From a virus: 53,466 nucleotides of DNA. The notes beneath the pieces were generated by a model. That model searched no databases. It was not told where the DNA came from and saw only the letters and a program-made list of their open reading frames with translations. Positions 1 to 53,466 of this stretch are shown here, one piece after another; position 1 is the stretch's first letter, and the number at the start of each line of letters is the position of its first letter. Made by a program: the position numbers and the translations under genes. The stretch is from IMG/VR virus record IMGVR_UViG_3300025534_000001; one strand, 5' to 3'.

Positions 1-127
1 TGACGATCCTCTTTTCCGCCTCTTTCCCCGGCTCCTTGACGACAATCAACACGTTTTTCATTTGGTTTATCCTCCTTTCAATTATATTATAGCATAGGCA
101 GCCCTCTAAGGCACGGCGAGTGACCAA
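1..127. repeat. Terminal overlap: 1-127 is identical to 53340-53466 (closure of a circular or permuted genome)
   Basis: Read directly: tgacgatcctcttttccgcc...ggcgagtgaccaa is present at both window ends. The gene at 53047..53400 continues into its promoter at 71-179. Confidence 0.95.
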
Positions 128-179
128 ACTTCCAGGGTTAGCCCTCGAAACAAGATCAAAATACGAGGAATTAAGCCCC
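71..179 (-). repeat. 109-bp promoter/leader repeat, copy A (drives the DUF3846 gene across the junction)
   Basis: 107/109 identical to 448-556. Contains the RBS, two overlapping TATAAT boxes and a GTGCCT -35. Confidence 0.9.
86..114 (-). promoter_or_regulatory. SigA-type promoter (GTGCCT-17-TATAAT)
   Basis: Minus strand reads gtgccttagagggctgcctatgcTATAATataattgaaaggagg. Confidence 0.6.
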
Positions 180-193
180 CGCATTAAATAGAA

Positions 194-225
194 GAAGGGT
201 GCAACTCTTACGAGTTACACCCTTC
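194..225 (-). terminator. Intrinsic terminator hairpin after 230..448
   Basis: 14-bp stem gaagggtgcaactc/gagttacacccttc (one wobble), then a T-rich tract on the minus strand. A near-identical hairpin lies at 53009-53040. Confidence 0.7.
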
Positions 226-229
226 TTGC

Positions 230-448
230 TTACTTGCTGTTTTCTTCCTGGCTGAGGCGTTCCATGAGCTGTGCGAACTGCTCGTCGGTGAGGTATATGT
301 TGTGATATTCGAGGTAGCGGCGGATTGTGACCCCAATCACATCTCCATATTTTTCGCCTACCTCACCTTCGAAAGTTGGTGCGATTTCCATGAACGAGCG
401 ATATAATTCTCTTGCCAATTCGATCGCCTCTTCCACCTCGTATCTCAC
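230..448 (-). CDS. Small acidic hypothetical protein, paralogue of 614..847
   Basis: ORF with a shared ...A.ELY/VFRSF...FE.EV... pattern with 614..847. The GTG at 436 (11 nt after GGAGG) is the more likely start. Confidence 0.7.
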   Translation of the reverse strand: MRYEVEEAIELARELYRSFMEIAPTFEGEVGEKYGDVIGVTIRRYLEYHNIYLTDEQFAQLMERLSQEENSK

Positions 449-556
449 CTCCTTTCAATTATATTATAGCATAGGCAGCCCTCTAAGGCACGGCGAGTGA
501 CCAACCTTCCAGGGTTAGCCCTCAAAACAAGATCAAAATACGAGGAATTAAGCCCC
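448..556 (-). repeat. 109-bp promoter/leader repeat, copy B
   Basis: 107/109 identical to 71-179. Confidence 0.9.
463..491 (-). promoter_or_regulatory. SigA-type promoter (GTGCCT-17-TATAAT)
   Basis: Same sequence as the promoter at 86-114. Confidence 0.6.
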
Positions 557-572
557 TTCATACACAGAAAAA

Positions 573-606
573 GAGCAGCGCCTGCGGGGTGGGTGTGGCG
601 CTGCTC
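573..606 (-). terminator. Bidirectional intrinsic terminator after 614..847
   Basis: 10-bp GC stem gagcagcgcc/ggcgctgctc flanked by an A-run and a T-run. The loop carries a CGCCTGCGG motif copy. Confidence 0.8.
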
Positions 607-613
607 TTTTTTG

Positions 614-847
614 TTATGCGCTTGCCTGGCTATGTAACTGCCTGTGGAAGCTGTCCATCAGCTCTTCGAAGGCCTCATCCGATTGGACAGGCATGCCGTG
701 TTCCGCGAGAAACTGCCTGATCACGGCGCGCATGATGCGATCATAAGAGCCGTTGTTGACTTCCTCTTCAAAACGATCCGTGTTGTCGATGAAGGACCGG
801 AAAACCAGATAAGCTTCATTTACAGCGTGTTGAAGTTGCTTCGCCAT
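614..847 (-). CDS. Small acidic hypothetical protein, paralogue of 230..448
   Basis: ATG at 847 preceded by aggaggtgaaccaatc. Confidence 0.8.
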   Translation of the reverse strand: MAKQLQHAVNEAYLVFRSFIDNTDRFEEEVNNGSYDRIMRAVIRQFLAEHGMPVQSDEAFEELMDSFHRQLHSQASA

Positions 848-871
848 GATTGGTTCACCTCCTATACTACT

Positions 872-900
872 ATTATAAATGAGCGCAAGCGCAAAATCAA
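872..900 (-). promoter_or_regulatory. SigA-type promoter (TTGATT-17-TATAAT)
   Basis: Minus strand reads ttgattttgcgcttgcgctcattTATAAT. Confidence 0.6.
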
Positions 901-931
901 GAGGGTTTAACTAGCTTACAGCTTTAACGGG

Positions 932-1300
932 TTAACTTGCAGCAGCCGCAGATCTCAACAGAGTATTGCGTACTTGTTGATATCGAATTTTCAGCAGGTT
1001 GGCGATTTCGTTGCGAGCTAAGCCCATAGTTGTTAAAATACGGATTTTGGTCGCGTTGCTGAGCGTCTCGCTGTGAATAATGCGATAGAGTTGGATCTGG
1101 TTCGCAATCATTTGTTCCAGCTGTGCGAGCGGTTGTTCGCAGCCAATCAATTCGGCTACTGCCTTTACATCTTCAAATGTAACTCCTTTGGTGTTGCCCA
1201 GAACTTGCAGCCTTGCATCTATGCTGTCGACCAGGTTGTTTGCTCCAAGGCCGTTTGCGATTACTTTGATTCCTTCCCAGCTAATCTTCAAAAACAGCAT
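932..1300 (-). CDS. HTH DNA-binding protein, member 1 of the KIRxL..G....EIA.LL.(V/I)RYQ.V family
   Basis: C-terminus reads TKIRILTTMGLARNEIANLLKIRYQQVRNTLL. ATG with RBS gaggaaggtg. Confidence 0.75.
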   Translation of the reverse strand: MLFLKISWEGIKVIANGLGANNLVDSIDARLQVLGNTKGVTFEDVKAVAELIGCEQPLAQLEQMIANQIQLYRIIHSETLSNATKIRILTTMGLARNEIANLLKIRYQQVRNTLLRSAAAAS

Positions 1301-1340
1301 TTTCCTTTACACCTTCCTCAAATTTGTACTTACAACAATA

Positions 1341-1376
1341 ATTATAGCCGGGTTGGCTTGGTTTGTCAACCCGGCT
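1341..1376 (-). promoter_or_regulatory. Composite terminator hairpin plus SigA promoter (TTGACA-17-TATAAT)
   Basis: Minus strand reads AGCCGGGTTGacaaaccaagCCAACCCGGCTATAATtat. The 10-bp inverted repeat encloses the -35 box. Confidence 0.7.
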
Positions 1377-1386
1377 TGTCAAACTT

Positions 1387-1677
1387 TTAAGCAGTTTTTT
1401 CAGTTGCTCTCATTTGAACGTTTCTGACGAATTGATAGCGAACACCGAGCAACTGTGCGATTTCTTTGCGCGACATCCCAGCGGCGGTCAAGCGGCGGAT
1501 TTTCTCGCTTGTGCTCAAACCTTCCTCCAGAGCGGGGCGATTGACTTCTGCATTCGCCCGTTCGAATTCAACGAGTGCTGCGATCAGGGCTTCCTTGGTA
1601 ACTCCGATGAATTTGATCTTACGAGCGGCAGCTTCCTTCCTCAGTTCTGCGTAGTTCATGCTTTCGAATTTCGTCAT
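1387..1677 (-). CDS. HeH (Rho_N/SAP-like) plus HTH protein, family member 2
   Basis: N-terminus MNYAELRKEAAARKIKFIGVTKEALIAAL, C-terminus EKIRRLTAAGMSRKEIAQLLGVRYQFVRNV. RBS aaggagg. Confidence 0.8.
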   Translation of the reverse strand: MTKFESMNYAELRKEAAARKIKFIGVTKEALIAALVEFERANAEVNRPALEEGLSTSEKIRRLTAAGMSRKEIAQLLGVRYQFVRNVQMRATEKTA

Positions 1678-1708
1678 TTGAATGACCTCCTTAATATTGT
1701 TTGACTTA

Positions 1709-1737
1709 ATTATAACACAGGTCTACGATAGAGGCAC
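1709..1737 (-). promoter_or_regulatory. SigA-type promoter (GTGCCT-17-TGTGTTATAAT)
   Basis: Minus strand reads gtgcctctatcgtagacctgtgtTATAATtaag. Confidence 0.6.
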
Positions 1738-1761
1738 CCCCTTATTTCAAATAAAAAATAA

Positions 1762-1782
1762 AACCCTTATATAATAAGGGTT
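1762..1782 (-). terminator. Intrinsic terminator closing the replication operon
   Basis: Perfect 9-bp stem aacccttat/ataagggtt, followed on the minus strand by ttttattttttattt. Confidence 0.8.
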
Positions 1783-1846
1783 CATTTTGATATAAGATTG
1801 ATATAATTACTACGAAGTTTGAAATAGTATATAATCGTTTTTCTGA

Positions 1847-1864
1847 AGAGAGAGAGAGAGAGAG
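1847..1864. repeat. (AG)9 dinucleotide microsatellite directly after the DUF3850 stop codon
   Basis: Read directly as agagagagagagagagag. Confidence 0.95.
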
Positions 1865-2152
1865 TTAGGTATTGAATTTCAGGCCGAGGATTACGTATCC
1901 AGGCTTGCAGTACTGCGTGTCGTAAAGCATATAGGAAATGGTGACGATCTCTGCTCGTCCTGTATAGCCTGTTTCTTCAGACCATTCCTCAAGAACCAGG
2001 ATATCGTTGACTGCGAAATCTCGATCGAAGCGTCTTACTTCGAAAGGCTTGATGCGTGCGCGTACGGCTTGAAAGTATTGAGGAAGTGTTTTCAGTCGAT
2101 GTATCTTCTGCCACGGGCGCAGCTTACCTCTGTAATAATGGAGCAAGGTCAT
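1865..2152 (-). CDS. ASCH/DUF3850-like PUA-fold protein
   Basis: IHRLKTLPQYFQAVRARIKPFEVRRFDRDFAVNDILVLEEW..TGYTGRA matches the DUF3850 pattern. ATG at 2152 with RBS gggtgag. The ORF-track N-terminal extension was rejected. Confidence 0.65.
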   Translation of the reverse strand: MTLLHYYRGKLRPWQKIHRLKTLPQYFQAVRARIKPFEVRRFDRDFAVNDILVLEEWSEETGYTGRAEIVTISYMLYDTQYCKPGYVILGLKFNT

Positions 2153-2690
2153 AAGTCTCACCCAAATATTTACCATCTTTGAGCCCAAGAATCCGATCAC
2201 CAGCGTCAAAGGGAATACTGTGGTGATCTTCATAATCAATAATCGCTTGCTTTGCGAGTTCATCTGCCAATTCGTTCCATTGATCACCATTGTGCCCCTT
2301 CACCTTCTCGAATGTTACCTCATGCTTGTCTGCCAGGTGAATGACTTGCATCCAGAGCTCCTGGTTAGCTACAGGATCTCCAGAGGAATTCCGCCAGCCG
2401 TTGCGAAGCCACTTTTTATACCATCCTTGCTGCATGCAGTTGACAATGTACGCCGAATCCGAGCAAATAGTAAACTTCGCCGGCTTAGTGAAGTTCTTCA
2501 AAGCGGAGAGCACCGCCATCAGCTCGGCTTTCTGATTGGTCATATTAGCGCCGGCATTTCGGTAAGCGCGGAGATCTCTTTTGATAACACCTTTGTTCTT
2601 GTACTCGCAGATCAAAATGTAAGCCCAGCCACCGATTTTCTTAGCCGTACATGCTCCATCCGTATACACACGGAGATCCAGGATTTCCAC
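2124..2690 (-). CDS. rnhA: Ribonuclease HI
   Basis: VYTDGAC, NQKAELMAV, SDSAY and KGH..D.WNELADELA motifs. GTG at 2690 lies 6 nt after AGGAGG. Confidence 0.85.
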   Translation of the reverse strand: MEILDLRVYTDGACTAKKIGGWAYILICEYKNKGVIKRDLRAYRNAGANMTNQKAELMAVLSALKNFTKPAKFTICSDSAYIVNCMQQGWYKKWLRNGWRNSSGDPVANQELWMQVIHLADKHEVTFEKVKGHNGDQWNELADELAKQAIIDYEDHHSIPFDAGDRILGLKDGKYLGETYDLAPLLQR

Positions 2691-2741
2691 TTTTTTCCTC
2701 CTTTCTATTTTCAGAGTTAGCCTCACAGTGATGTTGTCTCT

Positions 2742-2770
2742 ATTATAATTGAGGCTAACTCTGAATTCAA
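2742..2770 (-). promoter_or_regulatory. SigA-type promoter (TTGAAT-17-TATAAT)
   Basis: Minus strand reads ttgaattcagagttagcctcaatTATAAT. Confidence 0.6.
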
Positions 2771-2778
2771 CCGTTTAG

Positions 2779-5493
2779 TTACAGTAGTTCGCCTGCGGCA
2801 ATAATCTTCTTGGTGTCGCCGCGGAATTTTCGGAAGGTGTCCAGCGAACATTTCACCTTTTTCTTGCTGCCATCTTCTTGCTTGGCTTCCCAGCTCACAG
2901 TTTGACTTTGGTAATCATAGCTACACAGGCTACCCCAACGATAGCCGATTTCAAAGTCTGCTTCGAACGGGATATCGGCGTTGATCAGATCTTTGGGCAC
3001 AGACGTCATAACTTTCTTTTTCAGCTCCGCGATTTGCGGCAAGAAATTAGCGCGAACTTGCGTGATGATTGAGTCGTGAACAGAGTTCATGACGTAAGCT
3101 ATAGGTATTTCTTTGTTTCCACGTTTCACGTGCATGGTCTCGAGCGTATTAACGATGGTAATGGTCGACAAAAGCGTGCAGTCAGAAGCAGTGCTTTGGA
3201 TTGGGAAGTTGCCTGCTTCATTCATGATCGCCCGTTTGTTGTCCTCCGTAATCAAGCCATAGAAACGTTGACGACCAGTCGGCGTAGTGTAGACGATACC
3301 TTGTAACGGTTCATTTCGACGAGCATCCATAAATGCTTTGGTCTCAGGTTGCGGACGGAACCATTTTAGGATCATCTCACGTGCTTCCTTGATCGAGATC
3401 TTGAACTCCTGAGCCAGAGTATATTCGGTTCTACCATAGGGGATGCCGAAGTTGACAGCCTTGGCTCGAACCCTCTGCTCTTTAGTGAAATCGGGACCAT
3501 ACAGCTCAATAGATACTTCATCATGCAGATCGCGTCCGTCGGTATAGATCTGCTTCAGCCATGGTGATCCACCAAGAACAGCGAGTACGCGGAGTTCCGC
3601 TTGCGAGTAGTCGGCTTGCAGAATCACCCATTCGCCGAACTCTTCCGAATATTCATCATCCGGCTCGGCAACGAAGATGTTCTTGATCATCGAGTCACGC
3701 GGAATGTTGTGCACATTCGGATCCGAGGACGAGAGGCGGCCGGTTTCTGTGCCATGCAGATTGAATGTCGAATGAATCTTGCCGTCTTCTTCCCAAACGA
3801 GCTGATCCAGGCCGAGAACGTAAGTCGAGTAAGCTTTGCTGTCTTTCTTGAACGCATCCAACGTGCTGATAAACCGTTGAACGCGTTCGTCGTCGATGTT
3901 ATCCAAGTACCACTTTCGAGCATCTTTGTCTGCCGACATTTCTTTCTTCTTGTACAGAGGAAGCTTCAGTAAGTGATACATGACATACTTCAGCTGTTGA
4001 TGGCTGTTCGGATTGAAGATACGCCCATTGGTCGGTTTCGGTGGCTTTGTTGGATTCGGCGGCTTCTTACCCTTGCGTCGCCCTTCTTTGTTCCATTTAT
4101 CCATAGCGATCTGAGTCCACCACGTGCAATATTCCTGCACGTCGAATCCGAATTCCAAAGCCATCTGATTCATATCGTCCAGGCGCTGCTCGAGCAGCGG
4201 CTCGAAATGCTCTTTCAGCTCGGCCGTGTATTCTTTGTCAGCAGGCATACCTGCAATCTCAATCTTTGCATAGGCATTGGCACCGCCGATCAACAGCTTT
4301 TTATACAGAAGATCGACATTCCGTCCTTTAGCGCGTTCGGCGTCCAGCATTTCATCCAGAACGCGGCTTACACCCATACCATAGCCAACGTCTCGAGCCA
4401 GATACTTATGCAGAACCGGCTTCGGGATATCTTCATAATCCTGGAAGCCAGGCATGGCTTTGTACTTGTTGATTTCGTGTTCCCACGGCTCGACATACAG
4501 CAGCTCGACGGCAACTTGCTCCAGGTCGTGAGTACCACGCCGTTCATTGATGACGTAGTGCTTCAGCATAGTGTCCTGGTCAACGCGTGCTTTGATACCG
4601 TGCTGCCAATGAAGGAATTTTATGTCGAATTTACCGTTGTGCCATTCCCATTCGATGTTGTCATCTTCCATTAAGGCTTTCCAGTAAGGGTAAACCTTTT
4701 GAGAATGGATAATGTTCTTATCAAAGATGATTGCCAAGTCCGGTTGCCAAGAGAAGCCTTGACAAATGATCTGATGCTTCTTGAAGTTGAAGCCCTTAGT
4801 TTCGATGTCCGTGTAGATGTGGTTGAAATCACGACGCATGTGTTCGATCGCCATAATCGCTTTGTCCTCGTCCGTGATGACATAGTGTGTTACATCCGGA
4901 GGCTTCACTTCTTTACCAGGCGCCCAATTCAGTACAGAAGGAATTTTCTGGAAGTCCGCAGCGAACTCATGGAAAGCACTAGGCTGTTCCATGGCGTATC
5001 GAGGGTGATGTGTGAAGATGACGTAAGCTTGCAGCTCCGCGTCCCAGTAAGGCATTCCGCGACGCGTAGACAATCTGCCAGCGTTTGTTCTGCTCATAGC
5101 GCGCAGTGCGACTTCGCCGAGGACCATTATGACCTTTGGTCGCACGGATTTCACCTGCGCGATGAGTCTGTCGCGGCAGGCGGATAGTTCGAGCATCGTC
5201 GGTTGTTGTCCGTCAACGGGTGTGCACAAAACAGCGTATGTGCCCATCCATTGGTCTCGGCTGAATCCGAGATTTTCGAGGGTGAGGCGGACGAGCTGTC
5301 CGCCCCGAGAATCAAAAGCGTCATTGGCCAAAACATCGGCCATGATAGGTGCTTGCGAAACTACTACAATCGGCCGATGTTCCTGCGGTACGGCCTGTCC
5401 GAGACAAGGCCTACCGTTCAGTGTACACTGTTCGCACTTAGCCAGTGCTTTGAACTGGTTTACGACCACCAATTCGCCCACCTCAACATACAA
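2779..5493 (-). CDS. Family A DNA polymerase with 3'-5' exonuclease and an N-terminal family-4 UDG-like domain
   Basis: The N-terminal ~190 aa are UDG-like (VVVSQAP...GGQ...FTHHP). Exo motif YTDIETKG. Pol motifs DYSQAELRVLA, RVRAKAVNFGIPYG and VHDSI. The TTG start at 5493 is uncertain. Confidence 0.9.
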   Translation of the reverse strand: MYVEVGELVVVNQFKALAKCEQCTLNGRPCLGQAVPQEHRPIVVVSQAPIMADVLANDAFDSRGGQLVRLTLENLGFSRDQWMGTYAVLCTPVDGQQPTMLELSACRDRLIAQVKSVRPKVIMVLGEVALRAMSRTNAGRLSTRRGMPYWDAELQAYVIFTHHPRYAMEQPSAFHEFAADFQKIPSVLNWAPGKEVKPPDVTHYVITDEDKAIMAIEHMRRDFNHIYTDIETKGFNFKKHQIICQGFSWQPDLAIIFDKNIIHSQKVYPYWKALMEDDNIEWEWHNGKFDIKFLHWQHGIKARVDQDTMLKHYVINERRGTHDLEQVAVELLYVEPWEHEINKYKAMPGFQDYEDIPKPVLHKYLARDVGYGMGVSRVLDEMLDAERAKGRNVDLLYKKLLIGGANAYAKIEIAGMPADKEYTAELKEHFEPLLEQRLDDMNQMALEFGFDVQEYCTWWTQIAMDKWNKEGRRKGKKPPNPTKPPKPTNGRIFNPNSHQQLKYVMYHLLKLPLYKKKEMSADKDARKWYLDNIDDERVQRFISTLDAFKKDSKAYSTYVLGLDQLVWEEDGKIHSTFNLHGTETGRLSSSDPNVHNIPRDSMIKNIFVAEPDDEYSEEFGEWVILQADYSQAELRVLAVLGGSPWLKQIYTDGRDLHDEVSIELYGPDFTKEQRVRAKAVNFGIPYGRTEYTLAQEFKISIKEAREMILKWFRPQPETKAFMDARRNEPLQGIVYTTPTGRQRFYGLITEDNKRAIMNEAGNFPIQSTASDCTLLSTITIVNTLETMHVKRGNKEIPIAYVMNSVHDSIITQVRANFLPQIAELKKKVMTSVPKDLINADIPFEADFEIGYRWGSLCSYDYQSQTVSWEAKQEDGSKKKVKCSLDTFRKFRGDTKKIIAAGELL

Positions 5494-6251
5494 AGGATGT
5501 TGTGCCCAACAATATCGTCGTCCAACTTGACATCGTCGTCCAAGATGATATTGCGTCCATTACGCCGCTCCAAGAGGCCTTTCTCCGGATGGAATCGGAT
5601 TCCGTTCGCTGCCGCCCAGAAGGGCAATTGCGAATCAACTCCTCTTATCCAATCATACGCTGAAAGCACCTTAATTTCAACGGGGTTATCATAGATGCCT
5701 AACAGATGATGTACCCGGCGAGTATCAATGAGGTCGTGCGTGCACAGATAATACAGGACGTGTGCACGTCCGATGGCTTGCTCTTTTTTGTCGGAGGTCC
5801 GGTAAAGACGACCCAAACGTTTCGGAATGCCGATAGACCAGACTCCAAGGTCTTTCAGGTCGTTGTACGATTCGATCCATTCTTGCAAGGTCTTTCCTTG
5901 CGGTACGACCATGAAACGGAATTTGCTCGTCAGACCCTCGTGCTTGGCGTAGTACAGGCATTCCTTGGCTCGCTTAAGAGTTGCGGCGGAATCATCCAGA
6001 ACATCTGGAAGAATGATTTCCTTGGCTTCGATGAGCTTAGCCGCACTCACCAACGTATTGAATTCGACCGACGCGCCGAGCTCGATGACGCTGTTGTCCA
6101 GGATCACATAATGACCTGACCTCGATTTGTGCCAGTAGAAATGCCGATATGCTTGATTCGACAGCACCAGATGGGTCAGTGCCATATGGTAGTCCGTAAT
6201 ACCGCCCCAATAGGTCAGGGCGTTCACCGGCGCAATGAAGGCGACTTTCAT
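5460..6251 (-). CDS. dpdA: TGT-fold DNA-guanine transglycosylase-like protein (DpdA-like)
   Basis: ILDNS, VVPQG, SIGIPKR and HHLLGIYDNP...IRGVDSQLPF align to tRNA-guanine transglycosylase core motifs. ATGA overlap with the kinase gene. Sits within the preQ0 gene cluster. Confidence 0.6.
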   Translation of the reverse strand: MKVAFIAPVNALTYWGGITDYHMALTHLVLSNQAYRHFYWHKSRSGHYVILDNSVIELGASVEFNTLVSAAKLIEAKEIILPDVLDDSAATLKRAKECLYYAKHEGLTSKFRFMVVPQGKTLQEWIESYNDLKDLGVWSIGIPKRLGRLYRTSDKKEQAIGRAHVLYYLCTHDLIDTRRVHHLLGIYDNPVEIKVLSAYDWIRGVDSQLPFWAAANGIRFHPEKGLLERRNGRNIILDDDVKLDDDIVGHNILCMLRWANWWS

Positions 6252-6781
6252 ACGTCCAGCTCCTTCAGCAAACGCTTGAATGCCGTCTTAGACGTGACAT
6301 CCGTAGTGTCGAGCTCGATGACGTTTTCCAGCAAACCGTTGGCCTTGAACAGACTGATGACGATCTGGTATTCGCGCTTGATGCGCTCCAGGTCATGCTT
6401 GGTGACGTAGGTCTCGTCGCCGCGTTTGAACAAACGTTCCCACAGCACATCCGTTTTGGCATGCACATAGATCAGATAGAACTTGTCCGTGCTCTGCTCC
6501 AACAAACGGTGCGCATTGATCATCCGTCGGATTTCGTTGATAGAGAACTTGAGACCCTCGATGACGCGACCGTAAACGATATGGTCGATCGTCTTGAAGC
6601 GGTCGAGTACGCAGTCACGGTAGTTCACATCGTTTGCCAGGTCCTTGGCGACCTGTACGACCTCGTCGACGGACTTGCTTTGCGAAAACTTGGCATACGG
6701 AAGGTCCAGGTGCTGGTGCAGAGCTTCTGCGAGAGTGGTCTTGTACGCACCATCGGGCCCCACAAACAAATATTTTGCCAT
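6248..6781 (-). CDS. P-loop (d)NMP kinase-like protein
   Basis: Walker A-like FVGPDGAYKTT. Size and layout resemble thymidylate/dNMP kinases. TAATG overlap with the upstream MazG-like gene. Confidence 0.5.
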   Translation of the reverse strand: MAKYLFVGPDGAYKTTLAEALHQHLDLPYAKFSQSKSVDEVVQVAKDLANDVNYRDCVLDRFKTIDHIVYGRVIEGLKFSINEIRRMINAHRLLEQSTDKFYLIYVHAKTDVLWERLFKRGDETYVTKHDLERIKREYQIVISLFKANGLLENVIELDTTDVTSKTAFKRLLKELDV

Positions 6782-7149
6782 TAGTTGTCCCACTCCTTTT
6801 TCATGTTATCCTGCACAGAAAAACCGCGCTGTTGATATCGAGCAAACCGCTGTTCCAGCTCAGCTTCTTTCTTGACAAAGTAGGCATCGAAGTCCATGCC
6901 AGTCATTTCGATCAGCATAGCGATGTAGATCTGGTTGTCCACGATCTCTTCGAACAAATTCTGTCGCAGTTCTTCACTGACACCGTCCCGAAGCATCTTT
7001 TTAACGCAATTGGCAATTTCGCCGGTCTCACCCGTCAAAGCGTTTGCCAAATACGACAGATTCCACATCGTCGGAGGATTCTGGATGTTGTGTTTGACAT
7101 TGAATTGAGTGACGCGTTCGACGAGTTCCCCTACCAACTGACTCTTCAT
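6781..7149 (-). CDS. MazG-like all-alpha NTP pyrophosphohydrolase (copy 2)
   Basis: LTGETGEIANCVKK ... LFEEIVDNQIYIAML pattern (EexGE / EE..D). Confidence 0.65.
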   Translation of the reverse strand: MKSQLVGELVERVTQFNVKHNIQNPPTMWNLSYLANALTGETGEIANCVKKMLRDGVSEELRQNLFEEIVDNQIYIAMLIEMTGMDFDAYFVKKEAELEQRFARYQQRGFSVQDNMKKEWDN

Positions 7150-7337
7150 TGATTACCTCCGTATCTGGTTACGACTTCTTCGATTACGTCTTCAACCTTG
7201 TCCAATTCTTCAGCGGTGTGTCCACAGTAGTTGCAGGTAAACAGCGTATCGCTATGGCGGAAGAAACTGTCCTTCCCGCATTGGGCACACGCTTTGATCC
7301 TGCGATCACCGTTCCTGATCACAATAAACCTAGCCAT
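7146..7337 (-). CDS. Small zinc-ribbon protein
   Basis: CAQC(x19)CNYC in 63 aa. ATGA-coupled to the MazG-like gene. Confidence 0.6.
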   Translation of the reverse strand: MARFIVIRNGDRRIKACAQCGKDSFFRHSDTLFTCNYCGHTAEELDKVEDVIEEVVTRYGGNQ

Positions 7338-7391
7338 AGCGTTTTAACCCTCTCTTTCCGTAAACTCAGCTTTTCATATCGCGCGAATTAG

Positions 7392-7444
7392 CGCGGAAAC
7401 AAGATAGAAGCGTATAGATCATCGCTTCGATATCTTGTTCCGCG
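7392..7444 (-). terminator. Long compound stem-loop between folE and the Zn-ribbon gene (terminator or attenuator candidate)
   Basis: Outer arms cgcggaaacaagata/tatcttgttccgcg and inner arms gaagcg/cgcttc. There is no clear U-tract. Confidence 0.45.
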
Positions 7445-7451
7445 TTTGAAA

Positions 7452-8093
7452 TTAGGACCGAATCAGATCAAGAACTTCTTTACGGGCCGCACTATTATTA
7501 CGAAAAGCACCCCTCATATACGAGGTTACTGTGGCTGCGCCCGGCTTCATCACACCGCGTCCACACATGCAGTAGTGCTGAGCTTCGATTACCACAGCCG
7601 TGCCGATCGGTTGCAGCTCTTGTTGGATGGCATCGCCGATCTGATTTGTCAGACGCTCTTGTACCTGAAACCGCTTGGCATAGCCATCGACCAGGCGGGC
7701 GAATTTCGAAAGTCCCGTGATCCGTCCGTTCGGAATGTACGCGATGTGCGCCTTGCCGAAGAACGGTGCGAAATGATGTTCACAGAGCGAATTGAACGTG
7801 ATGTCCTTGACCAACACCAGCTCATCGTGATCCACATCGAAGGTCTTGCGCAGATGCAGCGCCGGATCTTCTTCGTAACCCTTCGTGTACTCCAGAAAGG
7901 CTTTGATCACACGGAACGGCGTTTCTTGCAAACCATCACGAGCAGGATCATCCCCGCAGGCGACAATCAATTTGCGAAGAGCACCTGCGGCAGGTTCGAG
8001 GAGCTCGTAAATCTCGGTGTTGTCGATGTAAACGGGGCGCAGTGCTTTGAGTTTCTGGATTTGTTCTTCGGTGAATTCGAATTCGTGCTGCAT
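7452..8093 (-). CDS. folE: GTP cyclohydrolase I
   Basis: [20 protein letters not shown] signature. ATG at 8093 with RBS gagaggag. Confidence 0.9.
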
Positions 8094-8094
8094 A

Positions 8095-8871
8095 TTATAC
8101 TCCTCTCTTGTTGCCCCATACCAGCGTGTGTAATTGCGGCAGGGGACGAACATTGTTCATGATCGGGTCATTGATGACTTTGTCAAACAGCCAGTTCAAA
8201 CTGTTCAGCAAAGCATTGCGGTGTTCAACTTCCGTATAATCCGGGTCATCAGGCGATTTCAGGTTGGCGTTGCCGACAGACAAGTACATATTCACGTGCG
8301 GATATTTGATCCGCACCATGCGGGCAAAGTTCCAGTCCTCTTCGTTGCCTTCGAACACCACGACTTTCAGAGTTGCATAGCACTCGCCAGTAGTGGCGGT
8401 CAGTCGGTTGATGATTTGATCCAGAATGTGCCAATCCGTATTCATGCCGGAGCTTGGAGGCTTCGGACTGATGGTGAGGTCATCAACCAGACGGAACCAA
8501 TCTTGCCAGCGAGAACCTTGTGTTTCCAGACCGACCTTGACATCGTATTGGTGCAGCTTGTGAATGAGATCGAACATTGGCTGGCCGATTAGCGCCGGAT
8601 TGCCACCAGAGATGGTGACATGATCGAAGTTGCGACCGCGCAGACCATTGTGATCTCTTCCAAGGTCGAACAGCCTTTCGATGATTTCGGGGACGGACAT
8701 CATTTTGATTTGGTCTTTGGCACTTCCATCCCACGTAAAGGACGAATCACACCAACTGCACCGGTAGTCGCAACCTGCCGTGCGGATGAACATGGTTTTG
8801 CGACCGATGACAGAACCTTCGCCCTGAATAGTGGGGCCGAAGATTTCAAGTACGGGAATCAGGTTGGACAT
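8095..8871 (-). CDS. queE: 7-carboxy-7-deazaguanine synthase (radical SAM)
   Basis: [10 protein letters not shown]...[19 protein letters not shown] at 8871 with RBS ggag. The ORF-track extension to 9018 was rejected. Confidence 0.85.
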
Positions 8872-9133
8872 TCTCGAGCTCTCCTTCGTCATCATCATCG
8901 AACATAATGGCACTGGATGTCGTGGTTTGCTGAATGTTCCGTACCACTTCTTCGAGTTCGTGAATCCGTTTGTAAGCCTGGTCCAGGTCTTGCAGCAGTT
9001 TGAGCATAGTTTGTGCACTTTTGCCCAAGAAAGGATGACTCAACATTATCTCCGTTTCTTCGAGGAGGAGCTGAAGATCGAAATCGTCGAAATTCCTATG
9101 ATAAGGATGTCGGTTAATCAGGCTATTAGCCAT
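8846..9133 (-). CDS. Hypothetical protein with an acidic C-terminus, embedded between queD and queE
   Basis: 95-aa ORF with RBS gagggg. Overlaps the queE start by 26 nt. Confidence 0.5.
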   Translation of the reverse strand: MANSLINRHPYHRNFDDFDLQLLLEETEIMLSHPFLGKSAQTMLKLLQDLDQAYKRIHELEEVVRNIQQTTTSSAIMFDDDDEGELENVQPDSRT

Positions 9134-9147
9134 TGAACATCAACCCC

Positions 9148-9714
9148 TCAAACATGCGGCCGAAGATCATCGTCGTCGAGATCGCAAGCGCCGGAAGATG
9201 CGTAGTCCGGTCCGTTTTCGAGATCGATGTCTTCTGCGTACACTTCTGCCCAACCGGTGGGCGTTTCCCACATACGCACAGCGTACATCGGAAGGCCAGC
9301 TTTCATGAGACGCCAGCAGATGTAGCGCGCCATGTTCTCGACGGTTGTGCGGAATCCGAGTACGACGTGTTTGGCACCGCTTTCTTTGATTACTTGCAGT
9401 GCTGGCTCGTCTCCGCGCGCAATGAATGCATGATCCAGCTTGTCCACGATCAGCTCGTTCACCGTTTTCTTCAGATCGTAGAAATCGATGACGAAGCCTT
9501 CGTTCGATTTGGCGCGGTAATACGAGTCGACATGCACGCCCTCACCTTGCGGTTCAGGGGTTTGCGGAGTAAAATGCCGCGGCACGCCTTTCAACAGAAC
9601 TTCCAGCTTGTACGTGTGTCCATGCAAATTGGCACACTTTCCGAAGTGACCGGTCAGCTGATGCGCCGCATCGAAGCTGAAGATTTTGCCTACCACAACT
9701 TCATTTTTGGCCAT
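9148..9714 (-). CDS. queD: 6-carboxy-5,6,7,8-tetrahydropterin synthase
   Basis: FSFDAAHQL...CANLHGHTYKLEV pattern. Confidence 0.85.
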   Translation of the reverse strand: MAKNEVVVGKIFSFDAAHQLTGHFGKCANLHGHTYKLEVLLKGVPRHFTPQTPEPQGEGVHVDSYYRAKSNEGFVIDFYDLKKTVNELIVDKLDHAFIARGDEPALQVIKESGAKHVVLGFRTTVENMARYICWRLMKAGLPMYAVRMWETPTGWAEVYAEDIDLENGPDYASSGACDLDDDDLRPHV

Positions 9715-9726
9715 TGTATTCCCTCC

Positions 9727-9879
9727 TTACAATTCGCAGCGTCCCGAAGGACAATCGTTACCGAAAGCGGACGCTTCTGTTGTGATCCAGATTACATCAC
9801 TACCACATTCGGCATGAGTTTCTTCGAAAGTTACCTCTTTAGGAGGTACCTCGCATTTGCATTCAGCACACCACCACAT
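9727..9879 (-). CDS. 50-aa Cys-rich (6 Cys) putative zinc-binding protein, below the ORF-track cutoff
   Basis: Hand translation: MWWCAECKCEVPPKEVTFEETHAECGSDVIWITTEASAFGNDCPSGRCEL. TAATATG junction with the upstream gene. It fills an otherwise empty 165-nt gap. Confidence 0.5.
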   Translation of the reverse strand: MWWCAECKCEVPPKEVTFEETHAECGSDVIWITTEASAFGNDCPSGRCEL

Positions 9880-9880
9880 A

Positions 9881-10132
9881 TTACATCTTCCTTCGCTCTT
9901 TGTCCAGCTTGGCTCTGATTTCTTCTGCTTTAGCCGCGGCGAATTCGCCGAAGTGCATCAGATAAGCTTCTCTGAAGCGAGCCAAGCGCTGTTCACCGAA
10001 ACCGAACTCTTCGCGCAGAGCTTTTTCTGCTGACTGCAGGCTTACGGCCTCGAGGAAGTCGTAAGCTTTGTGGACTTCCTCGATGACCCTATTTACGCCG
10101 AAACGTTTGTCTTTGCGTTGCTTAGACATCAT
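9881..10132 (-). CDS. Hypothetical 83-aa basic protein
   Basis: ORF within the operon, overlapping the MazG-like stop by 11 nt. Confidence 0.55.
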   Translation of the reverse strand: MMSKQRKDKRFGVNRVIEEVHKAYDFLEAVSLQSAEKALREEFGFGEQRLARFREAYLMHFGEFAAAKAEEIRAKLDKERRKM

Positions 10133-10457
10133 CAGCCGTCCTATTTTGACTTCTCCATTCGGAAAAGCCTTCCGGGAAGCGTGCAGCCAGTTTGCTGATA
10201 TTCGCCTGCGCGATTTCGTTGAGGTCGAGGCCGAGCAGATCGGCGATTTCTGCTACGTACCAGAGAACGTCGCCGAGCTCTTTCTTGACCTTGTCGACGT
10301 CCAGTTGGTGTCCGTGACCGGAGAATTTTTTGATGTGCTCACTGACCTCGCCACTTTCGCCGCAGAGGCCGAGAGCAGCAACCATCAGTCGCTTTTCGAA
10401 AGGAAGAGAGGTGTTAGCAGTACGTTGTGCAAGGTCTTGGTACTCCGACAGTTGCAA
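10122..10457 (-). CDS. MazG-like NTP pyrophosphohydrolase (copy 1)
   Basis: QLSEYQDLAQRTA...LGLCGESGEV...ELGDVLWYVAEIA. The likely start is the TTG at 10457, 6 nt after GGGGGTG. The ORF track begins at 10472. Confidence 0.75.
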   Translation of the reverse strand: MQLSEYQDLAQRTANTSLPFEKRLMVAALGLCGESGEVSEHIKKFSGHGHQLDVDKVKKELGDVLWYVAEIADLLGLDLNEIAQANISKLAARFPEGFSEWRSQNRTADDV

Positions 10458-10474
10458 GGTTAACACCCCCAATA

Positions 10475-11167
10475 TTACTTGGTAGGGAACGGAACGCAGT
10501 TACCCCAATCAATGTCGATCGCGTACGGAACCGGATCGATGAAGCCAGCCTTCTTGAACGCTTCGATCCGAAGCTGACAGGTCGGACAGGTACCGCAAGC
10601 CGGCTTCGCACCTCTGTAGCAAGAATGAGTGAGGTGCAGCGGAGCTCGCAGTTTGGCAGCGTGTTTCACGATATCCGATTTGCTGTCCAGGATGAACGGA
10701 GCTTCGACCTGGATTCCGTTGCGCGTGCCGAGCGACAAAGCTTTCGAGATGGCCTCGTAATATTCCGGACGGCAATCCGGGTAGCCAGCATGATCTTCCG
10801 CGTGAGCGCCGTAGTACACGAATTGCGCCCCGATGCTGTCTGCGTAACCAGCGGCGATCGACAGCAGCACGCTGTTACGTGCCGGTACGTAGGTTGCGCC
10901 GACCGTGTTCTTGTCTTGGTTGTCATCGATGTCCGGGCCATTCTTCAGAAGCGAACTGTTTTGGAAGCAGCCCTCGATGTTCCTTTCGAGCAAGCTGTTC
11001 AACTTCAGGTAAACCGCAACAGCCCTAGCGGATTCGATCTCAACCGCATGACGTTGACCGTAGTACACGTTCAGCGCATGTACTTCATCGAACTTCGACC
11101 TGGCCAGAGCCGCCAAGGTGGTCGAGTCCATGCCGCCGGACAACAACACAACTGCCTTAGTCTTCAT
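10475..11167 (-). CDS. queC: 7-cyano-7-deazaguanine (preQ0) synthase
   Basis: VVLLSGGMDSTT PP-loop and a C-terminal CYRG..CGTCPTCQLR zinc site. Confidence 0.9.
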   Translation of the reverse strand: MKTKAVVLLSGGMDSTTLAALARSKFDEVHALNVYYGQRHAVEIESARAVAVYLKLNSLLERNIEGCFQNSSLLKNGPDIDDNQDKNTVGATYVPARNSVLLSIAAGYADSIGAQFVYYGAHAEDHAGYPDCRPEYYEAISKALSLGTRNGIQVEAPFILDSKSDIVKHAAKLRAPLHLTHSCYRGAKPACGTCPTCQLRIEAFKKAGFIDPVPYAIDIDWGNCVPFPTK

Positions 11168-14084
11168 TTGGTTTCCTCCTCATAATTTTTATCAGGTGAA
11201 GGCCATTAGGCGTAAGCGCCCACTGACCGTTCCCTTTCACGTAGATGATGTTGTTCTGCGCCAAGTAATGAACATGGTCGCGCAGGATTTCCGGCTCGTA
11301 GCCAGTCAGCTGTTGCAGCTGTGTGAATGAGAACACCTTCATCAATTTGAAGCCATCGAGCAGTTCCGGATAAGATTGCAGGTATACCTTAACCTTCTCG
11401 AAAGCTTCGGAGCTGAGGAAGCGCTCTTCTCGAACCTTCTCGGAATACTGCTTGTAACCCATAGAAGGTTTGTCGTACGCTTCTTGTTGTACTTCGGCTA
11501 CGAAATGAACGTGCTCCGGCTTAACGATGACTTTTTCGCAGGTCTCGTCCGTGCTGAACACTCGAGCTGCTGCGGCAACTGCCATCTTAGCCAACTTGAT
11601 GCGGTGATTCGCACCTTCAACCAGAGGGATCTTCGAAGTGTATTTCTTGCTGAACTCTGTAGCGTATTTCAGGATCAGTTCCTCAGCTTCCTTCTCGAAG
11701 ATCACCTGATTGTTCTTATGGATGTTACCCAGGTTACGCGACCAAGCCCACAGTACCAAAGTATTGCAGAGCTCGGAAGTATAGCGGTGTGGTACCGGAT
11801 CGCGTTCACTGATGTCCTTGTTTATTTCGCTTTCAGGCACCTCACCGGACGCTGCTGTGACGGCGTGATCAAAACGGGCGATGTCTTCGTTGGCACCGAT
11901 CAGTTCTTGAATTCCTTCAACACCGTACTCCATATCATCCAACGACTTACCTTTGCGAAGGTTAGAGATCCAGATCAGCCGCGTACGCGCATTTGTCTTT
12001 TCCTGCCTGATCTTGGTTAGCTCAGCTACACCCAGTGAACGAATACCGGACAGTTGACCAATCTGCTCGTGAGTCAAGCCAGAGACCTCGTCGATAATAA
12101 ACAAACCGCGATCGTTCAACGGAATTTTACCCCAGGTAAGCATCCAGTTGTTGCCGCCTGCACCTTGCTGTAGACCTCCGAGCAAACCGGCAAATGTTGT
12201 GCCTTCACCTGCGCCGTATTCGCCGAGCTGGTAGTGGTAAGCCATCCACTGTGCTGTCTCGGATTTGCCTGTACGAGTATCGCCCAGGACCAAAACTTCT
12301 AACCAGCCTTTATGTTCGACTTTGTGCTGGAAGATGAAGCGCAAGACGGAATGGTAGCACAAGTCATAGGCAATCATCAGGTCTCGACGTCCGAAGATAC
12401 GAGAAACATTGTATTCCAGGTCGGCATGAATCTCGTTGAATTTTTCTCGGATGGTCTGTCCCGGTGCAACTTGGAATATCTTTAAGCGCTCTTTCATCTC
12501 ATCCGTTAGCCTGAATGTTTCGATGCTAGACTGGATCGGATCAGCCTCGAGCACCAAGAAAGTCGCGCCTTGTTGCCAAGGATCAGTTGTCCGAATCGCC
12601 TTCATCTCGTATGTGCGGTTAGTGTCGATTCGCGTTGTTTTGGTCGGGTAAATATGAAAAGCCGACTGATGGAAGTGCGAATCAGACTGTACCGCGCCCG
12701 GGGCTTTAGCCGTTTGCACCTGCGGCGATATGAGAAGCTCTTCGATGTTTTGCCATTCGTCGACGCTCAGGTCGAAGAGGTCGCAGTTGCGCGGGATTTT
12801 CCCGAGCTGCTTGATGGCATGGTTCTTCTGGTTGTTGTGTGCTTTGATGAACAACAATGTTTCGTTTGAAGTCGGCTTAAGCTCAATGGTCATTTTGCCG
12901 TTCATAGCGAAGATGCCGCATGCCTGGCATTTTTGTGCCTCGGGATTCATCTTCTTACAGGTGAACTTCAGTTTGCGTTCAATTGTAAACGGCTGTTTGC
13001 CTTTACCGACGACCAAAGCGTTGAATTTTACAGGTTTGTTCTGGTATCCCGGGTCAAGAGACTGTGCCAAAGATATGGGTTGGAAAAGTTCGTCTGGCAC
13101 ATCTTCTCCAGTGCTGATGGTTTCATCCTTGGGAACATAAAGCGAAGCCTCTCGCAGAACCATGTCTGCAAAATCTTCTCGAGTGTTTCCCTGGAGGATG
13201 AAGTCAGTGAAGTCAGCGTTCTTGGGTTCAGGAATTGGAAGTCGAGGACACATCCAAATCTCTTTGGCGATTCCGTGAAGTCGCCGAGCGACACGTTCCA
13301 TCCCTTCGCGTCCCTGTGGATCATTATCATAGCACAAATAGACGACCTTTCCCCAAAAGTAATTTTCAGCACCTTTCGGAAAAACGCTGGCTCCGCCTGT
13401 AGAAGAAATTGCCCTAATTCCGAGTTGAAGAGCAAGTAGGGCGTCATGCTCTCCTTCAAAGATGACAATGCGGTCGGATTTGAAGAGCTGCCGGATGGGG
13501 AATAAACGTGCGTTACCATAACCGCCTTCACCTTTCTTTCGGGAGTGGTTGATCATCTTTTGCTTGGAGTCCGTCAAAGAATACTTACGGATGTTAACCC
13601 AATGCCCATAAGGCCCCATGATCGGGATGGTGTAGCGCTTAAGTTTGTCATCCCACCCGATAAAGTACTTCTTAATAGTATCGATCGTGAAGCCGCGCTT
13701 TTTCATGTAAGCCTGTAGGGCTTCTTCGTTGTTGAGCAGAGCCTCGTGAAGCTCCATGACGTACTCGTGCTTGATCGGCAGAATCGGTTCTTTACCTGCC
13801 AGGATTTCATCAACGACCATCTTTGCGACCGGGTACGGCACATCGTACAGCGTTTCGATGAAGCGGATAGCATCCCCGCCACCTTCCGACATCGTACCGT
13901 CTTCGCGTTCTTTGGCGCCGATCGAGCTGTCGCCGAAGTCCTTCCAAAAGCCGGTATTCAAGTTGATGGACATCGAGGGCGTCTTTTCGTCGCGGAAGAT
14001 GGAGTTGACCATCACTTCTCCGGAAATCCCTGGTGAGTCAAGACCTTTGAAAAAGTGCATCCAGAAGTGCTTATATGTGGCCAA
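11157..14084 (-). CDS. Primase-helicase fusion: Toprim (DnaG-like) N-terminal half plus an MCM/AAA+-like C-terminal half
   Basis: Toprim: IFEGEHDALLA...CYDNDPQGREG. AAA+: VLVLGDTRTGKSE and LFIIDEVSGL. The likely start is the TTG at 14084, 7 nt after GGAGG. Confidence 0.75.
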   Translation of the reverse strand: MATYKHFWMHFFKGLDSPGISGEVMVNSIFRDEKTPSMSINLNTGFWKDFGDSSIGAKEREDGTMSEGGGDAIRFIETLYDVPYPVAKMVVDEILAGKEPILPIKHEYVMELHEALLNNEEALQAYMKKRGFTIDTIKKYFIGWDDKLKRYTIPIMGPYGHWVNIRKYSLTDSKQKMINHSRKKGEGGYGNARLFPIRQLFKSDRIVIFEGEHDALLALQLGIRAISSTGGASVFPKGAENYFWGKVVYLCYDNDPQGREGMERVARRLHGIAKEIWMCPRLPIPEPKNADFTDFILQGNTREDFADMVLREASLYVPKDETISTGEDVPDELFQPISLAQSLDPGYQNKPVKFNALVVGKGKQPFTIERKLKFTCKKMNPEAQKCQACGIFAMNGKMTIELKPTSNETLLFIKAHNNQKNHAIKQLGKIPRNCDLFDLSVDEWQNIEELLISPQVQTAKAPGAVQSDSHFHQSAFHIYPTKTTRIDTNRTYEMKAIRTTDPWQQGATFLVLEADPIQSSIETFRLTDEMKERLKIFQVAPGQTIREKFNEIHADLEYNVSRIFGRRDLMIAYDLCYHSVLRFIFQHKVEHKGWLEVLVLGDTRTGKSETAQWMAYHYQLGEYGAGEGTTFAGLLGGLQQGAGGNNWMLTWGKIPLNDRGLFIIDEVSGLTHEQIGQLSGIRSLGVAELTKIRQEKTNARTRLIWISNLRKGKSLDDMEYGVEGIQELIGANEDIARFDHAVTAASGEVPESEINKDISERDPVPHRYTSELCNTLVLWAWSRNLGNIHKNNQVIFEKEAEELILKYATEFSKKYTSKIPLVEGANHRIKLAKMAVAAAARVFSTDETCEKVIVKPEHVHFVAEVQQEAYDKPSMGYKQYSEKVREERFLSSEAFEKVKVYLQSYPELLDGFKLMKVFSFTQLQQLTGYEPEILRDHVHYLAQNNIIYVKGNGQWALTPNGLHLIKIMRRKPNED

Positions 14085-14098
14085 CTTCGAACCTCCTA

Positions 14099-14617
14099 TC
14101 ACACGATTGTCGGGGGCCTATCAGGGAAGTACTCGCCAGATGCAGTACATTCATTGCACACCCATCTGCCTTTGCTAGGGTTCGTACTGCATTGTACGTT
14201 GGTCTTCACCACATTGCCGTTTTCATACTCGAATCGCTGAATACCACAGTTTGGACAAGAATCAGGTGCCCCGTAATTGATGTTCTCCTCCGATGTATGA
14301 ACGCGGTTGCCCCTCGGATTCACGTGCTCCAAAAAATCATCTGGTTCATCAACGATTGTCGGCGTTTGACGAATAGGCGAAGGTGGTGTAGGATCGATCA
14401 TGATTTGAGGAGGACTAATCACAGTTTGTGAAGGAGCCGCCTCATCAGGAAAGTGCTTTGCGTACACCTGCGGGAATTTCTGTCGTGCGAGTTCTTTGGC
14501 GCATTGGCGCAGGTATCCGCTTCTGGACGTGGACATGATGCGGGCCATCTCGTCCAGGAAATCGATGAAGCTGGGTTCTGCGGAGAACGGGATCGGCTTG
14601 GCCCTTACATCGGACAT
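14099..14617 (-). CDS. Ribbon-helix-helix (CopG-like) N-terminus plus a C-terminal zinc-ribbon protein
   Basis: KPIPFSAEPSFIDFLDEMARIMSTSRSGYLRQCAKE, then CPNC...CNEC. ATG at 14617 with RBS aaggag. Confidence 0.6.
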   Translation of the reverse strand: MSDVRAKPIPFSAEPSFIDFLDEMARIMSTSRSGYLRQCAKELARQKFPQVYAKHFPDEAAPSQTVISPPQIMIDPTPPSPIRQTPTIVDEPDDFLEHVNPRGNRVHTSEENINYGAPDSCPNCGIQRFEYENGNVVKTNVQCSTNPSKGRWVCNECTASGEYFPDRPPTIV

Positions 14618-14812
14618 GTCGCATCTCCTTTCTATAAGTATTGGGTCCGGCACGTCTCTCTCTCCAACATATACTCTTCTCCTTATTATATTATATTCTC
14701 ATTAGTATTATAAAAGAATTATATAATAAGGATATAATTATTATCTGTTGAAGAGATTGGACCGTACCTGCACTGGGTACAGGCGGGTCTTGACGTTCTA
14801 CCCTCTACCTAT

Positions 14813-14841
14813 ATTATAACACAAAGAATTATATAAGACAA
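14813..14841 (-). promoter_or_regulatory. SigA-type promoter (TTGTCT-17-TGTGTTATAAT) inside AT-rich island 2
   Basis: Minus strand reads ttgtcttatataattctttgtgtTATAAT. Confidence 0.55.
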
Positions 14842-14915
14842 CAACAATTTTGATATAATTTCTAATCAGATTTAAGTATATAGATTCGATTTGAAAAAGC
14901 GAGGGAGAGAGAAAA

Positions 14916-14942
14916 CAGGGACCTGAAGAGGTCAGGTCCCTG
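14916..14942 (-). terminator. Intrinsic terminator after the DUF669 gene
   Basis: 11-bp stem cagggacctga/tcaggtccctg, followed by ttttctctctcc on the minus strand. Confidence 0.8.
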
Positions 14943-14953
14943 TCGCCAGATGC

Positions 14954-15406
14954 TTATACGTACGGAAGGTCCGCACCGGGTTTGCTGCTGTTCGTGTCCG
15001 CGTTCGGAACACCGCGGGACTTCTGGACCTGCTTGACATCGTTCTGGATCTGCCCCTCGTATTCGCGCTGGCGAACCACAACGCGACACGGCAGTCCGAT
15101 GAGGTCTTCCGTATCGATTTGGACTTCACCGTCCAGCTGCTCGGCAGAGATGCCGAGTGCGATGAGGAATTGCTTGACAGCCCACATGGAGTTGGGCACC
15201 AGCGTGAAGTTGCGGAAGACGCGCCGATTGTCGTACGGGCCGCCGTTGATCGCGAATTGCACAGCCCACATCGGAGCGCCGGCATTCTCGCCGCTCTTCA
15301 CTTCGCGGAGTTCGATGTCGTGCACGAACGCCTCGTACACACCATTCGGGATGGGGTCGAAGTCGCGATTTTCCACACCCGAGAAATTGAGAGTTACTCC
15401 TGCCAT
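14954..15406 (-). CDS. DUF669-type phage ssDNA-binding-like protein
   Basis: FDPIPNGVYEAFV...W.V.F.I pattern and its position next to an AAA_24 ATPase. ATG at 15406 with RBS ggaggt. Confidence 0.6.
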   Translation of the reverse strand: MAGVTLNFSGVENRDFDPIPNGVYEAFVHDIELREVKSGENAGAPMWAVQFAINGGPYDNRRVFRNFTLVPNSMWAVKQFLIALGISAEQLDGEVQIDTEDLIGLPCRVVVRQREYEGQIQNDVKQVQKSRGVPNADTNSSKPGADLPYV

Positions 15407-15442
15407 ACTTGTGTACCTCCTGTGTAATATGGTTAGATTTAT

Positions 15443-15472
15443 ATTATAACGCTTTGACTTCGGACAAATCAA
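15443..15472 (-). promoter_or_regulatory. SigA-type promoter (TTGATT-18-TATAAT)
   Basis: Minus strand reads ttgatttgtccgaagtcaaagcgtTATAAT. Confidence 0.5.
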
Positions 15473-16686
15473 GCTTTAGCTTGTTCGCCCTTCATCTTAG
15501 CATTATAATCCCGGATCATTTGCATCAGGATCGGGATGGTCGGATTGACAACAAACTTGCCGAGAGCCGAAGTTCTGTCCTTTGCCATGTACTTGCCCGT
15601 GTTCTGCAGAAGCAGAATCCGGACCGTCTCTTCGGACTCGTTGACGTACGAATAATAGTAGCCGACGATGTCCACGAGACCCGGTACTTGATACATCAGC
15701 TTACCAGGAAGATCCGGACCGACCGTGACTTCTTTGGTCTTCTCGTCCGTCTTCTCAGCAGGCAAAGCAGCCCAAATCTTGTGAATCGGCAGAGCACGGA
15801 AATCGCGAATGAGTTCCTTGATGTGGCTCTGATTCTTGCCCCACTCACGCGGAGACGGCACGTCGGGGTCCCGGGTCGGATCGTCCTTGACGACCTGCTC
15901 CATGATTTCGCGCATGTCATATTGCTGGATCTCCGTCAAGGAGTCGATCGCAACCGTGCGATAGATCGGCACGACGAAATCTTTGCGCTCTTCTTCAGGA
16001 ATGCGGAAGAGGATACAAGCGTTCGTATGCCACCGCTCGATTTCCTTTTGATCGTTGTTGCGTTGTGCCTTGAGATACTGGTCGCGGATATGGCAGTATT
16101 GCTCCAGCCAACCTTTGAACTCTTCGACGGTCGAGAACTTGTAGACCTTGACCCGCTTGATACCTTTCTTGAAGCGGATCGTGGCCTTACCGGATTCGGC
16201 GTCCAACAAGATGACAGAAGCCGTCTCCGGATCGTCTTGAGCCGTACCTATCAAGTACGTCTTCCCGACCCCGGAAGGTCCATAGATCAAGATATTAAGC
16301 CAATCTTCCGTGTCTTCGTCGCCGATGTCCTCCATCTCGAAGCCCAACGGAGGCAAAGCAGCAGGCACAGCCTTTACCGGCTCCGCTTTGTTTTGCGCAG
16401 GCGCCTCTTCTTCCTGCTTCTGGATCTGGGGTTTAGGTGCCGCACCGCTTGATGCGCCGGGCTTGACCACACCAGCGTTTCCGCCTGCGGGGGTGATTTT
16501 GACGGTTGCTGCGGACTTGGGCGCGGTTCGTACTCCGCCGAGGCCAGGTGGCAAATTGTTTTCTTTGCCGGGCAGCGGACTGCTGGTTTTCGGCGGCTCC
16601 TCTTCTTGAGGCGGTTGCTGTTGAACCTTTGCTTCTTGCTCCTCTTCAGGAGTCGGCTTCTTCTTCTTCGGTTCTTCTTTCGACAT
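15469..16686 (-). CDS. AAA_24 / Sak4-like RecA-fold ATPase with a ~130-aa Pro/Glu/Lys-rich disordered N-terminal extension
   Basis: ILIYGPSGVGKT Walker A and VILLDAE. The N-terminus is low complexity (PKKKKPTPEEEQE...PPLGFE). Confidence 0.75.
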   Translation of the reverse strand: MSKEEPKKKKPTPEEEQEAKVQQQPPQEEEPPKTSSPLPGKENNLPPGLGGVRTAPKSAATVKITPAGGNAGVVKPGASSGAAPKPQIQKQEEEAPAQNKAEPVKAVPAALPPLGFEMEDIGDEDTEDWLNILIYGPSGVGKTYLIGTAQDDPETASVILLDAESGKATIRFKKGIKRVKVYKFSTVEEFKGWLEQYCHIRDQYLKAQRNNDQKEIERWHTNACILFRIPEEERKDFVVPIYRTVAIDSLTEIQQYDMREIMEQVVKDDPTRDPDVPSPREWGKNQSHIKELIRDFRALPIHKIWAALPAEKTDEKTKEVTVGPDLPGKLMYQVPGLVDIVGYYYSYVNESEETVRILLLQNTGKYMAKDRTSALGKFVVNPTIPILMQMIRDYNAKMKGEQAKA

Positions 16687-16852
16687 ACGGGTTTACCTCC
16701 TCATTGTATTGAGACATGCACTCCAACAAATCGTCTGCTTTGCTTGAAATAGAGAGCATGGCTTCTCTTGAAATTCTGCCCATACCGTACAACCGGGCTA
16801 CACGGTTTCTGACTGCTTGCACTTCTTCGATTGCTTTGTCGAGTCCTTTCAT
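16646..16852 (-). CDS. Hypothetical 68-aa protein
   Basis: ATGA-coupled ORF. Confidence 0.55.
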   Translation of the reverse strand: MKGLDKAIEEVQAVRNRVARLYGMGRISREAMLSISSKADDLLECMSQYNEEVNPYVERRTEEEEADS

Positions 16853-17034
16853 CTTGGGTCATCCTTCTTCCGTTTCACTTCACCTTCCAAACGCTTAATG
16901 ACCCGTCCCATTTCACAGTCTTTTGCGTGGATACTGAATCCGTAGGTTCCATATCCACACACAGGGCACTCATTTCCATGACCCCATTCGAGTTTCTTAA
17001 GAAGATTGAGCGCCTCCTTCAAAACGGGCTTCAT
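16849..17034 (-). CDS. Hypothetical 61-aa Cys-containing protein
   Basis: ATG at 17034 with RBS ggaggagg. Contains CPVC...C. Confidence 0.55.
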   Translation of the reverse strand: MKPVLKEALNLLKKLEWGHGNECPVCGYGTYGFSIHAKDCEMGRVIKRLEGEVKRKKDDPR

Positions 17035-17059
17035 AAGATCCTCCTCCTGGTCTTGAGAA

Positions 17060-18238
17060 TTACACCTCCTGTTCCCAAGCGAATACTGCGGAAGTGTCTT
17101 CCTCAGCACGCCTTTCGTATAAAGTCTCAAGCATCCAGTCGACGTCTTCGTTGTTGTTCATGCCAACACAGACATCGTAGAAATCGCAGTCCCAACTGCA
17201 ATCACGTGTAGGATTGTGGTAGAAGAACTGCGTTTGGATCATGTCAATTGCTTCATAATAAATGGTCAGCCCGATGTTCTCGATCTCGGCCGGCGATCTT
17301 TTGACCTTCTGCCGCTTGAAGAACTTGTTGGTGATGCTGTTCTCGGTGATCTCGGTCTGCTCTTTCAGGTGCTCGAGAATGTCTTGGTACTTGGCAGGAT
17401 CTTCACCGTGTTCGAGTAGCGTGGCGAGGTACACCTCATATGTTGTAGACTGGTTCTTGTTCTTGGAGAAGCCACCACGAACTAACGGCTCCGGTGGTTT
17501 CGGTACAGCCTTCTTCAGACCATTATAAATGACTCCGCGCACGTGCTTGTTGAGATCTGGTACCAGCTTCTTCAGAGCCCAGATATACGAGCCAACCTGT
17601 GTGTCAAGTTGGAGTTTCGACCAGTCACCGAATGTCTTGCAGGTCTTATGGTCGAAGATCCACAGATCACCGTAAATGTCCTCGACAATCAAATCGATGC
17701 GCCCTCTGTAATACACTGGAACTGCCGCAATGCCGTCTGCTTCGAGATCGCTGAGCTGTTCTTCGTCCATACCTTCGACTGGTTGATCGAAATATGCATG
17801 CAAATGATTGCCTTGAGGGTCGAGAATTGGGACTTCGAACAGAATCTCCACAGCAGGGCGTCCATCAGGGAAGACGTAGACATTGAAGTCGTCGTACTGC
17901 TGGGCAAATTGTTTGTAGTGCTCCAACATACCACGGCCGAGCTCCATCATCTCGTCATACTTCGCCTTCTCCTCGTGCAGTAACCCTTCTGTTTGGCGAA
18001 TCCGTTCAAGGCCTTCCGCAGCCCATTCGTTAAACACCTGCACGGGGTCTTGCCTGTAGCCGTAGAACATTTCGATGCCTTTGTGAACGCCCGAGCCGAG
18101 CCACAGCGTAGAGTTCGGTTTGACAGGTTGCAGCCCAAGCCAGAGCCGTGACGCCAAGTAAGCTTTGCGCTTACACCGCCGATACATGATGCGGTCAGAC
18201 GTGTGGATGCAGATCTTCCCGTCGCGGACCTGAATCAC
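17060..18238 (-). CDS. PD-(D/E)XK Cas4/RecB-family exonuclease with a 4-Cys cluster
   Basis: GRIDLIVED...IFDHKT nuclease motif. Cys at CKRKAY plus a C-terminal CSWDCDFYDVC. Confidence 0.75.
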   Translation of the reverse strand: MIQVRDGKICIHTSDRIMYRRCKRKAYLASRLWLGLQPVKPNSTLWLGSGVHKGIEMFYGYRQDPVQVFNEWAAEGLERIRQTEGLLHEEKAKYDEMMELGRGMLEHYKQFAQQYDDFNVYVFPDGRPAVEILFEVPILDPQGNHLHAYFDQPVEGMDEEQLSDLEADGIAAVPVYYRGRIDLIVEDIYGDLWIFDHKTCKTFGDWSKLQLDTQVGSYIWALKKLVPDLNKHVRGVIYNGLKKAVPKPPEPLVRGGFSKNKNQSTTYEVYLATLLEHGEDPAKYQDILEHLKEQTEITENSITNKFFKRQKVKRSPAEIENIGLTIYYEAIDMIQTQFFYHNPTRDCSWDCDFYDVCVGMNNNEDVDWMLETLYERRAEEDTSAVFAWEQEV

Positions 18239-18308
18239 ATATAACCACCCCTTGGATTAAATGTCAGGCAGGTACGGTCATCTCGACCTTACCTCTCCTA
18301 CATCTCTT

Positions 18309-18338
18309 ATTATAAAGCAGGTCCAAATCGACTTTCAA
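18309..18338 (-). promoter_or_regulatory. SigA-type promoter (TTGAAA-18-TATAAT)
   Basis: Minus strand reads ttgaaagtcgatttggacctgcttTATAAT. Confidence 0.55.
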
Positions 18339-18385
18339 CAACTTTTTTGAAGAAAGTTGAGAAAAGTTGAAAAAAGATAGAAAAA

Positions 18386-18408
18386 GACGCACGTAATGGG
18401 CGTGCGTC
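18386..18408 (-). terminator. Intrinsic terminator after 18409..19605
   Basis: Stem gacgcacg/cgtgcgtc followed by tttttctatctttttt on the minus strand. Confidence 0.8.
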
Positions 18409-19605
18409 TCAGTCTACCACCTTGCAACGGGTCAGGACCGTTTTGTTGTAACCGTTCCTTGCCTGATGGTCTTTGATCGTACCTCTGATCTTGTGCCATC
18501 CGAGTTCCAGGTCAGCATTGCTTGCAAACCACACAAACTCGTAACCCTCTTTGCTCCGCATGTGGTGGATGGTCGTGATGCCATAATCACCGGCGATCTC
18601 GTGCTTGTTGATTACTTCGAGTTCCAGCTCGATCTTGTCACCCTTTTCACCGTAGAATTTGTTGTAGCCGGGTTGTGCTGCATAGAACGCTTGTGCTTCT
18701 TCTTTACGCTTACGTTCTTCCTCCGTTTCCAGATGCCGCTGATATGCTCCAATCAGGCTTGCCAGCAGTCCAGTTTCACGCCACGAGATAGCTGCCATGC
18801 GAGTTACTACTCCGAGATTGTGCAGATAATCGTTGAGGTCTTCGTTGTCGCGCCAGGTCTCAGCCCAAGCCATCGCGTCACGTGCCAACCGCTCAGCCTC
18901 AGGCGAAATTTTAATGTTGCGGTACTCCTCGGGAGTGTATTTCGTCGGGAAAAGGATTTCGCCAGCTACGTGCGCGGTGGTGTTGATCGATTTGTGTTGT
19001 TCTTCATAAACTGCTTGGGCTTTCGTGCGGCTTACGAATCCGAATCGCAGTGTAGCTTCGGCACAGGCTTCCAAGAACCGCTCTGCCGAGATTAAGGCTG
19101 CCTTTTCTCCACGCGATTCACTTGCCCGTGCAAGTTCGTCAGCCTCTTGAAGCACTTCCAGCCAAGCTGCATATTCTTGCGGTTGAACGCCGTTCTCGAA
19201 AAAGTCTGCGAGGCAGTTGCGGCCGACTTGTTTGTATTCGCCTGTTTCAATGTGCTGAATCACGTAGGTTTCCTTGCGATAGCGAAGCGTCTTACAATGA
19301 TCGCAAACCGGTTTGGCTTCACGGAACTTCAGATCGACTGTTTCACCGGGAACAGTGCGCACGATGTTTTGGCCTTCGACGTATTGGAGCGTGGCAACGA
19401 ATTTCCAACCCTTGATTGCGGGGCGCTCTCCTTCAACTACCAGCTCGATGTAACGTTGTGCGGTGCCTTCCTTCTTGTTGATCACATCGAACGCGCCTAC
19501 CATGTACACCTCCACTTGAGGGCATCCAATTTTGGTTGCCTTCCGGTTGATTTTGCTCAGCTTCTTCAGCAGCTCCGGGACGTTCTCGATCGGGATGTTA
19601 TACAT
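18409..19605 (-). CDS. Hypothetical 398-aa protein (CDHCKT...GRNCL motif)
   Basis: Long ORF with a good RBS. No family recognised by eye. Confidence 0.7.
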   Translation of the reverse strand: MYNIPIENVPELLKKLSKINRKATKIGCPQVEVYMVGAFDVINKKEGTAQRYIELVVEGERPAIKGWKFVATLQYVEGQNIVRTVPGETVDLKFREAKPVCDHCKTLRYRKETYVIQHIETGEYKQVGRNCLADFFENGVQPQEYAAWLEVLQEADELARASESRGEKAALISAERFLEACAEATLRFGFVSRTKAQAVYEEQHKSINTTAHVAGEILFPTKYTPEEYRNIKISPEAERLARDAMAWAETWRDNEDLNDYLHNLGVVTRMAAISWRETGLLASLIGAYQRHLETEEERKRKEEAQAFYAAQPGYNKFYGEKGDKIELELEVINKHEIAGDYGITTIHHMRSKEGYEFVWFASNADLELGWHKIRGTIKDHQARNGYNKTVLTRCKVVD

Positions 19606-19633
19606 CACTCATCTCTCCCTTCCTTCTAATATA

Positions 19634-19669
19634 ATTATAACACGGGTTGACCTAAAAGGCAACCCGTGT
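19634..19669 (-). promoter_or_regulatory. Composite terminator hairpin plus SigA promoter (TTGCCT-17-TGTTATAAT)
   Basis: Minus strand reads ACACGGGTTGccttttaggtCAACCCGTGTTATAATtat. Confidence 0.75.
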
Positions 19670-19676
19670 TTTGATC

Positions 19677-20399
19677 TTAATTATGATCTTTGAGTGCATT
19701 GCGCCGTACTTCGAATTGTTGACCTTCTTCTACGCCTGCGGCAAAGGCTGCGGCGCGGAGCAATTCGTTGGCGGTGGCGTTCTTATGTGCGGTGAACTGG
19801 CTCTGCCTGGGCTTGACTTTGTTATCGATATAATCGACCACTGCCGGGTGCTTTTCGATAACGGCGAGCCAGTTGTTTTCGGCAACCTGCTTTTCGAACT
19901 TTTCTTTCAGGCCGGTAAGAAACCCTTCCGTGAACGCATCGCGCAAGCCGTGCATTGGGTGTCCTTTCGAATACATCCACCGAGCATATTTATCCGCATG
20001 ATACTTGATGGCATCGAGTGCGAACTGATAGACTTCAACCGCGAGCTCGACGTCTTCTTGTAGACCGACGAAAATGATTTGCTGCGGGGTTCCGGGCTTA
20101 TTGCGTTGCTTTGAAGGCCTGACGCCTACCAAATAGACGACCCGGAAATTATCAGCAATGATGCGCGCCAGGGAGCGATACCACCAGGGCATGTTACGTG
20201 ACGAGTATGATGCGTATCTTTCCACCACCTCCGGCTTGCGGTCAACGTCGACGGCATCTACTTGACTCATAGAAATGTTGTGCTCAGCCATCAGCTTCTG
20301 TGCCATCAGAAGTGCGTTCTCAGATTCATTGATGTTCGACTTATCGACGGCCAGTGCCAACAGCTTCTTCACGCGCGCCAATACTTTTTCTTGATTCAA
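19677..20399 (-). CDS. DUF2786-family protein
   Basis: The N-terminal KVLARVKKLLALA...SENEALLMAQKLMAEH-like helix pair is typical of DUF2786. Confidence 0.6.
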   Translation of the reverse strand: MNQEKVLARVKKLLALAVDKSNINESENALLMAQKLMAEHNISMSQVDAVDVDRKPEVVERYASYSSRNMPWWYRSLARIIADNFRVVYLVGVRPSKQRNKPGTPQQIIFVGLQEDVELAVEVYQFALDAIKYHADKYARWMYSKGHPMHGLRDAFTEGFLTGLKEKFEKQVAENNWLAVIEKHPAVVDYIDNKVKPRQSQFTAHKNATANELLRAAAFAAGVEEGQQFEVRRNALKDHN

Positions 20400-20429
20400 A
20401 ATAATCCCTCCTAGGTTAACTCTATTTGA

Positions 20430-20459
20430 ATTATAACCCAGGAGGGATTAAGATGGCAA
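20430..20459 (-). promoter_or_regulatory. SigA-type promoter (TTGCCA-18-TATAAT) with flanking inverted repeat AGGGATT/AATCCCT
   Basis: Minus strand reads aagggattgccatcttaatccctcctgggtTATAAT. Confidence 0.55.
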
Positions 20460-20463
20460 TCCC

Positions 20464-22161
20464 TTATTTAACGTAGACAGCTTTGAGCTCATCTACAATA
20501 TATTGGAAGGCTTCGATGGCATTGATGTTCTCTTGCTTACGGGCCAGTGCATTTTCGATCAGCTCATCAATGGTATTCCGAGCTACGACGCTATAGATGA
20601 CTGGCACGTTCTTCTGGCCTGGGCGAAGAATACGCCCCCTAGCTTGATGATTATCCTTCGGCACATAAGACTTGTCCATCATGATCATCGCCTGGGCGTT
20701 TTGGAAGTTGAAGCCCTCGCCCATCTTGGCGATGGTGCCGTGAATTACTTTGACTTCGCCTTGCTGGAAGGCTTTTTCGCGTCGACGGATTTCTTCGGCA
20801 TCGATGTCGCCATCAATGCGCAGCGCACTGATTCCGAGTCGTCTAAAGAGTTCCTCGAGGTAGCGCGTGTATTGCTTGAAATTGGTAAACACCACTACTT
20901 GTCCAGGTATTGAGTCGATAAGGTCAAGCAAAGCCGAAGTCTTGGCACTTTCATCTTCCTTGCCCCCGACCAAAGCAGGATTGAGCAACAGCATGCGCAG
21001 GCGAATATCGCGATCCAGTGTGTTCTTGGCCACCAACCAATTGTCTTCTGCTAGCTTAGCCAACATTTCCTTCATAAGATCGTCGTAGATCTTCCGTTCG
21101 TAGGCACTAAGCTCTACTTTGATTGCTTGATCGATGGCTTTAGGTAAGTTGTTGTGAACACCTTCATCGCCAATCTTGCGCTTGAACATATAAGGAACGA
21201 GCAGGCGGTGTAGAACTGGTTTGGCGTCTTCACGAATGCCTTGCACGCGTTGCACTGTTTTGATTCCCTGACGAGTCCAAATGTCCTCCTCTACAATATC
21301 CCCATAACGTTCAACGAAAGCCCATTTGGAAGTAAAACGTTGAGGATCGATACAGGACAACATACCGAAAAGTTCTTCCAGGTTACCATTGGGATCAGGA
21401 GTTGCAGTCAACAGCCAAAGATATTCGGACTTCAGCTTCATAAAATTTTTGGTCTGCTTGGTTTCCGGGTTTTTCAGTTTGTGCGCTTCATCACAAATGA
21501 TGACGTCCCAAGGCTTATCAAAGAGCTGCGGCCACTTTTCATGATCCAGCAGGCTGTAAGAAATCACTTTTACGCGTGATTCGGTCTCGATCTTCGCAAG
21601 CAATTTCTCGCGTCTTTTATAGGAACTTTTTTCTTCGCATACAACTACATTGCCAAAACTATGTTCCATGAACTCATCGCGCCACATGTACATGAGGGAC
21701 TTAGGGGCGATCACTAAAATTCGCTGCCCTGGTTTATAAACCTCATCTGCCGCCGCGATAGCTTCGATGGTCTTACCTACACCAACGTCATTAGCATTGA
21801 TGCATCTTTTGGCTTCCACCATAAAGGTTACATCGCAAGTTTGAAACTTATACAGCCATGCTTCATAACCGGTGGATAACTTAAAGCCCTCGTGCACGTT
21901 AGACGTCACAAAAGAAAGTCGCTCACGCTGATGCTTGAGTTCATATAGCCAAGACAGGACTTCCTGATCAGGTTGGTAGCCGCTGAACTTCATGATGTAA
22001 TAACAGGACATCTCGTCCCTAGCACAACGGAGGTACCTCTTGTCCCGAGAGAGGTTCACTCCAGAGACGTTAGCCGCGACCCTCTTCAAGACCGAATACG
22101 GAGCCACAAGCTTAAGGTACCTCTTGTCCCTGCCATCGAACGTTATAACCGGCTCACCCAA
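20464..22161 (-). CDS. SNF2/DEAD-like superfamily 2 helicase
   Basis: NDVGVGKT (motif I), CDEAHKLKN (motif II), plus a C-terminal helicase domain. Confidence 0.85.
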   Translation of the reverse strand: MGEPVITFDGRDKRYLKLVAPYSVLKRVAANVSGVNLSRDKRYLRCARDEMSCYYIMKFSGYQPDQEVLSWLYELKHQRERLSFVTSNVHEGFKLSTGYEAWLYKFQTCDVTFMVEAKRCINANDVGVGKTIEAIAAADEVYKPGQRILVIAPKSLMYMWRDEFMEHSFGNVVVCEEKSSYKRREKLLAKIETESRVKVISYSLLDHEKWPQLFDKPWDVIICDEAHKLKNPETKQTKNFMKLKSEYLWLLTATPDPNGNLEELFGMLSCIDPQRFTSKWAFVERYGDIVEEDIWTRQGIKTVQRVQGIREDAKPVLHRLLVPYMFKRKIGDEGVHNNLPKAIDQAIKVELSAYERKIYDDLMKEMLAKLAEDNWLVAKNTLDRDIRLRMLLLNPALVGGKEDESAKTSALLDLIDSIPGQVVVFTNFKQYTRYLEELFRRLGISALRIDGDIDAEEIRRREKAFQQGEVKVIHGTIAKMGEGFNFQNAQAMIMMDKSYVPKDNHQARGRILRPGQKNVPVIYSVVARNTIDELIENALARKQENINAIEAFQYIVDELKAVYVK

Positions 22162-22562
22162 TAATGATCGCCTCCCACAGTCATATAGTACAAAGCATGC
22201 CGGCAGGCGTCACGTGCATGTTTACTCAGACCCGTCCAAAAACCCAGTCGACGTAGTTTGTTGTCATCGAAAAGCTGCTTGTGGTCGGGGCCTTGTTCGA
22301 TCAGAGCAATTCCTTTCAGGTAACAGGTATGTTTGATTGCTCCGATAACCTCGACTTCGGGAAAGCTAGACCAGGTCTTGTGCTTTGCCTTCCAGGGATA
22401 TAGACGAAACGCCTCTACTACAATTATATTAGGTTCGACTTCAGTTATCAAGCGGTCCACCAAATCGAAGTAGTTGAAGTCGCCTGCGGCAATGTCGTGG
22501 GGTGAGTTGCTGAATACTGCGTACCCGGTGGTTCCTCCGGGGTCGAATGCTATGCCTCTCAT
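22143..22562 (-). CDS. RuvC-like Holliday junction resolvase
   Basis: GIAFDPGGTTGYAV, VVEAF and HARDACRHALY (RNase H-fold acidic residues). Confidence 0.7.
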   Translation of the reverse strand: MRGIAFDPGGTTGYAVFSNSPHDIAAGDFNYFDLVDRLITEVEPNIIVVEAFRLYPWKAKHKTWSSFPEVEVIGAIKHTCYLKGIALIEQGPDHKQLFDDNKLRRLGFWTGLSKHARDACRHALYYMTVGGDHYWVSRL

Positions 22563-22586
22563 GGGTCCTCCTTATAGATAACGAAA

Positions 22587-22610
22587 GCCCTGACCGACTT
22601 GGTCAGAGCT
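22587..22610 (-). terminator. Candidate terminator hairpin after 22671..23165
   Basis: Stem ctgacc/ggtcag extended by agc/gct. The U-tract is weak. Confidence 0.4.
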
Positions 22611-22670
22611 CCCGTTGAGATGGTATTGGAATCAGGACACTGTCGCTTCGTCCCGTATTCCGTGAATGGA

Positions 22671-23165
22671 TTATTCGGCCGCTTCTTCGGAAGCTTCAGC
22701 TTCGCCAGCTTCGTCAGCCGGCGCCTCGGTCGCGGAATCTTCCGCCGATGTCTTTGCAGCCGCTTTTGCAGCGGCCCTGGCTGCGCGCTCTTCCGCTTTG
22801 CGAGCTTTTTCAGCGGCCTTGCGTTCCGCTTCGAGCCGGCGTTCTTCGGCTTTGCGTGCCTTCTCAGCTTCCTTGGCCGCCTTTTCTTCAGCTTTGCGCT
22901 GTTCAGCGTACTGCCCCACGTATTCGTGGTACACTTCCTTGAACAGTGCGCGGCCGTCGAAGATCGTTTGCCGGTAACCGGTGCCTTCCTGTTCGCGAAC
23001 GACTTCGCCGTTCACCGTGGCGGTCACCGTGTACCGCTTCGTTTCCATCGTAGCGCCTTCCTTGCCCGGAACCGGCACCACAACGACTTCTTGCTTGGCT
23101 TGGACGTGGACACCGTCCTGTTCACGTTCGTACAGAACGGTCGTCTTCTTGACGTTTTCCGACAT
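22671..23165 (-). CDS. Hypothetical protein with a Lys/Ala/Glu-rich repetitive C-terminal half
   Basis: Contains KAEEKAAKEAEKARKAEERRLEAERKAAEKARKAEERAARAAAKAAAK. Has its own promoter and RBS. Confidence 0.7.
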   Translation of the reverse strand: MSENVKKTTVLYEREQDGVHVQAKQEVVVVPVPGKEGATMETKRYTVTATVNGEVVREQEGTGYRQTIFDGRALFKEVYHEYVGQYAEQRKAEEKAAKEAEKARKAEERRLEAERKAAEKARKAEERAARAAAKAAAKTSAEDSATEAPADEAGEAEASEEAAE

Positions 23166-23200
23166 TGACTTGCTCCTCCTTTGGATTGATTGATGTCTTA

Positions 23201-23229
23201 ATTATAGTACAGGAGAATCGCAAAGTCAA
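23201..23229 (-). promoter_or_regulatory. SigA-type promoter (TTGACT-17-TATAAT)
   Basis: Minus strand reads ttgactttgcgattctcctgtacTATAAT. Confidence 0.65.
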
Positions 23230-23244
23230 CGCGGTCAGTTAAAA

Positions 23245-23484
23245 TTATTTCGTCAAATTGTGTTGCTTGAGGACTTCTTTCTGCTTCAGTCCTTTGCTGC
23301 TGATGTAGTTGTTCTTCCACCAAGTCCAGAGGGACACCACGATGGTGAAAATCGTGCTAATGGCAGTCTCGACGAGTTCATCCTCCAGCGGAAGTGGAGA
23401 AAGCCCGAATGCCGTCAGGACTTGGTTGACAAGAGCGATCAGCAGCAGGATCGTACGGATCAAAGAACCTTTGTCGAACTTCAT
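23245..23484 (-). CDS. Holin (phi-LC3 / phage_holin_1-like, two TM segments)
   Basis: LIRTILLLIALVNQVLTAFG...TIFTIVVSLWTWWKNN. ATGA-coupled to the amidase gene. Confidence 0.75.
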   Translation of the reverse strand: MKFDKGSLIRTILLLIALVNQVLTAFGLSPLPLEDELVETAISTIFTIVVSLWTWWKNNYISSKGLKQKEVLKQHNLTK

Positions 23485-24302
23485 TTCTTTAACACCTCCT
23501 TTCGAAGACGGGCAAGCATTGCGGCTACTTCATAGCGTGTGACAGGCTGGTCTCCACGGAAAGTACCATCCGCGAAGCCTCCGATGATACCGGCTTCCTT
23601 CAGCTCCTTGACAGAAGCTTCCGCCCAATGACCTTTCGGAATATCCTTGAATACTTCGCTCATTTCCTGACCCTCCTCTCTGTACGGAATGCCGAAGTAC
23701 TTGAGGATCCCTTTAGCATGCTCTATACCGACTTCGCGTTGGAAGTCTTTGTTCAGCATAAGCATAGCTTCGCGTTCGTTGTCCATGAAGCCATTTTCGC
23801 TGAGAACAGCCGGCATCAGCGTTTCGCGCGTCACGTAAAGGTCTTGTTCAACAATACCACGATTCACTTGTTTGGTGCCATTTTTCAGTTCATCGAGAAT
23901 CGCCTGCGCGAGTTTGCCGGCTTCTTTGTTGCGCGTTCCGGGTTGGATGTGGACGGAAAAGCCACTTGGGTCCTTGCCTTCGCCATCGAACTTGCCATCG
24001 GACGCGTTGAAGTGAATGGAAACATATACACACTTGACATTGTCTTTGCCGTACTTGGCAATATACTCCTTGTATTTGGAATTCGCAATATTGACGCGCG
24101 AAGCCAATGGAGCATCATAATCCCCAGGTGCATCGTCAATGACGTCTACTCCGTGGCGACGCAGCTCTTCGGCCATAAAGTCGAAGGTCGGTTGGTTGAA
24201 TTCATGCTCGCGGATTTCCCGCCCCAAACTCTTAATGTACGGCGTACGTTTTCCAGGAGTAGTGGCACCATGTCCACCGCTCCCGACTACCAAGTACTTC
24301 AT
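23481..24302 (-). CDS. N-acetylmuramoyl-L-alanine amidase endolysin with a C-terminal SLH domain
   Basis: Amidase_3-like core (VSIHFNA...GF). C-terminus FKDIPKGHWAEASVKELKEAGIIGGFADGTFRGDQPVTRYEVAAMLARL matches the SLH motif. Confidence 0.85.
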   Translation of the reverse strand: MKYLVVGSGGHGATTPGKRTPYIKSLGREIREHEFNQPTFDFMAEELRRHGVDVIDDAPGDYDAPLASRVNIANSKYKEYIAKYGKDNVKCVYVSIHFNASDGKFDGEGKDPSGFSVHIQPGTRNKEAGKLAQAILDELKNGTKQVNRGIVEQDLYVTRETLMPAVLSENGFMDNEREAMLMLNKDFQREVGIEHAKGILKYFGIPYREEGQEMSEVFKDIPKGHWAEASVKELKEAGIIGGFADGTFRGDQPVTRYEVAAMLARLRKEVLKK

Positions 24303-24311
24303 AGGATCACC

Positions 24312-24638
24312 TCAGCTGTTTTGATTAAAGAGAAGTCCAAGAGCTCCCAAAATAATACCCCCGATAATAGTAGTTGCCGCCCAGAAGAAAATCTTGTGTA
24401 TGGCAGCAAATCGGCTATTGACCTCTTTATAGAAATTACGCCAGTCCTGCTCGTGTTCATTGAGTCTATGGTGTGCAGATCGGACTGATTGAAGCGCCTC
24501 ATTTGCTTTTTCCTTAATGGAGTCCACCTCATGCTGCAAATCCTTGATAACGTCCATCTTGCCTTCGAGCCGCGCGATATCTATACGTACGTTGGTCAGG
24601 ACATCCATCAATTGTTTGTTTTCGTTTGTGCCGCTCAT
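24312..24638 (-). CDS. xhlA: XhlA-like haemolysin/lysis accessory protein
   Basis: Coiled coil plus a C-terminal TM segment (IFFWAATTIIGGIILGALGLLF). Position matches PBSX xhlA. Confidence 0.7.
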   Translation of the reverse strand: MSGTNENKQLMDVLTNVRIDIARLEGKMDVIKDLQHEVDSIKEKANEALQSVRSAHHRLNEHEQDWRNFYKEVNSRFAAIHKIFFWAATTIIGGIILGALGLLFNQNS

Positions 24639-24929
24639 TAACGCACCTCGTTATGTTGCTTTATTCAAACTTCGAATACACGGTCTTTGTAGGTCTCGAC
24701 TTGTAGCCGCTCAAAATTTCGGCAAATATCTCAATATATTTGGCAAAATTCGGGGTTCCCCGTAGCGGCATTTCACTCTATGGTATAGCTCAGACCACCC
24801 CCAACAAATCAGGCCTGCCTATTCAGCAGAGCCTTACGCTTCATAATCAAATCCGGCGATTTGTTTATATTGCTCGGCTTGACCGCCGGTGCGATCTGTA
24901 TAATGAAGTCCTCTCTCGTCATCACGATT

Positions 24930-26834
24930 TCACTCCCATGAAACATACCGCAAACCCGTTGTAAAGCTATCTGTGCTGATATTGGTAAACAACGCTTTAG
25001 GACTAGCTGAAGACGGGTTACCAATCTGTAGTTGAATAATGCCAGTGCTACTTGTATAAATGGCGCTGATTTGTATTTCTGCATTAACGGTCGGGTCGCC
25101 AATGTACAAACCATAGCCATAGGTTAGGTTTGTCGGATATCCGACCGTGATGCTGTTAAACGGGTCTCCTTTATATTCAATGTTCCCGATTGTGAACGTA
25201 ACGGGTATTTGGAACGACCCCAAAAAGTTTGTCTTGGGCGGTGTGTAATTCGCTCGATAGATAATCGACGAAACATTGTTACCGGAGCCGGATCGGTTAA
25301 ATGTCAGGGTTGTACTACCTGTGGAAATCGGCGCATACGTACCGGTTATTCCGAACATCGTAACCCCAGACTTGATATTGGCCGGCGTGAAATTACCATC
25401 ATCCGTATAGACCCTTACAGTCCCGTCATGGTATCCTGCTTCCGGTGTCACATACAGACGCCCAGGTTGGCCTGTACGCGGTGCGCCATAATCATTTGTT
25501 TTGACTGGCATCGTGCCGGTTACCTTCGAGCCGTTAACATACGCCGTCCGGCCAGACATGATTTGTGCGGCTGTTGCGGTTGCGTCGCTTGTGAATGTTC
25601 CAGATACGCCGCCGACCGTCGTACCAGCCTTGATATTGGCCGCCGTCAAGTTGGTGATATTGGCCGTGACTGTGCCGCTGCCATTGTGATAACCTGCCGG
25701 GATTGTGTACGACGCCCCCTGCGTGGTCAAGGTTTGACTGACGGCTCCATTGTTGATCATGCTGCCGGTTACCTTCGAGCCGTTAACATACGCCGTCTGG
25801 CCAGACAAGATTTGACCAGCCGTGGCTGTTGCGTCGCTAGTGAACGTACCATCAACGCCGCCTACCGTCGCACCGGCTCGGATATTTCCTGCGGACAGAT
25901 TCACGATGTCAGTCGTGACCGTGCCGGTGCCGTCGTGGTATCCCTCCGGGATCGTGTATTCTTCGCCTTGTGATGTCAGCGTTTGGGAAACCGATCCGTT
26001 ATTGGGCATCGTGCCGGTGCGCTTTACTCCGCCCTGATAAAACGTCTTACCGGTCAAAACATCCCCAACAGCCGCGTTCGCGTCCTTGGAGATGTCCCGA
26101 ATTTTGCTTGACAGCTGCGCAAACGTGTCGCTTCCTGAAGCAGACTGTCCCATGTCAGTGATGGCGGAAGCGATCTGATTTTTCCCATCACTGACAGATT
26201 GCTTTACCTCATCAAGATCGACCTTTCGCGCCACATGATTGTCGGCCGTCGGCGCGCCGACTTCGAATTGTCCGCTCCCGTCCCGCTGGACGATGGTGTT
26301 CGGCGTGGCCTCACTCGTGGCGCCGTGGACGCCAGTAGTAGCGTTAGCGTGGTCTGTGAGCAACGACAGCAGTTCTACCAAAGCGGCAGATACATTAGTC
26401 GCCGTAAACCCGGGTGCGGAAAACGAAACATCACCGGCTTGTGCACTGGAAACTTTCGTAAAGTTGGTCCATACAGGCGGATCGCCAGGGATCAGAGAAC
26501 GTCTGTAAATTTCCTTATCATTGGCTGGGGTAGCGAAGAACAGTTGCTGCATATAAGAGTTATTGTCCTCGACATCATAGCGCAGAGTCAAAACTACACC
26601 TGCGGAAGCGGGCCAGCCAGTGGCGTCGTTGAGGCGCATTATGGACAACACTGCCTTGGGCCAATCGTTGACGTTGCTGACATCGGTGATGGCATTGTTT
26701 TCGGCGACATACGGAACCAACTTATCCAGTTTTCGCCAGTTGTCGTTCAGTGCATCTTCGATGTTAAAGTAGAGATCATGATCCGTGTCGGGATCGTACA
26801 TGAACAACTTCAACAAATTTGTCATGTTGGGCAT
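24930..26834 (-). CDS. Tail fibre / receptor-binding protein with internal 83-aa tandem repeats
   Basis: Position after XkdU. About 3.5 repeats of ..GTFTSDATATA.QI.SG.TAYVNGSKVTG.M..NG..SQTLT.QG..YTIP.GYH.G.GTVT... Confidence 0.8.
   Translation of the reverse strand: MPNMTNLLKLFMYDPDTDHDLYFNIEDALNDNWRKLDKLVPYVAENNAITDVSNVNDWPKAVLSIMRLNDATGWPASAGVVLTLRYDVEDNNSYMQQLFFATPANDKEIYRRSLIPGDPPVWTNFTKVSSAQAGDVSFSAPGFTATNVSAALVELLSLLTDHANATTGVHGATSEATPNTIVQRDGSGQFEVGAPTADNHVARKVDLDEVKQSVSDGKNQIASAITDMGQSASGSDTFAQLSSKIRDISKDANAAVGDVLTGKTFYQGGVKRTGTMPNNGSVSQTLTSQGEEYTIPEGYHDGTGTVTTDIVNLSAGNIRAGATVGGVDGTFTSDATATAGQILSGQTAYVNGSKVTGSMINNGAVSQTLTTQGASYTIPAGYHNGSGTVTANITNLTAANIKAGTTVGGVSGTFTSDATATAAQIMSGRTAYVNGSKVTGTMPVKTNDYGAPRTGQPGRLYVTPEAGYHDGTVRVYTDDGNFTPANIKSGVTMFGITGTYAPISTGSTTLTFNRSGSGNNVSSIIYRANYTPPKTNFLGSFQIPVTFTIGNIEYKGDPFNSITVGYPTNLTYGYGLYIGDPTVNAEIQISAIYTSSTGIIQLQIGNPSSASPKALFTNISTDSFTTGLRYVSWE
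25320..26070 (-). repeat. In-frame tandem repeat, period 249 bp (83 aa), about 3.5 copies, inside the fibre gene
   Basis: ccggttaccttcgagccgttaacatacgccgtc recurs at 25516 and 25765. Confidence 0.85.
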
Positions 26835-26837
26835 TTA

Positions 26838-27413
26838 TTATACCTCCTCTGTGGGTAAGGGTGTGACTACAGGTTCGAACAGTCCAAGTTTTTTGGTTTG
26901 CAGCTCACTGATGGTCATACCGCTGATTTCAGATATTTTCAGATACTGCCATTCATATACAACGACCAGATGCGCTGGTTTAATTTCCTCAATGGCTCGT
27001 TGTACGGCAGTGAAGTACTCAGGCACACCGAGCGATTCTACGAATATGACACGGAACCCGAAAATAGATGGATCTTCGACAACGTCAACCGCCTGTCCCT
27101 GCGAGAATGAGCTAGCTACGGCGCGAATGGTGTCTACGTTTACGATGCCTACACCTCTGATTTTGGTCTTGATGACGCCGCGGCGTAGTTCATATGTTTG
27201 ATCATGGTTCGTCGGAATACCACACATGCGCTCCCAAACATCTAAGCCCCAGGTTGCGGTATCAATGAACAATTGATTGCGGACGTCCAGGATATCATTG
27301 TACAGCTGTTCAAGAGCGTCACCTTCGCGTTCCATCAAATTGTTGACGATCCGTGAACCATTATAATAAATGGGCAAATCGTCCATCATGACTTGTGCAC
27401 GCGTTTTGCTCAT
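26838..27413 (-). CDS. XkdU/YmfQ-like (DUF2313) baseplate-associated tail protein
   Basis: Synteny plus the LP.YY......N.......D.....Y.....L......FIDTATWGL..WER pattern. Confidence 0.7.
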   Translation of the reverse strand: MSKTRAQVMMDDLPIYYNGSRIVNNLMEREGDALEQLYNDILDVRNQLFIDTATWGLDVWERMCGIPTNHDQTYELRRGVIKTKIRGVGIVNVDTIRAVASSFSQGQAVDVVEDPSIFGFRVIFVESLGVPEYFTAVQRAIEEIKPAHLVVVYEWQYLKISEISGMTISELQTKKLGLFEPVVTPLPTEEV

Positions 27414-28486
27414 TCGTCCATCAACCCCACATTGACGGTACCCAGCACGGCTACTTGTCCAGGTTGAACTTCCAGGTTCACAGTGTCATTGTTCATGGTC
27501 AGGTTCTGATAGTCCACAATCCGAGGAATGTCCAGAATAATACTGGCAATCCGGGTAATACGCACTAGCGGATCGGTAAATGCCAGTGCAGCCAAATACT
27601 CGCGAACAGCGTTCTCAATGTCTTCCTTGACTTGTTGCAAGGTAGTATCAGATGCCAGAGCAACATCGACACTAATGTCGATAGGGACTTCTTCAGCCCC
27701 TTCTACTGTTACAATAGCCCCTATAGGACGTTGTTCTTCGATGTAATCCGTAACATCCTGCAAAAGCTCAGGAGTAGGGGCGCGTTTATTTCCATCAATG
27801 ACGATGACTTTGACCGTAAGAGGACCGTCCCACAAAGGATATACCTGCGCATCACTGATGCCAGGTACTTCTTTAGCCCATTGCAGGTAGTGGTTTTTGT
27901 TACCACTCGTACCGGGTTGGCGAACACGCTGATAATATCGTGCGAGCAGTTCTTCGTCCGATTCACGGTCTACGCCGCCGTTAAACGAATCTTCGTTTAT
28001 GACATTGACAATACCGGCCAGATTGCCGACCACCACTGTAACGGCGCCTGCGGAGATGTTGCCTTGAACTCCGCCTTCGACTGCTCTGGCGTTGACGATT
28101 ACGAAGCCATCCGGTCCGATAGTACCGTTCTGAGTAGTTTCAAAGAGGACGGGTTCGATGGAGGTGGTGGACGCTCTTGTACCAACTGGGATAAAGGTTC
28201 CTACTGGCCCGGTGAACTTGAGTTGCCCAACAGCGCGAAGTGCGGGTTTGCGCTCAACACCCAATTCTGCGGTACGCATTTCCAGGAACTCACCGTTAGA
28301 GGTCTCAGCGAAGACCAACTCCAGTACATTGTCCAGCTCAATATATGCCTGCGCCATCTGAACAGCAGCTGGTGAAAGCATGTCCCACGTAATCGAGCCC
28401 TCACGTTTGTCAATCCCCGCAGGCGTAGCATCCAGCATCTGTTGGAGGATGGCTTGTTTGGTTTTGTCCTCGTATTTCCTCGCCAT
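27410..28486 (-). CDS. Baseplate J-like protein (XkdT)
   Basis: Size, synteny and the Baseplate_J-like pattern (GT.....A..V.A...G..GN). Confidence 0.75.
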   Translation of the reverse strand: MARKYEDKTKQAILQQMLDATPAGIDKREGSITWDMLSPAAVQMAQAYIELDNVLELVFAETSNGEFLEMRTAELGVERKPALRAVGQLKFTGPVGTFIPVGTRASTTSIEPVLFETTQNGTIGPDGFVIVNARAVEGGVQGNISAGAVTVVVGNLAGIVNVINEDSFNGGVDRESDEELLARYYQRVRQPGTSGNKNHYLQWAKEVPGISDAQVYPLWDGPLTVKVIVIDGNKRAPTPELLQDVTDYIEEQRPIGAIVTVEGAEEVPIDISVDVALASDTTLQQVKEDIENAVREYLAALAFTDPLVRITRIASIILDIPRIVDYQNLTMNNDTVNLEVQPGQVAVLGTVNVGLMDE

Positions 28487-28905
28487 TACAACGTCACCAC
28501 CAATTCCAGAATGCCCTGATTTGTAATTGCCTCAAATGTGACGTATACTGCATCTCCTTTGAAATCGAATGTGAAGTTCGTACAGTCCGTCACAATACCA
28601 TCATAGATAGTGGTCAGAGCTTCTTTAATAAACCGCTCAATTTCCGTCTGGAGGAGTTCTTGTGTGTGATCTCCTCCTATCAACGACTCCAGTTCCGAAC
28701 CATAGTTTGCCGAGTATATGATGTGCCGGAATCTGGGCGTGTAAAGCGCCTTCAAAATCATCTGGCGGACCGCATTTTTACCGTCCACCATCGTGCCGGC
28801 GAATTCACCAGTATCGAAGTTGAATTCATAGGTTTTGAGTGGCTGAATAACAGGCTCTACGATCGTTATCCGGGGCAAATTTGGTGTAAGTGGCGCCAAA
28901 GCCAT
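28486..28905 (-). CDS. XkdS-like (DUF2634, gp25/GpW-like) baseplate protein
   Basis: Synteny and size. Start-stop overlaps on both sides. Confidence 0.65.
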   Translation of the reverse strand: MALAPLTPNLPRITIVEPVIQPLKTYEFNFDTGEFAGTMVDGKNAVRQMILKALYTPRFRHIIYSANYGSELESLIGGDHTQELLQTEIERFIKEALTTIYDGIVTDCTNFTFDFKGDAVYVTFEAITNQGILELVVTL

Positions 28906-29393
28906 TATTCTTTCACCACCCTATCTAGTACTACGAAAAGCTGACCTTCCATGATTTCCATCAGAATTACTCGGTCGCCTTCTTTCAGTTCATCCATGAA
29001 CTCCAGTTCAACGTACTGCGCCTCGTTATTGGGAGTAGAGGCTTGTCCTTCTCCAGAGAACTGCAAGCTGTTGAAGGTTATTCCGTGCGTGTGCGAAGGG
29101 TCTCCAGCACTAGACATAGTTACTCCGATAGTAGGAGCTCCGGAAGACTGGAAGTTAGTCAAAGTCAGCTTGGGAATAGACAACTTGACTTTCCGTTTGT
29201 GATTCGTCAAGTGTTCCAATATAATTAAATCTTCGGCTTCCAGTTCGTCCTGCATATTGTCCAACTTAATCTTGATTTCAGGAGGTGCCGAAGTCACTGT
29301 TCCGAACTCTAGTCCTATATCTTTATTATACCCGAACTTCTGCATCAATTGCACGAACAAACTTGCACCAGTGCCTTCCAGTTGCTCTTCCAT
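28905..29393 (-). CDS. XkdR-like (DUF2577) baseplate spike/plug protein
   Basis: Synteny and size. Confidence 0.6.
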   Translation of the reverse strand: MEEQLEGTGASLFVQLMQKFGYNKDIGLEFGTVTSAPPEIKIKLDNMQDELEAEDLIILEHLTNHKRKVKLSIPKLTLTNFQSSGAPTIGVTMSSAGDPSHTHGITFNSLQFSGEGQASTPNNEAQYVELEFMDELKEGDRVILMEIMEGQLFVVLDRVVKE

Positions 29394-29407
29394 GATAGAC
29401 CACCTCC

Positions 29408-30430
29408 TCAGTTCTCGGAGTATTCGAGAGTGGGAAGTTCATCGGTGGCTGACAATTGCAGCGTCATGGTGTGAACACCATTTTCGTAAGTATGCGTGTC
29501 CGCCAGAACATAAAAGCCACCCCGAATCCCCGTCATCTTTTGTACGACATAAACTGACGAGCCCGCAACCACTTCATCCAGGCCAATAGTAACGATTTCT
29601 GCACGGTCTTCGATGACGTTCATTTGGGCGAGCAATTCCTTTGCTGTTTGTTTGGCTTGGGATTGCTTAACCTTACCCGAGAGAGATTCCAGATGTTGCA
29701 TCATGCCATACTTCTGGATGGATGCATCGTTCTTCTCCGTGATGTCAATGGCTGGATTCCCATTCTTGTCTTCGTTGGCCGTAACCCGAATGCGGTTGCG
29801 CATGTTCTCGATTGTCCTACTGTACGAAGCATCCAAAAGATTCACGCCGTCTTCGAACACGATCTTGCACAGACGGGATTTTCGTTCGCGGAGGCAGAGT
29901 TTGCCAACTTCATTCGTGATGACAAATTTCTTTCCCGTCTGTTTGCGGGTAGTAGTAAGTGCTGTGATCATCATATCCCACAGCGACATATTGCGAGAAA
30001 TTTGTTTTGGAATCACATAACCAGTATCTTCTATAACTCCCATTTCGATTCCGAACTTCGTGCAGATAGTTCTGACAATGTCCGAGGCCTTCTTCTTTCG
30101 GAAAACCTGCGTATCAGTGTTCTTGGTCAGGTAAATATTTCCGTCAAAAGCCGTGATGTTCATTTCGCCTGCGGCATTGATGTCGGTGGCGAAGATGATG
30201 CCGCGGAATTGTTCGGTGCCTTTGTTGAGGAAGCGGATTTCTTTGCCTTCCTCAAATTGCATATGCTGCTTCTTACCGTCCAGTGTGTTGATAATACGAA
30301 GGGACAACGTGCGGCTTGCTTGCATGATGTCCCCCGAATGTTGTATGCTGATGACAAGTGGACTAATGTCCACAATGTTTCCTGGGCCTTTCACGTACAG
30401 GACGGTTGCTTGAAATTTACCTTCATTCAT
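29408..30430 (-). CDS. XkdQ-like tail protein (late control gene D-like)
   Basis: Synteny and size (340 aa). Confidence 0.65.
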   Translation of the reverse strand: MNEGKFQATVLYVKGPGNIVDISPLVISIQHSGDIMQASRTLSLRIINTLDGKKQHMQFEEGKEIRFLNKGTEQFRGIIFATDINAAGEMNITAFDGNIYLTKNTDTQVFRKKKASDIVRTICTKFGIEMGVIEDTGYVIPKQISRNMSLWDMMITALTTTRKQTGKKFVITNEVGKLCLRERKSRLCKIVFEDGVNLLDASYSRTIENMRNRIRVTANEDKNGNPAIDITEKNDASIQKYGMMQHLESLSGKVKQSQAKQTAKELLAQMNVIEDRAEIVTIGLDEVVAGSSVYVVQKMTGIRGGFYVLADTHTYENGVHTMTLQLSATDELPTLEYSEN

Positions 30431-31077
30431 ACCGACAACACCTGTCCTGGATAAATGGTGTACGGTGCTTTGATGCCATTCTTGTTAGCAATCTCTGTGT
30501 ACCGGGAACCATTGCCGTAGATCTTTTCTGCGATGCGCCACAGAGAATCACCAGAGACTACGGTGTATGTTTTCGGTTGCTGTCTGGTGTCCGGTCGCTG
30601 AGTAGCCTGACTGGTTGCCACTGTGCTTTGACTAACCTCTTCTACGTTGCGGAGTTTGATGAACTTGTACTCCTTGAACGAGATCTCGAAGTATATGTCC
30701 CCGGGACTACCAGCAACCTCGTCATAGTTGAAATCCCGAATAGTGCACGCCAAGTTGATGGGAGTTCCCGTGATAGTAAGACGCATCGGATTTCCCGAAT
30801 CCTTCCAACGTTTCAGGGTGTAAACGGCTGTCCAAGGATTCGGAAGCGGCGAATATTCACAGAATGCCGGATTATAGATGGCTGGGAACTGTGAAGCGAA
30901 GGATATCTCATCCAGAGTACCATCGCCAATGACAGTGAATTCGCCCAAATCTACGACACTGATATCCTGATAAGAGTGCCCAGACGAGATACTGAGCCTC
31001 TCAGGATTCACAGGCAGGCGCAGACGCTCTGCCTGATTGTTAAAGGACAACCAGAACTGAAGAGTACTCTCAGCCAT
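30427..31077 (-). CDS. XkdP-like tail protein with a C-terminal LysM domain
   Basis: YTVVSGDSLWRIAEKIYGNGSRYTEIANKNGIKAPYTIYPGQVL matches LysM. ATG at 31077. Confidence 0.8.
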   Translation of the reverse strand: MAESTLQFWLSFNNQAERLRLPVNPERLSISSGHSYQDISVVDLGEFTVIGDGTLDEISFASQFPAIYNPAFCEYSPLPNPWTAVYTLKRWKDSGNPMRLTITGTPINLACTIRDFNYDEVAGSPGDIYFEISFKEYKFIKLRNVEEVSQSTVATSQATQRPDTRQQPKTYTVVSGDSLWRIAEKIYGNGSRYTEIANKNGIKAPYTIYPGQVLSV

Positions 31078-33682
31078 GAGCCATCTGACCTCCTGCCTGT
31101 TGAATTTTACGAGCCATGATCCGGAGAAGAGCTTCAGCATCGGCCTCCAGATTGCTCGTACCCTGATAATTCAAGTGGAAGTGGTATTCCGTCTTACCTC
31201 CGCTACCAGCACCTGCGGAAGAATTGCCTCCTCTGTTGCGCGCACGGTTTTCCTCGGGCGTCAGAATAGCCTCGCCACGGTGCAGGCGTGCTGCGTAGCC
31301 ATCATACGGAACGAAATCCAAGCCGCCGGCGTGCGAGCGCCAGCTAGCGTAACCTGAGCCTGGCGGATTGTACGGAGGAGAAGCTGTTACAGTAGTTTGC
31401 GTTGTCTTAGTGTCCGTTTCTTCCGCGGACACTTCGACTTGAGCTTTCTTCTTCTTGCCGAAAATTCCCGTTACGGAATCCCAGATTTTCTTTGCTGTAT
31501 TTTTCAGTTTGTCCCAAACAGACAGGAAACCTTCGACAATGTTGTCGATGAAGTTCTTGCCGATCCGGATGGCTCCTTGTACGAATTCATCAATGAGCTC
31601 CCACACTGCGTTAAAGGTTTCCACGACCGTGTTCTTGAAGGACTCCCAAGCACCGGCAAAGTCTCCGGTGATCAGTTTCAGGAACGTCTCAAAGATACCC
31701 GAGATAAAGTTCCAGATGGTCTTGATTACGTTCCAGACTGTGTTCATCGCCCAGGAGACGATATCCAGAACGAACGTAAACGCAGTTTTGATGGTATTCC
31801 AGATGAAAGTCGCAGCGAATTCGACAATCGGGATGATGATGCTCATAGCAAACGCAATGATCTTCGCAATGTAAGGAAATACCCTTTGGATGAACTGGAA
31901 GATCTTCTGCGCCGCGTCCACAATCGCCATAAACGCCGGAATCAAGTAATTCTGGATTATCGGCCAGATGAAGTTGACAGCTTCTTTGATGACGGTAACT
32001 GCGGTGTTGAATACCCACTTAAAGACCGGAACAATGTACGGAAGCAAAGTCTGCACAACGGATACGATCGTCGAGATAATTGTCCTGATCAGATTAAACA
32101 CAGGAGGAAGGACAGTCATAACGACCGTTTTGACTTTGCCAAAGATGTCCATGAAAATCGGAGCCACTTCTGGAATCTTGCTGATGATGAATCCAACGAG
32201 TTGCTGAACGACATCCCAGGCGGTTTTCAGCACAGGTTTGATTCCTGCGACTGTGTCGCGGATTCCGTCAACAATGGGTGTCAGGAATGCTTTACCTTCA
32301 GTATTCATCCAACCTCTGACACGGTCAATAACATTGCGGACATTGTTGACAATAGGATCCAACAAGGCTTTGCCATCAGTGGACATCCATTCCTTGATCC
32401 GGTTAAAAGTGTTTGTGATGAATTGTACGCCCTTATCAATGTACGGCTTAACCCATTCAATAAAGGCTTTGACATGGTCACGCATGCCGAACCAGTTTTG
32501 TTGCCAAGCTGTGGCTAACAACGCAATTGCAACCACAACCCAAGCCAAAGGATTGGTCAGCAACATCAATCCAGCAGAGATAGTGCTGAACACTTTGTTG
32601 ACCACAAACAGTCCGCCAATTGCCAGAACCAAGTTTTTAATGAATGGCAACAAAGGTTTGATCTGGTTGTAGAACTGTTTGACCTTGGCAATCCACTTAG
32701 GTGCATTCTTGATAATATAGTCACCGAAAGCAATTACCTTTTCAGCCAGTTTGGTCATCAAGTCAGCGCCTTTGCCAACCCAATCCTCAAAGGTCTTGCT
32801 GTTGACGAAGTCGGCGATCACTTGGAGTTGCGGTTTCAGCTTTTCCATGGCGCCAATACCCATATCCGTAAAAGACGAACTGATCGAGCCTGTGATCGTG
32901 GAAATGACGCCTGCGGCTGATTTGCCGAGCTTTGCTGCGCCGCCTTCGAATGTTTTGGCGATGTCAGTGGTCATGAGCTTCATTGCGCCCTTCTCCACAT
33001 CGCCGCCGCCGAGTTGCTTCAGGGTTTCCTGAGATATCTTGAAGCCGAACTCCTTCATCCGTTCGGTTTCGCCGACTTTCAAGTCTGCCAATGCTTCCAT
33101 GGCGTCCATGATGGACTTACCGGGGTTCAAGGCAGCCATGTCTTCAGCGATGGTCAGCAATTGCTTCGCCAAATCTACATCGCCCGTAGAGATGTTAATT
33201 GCACGACGACCGGCCGCGATGACCTCGTCAGTTTCGAACGGCGTAATGTTAGCGTTCTTCCGCAGATAATCAATGAAATCCTGGGCGAGCTGTGATACTT
33301 GTTCTTTCGCGTTGTTCAGCCCCAAGAAGTGTTCGATTGCAATCTGCTCTTGTTCAAGCTTCATTGCTCCGCCCAAGGATTGCTTCAAAAAGCCAGCGGC
33401 AGCGGAAACTCCTCCAACTGCCGCTGCAAGGGCTGTAAGGCGGGATATCAAGTTGTTAACTGGGCTGGTACTCATAGACTGCCGAACGGAGCTGCCGAGA
33501 TTGTGGAAGGCGTTGGACAAGCGGCTGATTCGAGAGGACTGATTTGCCATTTGCTCTACAGCATTTTTGGCCTTGTCAGTATTCTGCTTGAACTTTTGCA
33601 CTTGCCCAATTGCCTTCTGCATCTTGGCGCTCATTTTATTTCTGAAGTTCAGCACAGCAGTCAAGTTGTAGTCTGTAGCCAC
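31070..33682 (-). CDS. Tail tape measure protein
   Basis: 870 aa, alpha-helical, with a hydrophobic central region. Sits after the chaperone pair. GTG start. Confidence 0.85.
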   Translation of the reverse strand: MATDYNLTAVLNFRNKMSAKMQKAIGQVQKFKQNTDKAKNAVEQMANQSSRISRLSNAFHNLGSSVRQSMSTSPVNNLISRLTALAAAVGGVSAAAGFLKQSLGGAMKLEQEQIAIEHFLGLNNAKEQVSQLAQDFIDYLRKNANITPFETDEVIAAGRRAINISTGDVDLAKQLLTIAEDMAALNPGKSIMDAMEALADLKVGETERMKEFGFKISQETLKQLGGGDVEKGAMKLMTTDIAKTFEGGAAKLGKSAAGVISTITGSISSSFTDMGIGAMEKLKPQLQVIADFVNSKTFEDWVGKGADLMTKLAEKVIAFGDYIIKNAPKWIAKVKQFYNQIKPLLPFIKNLVLAIGGLFVVNKVFSTISAGLMLLTNPLAWVVVAIALLATAWQQNWFGMRDHVKAFIEWVKPYIDKGVQFITNTFNRIKEWMSTDGKALLDPIVNNVRNVIDRVRGWMNTEGKAFLTPIVDGIRDTVAGIKPVLKTAWDVVQQLVGFIISKIPEVAPIFMDIFGKVKTVVMTVLPPVFNLIRTIISTIVSVVQTLLPYIVPVFKWVFNTAVTVIKEAVNFIWPIIQNYLIPAFMAIVDAAQKIFQFIQRVFPYIAKIIAFAMSIIIPIVEFAATFIWNTIKTAFTFVLDIVSWAMNTVWNVIKTIWNFISGIFETFLKLITGDFAGAWESFKNTVVETFNAVWELIDEFVQGAIRIGKNFIDNIVEGFLSVWDKLKNTAKKIWDSVTGIFGKKKKAQVEVSAEETDTKTTQTTVTASPPYNPPGSGYASWRSHAGGLDFVPYDGYAARLHRGEAILTPEENRARNRGGNSSAGAGSGGKTEYHFHLNYQGTSNLEADAEALLRIMARKIQQAGGQMAHG

Positions 33683-33688
33683 AGTTTA

Positions 33689-33877
33689 TCACCGCCCTTT
33701 CCGTGACGTCGGCTTGTCATACATCTTCTTCTCTTCCTCGACGGCGAGTAAGTCCGAAGCGTACATAAAAAGCTTGACCTTGCGAGGCTTTTTATAAACC
33801 TCGTCGGGCGGTATTCCGTGGCGCTGGTATGCTAGATGAACCAGGAACGGCTCACCGCCCGACTTGATCAGTTTTTT
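33689..33877 (-). CDS. -1 frameshift extension of the tail assembly chaperone
   Basis: Slippery A_AAA_AAC (33871-33877) lies immediately before the XkdN stop. The -1 frame stays open for 62 codons (LIKSGGEPFLVHLAYQRHGIPPDEVYKKPRK...) and ends 7 nt before the TMP start. Confidence 0.6.
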   Translation of the reverse strand, partial: KKLIKSGGEPFLVHLAYQRHGIPPDEVYKKPRKVKLFMYASDLLAVEEEKKMYDKPTSRKGR

Positions 33878-34263
33878 ATGTCTTCGAGGACTTCTTCGTC
33901 GTCCTCATCGAAGCCGGACAGCGACAGGATTTCCATCGAGAGCTTCGCCAGCTCGCCGGCCAGCAGCACCTTCTTCACAGCATCCGCAGGCGTAGCTGCC
34001 TGGAATTTCTCGAGGATTTCCGGCGAGTTCCACTTCGGTTCGACGCAGGATTCTACGATGATCAGAGAGCTGAATTTCTGCTCGTCGACGACTTTTCGGC
34101 GCTTGTTGCCTTTGCCTTCATAGAACGTGCATTGTTCTTGCATACGATCGATGACATCGCCGGCAAGTGCGCGGATGGTAAAATCGACGCCGAAGCGCTT
34201 CATGTAAACTTTCTTCTCGACCACCGTATCTGCGTTCAGAATGGCTTTCAACACATCGGACAT
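33868..34263 (-). CDS. Tail assembly chaperone (XkdN-like)
   Basis: Position between the tube and TMP genes. Acidic C-terminus. Confidence 0.7.
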   Translation of the reverse strand: MSDVLKAILNADTVVEKKVYMKRFGVDFTIRALAGDVIDRMQEQCTFYEGKGNKRRKVVDEQKFSSLIIVESCVEPKWNSPEILEKFQAATPADAVKKVLLAGELAKLSMEILSLSGFDEDDEEVLEDIKN

Positions 34264-34297
34264 TTTGATCTCCCCTTTGGAATTATTGATCCGACGA

Positions 34298-34735
34298 TTA
34301 GTTCGCCGGACCGAACGTATCGAGCAGGTCGAATTCAGAGAATGTGAACGGGATTTCTTCTTCCACCAGCGAGCCGACTTCGTAGTTCACCAGCGGGATG
34401 TTATCGAACTGGACGTTCTTCAGGCGAACGCGGTATGCGCCCCAAGCCTCAGGATCGTCCAGCTTCACGATCAGCTCCGTAACATACGGAACGCCGCGGT
34501 TGTTTGCGACTTGGCCGATCATTTGCACCCAGCGCGAAGTAACCTTGTAGCCGTTGATCGTGCCCGTTCCCGTGAGCGAAGTGGTCTTGTGACCAACCCA
34601 GCGCGTACCAGAGCGGTTGACTTCTTCTTTGCTGATTTCAACGGTGGCCTCAACGGAGATGACATTGGTTTGCCATTGGCCGTCATGCCACAGCTCCCCG
34701 TAGGAACCGTTGATGATTCTGCGTGCGTCCAACAT
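34298..34735 (-). CDS. Tail tube protein (XkdM-like)
   Basis: INGSYGELW.DG......V...A.V....EEV pattern and synteny. Confidence 0.8.
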   Translation of the reverse strand: MLDARRIINGSYGELWHDGQWQTNVISVEATVEISKEEVNRSGTRWVGHKTTSLTGTGTINGYKVTSRWVQMIGQVANNRGVPYVTELIVKLDDPEAWGAYRVRLKNVQFDNIPLVNYEVGSLVEEEIPFTFSEFDLLDTFGPAN

Positions 34736-34750
34736 TGAATGTCACCTCCA

Positions 34751-35803
34751 TTAAGCGTGTTCGATCGTGAGGTAGATCTCTTCCATGCTGTCGACTTCGA
34801 CAACGCTGATGTAGAGATATACCTTGTCGCCGACCGAAGGGAAGTTCGGATCGAGATCGACCCTGATGGCATTCGTGATGACGTTCGATGCGGCCAGCGT
34901 TTCGAGATACGCTTTGATTGCCGCGATGAGTGCCTTCTGACCGTCCTCATTGTTGTCCACTTTGCCAATGTAGTTGTTGGCGATGGAAGTGTTGAGGTCG
35001 GTCGCAATAGCTTGCCGCGCCCGGATTTTCCGAATCTTCGACAAGTCCGTACAGATGCCGCGTTCGACTTTGACTTGCGTGCCGTCATTCACCAGCACCA
35101 GAGAGCCGGCTTGCAGTGCCGTTTTCACTTCGGCGTTCGTGAGGCGCCGGTTGACGTCGCCAAGAGGCACAGGGGCGTACGTGATCGAACGGTTGATTGC
35201 CGTTCCCGCAATCAGCCCAGCAATATAGGGTGCGAATTGGCCGGACGTGTACGTGTTACCGCTCAGCTCGCCGCCGACAATCAGGTTCACTGCGTATTCA
35301 TCTTTCAGACGGGTGGAACGAGCATTACCGTGGGTGGGGTCCAGATCGTCTTCGCCGGTCGCGTTGCCGAATACGATCATGAAATGCTTGCCTTCATCAC
35401 GGTTCGCTTCCACCCATGCGAGTGCGCTGTCTTGCTCAGTAGGTGCGACAACTTTGTCGTACACGAACACATTGAACGGATAAGCATCGAACGCATCACG
35501 CATGTCCGCGTAGTCCGAAGATTGCGGGTCCTCCGGCAAGGTGTAAACCAAGATTTCCTTGGCGCCACCCATACGAACCAAATTGATCGGGCCGATGTGT
35601 GCATCTCCGAACAAATCTGCGGCTTGCTTCTCCGTCTCGATGCGGTAGACTTTCTTTTCTTCCGCATTGCCGTCATAGGTGTGGAGAGGCATGGCGACCA
35701 CACCACGAGCGCCGCCCGTAATCTGAGCCGTTGCTGCGCTTACGAAGTTGATGTACAACCCCGGGCGCACTTCGTCTTGAGTCGGATCCCAGCTACCGCC
35801 CAT
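34751..35803 (-). CDS. Contractile tail sheath protein (XkdK-like)
   Basis: RPGLYINF N-terminal motif, plus size and synteny. Confidence 0.8.
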   Translation of the reverse strand: MGGSWDPTQDEVRPGLYINFVSAATAQITGGARGVVAMPLHTYDGNAEEKKVYRIETEKQAADLFGDAHIGPINLVRMGGAKEILVYTLPEDPQSSDYADMRDAFDAYPFNVFVYDKVVAPTEQDSALAWVEANRDEGKHFMIVFGNATGEDDLDPTHGNARSTRLKDEYAVNLIVGGELSGNTYTSGQFAPYIAGLIAGTAINRSITYAPVPLGDVNRRLTNAEVKTALQAGSLVLVNDGTQVKVERGICTDLSKIRKIRARQAIATDLNTSIANNYIGKVDNNEDGQKALIAAIKAYLETLAASNVITNAIRVDLDPNFPSVGDKVYLYISVVEVDSMEEIYLTIEHA

Positions 35804-35826
35804 TTAGCAAACCTCCTTTATTTGCT

Positions 35827-36264
35827 CTAATCTTCTCTGATAAATACCTGCAAGATCTTGTCGACGGCAGGTACATCGATCATGTAGTTACTGTCCCACG
35901 TAATATCCAACGCTGCGACTCGATTGTCTACGAGACGGAACGCAACGTCTTCGATACGAATCTTCTCCGTCGATACGCTTCCATCTTCATTGCGCAGCGG
36001 AATAATGTAGCGGTTGCGCTTGATGCTTTCCGCGATCTCTTGCGCCTTGGAATACGCCTGCGCAGAGTCGCTGGCGAAGATGCGCGTCGGTGCGAAGTAG
36101 GTGTTTTGGTATACAGCGGAGGTAATCATTCGTCCGGTGGTTACGGGATCAGGTACGAACAGTGCCTGTTTCGGTACGGGCTCGGGTATGTGATGACGCA
36201 CTAGCTCTACTGGATACTTTTCATAGCAGTACGCAATGATCGATCCAAACTCCTGTGCGAACAT
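35827..36264 (-). CDS. Tail completion / tail terminator protein (XkdJ/YqbJ-like)
   Basis: Synteny only. Confidence 0.5.
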   Translation of the reverse strand: MFAQEFGSIIAYCYEKYPVELVRHHIPEPVPKQALFVPDPVTTGRMITSAVYQNTYFAPTRIFASDSAQAYSKAQEIAESIKRNRYIIPLRNEDGSVSTEKIRIEDVAFRLVDNRVAALDITWDSNYMIDVPAVDKILQVFIRED

Positions 36265-36269
36265 CTACA

Positions 36270-36692
36270 TCACCTCAATCTCTTCATCCACTCGGACATT
36301 TTTCGTTCCAGGGACTTCTCAAAGAGCTTCTTGAAAATGGCGAAGGCTACGTCGAAGTACGGTCTACCTTCGACCCAGGAAGTTTGTGCCACAGTCCAGT
36401 GACCATCGTTAACCCATCGAGCGTATTCCACGTTGGTACCGATTCTCAGTTCGAGCTTCTGGCGGGTGAGCTCCCATACAGAATCTTCGCCGCCCTTATC
36501 GAAGCTGTTCAGCAAACGTCGAGTGTCGACCACGCCCATCTCAACAATCTGGTTCTGGATTTCTTGAAGGAACTCCATACCGAGTGCTTCCAGCCAAACG
36601 ATGATTTCTCGATCAAGTTCTTCGCTGATGGTACGCATGTCGTTCAGGAACTTGTCGAACCCTTTGACATAGAAGCTACCTTTCTTGCTCAT
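36270..36692 (-). CDS. HK97 gp10-family head-tail joining protein
   Basis: GFDKFLNDM......L.......ALG.EF...I......VDTRRL.NSF pattern. Confidence 0.65.
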   Translation of the reverse strand: MSKKGSFYVKGFDKFLNDMRTISEELDREIIVWLEALGMEFLQEIQNQIVEMGVVDTRRLLNSFDKGGEDSVWELTRQKLELRIGTNVEYARWVNDGHWTVAQTSWVEGRPYFDVAFAIFKKLFEKSLERKMSEWMKRLR

Positions 36693-37033
36693 AGGTAGTC
36701 ATCCCTTTCAACCGTGACTTCGATGTGATGGTCGCGGATGTTCACAGGGGTGTACAGCTTGTATTTGATCCCGTTGAACACCATCTTGTCGTTGACTCGA
36801 ACATCTGCTGTCGGCAGAAACTGGACCTGCATAGTCTCGACGAATTTGCTTCCTGGTGTGCCTTGAACCGTCCTCAGCGACCCTTTGTACACATAACAGG
36901 GAACACCAGTCAGATCAGGCTCTTCAGGGTAGTAATACGTCTTTTCCCCGGGAACACCATATCCTCCGCCGCTCGTACTTTCCCGCAGGTGGTATATGTC
37001 GCAGGTATGAACGAGGAGTGCTTCGTACGACAT
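36689..37033 (-). CDS. Head-tail adaptor (XkdH/YqbH-like)
   Basis: Synteny. ATG at 37033 lies 10 nt after GAGGAG. Confidence 0.55.
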   Translation of the reverse strand: MSYEALLVHTCDIYHLRESTSGGGYGVPGEKTYYYPEEPDLTGVPCYVYKGSLRTVQGTPGSKFVETMQVQFLPTADVRVNDKMVFNGIKYKLYTPVNIRDHHIEVTVERDDYL

Positions 37034-37034
37034 G

Positions 37035-37424
37035 TCAAACACTCCTCATCCTGAACAAGATACCTGCTTTACCTTTGCCAGGATTTACATGTTCGCTCAG
37101 CAGGGAGCCGAGCGAAATGCGCTGTACTTCATCAGAGCCTGCGACCGTGTACGAATAGTCGCCAATCGATTCCGATTTGTATCCCTTCAAGCGAGCCGCG
37201 TCCGAGTTGATGAGTGCATAGTACTCCGTCAGCTTGATCGCAGCAAGTTTCACTTTGGCAGGGATCGGATCATACCCCGGATCGGAAAAATTGTGACCGC
37301 AGTAATTGAAGATTTCGTTCTCAGCCTGGAGAATGTCGAACTCCAGCTGTTCATCGGTACGATTTTTGACAACGGCAAACGCGGTATAGTCTCTGACTTC
37401 TTGAGGTGTTACAAGCGCTCCCAT
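37035..37424 (-). CDS. gp6-like head-tail connector (YqbG/DUF3199-like)
   Basis: Synteny plus the TPQEVRDYT......D.QLE..I..AE..I pattern. Confidence 0.6.
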   Translation of the reverse strand: MGALVTPQEVRDYTAFAVVKNRTDEQLEFDILQAENEIFNYCGHNFSDPGYDPIPAKVKLAAIKLTEYYALINSDAARLKGYKSESIGDYSYTVAGSDEVQRISLGSLLSEHVNPGKGKAGILFRMRSV

Positions 37425-37437
37425 ACCAACTCACCCC

Positions 37438-37779
37438 TTACGCCTGCGGGGGAGTGGTTGCTCCTTCGTTGCCTTTGCTTGCCGGCTTTGTGGAAGCAGC
37501 CGGTGCTGCGGGCGCCGCAGGTTTCTTGTCTTCTTCGACTTCGGTCTTCGAAGGCGCCGGCGGTTTTTCTTCCTCTTTCAGCGGTTTCGGAGGTGCCGGC
37601 GGCTCGGCCGTCGTTGCTTCTTTGCCCACGCTCACCTTGAATTGAGGATTGCGCGACAGGTACTTGTACAACGGTTCCGGCACTTCTTTCTTCACACCGT
37701 TTTTGAAGTTGATGCCGTCAACCATGAAGTCGACGCCTTTGACCAGCGTTGCATAGAACTTGGATGCCAACTGCATCAC
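37438..37779 (-). CDS. Hypothetical protein with a Pro/Ala/Lys-rich tail (possible capsid-associated protein)
   Basis: ORF directly after the capsid gene. The C-terminal half is low complexity. Confidence 0.6.
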   Translation of the reverse strand: MMQLASKFYATLVKGVDFMVDGINFKNGVKKEVPEPLYKYLSRNPQFKVSVGKEATTAEPPAPPKPLKEEEKPPAPSKTEVEEDKKPAAPAAPAASTKPASKGNEGATTPPQA

Positions 37780-37843
37780 CCCTTATACCTTTGGATAACT
37801 GCAAAGGGACGTCCGAAGACGTCCTTTGGCAGCTTAGTGTGGA

Positions 37844-38803
37844 TTACTCCTTGGCGTTGATGAACTTGGCTACCGCGTCTTCTTCTTCGAACTTGATGTC
37901 GATCTTCGTCGTCAGGACGATGATGAACACGCGCGAACGAATGTCTTTGTCGACCTCGACGCGGATGTTGCGGCTGATGCCCCAAATGATGTTCTTCGGA
38001 TGCGTCAGCAGGCCGGGCGCAACGACACGTTCGTCGGAGCCGTCCTGAGCTTCGCTGAAATCCACCGTAGCGTTCGGAATCATGGCGCAGCCTTGAACCG
38101 GAATGCCGAAGGCCGTTGCCAGACCGCCCTGAACCGCAGCATCACCGAGGGCCGTTTGCCGGTTGGCGATGGAGTCTTTCCATTCGATGGCTGCGTTGTG
38201 CGATACGAAGTACCGCCATGCGAGCGGGTCGCGAATGTACTTCTGCGGGACCTTCTTGAGCGTCTCTTTGAAGAGTTCCTTCGCGACGTCTGCTCCCTTG
38301 TGGTCGTAGACATGCGAAGTGGCTTGCTTCAGGAGGCCGTCGATCAGCTTCAGGTACGAGTCCGAGCTGTTGGACGTGTCGCCTTGAAGTGCCAGCTCTT
38401 CGAGGTCCAGCGCAGCGCGCTCAGCGATCATTTGCATGATCGTGTTCTGCAGGTTCTGGCCTTCGATGTTGTTCTCCAGCGTGTCGTACGAAATGTTGAC
38501 TTCCGCGATGACTTCCTTCGCGTTCAGTTCGACCTTGTCGGTCGTCGGTACGGCGCGTTGGTTGTCTTGCAGCGCCGTAGCTTCGGTGCCCGGACGCAGA
38601 ATACGCTGGCCAAAGCCGATCTTTTCGACCTTCATAGCGTCGGACGTCATTTGCACTGTCCGCGCCTGCCGGAGAACAGTCGGTTGGTCGAGGACCATAC
38701 GCAGGAACGTGTTGAACTGCATCGGGTTCATCAGGCCGCCGCTTGCCAGATCGGACAGCGTCATGGCGGCTTTCTCGATGATTTGCTTGTTGCTCATCGA
38801 CAT
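37844..38803 (-). CDS. Major capsid protein
   Basis: 319 aa, located after the protease/scaffold gene, with a strong RBS. Resembles XkdG/P2 GpN-like capsids. Confidence 0.8.
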
Positions 38804-38839
38804 TGGTTGTTTCCCTCCTTGTTATGACCGGCCCACTGA

Positions 38840-40003
38840 TTACAGAAGGCCCTGCCAGATGTTTTCGTTCTTCTGCAGGTTCGGATCGTCCTGCGTGGTG
38901 TTCGTGCCGTCAGCGGACTTGGAGATGCCGCGGGCTTGCTCCACGACAGCCAGGCGCTGTTCGATCGGAGACAGTGCCGATTTGAGCACTTCCGCGACAG
39001 CTTCCTTCGTGAGCGGCTCCGGTTCAGCAGCCGGCTCTTGCGGTTCGGCGGCCTTCTCGAGCTTCTCGAGGCGTTCGTTGATCGGGTTGAGCGCTTCCTT
39101 CAGGATCTCTTGCAGTTCTTCCTTCTTCACTTCGATTTCACCTTCCTCTTCTTCTTCGTTGACTTCGTCCAGCACACGCTTCAAGGCGTCGTGCGCCGTC
39201 TGGATTTCCTTCAAGCGAGCGGCCGAGATTTTCTTGCCGGCTTTCGTCACCGTGAACGCCTTCAGTACATCATCGGAATTGGCGATCTCGTTCAGCAGGT
39301 CCGCGAAATCTGCGGCGGCTTCCTTGATACGCGTGATATCCGGCTCCTGGCTCCAGATCTCCGAATAGAACACGTCTTCAAAGATGTACAGCGCGTCCCA
39401 GTATTCGCGAACTTTCTTCCCGCCGTAGAAGCGGTCTTTGACTTCGCCTTTGATCAAGCCGGTGAGCGCCTTGACGAGCTTCGACAGCAGCTTGTTGTCT
39501 TCCTCTTCGGCTTTGGTTACTTCTTCGGCTTCAGCGGTGCCAGCCATCGAATATCCCGTGATTTCGCCTTTTTGGATCTTCTCCCAGATCTCGTCGCTGG
39601 CTTTGGTGACCAACACCCACGAGCCTTTCGTGATGGTGTGTTCGCCGACCGTGAAATCAGCCGGAGCAACATACGATTCTACCACTTCGCCGACTCCAGG
39701 ATTGAAGTCGTGCTGAGTGTCAATCACTTCGCCTTGGGCTTTGGCGAGATTCTGCATGAAGCCGTGAGCGGCTTTCTCGATCTCTTTGGCGGTCATGAAG
39801 TCGCCGTGAGCATCGATTACGTCAGGCTCATACACCACGCCGTACACCAGTTTCTCAGCATCGTCAGCTTTCGTGATGAGTTTGACGGTCTTCTCGAAAA
39901 CGGGCTTCCCTGCGGATTTGGTGAGAAAGAATTGCCGTTGATTCGCCGCCTTGTCCACGTAGCTGATCAGCGTAATGTTAGCGTTTTTCAACGCGCGAGG
40001 CAT
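38840..40003 (-). CDS. XkdF-like prohead protease domain fused to a coiled-coil scaffold
   Basis: ISYVDKAANQR.F, VYEPDVIDAHGDFMTAKEIEKAAH, VESYVAP and GYSMAG. The C-terminus is an acidic coiled coil. Confidence 0.75.
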   Translation of the reverse strand: MPRALKNANITLISYVDKAANQRQFFLTKSAGKPVFEKTVKLITKADDAEKLVYGVVYEPDVIDAHGDFMTAKEIEKAAHGFMQNLAKAQGEVIDTQHDFNPGVGEVVESYVAPADFTVGEHTITKGSWVLVTKASDEIWEKIQKGEITGYSMAGTAEAEEVTKAEEEDNKLLSKLVKALTGLIKGEVKDRFYGGKKVREYWDALYIFEDVFYSEIWSQEPDITRIKEAAADFADLLNEIANSDDVLKAFTVTKAGKKISAARLKEIQTAHDALKRVLDEVNEEEEEGEIEVKKEELQEILKEALNPINERLEKLEKAAEPQEPAAEPEPLTKEAVAEVLKSALSPIEQRLAVVEQARGISKSADGTNTTQDDPNLQKNENIWQGLL

Positions 40004-40081
40004 CTTTTCCCACCTCCTTTCAAGGCAGTGTTTAAGGGATTCCCGGAGTTATTGTGTAATGCAGAAATATCCTATACTCCT

Positions 40082-40110
40082 ATTATAAAGCAAGTTCACT
40101 CACTTGTCAC
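40082..40110 (-). promoter_or_regulatory. Promoter (GTGACA-17-TATAAT) ahead of the protease/capsid/tail genes
   Basis: Minus strand reads gtgacaagtgagtgaacttgcttTATAAT. Confidence 0.5.
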
Positions 40111-40132
40111 CAGGTAATTTGAACAAAATAAA

Positions 40133-40152
40133 AGACCCTCATCAGAGGGTCT
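40133..40152 (-). terminator. Intrinsic terminator ending the accessory island
   Basis: Stem agaccctc/gagggtct followed by tttattttgtt on the minus strand. Confidence 0.8.
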
Positions 40153-40157
40153 GGGGA

Positions 40158-40502
40158 TCAAATTTCCTTGATCATGGTGTATAGATATTCTAGCTCTTTG
40201 CTGTTCAAGGAACTGAAATGTTCGCCGCCACGGAAGGCTACAAACGCTGCAGGACCATAGATCTGAGTAAAGCCTATTTTGAAGTTGGGCTGCAAGCCAG
40301 CTGCTCTGCCATTCTCGTGACATATGCAAAGGATTTGACCGAAGATGGCTACTGTGTGAACGGGGCCGCGCGAAATACCTTGAAAGAACTTGAGCTCTTG
40401 CTCCAGCGTTCGAGGGGTAATGAAAAGCTCAATCGGATTTGCTTTGGGAAACTTGATCAAGATGTGTTTCGGAGGAGTGAATACCGTTGCATAGTAGTTC
40501 AT
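40158..40502 (-). CDS. DUF3846-like protein, paralogue of 53047..53400
   Basis: HENGRAAGLQPN...IYGPAAFVAF.GGE..SL aligns with NEEGKLQGLEPN...ICGTIFVCA..EGESIGL in the other copy. Confidence 0.55.
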   Translation of the reverse strand: MNYYATVFTPPKHILIKFPKANPIELFITPRTLEQELKFFQGISRGPVHTVAIFGQILCICHENGRAAGLQPNFKIGFTQIYGPAAFVAFRGGEHFSSLNSKELEYLYTMIKEI

Positions 40503-40514
40503 TTAAGTACCTCC

Positions 40515-40736
40515 TTATCGGATGGTGAACGGTATGCACTTGACGTCACTGTACGGCCAGATAGGCTGAAGCGCCGATTCCGAAATGGTAACACGGTTAG
40601 CGGCCTTCTTACTGGCCTCCATATGCTGGCTGATCCATTGTCGTGCTTCTTGTTTGGTGGTGCCAGTGAACCGGATACCGAGGTTGTTCTCAATATACCA
40701 GATCACCTGACGTTGGCGGTTGGTAACGGGTTCCAT
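40515..40736 (-). CDS. Hypothetical 73-aa protein
   Basis: ATG with RBS gaggtgagg. Confidence 0.6.
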   Translation of the reverse strand: MEPVTNRQRQVIWYIENNLGIRFTGTTKQEARQWISQHMEASKKAANRVTISESALQPIWPYSDVKCIPFTIR

Positions 40737-41071
40737 GTCCTCACCTCTTGTAGTGATTGTTCTTCGCGGATGCGTTGTTCGTATTCGCCGGACTTGACGC
40801 GCTCGATAAATTCACGGGCTTTTTGCAGACATTCTTTGTAGCCTTCCAACCAGCATTGAAAACTAAGAACCGGGGTATGCCGCCGTTTGTAGGAATGATA
40901 GTGTTCCATGAAGTAGCGATACTGAATAGGCTCATACCACGAATGCACGAGCAGAGCACCAAGGTGGCATTGCTTGTTTTTGACGAGTGTATATAGCTCC
41001 TCGGTCACTTGTTGAAATTCGTCCACAACCTTCCGGAATTCTGAATACAGCGCGCGTTTGGTCACTCGCAT
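40703..41071 (-). CDS. Hypothetical 122-aa protein
   Basis: ORF in the island. No family recognised. Confidence 0.6.
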   Translation of the reverse strand: MRVTKRALYSEFRKVVDEFQQVTEELYTLVKNKQCHLGALLVHSWYEPIQYRYFMEHYHSYKRRHTPVLSFQCWLEGYKECLQKAREFIERVKSGEYEQRIREEQSLQEVRTWNPLPTANVR

Positions 41072-41090
41072 TGCTCACCCTCCCCTTCTC

Positions 41091-41261
41091 TCACTCGAAC
41101 CTGATCACCAGTCCGTCTGCCCACTCATTCAAGATGTAAGGGTCTTCCATGAACCTTTCCTTAGCTGCTTTAACTCTTGCTTTGATGGTTTCTTTTCCGA
41201 AAACTTCCTCTGCTTTTTTCTTGCTAACTTTCTTGCCATCGATAAAAAATTTGATTTTCAT
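41091..41261 (-). CDS. Hypothetical ~56-aa basic protein
   Basis: The ATG at 41261 lies 8 nt after GGAGG. The ORF-track start at 41276 overlaps the SD. Confidence 0.55.
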   Translation of the reverse strand: MKIKFFIDGKKVSKKKAEEVFGKETIKARVKAAKERFMEDPYILNEWADGLVIRFE

Positions 41262-41311
41262 TTTCATTACCTCCATTTGGTTGTTTTGTTCTTTCCCTTC
41301 CTTCTAATATA

Positions 41312-41347
41312 ATTATAACACGGATCGCCAACTAAGGCAACCCGTGT
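41312..41347 (-). promoter_or_regulatory. SigA promoter (TTGCCT-17-TGTTATAAT) with an imperfect flanking hairpin
   Basis: Minus strand reads acacgggttgccttagttggcgatccgtgtTATAATtat. Confidence 0.65.
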
Positions 41348-41407
41348 TTTTGAGGAGACTCCGTTTTCGGCACTACAGGTCATCCGCTTTCTGTGAATCG
41401 CCTGCGG

Positions 41408-41803
41408 CTAGGTGTTTTGTGAGAGGCCTGCTTTCTCGAGTGCTTGCCAAACTGCGGCGCCGTCTTGGTAGCCGACGGCCTGAAGACCTTCGTCACAAGG
41501 TTCGCCGCCATCGAACCCCGAAGTGAATCCTTGCACATATTCCAGCGGAAGTCCAAGCTCGTCGGCAACGTACTGATGTTTCCTATAAGGAGGTTCCTGC
41601 AGGAGTTCCTTGAACTTCGCCGGGTCTTTTTGATGGATCAGAGTTGCCAAGGCGCAGCCGCACAGAACCATCTTCTGCTTTCCAGATACATCAGCGGTCA
41701 TGTAAGCGTTCATCCACTGTCTACGCACCGGTTTCATGTTATTCTTCTTGTATGCCTCCAACACCGGCTCAGGCGTAACCCGTGTGAAGGTTACTTGTTC
41801 CAT
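41408..41803 (-). CDS. Hypothetical 131-aa protein
   Basis: ATG at 41803 with RBS gaaggagg. Overlaps the phosphoesterase 3' end by 35 nt. Confidence 0.65.
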   Translation of the reverse strand: MEQVTFTRVTPEPVLEAYKKNNMKPVRRQWMNAYMTADVSGKQKMVLCGCALATLIHQKDPAKFKELLQEPPYRKHQYVADELGLPLEYVQGFTSGFDGGEPCDEGLQAVGYQDGAAVWQALEKAGLSQNT

Positions 41804-42329
41804 TTGGATGTCCTCCTTCACCCTGCTCGCCCTCCTTCGAGAACCGGGCGATAATATCGTCGAACAAGATAGGCTCGTATCCGATAACCTCCACGCTAAC
41901 ATTCACGTACTGTTCGCTTTGGTACAACTGGCCGTGAATATGTCCGTGAATGTTTACATATGGCATGTTGGCGTTCAGATGCATCGGTTCATGTGACAGC
42001 CAAAAGAATTCTCTGTAGCATATAGGGAACTCGTACACGTCATCAAAACCTACTTCGCGCCACCACTTTACAGACCGCCCGCGATCATGGTTACCCAAGA
42101 TTAGGGACTTTCTTCCTTTCAGTCGGCTGATGATTTCAGCAGTCTTCTCCTTGCTGTAGAAGGAAACATCTCCGAGGACGAATACCCTGTCTTCCTTCTT
42201 GACCTTGTTGTTCCATCTTTGGATGAGAGACTCGTCCATATCTTGAATGTCTCGGAAGGGCCTGTTCTCGTATCCGATGATGTTCTTGTGGCCGAAGTGC
42301 GGGTCAGAATAAACGAATACCCGGCTCAT
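41769..42329 (-). CDS. Calcineurin-like metallophosphoesterase
   Basis: Motifs YSDPHFGH, VLGDV, GNHD and NIHGHIH. ATG at 42329 with RBS gaaggagg. Confidence 0.85.
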   Translation of the reverse strand: MSRVFVYSDPHFGHKNIIGYENRPFRDIQDMDESLIQRWNNKVKKEDRVFVLGDVSFYSKEKTAEIISRLKGRKSLILGNHDRGRSVKWWREVGFDDVYEFPICYREFFWLSHEPMHLNANMPYVNIHGHIHGQLYQSEQYVNVSVEVIGYEPILFDDIIARFSKEGEQGEGGHPNGTSNLHTGYA

Positions 42330-42351
42330 AGCTTCACCTCCTTCATCTTTA

Positions 42352-42380
42352 ATTATAATGGTGGAAAGCAAAACTGTCAA
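42352..42380 (-). promoter_or_regulatory. Consensus SigA promoter (TTGACA-17-TATAAT) for the accessory island
   Basis: Minus strand reads ttgacagttttgctttccaccatTATAAT. Confidence 0.75.
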
Positions 42381-42394
42381 CCCGCAAAATAAAA

Positions 42395-42415
42395 CCGAGC
42401 TGTTCAAGGGCTCGG
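42395..42415 (-). terminator. Intrinsic terminator after the head-morphogenesis gene
   Basis: Stem ccgagc/gctcgg followed by ttttatttt on the minus strand. Confidence 0.7.
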
Positions 42416-42530
42416 CAATTTGAAAGGAACTTCTTTGAATGTCAACGGGCAGATATAGTAGAGGCCGTGTTTGGAGGCGTAGATCCATTCGCGATCGTGG
42501 TTCCAGCCACAGGATTGACAGCCAGTGATG

Positions 42531-43478
42531 TTAAGTTCGACTAGCTTTGGGTCGCGGGGGTTTCTTATACTTTGCATAGTCGAACTCTGCCATGGCTTGA
42601 CGTCGCAGCTCTTCTTTTTCTTCTGCGCTCAAACCCAGGATCTTGGAATTGACAACAGGCTGAAGAACACACCGACAATAAACACGTTCCTTAGCTGGAA
42701 GTTGAGGATCTCGCGGATACATAGCACTATAACCTCCTACATCGAAAGCCTCGTCAACGGGGATTTCTGTGCCACTCAAATCAACGTGGTTTTCTCTCGG
42801 CTTGATTTTGCGCGGCCCAGAATGACGCCAACGCTTCATTTCAACAGCTGGGCTTTGCAAATACGCTTCTTGCTGAGATGCTGCGTTAGCTGTGAGGATT
42901 TCTGTGATGGCTGTGGCGCGAGCTCGGTTCCGGCTAAACTCCGGCAAATCCTTCAGCGCTTTGACAGCATCCGGAATTCCTTTGCCTTCATTTATAGTAT
43001 CTACCAAAACTCGCTCAATTGCACGGTGCGAAGTTAATCTCATCAGCTCAGCCAGATCAATCGACCAATCCTCAATCCACGCAACTGTTCTTCCGGACAA
43101 AGTGTTGAAGGACAAATCTTTGTCCAACTCTTCCATGATGCGCGATACCACCTGCGGAATGGTGGCGTTGAAGAATTCGTATGCCGCCTCTGCCATTTCT
43201 TCTTCGAAGGTGTCGGAGGCAAGCAGCTCCGGGAATACGGTTTCATAGAAGCGCTGGAGCGTCAGAGGATCATCCTCTTTGAAGATGTACCCTTCCAGGC
43301 CGTCAACAAAGTGCTTGCGCTCGTTGCGGAGAAGTTTGGCAATCCGCTTTTCGAACTTGTTGATCTGGTCGACTAGAAAGTCCACGTCCTCGAATGCTTC
43401 CAGTTCGTCCTTGAGATCGTCATCCTCGGCTTTGGTAATCAGCTCGACCAGATCAAGAACTCTTTGCACGGCCTGCAT
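42531..43478 (-). CDS. Head morphogenesis protein (SPP1 gp7 / Mu F-like)
   Basis: Position after the portal gene. RARATAITE...W....D.R.C..C-type C-terminal region. Confidence 0.75.
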   Translation of the reverse strand: MQAVQRVLDLVELITKAEDDDLKDELEAFEDVDFLVDQINKFEKRIAKLLRNERKHFVDGLEGYIFKEDDPLTLQRFYETVFPELLASDTFEEEMAEAAYEFFNATIPQVVSRIMEELDKDLSFNTLSGRTVAWIEDWSIDLAELMRLTSHRAIERVLVDTINEGKGIPDAVKALKDLPEFSRNRARATAITEILTANAASQQEAYLQSPAVEMKRWRHSGPRKIKPRENHVDLSGTEIPVDEAFDVGGYSAMYPRDPQLPAKERVYCRCVLQPVVNSKILGLSAEEKEELRRQAMAEFDYAKYKKPPRPKASRT

Positions 43479-44997
43479 GTGCAGACACCTCTTCCAGCGC
43501 GTCGCGGATGTCTTTCAGCAGATCGACCAGGTTGACGTTGACGTCCTTGGACTTCAGAATGCTGAACGAATCGAGCGGATTGGATTGTTGTTCGTTCAGG
43601 CCGATAGGCATGTCTGCTTCCGGGATATCGAACGGCTCCAGATCTTTGCCCAACATAGTGCCAGCCAGTTCGCGAAGGTCGTTAGGCGTCACTGCATGAC
43701 CCTCGATGAACGTTCTGATTACATTGGTGAGATCCTCCGTGTTCGAGATGTCTGGCTTCTTGAAGCTCATGACTACGTACTTGAGCTCGTAGGGGCGGAG
43801 CAGTTTGTTGTTGACAATCCACTCGATGTTGTTGCGCTCCGGCTCGAATACCTGCTCTTCTGTGATCAGCCGGGCAGTCTCGGCCGTAGCTCGGTTGAAG
43901 TCCGTGGACCGTCCAATGTAAATGTCAGGCAACCCAAACGCGGATTGGACTTTCTTCCGAGACGCTTCATCATATTCCAGGAACAGCGCATCCTTCTGCA
44001 GTAGCTCTGCCAGTGGTTTGATCTCGACGCTCGCCTTCGGCTTCTGGTCCATCAGCAAGTCGTCGACGTCCTTCGCAGTGGTTTCGATGACCAGGAACTT
44101 GTGCGCCTTCTCGACGCCTTCGATGCTGCTGGCATAATCTTCCAGTTGCGCGATGCTCTCTGGCGACATTTCGGCATTCGTCAGGATGATAGCCATCGGA
44201 ATGTGGCGTCCCTGGTAGAAGTAGCGGTAGTTCAGCTCCTCCGCTTTCCGTGCACCATACATGTGGATGACTTGACCAATCCAGCGCGGAACACCGTACG
44301 CCTTGTTGCCGATTTTGAAGTGCAACAGCTCCGTAGCGAGCCTGTCCTCCGAAATGACAGCGCCGTCCGGGATGTATTGGCCAGTGGTGCAATCCATGCG
44401 ACGTGGATCGCCGAACTCTTTGAACCAAACCGTCGAAGTGCCGATTTGCTGGCAGAACTTGCGGAAGCGTGCCTTGCGCGTGAGCTTGATGCCATTTTGA
44501 ACGTACTCCACATCGACGGGACTGCCGAGTGGCGTCATTTTGATGTACTCTGGCTCGATGTTGTTCGCACCGACAGGTAAGCCGCGGCCATCCCGAATGA
44601 TTTCCAGATACGCGTTGCCGCACTCTTCTCGGTGTTCGATCACCTGCGCAAAGAGCTCTTCAGGTGACTTGTCGAAGTGCAGGTTCTTCAGGATGGCTTT
44701 GACCATGTCCCACTCGCGCTTCATTTCCGGCGTCTCTTCTTTGCCCGTCAGATCTTCCGTGTACTGCAGTCCAACACCGAAACCCGTGATGTTGCGACGG
44801 TATGCCGTAATACACTGACGCAAGATGGTGGACAGCTCCGTCAGCTTTCGAAGCTCAGCTAACGGATAAGGTGGCTCGATCAGCTGGTCCGGAGTGTACT
44901 TAGTTTGCTCGGCTTCTGCGCCGCGAGAGTCTGCAATGGAAGCCTTGCGCACATCACCACGGATACCGTGAACCTTTGCTACTCTTGTAGCGGCCAT
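43453..44997 (-). CDS. Portal protein
   Basis: About 514 aa, directly after TerL. ATG at 44997 lies 8 nt after GGAGG. Confidence 0.85.
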   Translation of the reverse strand: MAATRVAKVHGIRGDVRKASIADSRGAEAEQTKYTPDQLIEPPYPLAELRKLTELSTILRQCITAYRRNITGFGVGLQYTEDLTGKEETPEMKREWDMVKAILKNLHFDKSPEELFAQVIEHREECGNAYLEIIRDGRGLPVGANNIEPEYIKMTPLGSPVDVEYVQNGIKLTRKARFRKFCQQIGTSTVWFKEFGDPRRMDCTTGQYIPDGAVISEDRLATELLHFKIGNKAYGVPRWIGQVIHMYGARKAEELNYRYFYQGRHIPMAIILTNAEMSPESIAQLEDYASSIEGVEKAHKFLVIETTAKDVDDLLMDQKPKASVEIKPLAELLQKDALFLEYDEASRKKVQSAFGLPDIYIGRSTDFNRATAETARLITEEQVFEPERNNIEWIVNNKLLRPYELKYVVMSFKKPDISNTEDLTNVIRTFIEGHAVTPNDLRELAGTMLGKDLEPFDIPEADMPIGLNEQQSNPLDSFSILKSKDVNVNLVDLLKDIRDALEEVSAHAGRAKSS

Positions 44998-45002
44998 TGT
45001 AC

Positions 45003-46262
45003 TCACCTCCTAAGGTTGCGCCTTTGCTCTCTAGCTAGGCGGTTTTGCAGATACAGCTCATAATTGTGAATGGCGTACCGTATTGCGTCCATTGCGTGGT
45101 TGTCCAAGTCCAGTGGGAGGTCACGAGGATTGACCACATCGTCTGGATCGGGGTATCGATATCGTCCGAACTCGCGGTGCAGGTTGACGGCGGCATCCGT
45201 TTGGAAGTAGCGGCCGTTCTTCATCACCGTCATAACGGAGTTCAGGCCGGCGTTGATGCGTTTGTCTGCACCTTTGGCGAACAGCTTGAACATGCGCAGG
45301 ATCTTGATGCGATCGGGTTCGGCAGAGTCGCAGAAGATGGCATGGACTTTCGTTTTCAGGAAGCGCTCCCAGGCCAGGAACCATTGTGCCAGGTCTTCGG
45401 TGAGGTAGCCGGTCTTGTAGTACTCGGCTATGACATAGTACTTGTTGTCCGCCGTGACACCGATGATGTAAGCAGCCATCGGATGTGTGTAACCCCAGTC
45501 AACGCCGGCAACGTAATCTACGAACTTGCCTTCGCGGCACATCTCCAAGATAGTGCTGTGTGGGACTCGCATCGCTTCGGCATCGTAGTAATCCTTGTAG
45601 ACCACGCCGCTCGCCAATACCCAACGGCCGCGAATCATGCGTTCGTAGAATACGCCTGTAAAGCTGTTCTCCAAAAGGCGAAGATAATCTGGACTCAGCG
45701 TCTTGTTGTCCTTCATTAAAAAGTGCCAGCTCTTGACCTGGCCTTCCATTATCAAGGACTCGTTCTTAATAAAATCAGTCCGGATGTGGTGCTCCGGATG
45801 ATCAGGGTTTGTGGTCCAGAAAATCTGGGCGCCAGGAACAGAGCAACGAGCAACAGCTGTCTTGACGAACTCCTTATGCTGGATGGTGATCTCGTCACCG
45901 TACCAACCAGCGTACGTACGACCACGGATGACTTTCTCCGCGTCGATCTTTTCCGCGCCGCGTACTTCGATCTCTCGCCCATAGATGACGAGCTTACCTT
46001 GGCGTTCGCGGTACTCGTAATTGCCTTGCCCTACGATTTCGAATATGTCGTTCAGGACGTTTTCGCGCAGGGATTCCTTTGTGCGCCCAGACATCAACAA
46101 TCGTCCCGGTGGACCTGTCCTGATGTAGTCCAACCAGCGAAGGTTGACGATGAACGTTTTGCCTGAGCGGACAGCTCCATGGGCTATGTTGATGGGGGCC
46201 GTCGAATAGTTGTAGAAATGCCTTTGCTTGTCGCCCAGGATCAGAGGCATCCACTGCACCAC
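45003..46262 (-). CDS. terL: Terminase large subunit (PBSX/XtmB-like)
   Basis: Walker A HGAVRSGKTF plus a C-terminal nuclease region. The start is the GTG at 46262 or the ATG at 46250. Confidence 0.9.
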   Translation of the reverse strand: MVQWMPLILGDKQRHFYNYSTAPINIAHGAVRSGKTFIVNLRWLDYIRTGPPGRLLMSGRTKESLRENVLNDIFEIVGQGNYEYRERQGKLVIYGREIEVRGAEKIDAEKVIRGRTYAGWYGDEITIQHKEFVKTAVARCSVPGAQIFWTTNPDHPEHHIRTDFIKNESLIMEGQVKSWHFLMKDNKTLSPDYLRLLENSFTGVFYERMIRGRWVLASGVVYKDYYDAEAMRVPHSTILEMCREGKFVDYVAGVDWGYTHPMAAYIIGVTADNKYYVIAEYYKTGYLTEDLAQWFLAWERFLKTKVHAIFCDSAEPDRIKILRMFKLFAKGADKRINAGLNSVMTVMKNGRYFQTDAAVNLHREFGRYRYPDPDDVVNPRDLPLDLDNHAMDAIRYAIHNYELYLQNRLAREQRRNLRR

Positions 46263-46345
46263 CCATCAAGCTGGAAAATTTTTCGACGGACATGCGATAG
46301 CACGCATTTTGTTTGTCTTTGTCTTTGTTTCGCAGCCTTATGACC

Positions 46346-46873
46346 TTATTGGTCGCTCTCAGCCATCTCAGCTTCAATGCGGGCTTTGTCCTCTTCAGAC
46401 AGTTGAGTGTTTTGGCGCATACCCTCGAGGAATTCATCCAGTTTGGAAGGGGTCCGTTCTTTCTCTTCGACATACACGCGGCCCCAGCGGCTGCGGTACT
46501 TGCGCTCCAGGTACCAGGCGGCAGCCTTCCAGTCAGTCATCGCGTTGACCTGGATGAGTTGCACTGCTTTCTGTTCAGCTTCCGCCTGGCCTTTCTCGAG
46601 CATCAAGTACAGGCGAGCCATCAAGCGCTTCATTTCTTCAGTGTACGGCTTGTCGGGCTCGTAGTTCTCATCCTCGAGGAGGCGTTGACCCTCCCTCAGC
46701 CAACGATACCAAGCACTTTGACTGACTCCGAGGAGCGCCATGATGACGTTGTTATACTGGCCTTCCCGAGCTAGCTCATAAGCTTTATCAATCAGCTCAT
46801 CGTTCAGCTTAGCAACGTAACCCAGGCCAGTACGCGGGTTCACCATGTCTTCGCGTTTCGGCGGCATAACCAT
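46346..46873 (-). CDS. terS: Terminase small subunit
   Basis: HTH (LLGVSQSAWYRWL). Located upstream of terL. The ATG at 46867 has the better SD spacing. Confidence 0.75.
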   Translation of the reverse strand: MVMPPKREDMVNPRTGLGYVAKLNDELIDKAYELAREGQYNNVIMALLGVSQSAWYRWLREGQRLLEDENYEPDKPYTEEMKRLMARLYLMLEKGQAEAEQKAVQLIQVNAMTDWKAAAWYLERKYRSRWGRVYVEEKERTPSKLDEFLEGMRQNTQLSEEDKARIEAEMAESDQ

Positions 46874-46930
46874 TACCTCCTAGGTCCTTTGGAAATGAAA
46901 ATAAGCACAGGGACTCTCCCTATGCTTATA

Positions 46931-46960
46931 ATTATACCTTATCCCGTTACTTGGAGACAA
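46931..46960 (-). promoter_or_regulatory. Promoter (TTGTCT-18-TATAAT) ahead of terS
   Basis: Minus strand reads ttgtctccaagtaacgggataaggTATAAT. Confidence 0.5.
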
Positions 46961-47108
46961 CAACAATCGAGATCAAAATAAGCGCGAGCACGGCGACCAT
47001 TGCGATAAACATCGCTTGTGTTCGCTCCTTCTGTGCGCGCGAATCAAGTCCGCAAACCAACAACAGAAAGGCGAACAGAAAGCCAATAATTTGAAATGCG
47101 ATCAACAT
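46947..47108 (-). CDS. 53-aa two-TM membrane protein, below the ORF-track cutoff
   Basis: Hand translation: MLIAFQIIGFLFAFLLLVCGLDSRAQKERTQAMFIAMVAVLALILISIVVVSK. RBS gaagggtga. Confidence 0.55.
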   Translation of the reverse strand: MLIAFQIIGFLFAFLLLVCGLDSRAQKERTQAMFIAMVAVLALILISIVVVSK

Positions 47109-47259
47109 CGAGCATCACCCTTCAGAATAAAATATAGGTGACCCGTTGTTCGGTGGGTCAGACCGCCGCCGTCCGCTCCTTACTGCCCTGCGGTCAAGCA
47201 GTCCAAAGGGTGGGTGGGGTATATGCAGGAGCGGCATGCATTTATTATACCCTTGCCCT

Positions 47260-47577
47260 TTATTTCGCTGCACTAAGTTTTTCGGTCAACTCCATAAACC
47301 ATTGTTTGTCGCCTGCGGCGAGGGCTATGTCTGCGAGGGCCATGATCTCTTCGCGTGTGTTCGCTCTTCGGCTGCGCATGGGGCGTACGTTGCGCAGCGG
47401 GAATGTCTTTTGGTGGCCGACCAGCGCGGGAACGTCTTCGCATTGAGTGATATGCACGAGCACTTCGGAAAAGAAGTGGTCGAGCTTCAATACGAAGCCT
47501 ACGCATTGGTAATCCACATCGGAGCCTGTGGCCATGACCCATGCGCCCGGTTCGATTTCAGCTTTGCTGGTTATCAT
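47260..47577 (-). CDS. IDEAL-domain protein
   Basis: C-terminal ADIALAAGDKQWFMELTEKL matches the IDEAL motif. The ATG at 47577 is preferred over 47604. Confidence 0.6.
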   Translation of the reverse strand: MITSKAEIEPGAWVMATGSDVDYQCVGFVLKLDHFFSEVLVHITQCEDVPALVGHQKTFPLRNVRPMRSRRANTREEIMALADIALAAGDKQWFMELTEKLSAAK

Positions 47578-47839
47578 TAGCTTGCGACCCCCTAATAGCC
47601 GCAAGCAGGTTGTTTATGCCGCGGCCGCGTTTTCGCGTTTTGCGCTGGATAAACAAGCCCGTGGTCGCCCAGAAGTCGTATTCGTCGTTGATGATGAAAT
47701 GACCATTAGGCTTCTCGACCAAAGAGGTGATGATGTCCTTGTTTACGTAGAGCAGTTCACGAGCGCGTTCGTAGTTTTCCCAACGCTTCTGCCTACGCAT
47801 TTCTTTGAACGCGCGATAATCATCTCCGACATCGCCCAT
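47558..47839 (-). CDS. Hypothetical 93-aa protein
   Basis: ATG directly after the upstream TGA. RBS ggagg. Confidence 0.65.
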   Translation of the reverse strand: MGDVGDDYRAFKEMRRQKRWENYERARELLYVNKDIITSLVEKPNGHFIINDEYDFWATTGLFIQRKTRKRGRGINNLLAAIRGSQANDNQQS

Positions 47840-48403
47840 TCAGATTGCCTCCTCTTCTTTGAGAATATAGCCATACAACTGTCGCCGGCCGAACTTGCGT
47901 GCTTCTTTTAGCGAAGGTATGTATAAGTCAAGCTTTCCCTCGGTGATGGCTCCTCCGCGATCTTCGCACACCCTGACGCCGATGTCTTCAATGTAAATTT
48001 TAGTCCCGAACGGTATACTTTTCGGGCATGCAATGGTGTGATTTTCTTTGACGCGTTTGCCACTGGCAGTAATGCCATATTCGGGATGATCAGGCGTCTT
48101 GCCGGTTGACTCTGGTCCTGCCGTGTATGCGGTCACTTCGAATAAAACTTTCTCGCCCCGGGGTTCAGAAGGTTGCGCCTTCTTTTGCTTCAGTTGTTGT
48201 TCAGCTTGATCCAGGATATCCTGAATCCGCTGATCGTGTATTGCGTTTTGTTGCTCCATCTGGCTGATCATCTTCTCGTAGCGCTCGTTGAGGCTTTTTC
48301 GTTCCTGGATGACTTGATCGAGCAGGTACTGGTTTCTGAGTCCCCACAGACAGACCGCAATTAGTAGCAGGAGGGCAGAGATGTCCAGCACTTTTCGTAT
48401 CAA
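47840..48403 (-). CDS. Membrane-anchored coiled-coil protein with a C-terminal 3D (MltA-like double-psi barrel) domain
   Basis: N-terminal TM segment (ISALLLLIAVCLWGL). C-terminus FEVTAYTAGPESTGKTP...GITASG...IPFGTKIYIEDIG.R.CEDRGGAI.G..LDLY. Confidence 0.75.
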   Translation of the reverse strand: MIRKVLDISALLLLIAVCLWGLRNQYLLDQVIQERKSLNERYEKMISQMEQQNAIHDQRIQDILDQAEQQLKQKKAQPSEPRGEKVLFEVTAYTAGPESTGKTPDHPEYGITASGKRVKENHTIACPKSIPFGTKIYIEDIGVRVCEDRGGAITEGKLDLYIPSLKEARKFGRRQLYGYILKEEEAI

Positions 48404-48428
48404 ATAGTCTCACCTACCTTTTGATTTA

Positions 48429-48458
48429 ATTATACTACACCTGTGTATGACCGTTCAA
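48429..48458 (-). promoter_or_regulatory. Promoter (TTGAAC-18-TATAAT) ahead of the 3D-domain gene
   Basis: Minus strand reads ttgaacggtcatacacaggtgtagTATAAT. Confidence 0.55.
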
Positions 48459-48482
48459 CAATTATTTAAGGACCCAAATAAA

Positions 48483-48494
48483 TCTCTCTCTCTC
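48483..48494. repeat. (TC)6 microsatellite in AT-rich island 3
   Basis: Read directly as tctctctctctc. Confidence 0.9.
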
Positions 48495-48612
48495 AGCAAT
48501 ATGTTGTTTTTACTTATTATTTATTTTCTTATTAGTAATATAACAAAATTATATAATATAGATATAAGATATATACAAAGATAGAGAAATTTGCGGGTGT
48601 ACACATAAGGAA

Positions 48613-48629
48613 AGCCGTCTTTGACGGCT
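48613..48629 (-). terminator. Hairpin terminator candidate ending the early region
   Basis: Stem agccgtc/gacggct with T-rich flanks on both strands. Confidence 0.5.
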
Positions 48630-48649
48630 CTTTTGGCTTACGTTTAGGG

Positions 48650-48751
48650 TTATTCGCCATCCTTGCTTTTCCCTTTGCCGACGAGATATCCTATGAAAAA
48701 GGAGTTTGCGTAAAGGAGAAGGATAACGACAGTTCTAAACACGTATTCCAT
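48650..48751 (-). CDS. 33-aa single-TM peptide, below the ORF-track cutoff
   Basis: Hand translation: MEYVFRTVVILLLYANSFFIGYLVGKGKSKDGE. AGGAG lies 3 nt upstream, which is short spacing. Confidence 0.35.
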   Translation of the reverse strand: MEYVFRTVVILLLYANSFFIGYLVGKGKSKDGE

Positions 48752-48762
48752 GATCTCCTCGT

Positions 48763-49029
48763 TCAAAGCTCACACCTCCCACACGGGCAATCGTTGACGT
48801 AGACGGCGGATTCTTCGGGAATTTCGCCACGTAGCATGTTTACAGCTTTGAGTGCATCCTGAATGCGCTGGATGTTTTCCAGCCGTTTCAAAACATCATC
48901 CAGATGGTTCCGCAGATCGATCGTATCCCCGGCGTAGTATCGCAATTGCTGCTCTTCCCAATAGAGGTGGGTGAGGAGCTGACCTCTTGTCAGCCCCTCC
49001 AAGTTTTCAGGCAGTTTCAATTGCTCCAT
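48763..49029 (-). CDS. Hypothetical 88-aa protein (C-terminal CPCGRC)
   Basis: ATG with RBS ggagg. Confidence 0.65.
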   Translation of the reverse strand: MEQLKLPENLEGLTRGQLLTHLYWEEQQLRYYAGDTIDLRNHLDDVLKRLENIQRIQDALKAVNMLRGEIPEESAVYVNDCPCGRCEL

Positions 49030-49642
49030 CTTCGTCCTCCTCTTCTTCCGAAGTTTCTTTTTCGCCTGCGGGGACTTCGCGTTCTTCGAGCATGTCGGCT
49101 TCGGCTTGCGGGTCCGTGATTTGCTTGAGTTGCATCAGCAGCCCGAGCTCTTGGTCGTGCTTGTCAGGACCGAGGTGTTCGAAGTGCGCAATCAGAAGGT
49201 CGATTATGATGTGCGGGTTCACCAGTACGAGTTCGCCGTTTTTAAGTTTCTCGGCCAGCGATTCCCATTTCATAGGGATGGCGTGCCAAATGCCCTTACC
49301 GTGTGAGGTTTCACCCCAAGCCAGGTAATCCGAGATCTTGTTGACCTGAGTGATTACCACACCTTTGCGAGCGTTGTGCATGAGTAGTGCGCCTTTCTTA
49401 ACGCCAGTCGTACGTTGGACCACTTGCGCACGGGTTGTGCCTTTACCTTCAGCTTTACGCTGATCTTTCTCAGCCCGCCAGGCATCCATTTCAGACACAC
49501 TGATCATGCGCTTACCGTTCACTTCATGGTACGGGGCGCCTTGCTTGCGACACCAACCATTCACGACTTGCACGGCTCCGAGGTTGCGCATTTCGGTGTA
49601 TTGGGCTACGGTAACCAGGTCATCCGGTAATTTGGTTGACAT
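49007..49642 (-). CDS. Protein with an N-terminal excisionase/MerR-like HTH and an acidic C-terminal tail
   Basis: LVTVAQYTEMRNLGAVQVVNGWCRK...ISVSEMDAWR. RBS aaggagg. Confidence 0.6.
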   Translation of the reverse strand: MSTKLPDDLVTVAQYTEMRNLGAVQVVNGWCRKQGAPYHEVNGKRMISVSEMDAWRAEKDQRKAEGKGTTRAQVVQRTTGVKKGALLMHNARKGVVITQVNKISDYLAWGETSHGKGIWHAIPMKWESLAEKLKNGELVLVNPHIIIDLLIAHFEHLGPDKHDQELGLLMQLKQITDPQAEADMLEEREVPAGEKETSEEEEDEDGAIETA

Positions 49643-49686
49643 GCGGTCTTCCTCCTTATGGGGTTGTCAATGTACTTTCTACTTTA

Positions 49687-49715
49687 ATTATAACCCAGCT
49701 GGAAGCAAATGGCAA
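49687..49715 (-). promoter_or_regulatory. SigA promoter (TTGCCA-17-TGGGTTATAAT)
   Basis: Minus strand reads ttgccatttgcttccagctgggtTATAAT. Confidence 0.7.
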
Positions 49716-49730
49716 CCCGAAGATGGAAAC

Positions 49731-50183
49731 TCAGCGCATTTTCTTGGCGATCTGATATACTGTCTGATAACGGATTCCGAGTTGCTTGGCTACTTCTTTG
49801 ACCGGATGTCCTTCGGCAAGCAGCGCGCGTATAGCCTGCGTAGAATTGCTTCTAACGCGCGTTTGGGTTTCCGGCAATACATTTCCATTGGCTGATTCTT
49901 CTTGCGCGTTAGAAGCGCGATTTTGCGCGTTATACGCTGCCAGAAGGGATGTTTCTTCTTCAGTCAATCGAGAAAGCGAATCTTGGTGAACGCGGTCAAG
50001 CAGTTCTTCGCTGAGAATAATGCGGCGATGGCTGTAGGTAAACAAGTTGCGATGAACTCGGCGCAGCGTTCCTGGGTTAAGTTTAAGCGGACCGGGATGA
50101 CGGATGATGTCGACGAGTTCTTGATGAATTTCCTCGAGCATATCGGCAGCTAATTCCTCGTATTTTTCGATGTATTGGTGCAT
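49731..50183 (-). CDS. HTH protein, family member 5 (C-terminal QAIRALLAEGHPVKEVAKQLGIRYQTVYQIAKKM)
   Basis: Shares its C-terminal motif with 932, 1387, 51185 and 51883. Confidence 0.75.
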   Translation of the reverse strand: MHQYIEKYEELAADMLEEIHQELVDIIRHPGPLKLNPGTLRRVHRNLFTYSHRRIILSEELLDRVHQDSLSRLTEEETSLLAAYNAQNRASNAQEESANGNVLPETQTRVRSNSTQAIRALLAEGHPVKEVAKQLGIRYQTVYQIAKKMR

Positions 50184-50218
50184 TTGATTTCCTCCTTTAG
50201 TGGATTAAAAGATTAAAA

Positions 50219-50238
50219 GAGGTGCCAGTTGGCACCTC
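50219..50238 (-). terminator. Intrinsic terminator after 50237..50518
   Basis: Stem gaggtgcca/tggcacctc followed by ttttaatcttttaat on the minus strand. Confidence 0.8.
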
Positions 50239-50518
50239 ATTTCAGTTCGTCCAGTATCAGCCTCGCTTTGAACAGTTCATATAGTTGTTCGAGGTGGCTT
50301 CGCAAATCAGTCTGTTCTGCTTCGCTGATTTCCTTATACAATTGGTCGTAAAGCTCCTGCACGACTTGTTGTACGTATTGGATGTCTTTGCGAGTGGGTG
50401 TTTCTGATTTGAAGGCTTCGAATAGGTGCTTGGTTTCTCTGGCTACTGTCATTTCTCCAAAATGCATTGCTTCTCGGTAAGACTCTTGCAGAAATTGCAG
50501 GGTGTGTTTGTATTTCAT
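50237..50518 (-). CDS. Hypothetical 93-aa helical protein
   Basis: ORF. The SD is separated from the ATG by the hairpin at 50530-50553. Confidence 0.65.
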   Translation of the reverse strand: MKYKHTLQFLQESYREAMHFGEMTVARETKHLFEAFKSETPTRKDIQYVQQVVQELYDQLYKEISEAEQTDLRSHLEQLYELFKARLILDELK

Positions 50519-50529
50519 TTTGTTGTTGT

Positions 50530-50553
50530 GGGGAAGTCGTCGTCGACTTCCCC
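50530..50553 (-). promoter_or_regulatory. 10-bp stem-loop between the Shine-Dalgarno sequence and the start codon of 50237..50518
   Basis: Stem ggggaagtcg/cgacttcccc with a 4-nt loop. AAGGAGG is at 50557-50563 and the ATG at 50516-50518. Confidence 0.6.
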
Positions 50554-50563
50554 TTGCCTCCTT

Positions 50564-50803
50564 TCACTCTTCCTCAAACCAACCAGCGTCTTTTGCTTCT
50601 TTCTCGGAAACCTGTTCGAATTCAATGCGCCCGTAATTAACTGAGTCGCGCCACACTTGAGCTGCATCCATGTTGAGCACTGCGTCTTGGATTTTGTCGT
50701 GGATTTGTTCTTTGAGGCTGTTTTGGATTGCTTGCTCAACGGGGATGCGTACATACACCGGCTCGGGCGTTACTTTGTAATATACGTACTTACCTGCGCT
50801 CAT
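50564..50803 (-). CDS. Hypothetical 79-aa protein
   Basis: ATG with RBS aaggaggtg. Confidence 0.7.
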   Translation of the reverse strand: MSAGKYVYYKVTPEPVYVRIPVEQAIQNSLKEQIHDKIQDAVLNMDAAQVWRDSVNYGRIEFEQVSEKEAKDAGWFEEE

Positions 50804-50826
50804 CTTATCACCTCCTTTCTATTTAT

Positions 50827-50855
50827 ATTATAACCCAGAGTACCGCATAAGGCAA
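50827..50855 (-). promoter_or_regulatory. SigA promoter (TTGCCT-17-TGGGTTATAAT)
   Basis: Minus strand reads ttgccttatgcggtactctgggtTATAAT. Confidence 0.7.
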
Positions 50856-50878
50856 CCCCCTGGACCAAACTTACAGGG

Positions 50879-51136
50879 TTACCCGTTTCCCCGCTGAAAG
50901 GACGCCCGTCTTTGGGCTTTATCGTAGGCGATCTTGTTTTTAAGGGCTTCGAGCATAAAATCGAATTCGTAGTCGACCGCCTCCTCCTCATTGCCTTGTA
51001 TGTCATCGATGAAGCGATCGATGTAATAATCATCGACCACAATTACAATCTCCAGCATTCCATTAAGGTATTTGCGAAAATATACCGAGCAATCATGCTC
51101 GGAAAACGCTTGCTTGACCAGATTCAAATACTTCAA
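50879..51136 (-). CDS. Hypothetical 85-aa acidic protein
   Basis: TTG start 7 nt after GGAGGG. Confidence 0.6.
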   Translation of the reverse strand: MKYLNLVKQAFSEHDCSVYFRKYLNGMLEIVIVVDDYYIDRFIDDIQGNEEEAVDYEFDFMLEALKNKIAYDKAQRRASFQRGNG

Positions 51137-51184
51137 TTCGATTCCCTCCTTTACAATATGGCGCGGAAAACGTTGAAGAACCCC

Positions 51185-51727
51185 TTATTTGGGGTTCTTC
51201 TTGTTTTTCATTTGCTTTTCGACTTGGAAGACTTGTTGGTACCGGACCTCGAGCGCTTTTGCGATGGCTGCGCGTTCGAAGCCCGCTTGCAGTGCGGCGC
51301 GAATTTTCGCTGCCTTGGATGCATCTGCTTCAACATTTTCTTCGAGGAACTCGAGCACTTTCACTGCAGCCATTGCTTTCTCCGTGCTGTTCGCCCGTTG
51401 TTTCTTGTTTTTGATGTCGTTGACTGCTTCCTCAGCTTGCCGATCGCTTTCGGCTTGCGCCTGCGCGGCTTCGCTTTGCTCGAGCTTTTCTTTGCCGGAC
51501 AGCTCGTCTTCTTCGAAAGCTTCTCCTTCGTCTTGTTGCGGGGAGGATTCGGTGCTCGATTCCTCGTTCATGCGTGCAGCCTCTGCTTCTTCGCGTTGAC
51601 GCAGGAAATCCACGATGGCGTTCTTTGCTTCTTTCGGCTTCACTTCCAGGCCGAGTTCTCTCGCAATTCGCTGCAGTTCCTTTTGATCCCGGATGTGTAC
51701 CACTTGATCGCTGGTCAGTTTTTCCAC
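51185..51727 (-). CDS. HeH plus HTH protein, family member 3, with an acidic linker
   Basis: N-terminus KELQRIARELGLEV, C-terminus AKIRAALQAGFERAAIAKALEVRYQQVFQVEKQ. The likely start is the GTG at 51727, 8 nt after GGAGG. The ORF track extends to 51790. Confidence 0.75.
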   Translation of the reverse strand: MEKLTSDQVVHIRDQKELQRIARELGLEVKPKEAKNAIVDFLRQREEAEAARMNEESSTESSPQQDEGEAFEEDELSGKEKLEQSEAAQAQAESDRQAEEAVNDIKNKKQRANSTEKAMAAVKVLEFLEENVEADASKAAKIRAALQAGFERAAIAKALEVRYQQVFQVEKQMKNKKNPK

Positions 51728-51821
51728 TTTCATTACCTCCATTAGGGTTCGTCTTTTCGTGGTGCCGCTCAGATTGGCATCCCATTTCAATTATGTATGG
51801 CACCTCCTTCCTTATGATTTA

Positions 51822-51850
51822 ATTATAACCCAGGCCAACAGAAAAGGCAA
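51822..51850 (-). promoter_or_regulatory. SigA promoter (TTGCCT-17-TGGGTTATAAT)
   Basis: Minus strand reads ttgccttttctgttggcctgggtTATAAT. Confidence 0.7.
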
Positions 51851-51882
51851 CCCGGAAATTGGATTGCCTTTTCGCGTTCGAT

Positions 51883-52278
51883 TCATTTGTCGCGCTGTTC
51901 GTCCATCATGCGCTGTTCCACCTGATATACTTGCTGATAGCGGACGTTCAACAGCTTGGCGATCTTTCCTTTCGGAATGCCTGCTTGCAGCAAAGTGCGG
52001 ATCTTGTCAGCTTTGATGTCTTCAGTGTTCAGCACAGCCGTGATTACCATATGTTGTTCCGGTGTGAGATCATCAGCGTCCACCGCTGCAGCTTGCGAAC
52101 GCGGAAGAATTTTGCTGTTTCCGTTGTTGTTCTGCGAAGCAATTGCGCCGCCGAACATGGCACGCTCAACCGCTTCGATAAGCTGTTCTTGATTCAGCCC
52201 CTCCATATCGATGTTGAGTTCCTCAGCCAGTGTGACCAAATCTTTAAGATTGGTCACGTTGAGTTTGATACCGGCCAT
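51883..52278 (-). CDS. HeH plus HTH protein, family member 4
   Basis: N-terminus LKDLVTLAEELNIDMEGLNQEQLIEAV, C-terminus DKIRTLLQAGIPKGKIAKLLNVRYQQVYQVEQ. Confidence 0.8.
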   Translation of the reverse strand: MAGIKLNVTNLKDLVTLAEELNIDMEGLNQEQLIEAVERAMFGGAIASQNNNGNSKILPRSQAAAVDADDLTPEQHMVITAVLNTEDIKADKIRTLLQAGIPKGKIAKLLNVRYQQVYQVEQRMMDEQRDK

Positions 52279-52337
52279 TCAAACGCACACCTTTCCTTTA
52301 AGATTTGGTGACTGATTGGTTACCACGTTCTGATTTG

Positions 52338-52374
52338 ATTATAAACGGGGTTGATCCAATTAGTCAACCCGTTT
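52338..52374 (-). promoter_or_regulatory. Composite terminator hairpin plus SigA promoter (TTGACT-18-TATAAT)
   Basis: Minus strand reads AAACGGGTTGActaattggaTCAACCCCGTTTATAATcaa. Confidence 0.7.
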
Positions 52375-52436
52375 GGTAAAACAAATTTTGTATACGGGCG
52401 AAAGGAGACCATCTTTCGATGATCTCCTTTCTTGGC

Positions 52437-52874
52437 TTACCTTCTGAGCTGATAGAAACCATGTTTGCCTGCTGGCATCAGGATATCGAGGCGTTTCAGA
52501 TACTCGTAAGCTGATGTTCGGCGTGACCATATGTAGCCGAAGCGTTCGAGTTGGTCAATGATCTCGCCGATTTGGATTGGCCTGCCCGCCGATAACATGA
52601 TGTTTTTGACGATGTCCTCGATGTTGAGGCGGTCGTGCTGAGCTCTTCGAGTGGTGGTGGTTGTTTGAGTGACCGTAGTGACGGTTTCAATTCGGCCTTG
52701 GTCATCATAAGATTCGTGGATGCTGTACTCGATTTCGATCTCAGTCAGCCTGCGGTAAATCTCTTGCTTGCGAGCTTCCAACGCCTGGAGTTCCCTGCGC
52801 AGCTCTTGTGCCTCATCAATCAGCTCTGCCTGGCGCTTTTTGATGACTTGCTGTGCAGTTACGATCTCCGACAT
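52437..52874 (-). CDS. Coiled-coil protein with a C-terminal winged-helix (HARE-HTH-like) domain
   Basis: The N-terminal 60 aa form a heptad coiled coil. C-terminus IVKNIMLSAGRPIQIGEIIDQLERFGY...GKHGFYQL. Confidence 0.6.
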   Translation of the reverse strand: MSEIVTAQQVIKKRQAELIDEAQELRRELQALEARKQEIYRRLTEIEIEYSIHESYDDQGRIETVTTVTQTTTTTRRAQHDRLNIEDIVKNIMLSAGRPIQIGEIIDQLERFGYIWSRRTSAYEYLKRLDILMPAGKHGFYQLRR

Positions 52875-52900
52875 TCTTCTCTCACCTCCTTTCTGATTTA

Positions 52901-52929
52901 ATTATAACACAGGTCGACCTCGAAGGCAC
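52901..52929 (-). promoter_or_regulatory. SigA-type promoter (GTGCCT-17-TGTGTTATAAT) with a GGTCGAC/GTCGACC inverted repeat
   Basis: Minus strand reads ggtcgacgggcgtgccttcgaggtcgacctgtgtTATAAT. Confidence 0.6.
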
Positions 52930-52971
52930 GCCCGTCGACCAAATTTCCACGGCTAAACTGTTTAGTCTGCC

Positions 52972-53040
52972 CAGAATACGAGGAATTAGGCCCCTGCATT
53001 AAATAGAAGAAGGGTGCAACTCGTAAGAGTTGCACCCTTC
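52972..53040 (-). repeat. Partial third copy of the terminator-plus-flank repeat (matches 158-225)
   Basis: cagaatacgaggaattaggcccctgcattaaatagaagaagggtgcaactc matches caaaatacgaggaattaagcccccgcattaaatagaagaagggtgcaactc. Confidence 0.85.
53009..53040 (-). terminator. Intrinsic terminator after the DUF3846 gene
   Basis: Perfect 14-bp stem gaagggtgcaactc/gagttgcacccttc. Confidence 0.75.
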
Positions 53041-53046
53041 TTGCTG

Positions 53047-53400
53047 CTACCGGATTTTGATGCCCATCTTATTCAACGCAACTATCGCCGCGTCCGCTTG
53101 CTCCTCCGTCAATCCAATGCTTTCTCCTTCTTCGCAATGAGCGCAGACAAAAATGGTTCCACAAATCGCGTCGATGATCTCACCTTTCTTGTTGGAGATT
53201 TTCAGGTTCGGCTCCAATCCTTGAAGCTTTCCTTCTTCGTTGAGAAACATGTCCAGAACTTCGCCGTTGGGGAGATCGAGCGGGAAAAGCTCGATATACC
53301 CTCCGACGATCTTCTGCATCGTTTTCAGTTCCAAATCTTTGACGATCCTCTTTTCCGCCTCTTTCCCCGGCTCCTTGACGACAATCAACACGTTTTTCAT
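53047..53400 (-). CDS. DUF3846-domain protein
   Basis: MKNVLIVVKEPGKEAEKRIVKDLELKTMQKIVGGYIE... matches the DUF3846 N-terminal pattern. ATG at 53400 with RBS aaggagg. The ORF-track extension to the window edge was rejected. Confidence 0.7.
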   Translation of the reverse strand: MKNVLIVVKEPGKEAEKRIVKDLELKTMQKIVGGYIELFPLDLPNGEVLDMFLNEEGKLQGLEPNLKISNKKGEIIDAICGTIFVCAHCEEGESIGLTEEQADAAIVALNKMGIKIR

Positions 53401-53466
53401 TTGGTTTATCCTCCTTTCAATTATATTATAGCATAGGCAGCCCTCTAAGGCACGGCGAGTGACCAA
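53340..53466. repeat. Second copy of the 127-nt terminal overlap
   Basis: Identical to 1-127. Confidence 0.95.

Follow-up and report, generated by a model that had tools for sequence, protein, structure and literature searches.

A recurrent, evenly spaced nine-nucleotide word is a proposed recognition site owned by a narrow clade of Bacillaceae-type phages and has a putative SAP/HeH-HTH reader

What keeps a single nine-nucleotide word, CRCCTGCGG, so frequent along a phage genome, and does the word belong to the phage or to its host? The window, meaning the whole 53,466-nt stretch analysed here, assembles as a circle whose ends overlap by 128 nt (true length 53,338 bp), and no word site lies inside the overlap. 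The word occurs 18 times on the plus strand (12 CGCCTGCGG and 6 CACCTGCGG) and 4 times on the minus strand, the same counts as in the original prediction, which had also put the plus-strand copies of the 7-mer core CCTGCGG at about 23 (23 counted, with 5 on the minus strand). All but one of the site positions it gave are correct, the exception being a site placed at 43150 that starts at 43149. Every gene called by the coding model (69, to which two overlapping ORFs were added) is on the minus strand, so that the apparent plus-strand bias is a bias toward the template strand; on the coding strand the sense word reads CCGCAGGYG in the window and CCGCAG-R-Y-G in its clade-wide form (Table 1).

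The strong over-representation proposed for the word holds against a Markov model, dinucleotide shuffles, and codon-preserving shuffles. CGCCTGCGG is the top 9-mer of the window, with 12 copies versus 0.41 expected under a third-order Markov model, and dinucleotide shuffles gave a mean of 0.93 and a maximum of 6 matches versus the 22 observed. Codon-preserving shuffles of three kinds never reached the observed counts: within coding sequence, the sense word is found 16 times versus 1.2-1.8 expected and the antisense word 4 times versus 0.6-0.7, leaving an excess of about 9-14-fold. Reading the frames site by site gave the same picture as before, with 12 sites read as xCC-GCA-GGY-Gxx (x-Ala-Gly-x), 4 as CCG-CAG-GYG (Pro-Gln-Val/Ala), and 2 intergenic, the last being the same non-coding copies (579 and 41399) as had been reported. 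The motif edges are sharp, the final three positions are tightly constrained, and one-mismatch variants are almost nil. Among relatives of about 72% identity, the word is intact at the homologous position in 4/4 sites (P = 1.4e-5), against a baseline of 6.1% of 9-nt windows fully conserved; over longer evolutionary distances, the sites relocate and are replaced at new positions. Thus, the codon-aware nulls, the several reading frames, the intergenic copies, the conserved sites, and the even spacing described below support the earlier proposal that selection targets the DNA word and not a peptide.

Table 1. Copies of the word and candidate reader proteins in the window
Feature	Position	Strand	Context
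Word, sense CCGCAGGCG	579..587	-	Intergenic; across stem-loop junction of terminator-like hairpin
Word, sense	2790..2798	-	C-terminal end of PolA (..IIAAGELL*); relative L184 has a copy near 3' end of the ORF before RNase H, presumably the PolA end
Word, antisense	7954..7962	+	FolE
Word, sense (CCGCAGGTG)	7982..7990	-	FolE
Word, sense	12717..12725	-	Primase-helicase, Pro-Gln-Val frame; position kept in relative L093
Word, sense	14465..14473	-	184-aa protein 14099-14653; position kept in L093
Word, sense	16482..16490	-	AAA_24 gene; kept in L093 despite indel-rich flanks
Word, sense	19733..19741	-	DUF2786/DUF7168 gene
Word, sense	22481..22489	-	N-terminus of RuvC-like gene; position common to window, Youna2, and BSP7 (whole clade)
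Word, sense	26597..26605	-	634-aa tail protein gene
Word, sense	28045..28053	-	358-aa tail-module gene 27410-28486 (baseplate J in original prediction)
Word, antisense	28417..28425	+	Tail-module gene 27410-28486
Word, sense	30166..30174	-	YQBQ/XkdQ-like gene
Word, sense	31210..31218	-	870-aa gene 31070-33682; position and size suggest a tape measure, no recorded Pfam hit
Word, sense	32908..32916	-	870-aa gene 31070-33682
Word, antisense	33984..33992	+	Tail assembly chaperone-like gene
Word, antisense	36983..36991	+	Gene 36689-37042
Word, sense	37441..37449	-	Final codons of gene 37438-37779
Word, sense	41399..41407	-	Intergenic, directly after stop codon
Word, sense	43149..43157	-	Phage_Mu_F head morphogenesis gene; position kept in relative L002
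Word, sense	47310..47318	-	IDEAL-domain gene
Word, sense	49063..49071	-	Clade-specific HTH_17 gene
Candidate reader, 96 aa	1387..1677	-	Minimal SAP/HeH + C-terminal HTH; putative recognition helix VRYQFVRNV; just downstream of PolA and RNase H
Candidate reader paralog, 122 aa	932..1300	-	C-terminal HTH with IRYQQVRNT
Candidate reader paralog, 150 aa	49731..50183	-	Pfam HTH_7 match above cut-off
Candidate reader paralog, 201 aa	51185..51790	-	HeH-like N-terminus, acidic linker, C-terminal HTH
Candidate reader paralog, 131 aa	51883..52278	-	HTH_7, 28 bits versus cut-off 23.8; nearest match to homologs in Youna2, BSP7, and L138
Alternative candidate reader, HTH_17 (MerR/excisionase-type)	49007..49642	-	Clade-specific; common to Youna2, BSP7, and L138 contig

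Mapping the word across phages, we found it in a narrow clade, described as Bacillaceae-type, that comprises this phage, metagenomic relatives, Weizmannia phage Youna2, and the B. subtilis BSP7/BSTP group, with about 20-36 copies embedded in coding sequence per 53-55 kb genome. CCGCAG-R-Y-G is the top 9-mer in both Youna2 (20 copies on the coding strand, 5 on the other) and BSP7 (26 and 10). Five metagenomic relatives are enriched in it; the relative L100 carries 7 coding-strand and 2 other-strand copies versus 0.14 expected, and the L138 contig carries 7 and 0 in 30.6 kb. The word is conserved in related phages, a point that the original prediction had raised. No enrichment was seen in 2.73 Mb of non-clade phage DNA (93 copies versus 93.3 expected under the Markov-3 null), nor in the unrelated B. 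subtilis phages SPP1, SPbeta, and 019DV002. These distributions support the view that the word follows a phage clade over at least three hosts, B. subtilis and W. coagulans among them, in line with the phage-specific recognition word that had been suggested in general form. The word is real and selected, and is probably a recognition site of the phage and not of the host.

The 4.5:1 orientation bias, previously taken as a signal, has a simpler origin. The sense fraction of the window is 80% versus 65-72% predicted from coding constraints, and three genomes together span 0.73-0.82 versus 0.65-0.77, with all binomial tests non-significant; enrichment in these genomes is 9-15-fold for the sense and 6-20-fold for the antisense word. 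Selection acts on both orientations alike, the sense excess is what coding constraints alone give, and hence the strand bias is no evidence of polarity. Codon-preserving shuffles, put forward as a check, thus uphold the word, whose counts they do not reproduce, but not its polarity, since the bias matches the coding prediction. Spacing is even, with coefficients of variation of 0.45, 0.54, and 0.48 for the gaps between sense sites in three complete genomes (P <= 0.002) and of 0.56 for all 36 sites of BSP7 pooled (largest gap, 3.3 kb), which amounts to about one site per 1.5-3 kb with long gaps absent. Sense-only sites of the window and Youna2 are spaced more evenly than all sites pooled, and this could hint at some real strand-specific function.

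Which protein, then, might read the word? Five paralogs in the window have one HTH in common and differ in their N-terminal parts; in the family layout, a charged linker separates a SAP/Rho_N (HeH) motif at the N-terminus from a LuxR/sigma-4/resolvase-like HTH at the C-terminus. Across the family, the HTH has a near-invariant putative recognition helix, [IV]RYQxV[YRF][QN]V, in agreement with the invariant CCGCAG core. When searched by tblastn against about 180 loci, the five paralogs gave matches in word-bearing genomes only, syntenic and downstream of PolA, and the family was not found in about 75 other PolA-centred loci. As a prospective test, contigs were retrieved solely via the SAP/HeH-HTH protein, and 3/3 carry the word (3 copies in 7 kb, 1 in 3 kb, and 1 in 3.2 kb versus 0.03-0.08 expected). 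The HTH is modelled with a pLDDT of about 90, and its fold-search matches, individually weak (E > 0.1), are all DNA-binding HTH domains; the SAP match falls below the Pfam cut-off. A second clade is represented by L162, where another evenly spaced word sits within coding sequence and the SAP/HeH-HTH family is missing; this fits co-evolving reader-site pairs. These results point to the SAP/HeH-HTH family as the best candidate for a putative reader. However, co-occurrence of HTH and word is not phylogenetically independent, since both are limited to one clade, and it fits equally well other genes limited to word-bearing phages, namely those of the HTH_17 protein, a 164-aa protein (22671-23165), the RuvC-like protein, and DUF669, and the clade's own PolA, DpdA, and Que alleles.

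It is unlikely that a phage-encoded, site-specific nicking system has the word as its consensus. Such systems produce localized single-strand interruptions, as in tf, T5, and phiKMV, and mature virion DNA would then be nicked at or beside every copy. The nearest known analogue of the word is nonetheless the tf nick consensus, 5'-TACT/RTGMC-3', an experimentally mapped 9-nt site, two of whose positions are two-fold degenerate, that occurs 14 times in 46 kb; nick systems of this kind are lineage-specific and of unknown function. The statistics of the two are closely alike, for in our scan of the tf genome the nick consensus is the top 9-mer (14 versus 0.49 expected), has almost no one-mismatch variants, lies within genes, and is never spaced more closely than 721 nt. 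Nicking would also be compatible with binding by the SAP/HeH-HTH family, provided that a nuclease (the clade's RuvC-like protein, for instance) is directed by the HTH protein. However, tf sites and T5/phiKMV-group nicks are on a single strand, whereas 18-28% of the word sites are on the opposite strand, and nicks at both members of close convergent pairs (the 7954 and 7982 copies in FolE, with a 19-nt spacer, and a pair in Youna2 with a 9-nt spacer) would risk double-strand breaks. Moreover, Pfam/PHROGs scans of the genes at about 230-24640 and 40160-53470 revealed no dedicated nickase, HNH, or GIY-YIG gene.

We consider it improbable that the clade replisome starts or loads preferentially at the word, for example in priming by the Toprim-MCM-like primase-helicase, with Okazaki-fragment length set by the even spacing. 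Consistent with such a role, the word goes with the replication module and not the structural module: the primase-helicase is at least 36-38% identical in all word-bearing loci showing the gene (86% in L093), and loci with more distant primases (26-32%) are without the word. The 1.5-3 kb spacing would also suit it, most sites would lie on the lagging-strand template if forks follow the direction of transcription, and the template 3' end ...RYG resembles a primase trinucleotide site of the 5'-CTG-3' type. However, the known sites recognized by primases are 3-5 nt long compared to the 9 nt of the word, and a strand bias that does not exceed the coding-constraint prediction also counts against this role. 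Furthermore, the primase-helicase, exonuclease, RecA-like, and helicase families are the same in Microbacterium phage Krampus, but a coding-embedded dispersed word was not found there, its top words being ribosome-binding sites and promoter-like elements.

Deazaguanine targeting, raised in the original prediction, is highly doubtful. The word would then be where the phage transglycosylase DpdA, the enzyme that introduces 7-deazaguanine into DNA, loads or acts; DpdA, FolE, QueD, QueE, and QueC are present in every word-bearing genome seen at sufficient length, and the word is rich in G:C pairs. However, more than 50 IMG/VR loci have the PolA-DpdA-Que synteny without word enrichment, so that the word is not a general DpdA target, and Cellulophaga phage phiST has a related DpdA and 0 word copies. 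Documented DpdA motifs, GA and GGC, have 2-3 nt compared to the 9 nt of the word, and a modification target gives no obvious reason for over-representation and even spacing. The nearest annotated DpdA relatives include those of Campylobacter phage CP220 and phiST, presumably of the DpdA3 subfamily, which is tied to complete G replacement.

A host Chi-like site attenuating AddAB (or RecBCD) on linear phage DNA, the reading preferred originally, is now scarcely credible. The word is indeed GC-rich, 8-9 nt long, dispersed, over-represented, and mainly co-oriented, and phages of Firmicutes are enriched in genuine Chi words on their coding strand (GCGCGTG 4/0 in L. lactis phage 28201; GAAGCGG 5/0 in S. 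aureus phi11). But one word serves phages of three hosts, including B. subtilis with its Chi AGCGG, and no enrichment is seen in other phages of B. subtilis or in prophage DNA, which together largely refute this reading. Neither Brevibacillus prophage loci nor any portal relatives are enriched, both orientations are equally enriched once coding constraints are allowed for, and word density is about 3-fold above that of real Chi in the control phages. A packaging word, also proposed, is excluded by the unrelated packaging and structural modules of word-bearing phages. Finally, there is next to no probability that codon usage, dipeptide composition, or a repeated peptide produced the excess: although 12/16 coding sites share the x-Ala-Gly-x frame, synonymous-codon and codon-permutation shuffles never came near the observed counts in three genomes and so refute it, as also argued by the mixed frames and intergenic copies, the tight last three positions, and a Markov-3 null that fits the 2.73 Mb of other phage DNA exactly.

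Thus, we tentatively favor the view that the word is a phage-owned recognition site, most likely bound by the small, clade-restricted, putative SAP/HeH-HTH family. One point against this view is that the dispersed sites known to act as operators or in partition usually have palindromic sequences and lie between genes, and the word sites, taken as a set, do neither. Each monomeric HTH would read one asymmetric 9-bp site in double-stranded DNA, and the result would be regularly spaced address tags on the phage genome that are missing from host DNA. Such tags may anchor or bridge the genome or recruit other activities there, possibly including site-specific nicking as in phage tf.

CRCCTGCGG in the window is a genuine DNA word under selection, specific to a phage clade and evenly spaced. 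Its predicted abundance was borne out, with 18 copies on the plus strand and 4 on the minus strand, and all site coordinates were correct except 43150, for which the true start is 43149. Dinucleotide shuffles of the window gave a mean of 0.93 CRCCTGCGG matches, and CGCCTGCGG outnumbers every other 9-mer in the window, at 12 copies where a third-order Markov model predicts 0.41. The one-mismatch variants of CGCCTGCGG are chiefly A at position 2 (n = 6) and C at position 9 (n = 4), all others occurring no more than once or twice each; positions flanking the word hold little information, so that the motif is sharply bounded. Literature matched by the word sequence consisted of primers only.

All called genes of the window lie on the minus strand (69 were called with a codon-usage-based coding-score model, and two overlapping ORFs were added later), which places CRCCTGCGG on the template strand and makes CCGCAGGYG the sense word. 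Twelve of the coding sites read xCC-GCA-GGY-Gxx and four read CCG-CAG-GYG, with two further sites intergenic. The original prediction that the word is not a peptide repeat holds, given these several reading frames, the intergenic copies and codon-preserving shuffles that fall short of the observed counts. Neither within-gene synonymous, genome-wide synonymous nor codon-permutation shuffles ever reached those counts, the coding sequence of the window having 16 sense words versus 1.2 to 1.8 expected and 4 antisense words versus 0.6 to 0.7. The 4.5:1 orientation bias, however, can no longer be read as functional polarity, because it shows no excess over coding constraint: the sense fraction of the window is 0.80 versus 0.65 to 0.72 predicted by coding constraint alone (P = 0.12 to 0.30). 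The same is true of both complete word-bearing relatives, Youna2 and BSP7, the fractions in the three complete genomes being 0.80, 0.82 and 0.73 versus 0.65 to 0.77 expected (binomial P, 0.12 to 0.80). The two orientations are enriched to a similar degree, the minority one 6- to 20-fold, with counts on the coding strand and the other strand of 18/4 in the window, 20/5 in Youna2 and 26/10 in BSP7. Since the bias is no greater than coding constraint, a polar, Chi-like element loses its chief argument; more generally, where a genome is transcribed in one direction, a skew in the strand of a word embedded in coding sequence is not to be taken for functional polarity.

Three lines of evidence support selection on the word: its sites are conserved, they turn over while their density is kept, and they are evenly spaced. 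Two contigs of JGI sample 3300011102, with ~72% nucleotide identity to the window, hold four word sites, all homologous in position to window sites 16482, 14465, 12717 and 43149. Each of the four 9-mers is intact amid diverged flanks with indels, and fully conserved 9-nt windows make up only 6.1% of these alignments, giving P = 1.4e-5 for four sites; conservation in related phages, a question raised by the original prediction, is thus seen at 4 of 4 sites. Many site positions are common to Youna2 and BSP7, and few are common to the window and these two phages, the N terminus of the RuvC-like protein being one. Few positions are common, yet every complete genome has about 20 to 36 sites, which indicates that sites turn over as density is maintained. 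Gaps between sense sites in the three complete genomes have coefficients of variation (CV) of 0.45, 0.54 and 0.48 (P <= 0.002) and minima of 1044, 1187 and 730 nt, and for all 36 sites of BSP7 taken together the CV is 0.56 and the widest gap 3.3 kb. The word also occurs in close convergent pairs, with a 19-nt spacer between a sense and a following antisense copy in the FolE gene of the window, and with a 9-nt spacer in Youna2. At the FolE position, Youna2 and BSP7 carry a sense copy (S/A-AGDNP) and the window an antisense copy (VACGDDP).

The word follows a phage clade. The words of Youna2 and BSP7 were found by an unbiased k-mer scan: CCGCAGGTG and CCGCAGGCG are among the most over-represented 9-mers of Youna2, a siphovirus of Weizmannia coagulans with 43% GC, as are CCGCAGATG and CCGCAGGTG in BSP7, a Bacillus subtilis phage of the BSTP group, and the counts for both refer to the clade form CCGCAG-R-Y-G. 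Only the replication and deazaguanine module is common to the window and these two phages, with identities of ~37 to 45% for PolA, primase and recombination proteins and up to ~65% for Que enzymes; in packaging and tail genes, the two phages show no relation to the window. Unrelated B. subtilis phages show no enrichment (SPP1, 2/0 versus 0.66/0.15 expected; SPbeta, 0/0 in 50 kb of prophage; 019DV002, 0/1). The word density of clade members is 4.4 per 10 kb, and 2.73 Mb of non-clade phage DNA holds 93 copies versus 93.3 expected. A PolA-alignment scan of IMG/VR yielded 80 loci, over 50 of them with PolA-DpdA-Que synteny as in the window (single-sequence scans gave one close relative for the primase-helicase query and none for the DpdA query). 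The word is enriched in only two of these loci, L100 (7/2 versus 0.14 expected) and L138 (7/0 in a contig of 30.6 kb), which are the loci with the closest PolA (40 to 44%) and a primase at 36 to 37%.

The arrangement of a PolA with a UDG-like domain beside a DpdA-like gene and the preQ0 pathway, seen in the window and in IMG/VR loci L100 to L165, recurs in more than 50 IMG/VR contigs of 28 to 63% GC, and the module appears to be widespread and mobile. PolA is a single 904-aa ORF in the window and is split in two ORFs, 0.3 to 0.7 kb apart, in Youna2 and BSP7; one small ORF lies between the halves in Youna2 and two in BSTP10 and BSTP12, and an inserted mobile element or intron may account for the split.

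The window itself belongs to a contractile-tailed phage with Firmicute hallmarks, namely an SPP1-type holin, an Amidase_3 and SLH endolysin, and YqbF, YQBQ and IDEAL domains. Its identical 128-nt ends indicate a circularly closed assembly with a true length of 53,338 bp, in agreement with JGI contig Ga0066906_10000138, also 53,338 bp. The SLH-bearing endolysin implies an S-layer or SCWP-anchored wall in the host; as a host clue, it gave loose Geobacillus and Bacillus matches only, and the closest prophage relatives by portal protein are those of Brevibacillus, at only 53% identity. The best portal/sheath relatives from IMG/VR, GTDB genomes and metagenomes are 68%, 53% (Brevibacillus prophages) and 63% identical, respectively, and none of these relatives shows word enrichment; the structural module does not carry the word signal. 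The replication/recombination module comprises PolA with an N-terminal UDG-like domain, a Toprim-MCM-like primase-helicase, an SNF2 helicase, a PD-(D/E)XK exonuclease, AAA_24, DUF669 and a RuvC-like protein, and it is accompanied by a complete preQ0 pathway (FolE, QueD, QueE and QueC) and a DpdA-like transglycosylase. Among the nonstructural genes of the window, Pfam and PHROGs detected no methyltransferase, HNH nuclease, nickase or integrase. Another word in excess in the window, TAATTATAAC, whose coding-strand form GTTATAATTA contains a sigma-A-type -10 box (TATAAT), has nine one-mismatch copies beyond its six exact ones; the copies are intergenic and directly upstream of genes, several of which encode the small HTH paralogs, and they are probably early promoters with no relation to the 9-mer.

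Coordinates of features in the window and in two complete word-bearing relatives
Feature	Genome	Coordinates	Remark
Identical ends	window	1-128, 53339-53466	128 nt
Small HTH paralog	window	932-1300	N-terminal parts differ among the five paralogs
Small HTH paralog	window	1387-1677	
Small HTH paralog	window	49731-50183	
Small HTH paralog	window	51185-51790	
Small HTH paralog	window	51883-52278	
HTH_17 protein	window	49007-49642	
PolA, DpdA-like gene and preQ0 pathway	window	2779-11167	
Convergent word pair	window	7954-7990	FolE gene
Convergent word pair	Youna2	33280-33306	
Split PolA	Youna2	48613-51882	
Split PolA	BSP7	44553-47456	
Endolysin	window	23481-24302	Amidase_3 and C-terminal SLH domain
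TAATTATAAC, exact copies	window	1707-1716, 19632-19641, 41310-41319, 49685-49694, 51820-51829, 52899-52908	

As for mechanism, recognition of the word by an HTH protein family that the clade itself encodes is best supported, and judging from sequence we favor it tentatively, at a little below an even chance. Five small paralogs in the window have a predicted C-terminal HTH with the helix [IV]RYQxV[YRF][QN]V, and the majority carry a SAP/Rho_N (HeH)-like motif at the N terminus as well. Searching ~180 loci with the five paralogs by tblastn gave homologs in word-bearing genomes only, each directly downstream of PolA and with the same helix, a co-occurrence that lies within one clade and is phylogenetically non-independent. 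SAP/HeH-HTH proteins are encoded at 47618-48232 in BSP7 and at 13674-13973 and about 52448-52903 in Youna2. The family is rare, since a search of 5.8 billion proteins gave three, the query and two further homologs. Consistent with such a reader, the three contigs encoding these two homologs, found solely through the SAP/HeH-HTH protein, all carry the word on the coding strand, with three copies in 7 kb and a single copy each in 3 and 3.2 kb, versus 0.03 to 0.08 expected. Pfam HTH_7 scores above cut-off in two paralogs, and an AlphaFold model predicts a C-terminal three-helix unit (pLDDT ~90) whose Foldseek matches are all DNA-binding HTHs (LuxR/GerE, sigma-4, Tfx and resolvase), each weak (E > 0.1); compared by sequence with solved structures, the family gave only generic HTH matches. 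The HTH_17 protein and a few other clade-restricted genes remain alternative readers.

The KorB operators of plasmid RK2 and the dispersed centromere sites of phage N15 are sites of an element's own global DNA-binding protein, and the present case would resemble them in having an element-encoded, sequence-specific HTH protein and at least a dozen sites over a genome of ~50 to 60 kb. However, those sites are palindromic, mostly intergenic and few, whereas the word is an asymmetric 9-mer found inside genes in any frame, evenly spaced, at ~20 to 36 copies per genome.

The main rival is a nick system at the word like that of Pseudomonas phage tf, which we consider unlikely and which would be compatible with an HTH reader. 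Phage tf is nicked at 5'-TACT/RTGMC-3' (14 sites) and T5 at 5'-R/GCGCRGG-3', and the phiKMV group is likewise nicked; the T5 and tf nick sites have been without known function for decades. In the tf genome, the consensus is the top 9-mer, ~29-fold enriched, sharply bounded and gene embedded, with no close pairs. By analogy, it appears to be the closest known counterpart of the word. Both are lineage-specific, asymmetric sequences of ~9 nt with two degenerate positions and almost no near-cognate variants, present in ~14 to 36 copies per 46- to 55-kb genome, 20- to 30-fold over-represented as the top 9-mer, and embedded in coding sequence with sites never close together. In contrast, the sites of tf, T5 and phiKMV are restricted to a single DNA strand, whatever the gene orientation (14/0 in tf), whereas the word is found on both strands in all three complete genomes and is selected on both, including convergent pairs with 9- to 19-nt spacers. 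Moreover, the word belongs to phages of Gram-positive Bacillaceae hosts in families unrelated to tf, T5 and phiKMV.

Roles in modification or in the replisome are less likely. That the word marks targets of deazaguanine modification was suggested by its presence in phages with a preQ0 pathway and a DNA transglycosylase, but the documented phage DpdA motifs (GA in one case, GA and GGC in another) are 2 to 3 nt long and not over-represented. The word does not accompany the DpdA system wherever this is present, which argues against that suggestion: DpdA was rejected as a general reader given the more than 50 PolA-DpdA-Que loci without word enrichment and Cellulophaga phage phiST, which has one of the closest annotated DpdA relatives and no copy of the word. 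A replisome role, such as that of a primase site, would fit the common replication module, but Microbacterium phage Krampus has the same helicase-exonuclease-RecA-like-primase core without Que genes, including a primase of the homologous family (32% identical), and shows no enrichment of the word (4/3 versus 2.4/2.0 expected); the most over-represented words of Krampus itself are just ribosome-binding sites and promoter-like elements.

The proposal of a Chi-like site for AddAB/RecBCD is not supported. The word resembles Chi in being short, GC-rich, over-represented, dispersed and mostly on the phage coding strand. However, Chi is set by the host enzyme and is common to unrelated phages of one host, whereas the word is common to related phages of three different hosts and absent from unrelated phages of the same host, as BSP7 is enriched but SPP1, SPbeta and 019DV002 are not. 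Its polarity does not exceed coding constraint, and its sequence is unrelated to B. subtilis Chi, AGCGG, which is absent from CCGCAGRYG and its complement. Known Chi sequences of other hosts are GAAGCGG (Staphylococcus aureus), GCGCGTG (Lactococcus lactis) and GCTGGTGG (Escherichia coli). As positive controls, L. lactis phage 28201 has GCGCGTG at 4/0 and S. aureus phi11 has GAAGCGG at 5/0, a density of roughly one per 9 kb with every copy on the coding strand; the expectation that Chi would lie on the template strand, protecting rolling-circle tails, was therefore dropped. Hosts of the clade include Bacillus, in which DNA uptake is not known to be sequence specific, and the word is phage-clade-specific with no enrichment across non-clade phage DNA, unlike a DNA uptake sequence. 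A promoter element for a sigma-4-like factor was rejected, as the word is not followed by any conserved -10-like element and its flanks carry less than 0.7 bit of information.

Together, the word and the HeH-HTH paralogs could form a phage "self-address" system, a proposal that goes beyond recognition itself and that we think improbable. The paralogs, with one shared recognition helix and different N-terminal parts, would read an evenly spaced 9-mer carried by the phage genome only, possibly in 7-deazaguanine-modified form, and would thereby tell phage DNA from host DNA. At intervals of ~3 kb, they might also anchor various activities on the phage genome, for example, bridging or compaction of the genome, replisome or modification enzymes, nicking, or protection against a phage nuclease. 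In other clades of this PolA-DpdA family of phages, other word-reader pairs would have evolved, and GTACCAAAAAGAAAG may be the word of one such pair. This word occurs 11/3 in L162 (IMGVR_UViG_3300027784_000586; 1011-16507), a locus of another PolA-DpdA-Que clade that lacks the SAP-HTH family, and it is evenly spaced with gaps of 1.4 to 2.7 kb, inside ORFs and in all three frames. L120 (IMGVR_UViG_3300035698_004233) carries six copies of GCACAGGGG(G) on one strand and three on the other within 16.8 kb; this word was not counted as a second example, since its coding-strand ORF copies are all in frame 0 (Ala-Gln-Gly) and a peptide or RBS-like origin is possible. Bacillus phage vB_BboS-125 (NC_048735) has the strongly skewed and over-represented words ACGCCGTA (29/7 versus 5.7 expected), ACAGCTGCAG (10/0) and AACCAGGTA (11/0). 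L162 and vB_BboS-125 suggest that clade-specific coding-embedded words are not rare, and clade-specific evenly spaced words are possibly a general phenomenon.

Few functional signals can be recognized directly in raw sequence; dispersed selected oligomers such as Chi, uptake sequences, KOPS and phage nick sites belong to these, and those of phages are the least understood. The word adds a Gram-positive example, conserved across phages with only ~40% protein identity and different hosts, for which a concrete candidate reader protein is available. Because two clade members are in culture, BSP7/BSTP with B. subtilis as host and Youna2 with W. coagulans, the function of the word is directly testable.

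Follow-up and report, generated by a model that had tools for sequence, protein, structure and literature searches.

A Phage DpdA3 Gene Linked to MazG-Like and Nucleotide Kinase Genes Suggests a Nucleotide-Level Route to Deazaguanine-Containing DNA

Results

Gene Content and Organization of the Locus

The window, i.e., the whole analyzed stretch of 53,466 nucleotides of viral DNA (IMG/VR record IMGVR_UViG_3300025534_000001), contains a minus-strand module bounded upstream by a primase-helicase gene (11157..14102), whose product has Toprim and MCM-like P-loop domains (Pfam Toprim_2 and MCM) and is 37% identical to the primase of Weizmannia phage Youna2. Four genes of preQ0 (7-cyano-7-deazaguanine) supply lie downstream: QueC, preQ0 synthase (10475..11167; Pfam QueC, 3.4e-65); QueD, 6-carboxytetrahydropterin synthase of the PTPS family (9148..9714; Pfam PTPS, 9e-29); QueE, radical-SAM 7-carboxy-7-deazaguanine synthase (8095..9018; phrog_2076, 1.6e-47); and FolE, GTP cyclohydrolase I (7452..8153; Pfam GTP_cyclohydroI, 8.7e-70). 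The QueE ORF aligns with phrog_2076 from residue 48 and with Youna2 QueE from residue 50 (55% identity); judging by these alignments, translation probably starts around residue 49.

Directly after queC, as the earlier note had pointed out, lies the first of two MazG-like genes, mazG1, which begins right past the QueC stop codon. It has two candidate TTG starts, at 10472 and 10457 (gene coordinates 10122..10472 or 10122..10457); the latter, used in the earlier note, has a GGGGGTG Shine-Dalgarno sequence. Its end is overlapped by an 83-aa ORF (9881..10132) that has no Pfam match and a single weak PHROG match (phrog_17690, E 2.8e-4), to a family with no function assigned; an ORF of 82 aa is found at this position in a related contig, L172.

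Five further genes, all on the minus strand, form the translationally coupled unit that the earlier note described, and the sequence bears out its overlaps. The first encodes a small, 63-aa Zn-ribbon protein (7337..7146; CxxC...CxxC) with weak Zn-ribbon Pfam matches and a weak Lar-like PHROG match; a 62-aa ORF is found at its position in L172. Its end shares an ATGA with the start of mazG2 (7149..6781), the end of mazG2 shares a TAATG with the start of a kinase gene (6781..6248), and the end of the latter shares an ATGA with the start of a DpdA-like gene (6251..5460). At its end, the latter gene overlaps the ORF of a DNA polymerase A (5493..2779), which combines a UDG-superfamily domain at the N-terminus with a 3′-5′ exonuclease domain (Pfam DNA_pol_A, 9.4e-71; UDG, 1.1e-17, residues 39-177; DNA_pol_A_exo1, 4.4e-11). 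Translation of the polymerase may begin at the TTG at 5493 or at a later GTG or TTG in the same frame.

Four-base overlaps are frequent in phages and mean little alone; what rises above chance is the recurrence of this gene order in relatives and in fused proteins (see below). The genes for primase, QueC, MazG1, QueD, QueE, FolE, Zn-ribbon protein, MazG2, kinase, DpdA-like protein and UDG-PolA are best explained as the distal portion of a phage operon. Since QueC is present and QueF, DpdL and DpdN are absent, the predicted product is phage DNA in which guanine is replaced by preQ0 itself. Among the window ORFs scanned, no nucleotide-metabolism genes were found beyond the MazG pair and the kinase.

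The DpdA-Like Gene Belongs to the DpdA3 Subfamily

The DpdA-like protein (263 aa; 5460..6251) has no Pfam match. In tblastn searches it matched only the DpdA3 genes of phages phiST, CP220, immuto and their relatives, which places it in the DpdA3 subfamily of 7-deazaguanine transglycosylase homologues by sequence. Its AF2 model (pLDDT 94.5) is a minimal TGT barrel: Foldseek retrieved TGT with probability 1.0, and a VIA comparison gave Z 17.5 and an rmsd of 3.4 Å over 237 residues. The Zn-binding cysteines are not conserved in DpdA3, while the catalytic aspartates are kept: D52, D83 and D206 are invariant, and D206 aligns with the nucleophile Asp of TGT.

The subfamily assignment bears on a premise of the earlier note, namely, that DpdA-type modification is a post-replicative base exchange. 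This holds for the tested enzymes (bacterial DpdA, DpdA1 and DpdA2), all of which act on DNA and insert preQ0 (PMC10516641). For DpdA3, a post-replicative role was inferred by the 2023 authors, who gave it the same role as the tested DpdAs; in the E. coli assay for DNA modification, DpdA1 and DpdA2 were active, and DpdA3 could not be shown to act (PMC10516641). No in vitro activity of DpdA3 is on record. In DpdA3 phages, 100% of G is replaced (PMC10516641).

The Kinase and the Two MazG-Like Proteins

The 177-aa kinase (6248..6781) is a Tmk/YorR-like P-loop (deoxy)nucleotide kinase that matches phrog_761 (1.2e-11) and, in the PDB, YorR (1.1e-6); Pfam matches to AAA_18 and dNK are below cut-offs. 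The top fold match of its AF2 model (pLDDT 96.9) is 3KB2, i.e., YorR with phosphorylated GDP (TM 0.72); thymidylate and deoxynucleoside kinases come next. The nearest solved relative was thus crystallized with a guanine nucleotide. The motifs of the protein comprise DRF, a LID-like segment (KRGDETY) and a variant P-loop (GPDGAYKTT). Full kinase activity is not assured, since a Tyr occupies the position of a near-invariant P-loop glycine.

MazG1 is a canonical single-domain MazG pyrophosphohydrolase (Pfam MazG, 4.5e-12, score 46.5 against a cut-off of 22; phrog_229, 1.9e-42), and a MazG gene also follows queC in L172, L173 and L177. MazG2 (122 aa; 6781..7149) is a diverged single-domain MazG-like NTP pyrophosphohydrolase that has no Pfam match, matches the MazG-like phrog_229 (1.3e-12) and keeps the ExxE...ExxD motif; three close homologues were found, and its gene is at the same position in both contigs read (L172 and L173). 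The best PDB matches of the two proteins are E. coli MazG and integron MazG-like proteins, and neither gave a specific match to MazZ.

MazG, Kinase and DpdA3 Are Linked by Gene Order and Domain Fusions

An exhaustive search of 1.84 billion proteins for kinase homologues retrieved only 78 cluster representatives. Eight of these are kinase-DpdA3 fusions and seven are MazG-kinase fusions, with the domains in the order of the genes in the window; in one contig (L015), a MazG-kinase fusion is encoded directly upstream of DpdA3. The order MazG, kinase, DpdA3 is kept in L172, L173, L014, L177 and L178, and also in L180, with a dUTPase_2-type enzyme for MazG. In Rhizobium phage RHph_I1_18, DpdA3 is fused to DUF3310, a domain of T7 gp1.7. 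The wiring of MazG, kinase and DpdA3 is therefore not due to chance.

Co-occurrence with dpdA, which the earlier note proposed to analyze across phages, was clear for kinases and not for MazG. A small P-loop kinase is present in 47 of the 85 DpdA3 loci, a DUF3310 protein in 19 and both in none. One or the other is thus found at 66/85 DpdA3 loci (48/55 of those with full flanks) compared to 2/85 DpdA1 control loci, a set that represents one narrow, 9g-like lineage and, like the DpdA3 set, consists of loci that are not phylogenetically independent. MazG-like genes are present near DpdA3 at about 12/85 loci and near DpdA1 at 5/85, i.e., with no clear enrichment. DpdA3 is linked to two unrelated kinase types occupying the same slot. 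T7 gp1.7 is a dGMP/dTMP kinase (PMC11897194); the short DUF3310 proteins span only ~60 of its residues and are assumed to share this activity. At CP220- and immuto-type loci, the kinases downstream are members of another P-loop family, AAA_28, so the kinase link is as much analogy as orthology. One DpdA3 lineage (L023-L027 and L064, the latter with a CheckV completeness of 100%) has no recognizable kinase, DUF3310 or MazG, and DpdA3 can therefore work without phage-encoded partners.

Discussion

A Possible Pre-Replicative Route

The fusions found in relatives suggest that the modified guanine arises at the level of free nucleotides, prior to replication, contrary to the published swap into finished DNA. 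A pyrophosphatase of dNTPs fused to a dNMP kinase would be a futile cycle unless the base is changed between both steps. On the best reading, in which we place roughly even confidence, MazG, DpdA3, kinase and polymerase are united in a T4-like pre-replicative route. One of the MazG proteins would convert dGTP to dGMP and pyrophosphate, both removing the canonical competitor and supplying the acceptor; DpdA3 would exchange guanine for preQ0 on the mononucleotide; the Tmk/YorR-like kinase would rephosphorylate the modified dNMP; the host nucleoside-diphosphate kinase would produce the modified triphosphate; and the adjacent phage polymerase would incorporate it, leading to complete replacement. 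In a ribonucleotide variant, the exchange would occur on GMP and be followed by reduction. We infer the substrates of all these enzymes, and hence also the order of the steps. To our knowledge, no member of the TGT superfamily acts on a mononucleotide, which counts against this route.

Of the three possibilities raised in the earlier note, a nucleotide-level route to a deazaguanine dNTP is thus the best supported, except that it is probably not parallel to DpdA, since the fusions put DpdA3 inside it; dGTP depletion survives as one of its steps. The earlier remark that the combination fits no described pathway also stands, and no searchable paper states the idea of a pre-replicative DpdA3 acting on mononucleotides. 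For CP220, a route via modified dGTP had been put forward when DpdA3 was not yet recognized (PMC6884629).

Alternative Explanations

According to the published view, which we consider unlikely but worth keeping in mind, DpdA3 transglycosylates DNA after replication and with high efficiency, and MazG and the kinase are merely supportive; they might trim the dGTP/GTP pool, clear 7-deazaguanine nucleotides made by host salvage, or rebalance pools after guanine release. The precedent of the tested DpdAs, the full TGT catalytic set retained by DpdA3 and the contig estimated complete that has DpdA3 without kinase or MazG are in line with this view. The neighboring polymerase does not discriminate, since the post-replicative DpdA1 of phage 9g also adjoins its polymerase. 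Yet the published view gives no reason for the kinase-DpdA3 and MazG-kinase fusions, leaves unexplained why two unrelated nucleotide-kinase types swap beside DpdA3, and has to accommodate the failure of DpdA3 in E. coli. It also runs against a general pattern: post-replicative base modifications are partial, and where a base of phage DNA is substituted completely (hmC, hmU, Z), this occurs pre-replicatively.

The P-loop protein could instead serve DpdA3 as an ATPase that drives its transglycosylation of DNA, much as bacterial DpdA reportedly needs ATP hydrolysis by DpdB. The kinase-DpdA3 fusions and translational coupling would suit an obligate complex, and the variant P-loop might suit an altered ATPase. 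This is improbable given a fold and motifs of small-molecule kinases (DRF, the LID-like segment, and YorR, Tmk and dNK as top matches), the fusion of the kinase to MazG, a nucleotide enzyme, and the filling of the slot elsewhere by DUF3310, a dGMP/dTMP kinase domain without a P-loop.

Finally, that MazG and the kinase are housekeeping proteins that merely reside in the replication module, as phage MazG and thymidylate-kinase genes often occur, MazG-like genes are about equally common near DpdA1 and DpdA3, and kinase relatives without que genes exist (L179 and SPbeta YorR), is highly improbable and the least supported of the earlier suggestions in view of their fusions to DpdA3 and each other, the persistence of the gene order within que clusters of different types of phages, the skew of kinase types toward DpdA3 loci and their being the sole nucleotide-metabolism genes among the ORFs scanned.

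Comparison with Known Systems

The known DpdA3 systems are those of Cellulophaga phage phiST (dDG), Campylobacter phage CP220 (dADG) and Flavobacterium phage immuto_2-6A (formyl-dPreQ1) (Cui, Hutinet et al., NAR 2023, PMC10516641). They have the same short TGT-like enzyme (26-27% identity to that of the window), clustered with FolE, QueD and QueE near a DNA polymerase. In phiST and immuto, DpdA3 has an NTP pyrophosphohydrolase and a small P-loop kinase as neighbors; in CP220, it is preceded by an HD-domain/AAA_33 P-loop fusion and followed by a small P-loop kinase. MazG was noted in phiST only, with no role assigned, and the kinase was not discussed (PMC10516641). The window phage differs from all three in having QueC but no QueF, DpdL or DpdN, two MazG genes, a kinase of the Tmk/YorR type translationally coupled upstream of DpdA3, and a UDG-PolA fusion.

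The closest cultured relatives are phage Youna2 and Bacillus phages BSP7/BSTP, with the order primase, QueC, QueD, QueE, FolE, small ORF, kinase (phrog_761), DpdA3, PolA and identities of 33-34% (DpdA3), 63-65% (FolE) and 60-63% (QueC); in their annotations, all the genes in question are hypothetical or misnamed. They differ in having an unrelated ORF after QueC, no MazG2 and no recognizable MazG in the stretches read (11-15 kb around DpdA3 in Youna2 and BSP7).

The DpdA1/DpdA2 phages (9g, CAjan) and bacterial DpdABC share the genes for preQ0 supply and an enzyme of the TGT superfamily, and DpdA1 adjoins replication genes in 9g. Their enzymes exceed DpdA3 in length (317 aa in 9g; 436 aa in bacterial DpdA, 7UI4), and DpdA1 has a kinase type at just the two loci mentioned above. 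Action on DNA is proven for these enzymes, with at most about 30% of G modified (PMC10516641).

The Z-genome triad PurZ, MazZ and DatZ is found in cyanophage S-2L and phiVC8 (PMC8342488). Accessory dNTPases beside the core enzyme and complete purine replacement, the latter predicted for the window phage, are common to both; PurZ differs in being an adenylosuccinate-synthetase homologue that replaces A. As proposed for the window phage, the base-converting enzyme of the Z-genome system obtains its dGMP from a (d)GTP pyrophosphohydrolase of the MazG family; a further difference is the reliance of that system on host kinases.

The T4 hydroxymethylcytosine pathway comprises gp56 dCTPase, gp42 dCMP hydroxymethylase and gp1 dNMP kinase. 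No window protein is orthologous to these enzymes, the window activities are predicted ones, and the base is hydroxymethylated at C5 in T4, whereas a TGT-fold base exchange is proposed here. The proposed logic would be the same: the canonical dNTP is converted to dNMP, the base is changed on the dNMP, a dedicated kinase acts on the product, and incorporation by the polymerase results in full replacement.

Organization of the Gene Module

The replication genes of the window, a viral contig of 53,466 bases, are on the minus strand, and so is the module studied here. The earlier note had described the genes from the Zn ribbon to the polymerase as joined by short overlaps, and direct reading of the sequence confirmed three junctions: the Zn-ribbon gene (7337..7146, minus strand) ends in an ATGA that provides the start of the MazG-like gene MazG2 (7149..6781, minus), which ends in a TAATG that provides the start of the kinase gene (6781..6248, minus), whose terminal ATGA is the start of the DpdA-like gene (6251..5460, minus). 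The 3′ end of the latter lies within the polymerase ORF (5493..2779, minus), a UDG-exonuclease-PolA fusion by Pfam and PHROGs. A further MazG-like gene, MazG1, likewise placed directly after queC in that note, begins on the minus strand just past the QueC stop codon, at TTG 10472 or TTG 10457; the latter, which is the start given in the note, has a Shine-Dalgarno sequence, GGGGGTG. FolE, QueD, QueE and QueC are all strong Pfam and PHROGs matches and are located inside 5 kb on one strand. A Toprim/MCM primase-helicase (Pfam) forms the upstream boundary of the module, and the stretch from primase to polymerase looks like a single transcription unit; in a scan of positions 2600-14800, promoter-like and terminator-like sites occurred at chance level.

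The sole sizeable intergenic gap of the module, 114 bases between FolE and the Zn-ribbon gene, contains at ca. 7393-7443 an imperfect 12-bp inverted repeat (GCGGAACAAGAT ... ATCTTGTTTCCGC) with no T-run after it. A scan of 20 additional window ORFs revealed no further nucleotide-metabolism genes, and by megablast the region had no match among 50,697 phage records.

The UDG-superfamily domain occupies residues 39-177 at the N-terminus of the window PolA (Pfam, 1.1e-17) and is also present in PolA of the related contig L172. UDG-PolA fusions were recently described in phages with T-modified genomes (PMC13697223); the window fusion adjoins a G-replacement module.

The DpdA-like Gene Belongs to the DpdA3 Subfamily

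In a tblastn search of the 50,697 phage records, the DpdA-like gene matched 22 (E-values from 1e-9 to 9e-26), and the matches were solely the DpdA3 founders phiST CGPG_00065/gp042, CP220 gp056 and immuto_65 and their relatives. These founders come from Cellulophaga phiST, Campylobacter CP220 and Flavobacterium immuto (PMC10516641). The nearest matches (33-34% identity) were in Weizmannia phage Youna2 and Bacillus phages BSP7/BSTP; Pfam gave no match. All 93 homologues collected are ca. 255-265 amino acids long. Their alignment has D52, N53, E57, D83, R162, H182, G185 and D206 as invariant residues, with D52 and D83 unchanged across 52 homologues, and has no conserved cysteine. The best solved match of their profile is bacterial DpdA (7UI4), followed by TGT, and D206 (in “VDSQLP”) aligns with the nucleophilic Asp of TGT. 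The AlphaFold (AF2) model of the window protein (pLDDT 94.5) is a TGT-type (β/α)8 barrel (Foldseek TGT probability 1.0; VIA Z 17.5, rmsd 3.4 Å, 237/263 residues). The protein is therefore a minimal TGT barrel in which the catalytic residues are complete and conserved cysteines for Zn binding are absent. Since QueC is present and QueF, DpdL and DpdN are absent, the predicted base is preQ0 (7-cyano-7-deazaguanine).

According to PMC10516641, every DpdA3 phage tested replaces 100% of its G, attempts to detect DpdA3 activity in an E. coli DNA assay failed, and transglycosylase activity has been shown for no DpdA3; the post-replicative role is that paper's inference. DpdA3 is the sole enzyme class tied to complete replacement, and action on DNA has never been shown for it. 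DpdA3 and DpdA1 have similar isoelectric points and net charge (medians 5.8 vs. 5.6), so charge is uninformative on DNA binding.

The Kinase and the MazG-like Proteins

The only family-level match of the kinase is phrog_761, “thymidylate kinase” (1.2e-11). Its Pfam matches fall under the cut-offs (AAA_18, 25.9 vs. 29.4; dNK, 21.7 vs. 27), and Thymidylate_kin is not among them. By sequence, the nearest solved relative is YorR of prophage SPbeta (1.1e-6); by fold, the model (pLDDT 96.9) is best matched by 3KB2 (TM 0.72), whose title reads “YorR in complex with phosphorylated GDP”, and then by thymidylate and deoxynucleoside kinases, all at probability 1.0. Thymidylate-kinase-like dNMP kinases are marked by a GxDGxGK[ST]T P-loop, a LID and the motif DR[YF]. 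The window protein has DRF, as in Tmk, and a stretch resembling a LID (“KRGDETY”), and its P-loop (residues 8-16) reads GPDGAYKTT against GPDGxGKTT in the family. The Gly before Lys, near-invariant in 46 family members, is replaced by Tyr in the window kinase and in that of locus L015; YorR and the nearest relative, P0103, have Phe there.

MazG1 matches Pfam MazG (PF03819) at 4.5e-12 (46.5 bits vs. a cut-off of 22), and its metal-binding ExxE...ExxD motif is GESGE...ELGD. MazG2, which has no Pfam match and no clear PDB sequence match, matches the MazG-like phrog_229 (1.3e-12) and has the motif GETGE...EIVD. By homology only, the phage would encode both enzymes of dNTP-level base replacement before replication (T4 hmC or Z-genome type): a pyrophosphatase for dNTPs, from the two MazG-like genes, and a kinase for dNMPs, from the Tmk-like gene.

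A homologue of the window kinase is translationally coupled to PolA in contig L179 (4948-8168), where the 10.4 kb read contain no que genes. Two genes downstream, past an RNR and a cytosine methylase, this contig encodes a nucleoside 2-deoxyribosyltransferase, and it may represent another nucleotide-level base-exchange system.

Fusions and Gene Order in Relatives

An exhaustive phmmer search of 1.84 billion representative proteins with the kinase as query gave 78 matches in all, whose domains were parsed with local HMMs, four fusions being checked in Pfam. Eight of the 78 are kinase-DpdA3 fusions (417-446 amino acids) and seven are MazG-kinase fusions (294-331 amino acids), and the domain order MazG, kinase, DpdA3 is the gene order of the window. 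Kinase-DpdA3 fusions stand among que genes in contigs L177 (QueC, MazG, kinase-DpdA3, QueD, QueE, FolE) and L178 (MazG, kinase-DpdA3, QueD, QueE, FolE, QueC), and so do MazG-kinase fusions in L175 (QueD, QueE, FolE, MazG-kinase, QueC) and L176 (FolE, MazG-kinase, QueC); at L015 a MazG-kinase fusion is immediately upstream of DpdA3. Two close relatives, L172 and L173, keep the entire window order with both MazG genes. A tandem-MazG protein precedes the kinase at L014, and a dUTPase_2-type enzyme occupies the MazG2 position at L180. In cultured Rhizobium phage RHph_I1_18, the 422-amino-acid EVB91_073 (L182:4001-5269), annotated merely as “DUF3310 domain-containing”, consists of DpdA3 (residues 1-267) and DUF3310 (351-411), and its gene is followed by one for a dUTPase.

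A dNTP pyrophosphatase fused to a dNMP kinase would run a futile cycle if the second enzyme received the nucleotide just as the first had left it, and the same kinase is fused to the base-exchange enzyme. The kinase-DpdA3, MazG-kinase and DpdA3-DUF3310 fusions are indirect evidence that DpdA3 may act on a free mononucleotide and that the polymerase may use a modified dNTP.

A second type of pathway fusion joins DpdA3 to QueF (P0094-P0096, 531-568 amino acids). Protein P0098 (605 amino acids) joins DpdA3 to a C-terminal domain (residues 255-605) that has no Pfam match, lies near nucleoside phosphorylase/AMP nucleosidase (PNP_UDP_1) clusters (ESM Atlas feature score 0.92) and aligns with MTA/SAH nucleosidase at TM 0.50 by query and 0.76 by matched model; a nucleosidase/phosphorylase-like function for this domain is a lead only. 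CP220 gp055 (HD + AAA_33) was left uncounted as a dNTPase-kinase fusion, as it could be a polynucleotide kinase of the RNA-repair type.

Neighbourhood of DpdA3 Genes

A pattern scan of IMG/VR retrieved at least 542 DpdA3 relatives; 80 of their loci and five from cultured phages were analyzed with local HMMs, small P-loop kinases being sought on the same strand within ca. 1.2 kb of DpdA3. Such a kinase is present at 47 of the 85 loci, and another 19 have in the same slots a small protein with DUF3310, the domain of T7 gp1.7 (Pfam, 4.5e-23), which phosphorylates dGMP and dTMP (PMC11897194, citing Tran et al. 2012). No locus has both. With the same HMMs, a control set of 85 loci carrying DpdA1 of the 9g type gave one marginal P-loop match and one DUF3310 match, and the annotated 9g cluster has neither. 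Fisher tests that ignore the relatedness of loci gave p ~1e-26 for the enrichment and 8e-9 for the exclusivity. Flanks of 2.5 kb or more on both sides were available for 55 loci, of which 37 have a P-loop kinase, 11 have DUF3310 and seven have neither; at 50% identity, DpdA3 falls into 13 lineages, of which eight, two and three, respectively, do so. Where CP220, immuto and related loci have a kinase downstream of DpdA3, it is of a different P-loop family, AAA_28. The interchange of P-loop kinases and DUF3310 proteins, two unrelated types of nucleotide kinase, beside DpdA3 speaks for a nucleotide-level pathway.

MazG-like or PRA-PH-like genes were found near DpdA3 at only ca. 12/85 loci vs. 5/85 controls, and a general MazG-DpdA3 association was dropped. 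Youna2 and BSP7 have the kinase, and nothing MazG-like is encoded in the 11-15 kb read around their DpdA3 genes. The case for MazG is therefore drawn from the fusions and from the clade of the window, not from any general association. The place that MazG1 takes in the window, after QueC, is occupied in Youna2 and BSP7 (L001:3571-3948 and L002:2978-3382) by an unrelated conserved ORF of 125-134 amino acids that has no family match.

In the lineage of L023-L027 and L064, the last of which is 100% complete by CheckV, neither a kinase nor DUF3310 nor MazG could be recognised. Two ORF families beside DpdA3, of ca. 145 and ca. 130 amino acids, were compared with MazG, the kinase and DUF3310 through Pfam, PHROGs and hhalign, and no relationship emerged. 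Five DpdA3 virus records searched for phrog_761 and phrog_229 had neither, which counts against the nucleotide-level explanation. DpdA3 lies directly beside polymerases of three families, PolA, PolB (27 loci) and PolIII alpha (for example, L016:5436-7985 and 26 other loci, L003 and L177); since DpdA1 also adjoins its polymerase, this adjacency does not discriminate between models.

Discussion

A nucleotide-level pathway served by MazG, DpdA3 and the kinase is the simplest account of these data. In such a pathway, MazG would turn dGTP into dGMP, DpdA3 would exchange the base on dGMP, the kinase would rephosphorylate the modified dNMP, host Ndk would make the triphosphate, and the phage polymerase would incorporate it. 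Because some DpdA3 phages lack the partners and because we infer the substrates, belief and doubt in this account are evenly balanced. With slightly less confidence, we suggest that DpdA3 could be a (deoxy)guanylate:7-deazaguanine transglycosylase, the first enzyme of the TGT superfamily to use a free nucleotide and not a polynucleotide, in which case complete replacement of G by 7-deazaguanine would be pre-replicative, by way of a dGTP pyrophosphatase, a base-exchange enzyme and a dedicated kinase, and the published model overturned.

The published model itself, in which DpdA3 acts after replication and the nucleotide enzymes are mere accessories, accommodates the loci without kinase or MazG, leaves the fusions and the exchange of kinase types unaccounted for, and appears rather unlikely to us. 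It is improbable that the kinase is instead a DpdB-like ATPase partner of DpdA3: DUF3310 replaces it in its slot, and its fold is that of a small-molecule kinase. Among the operon proteins scanned, no Pfam or PHROGs match to a DpdB-type ATPase or DpdC amidohydrolase was found. Unrelated housekeeping genes, also considered in the earlier note, would be a very improbable reading of genes that relatives fuse to one another and to DpdA3.

The DpdA3 system is known, but not in the form that this gene set takes. A modified-dGTP route was once proposed for CP220, as mentioned in PMC6884629; our literature search found no paper in which DpdA3, or the exchange of 7-deazaguanine, is taken to work on nucleotides. 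No searchable paper gives the kinase or MazG genes a role, and the view that their combination fits no described pathway holds. The fusions and the in-place swap of two unrelated kinase types provide a concrete, testable alternative to the post-replicative model. If the nucleotide-level pathway is true, it would give the TGT superfamily a reaction of a new type, explain how a phage replaces every G and offer a compact gene set for the enzymatic synthesis of fully 7-deazaguanine-substituted DNA; if it is wrong, a post-replicative system must still give the kinase and MazG proteins a role.

The T4 route consists of a dCTPase, a dCMP hydroxymethylase and a dNMP kinase. The proposed pathway would share its order, pyrophosphatase, base change on the dNMP and kinase, and would also resemble in its logic the MazZ/PurZ system of Z-genome phages.
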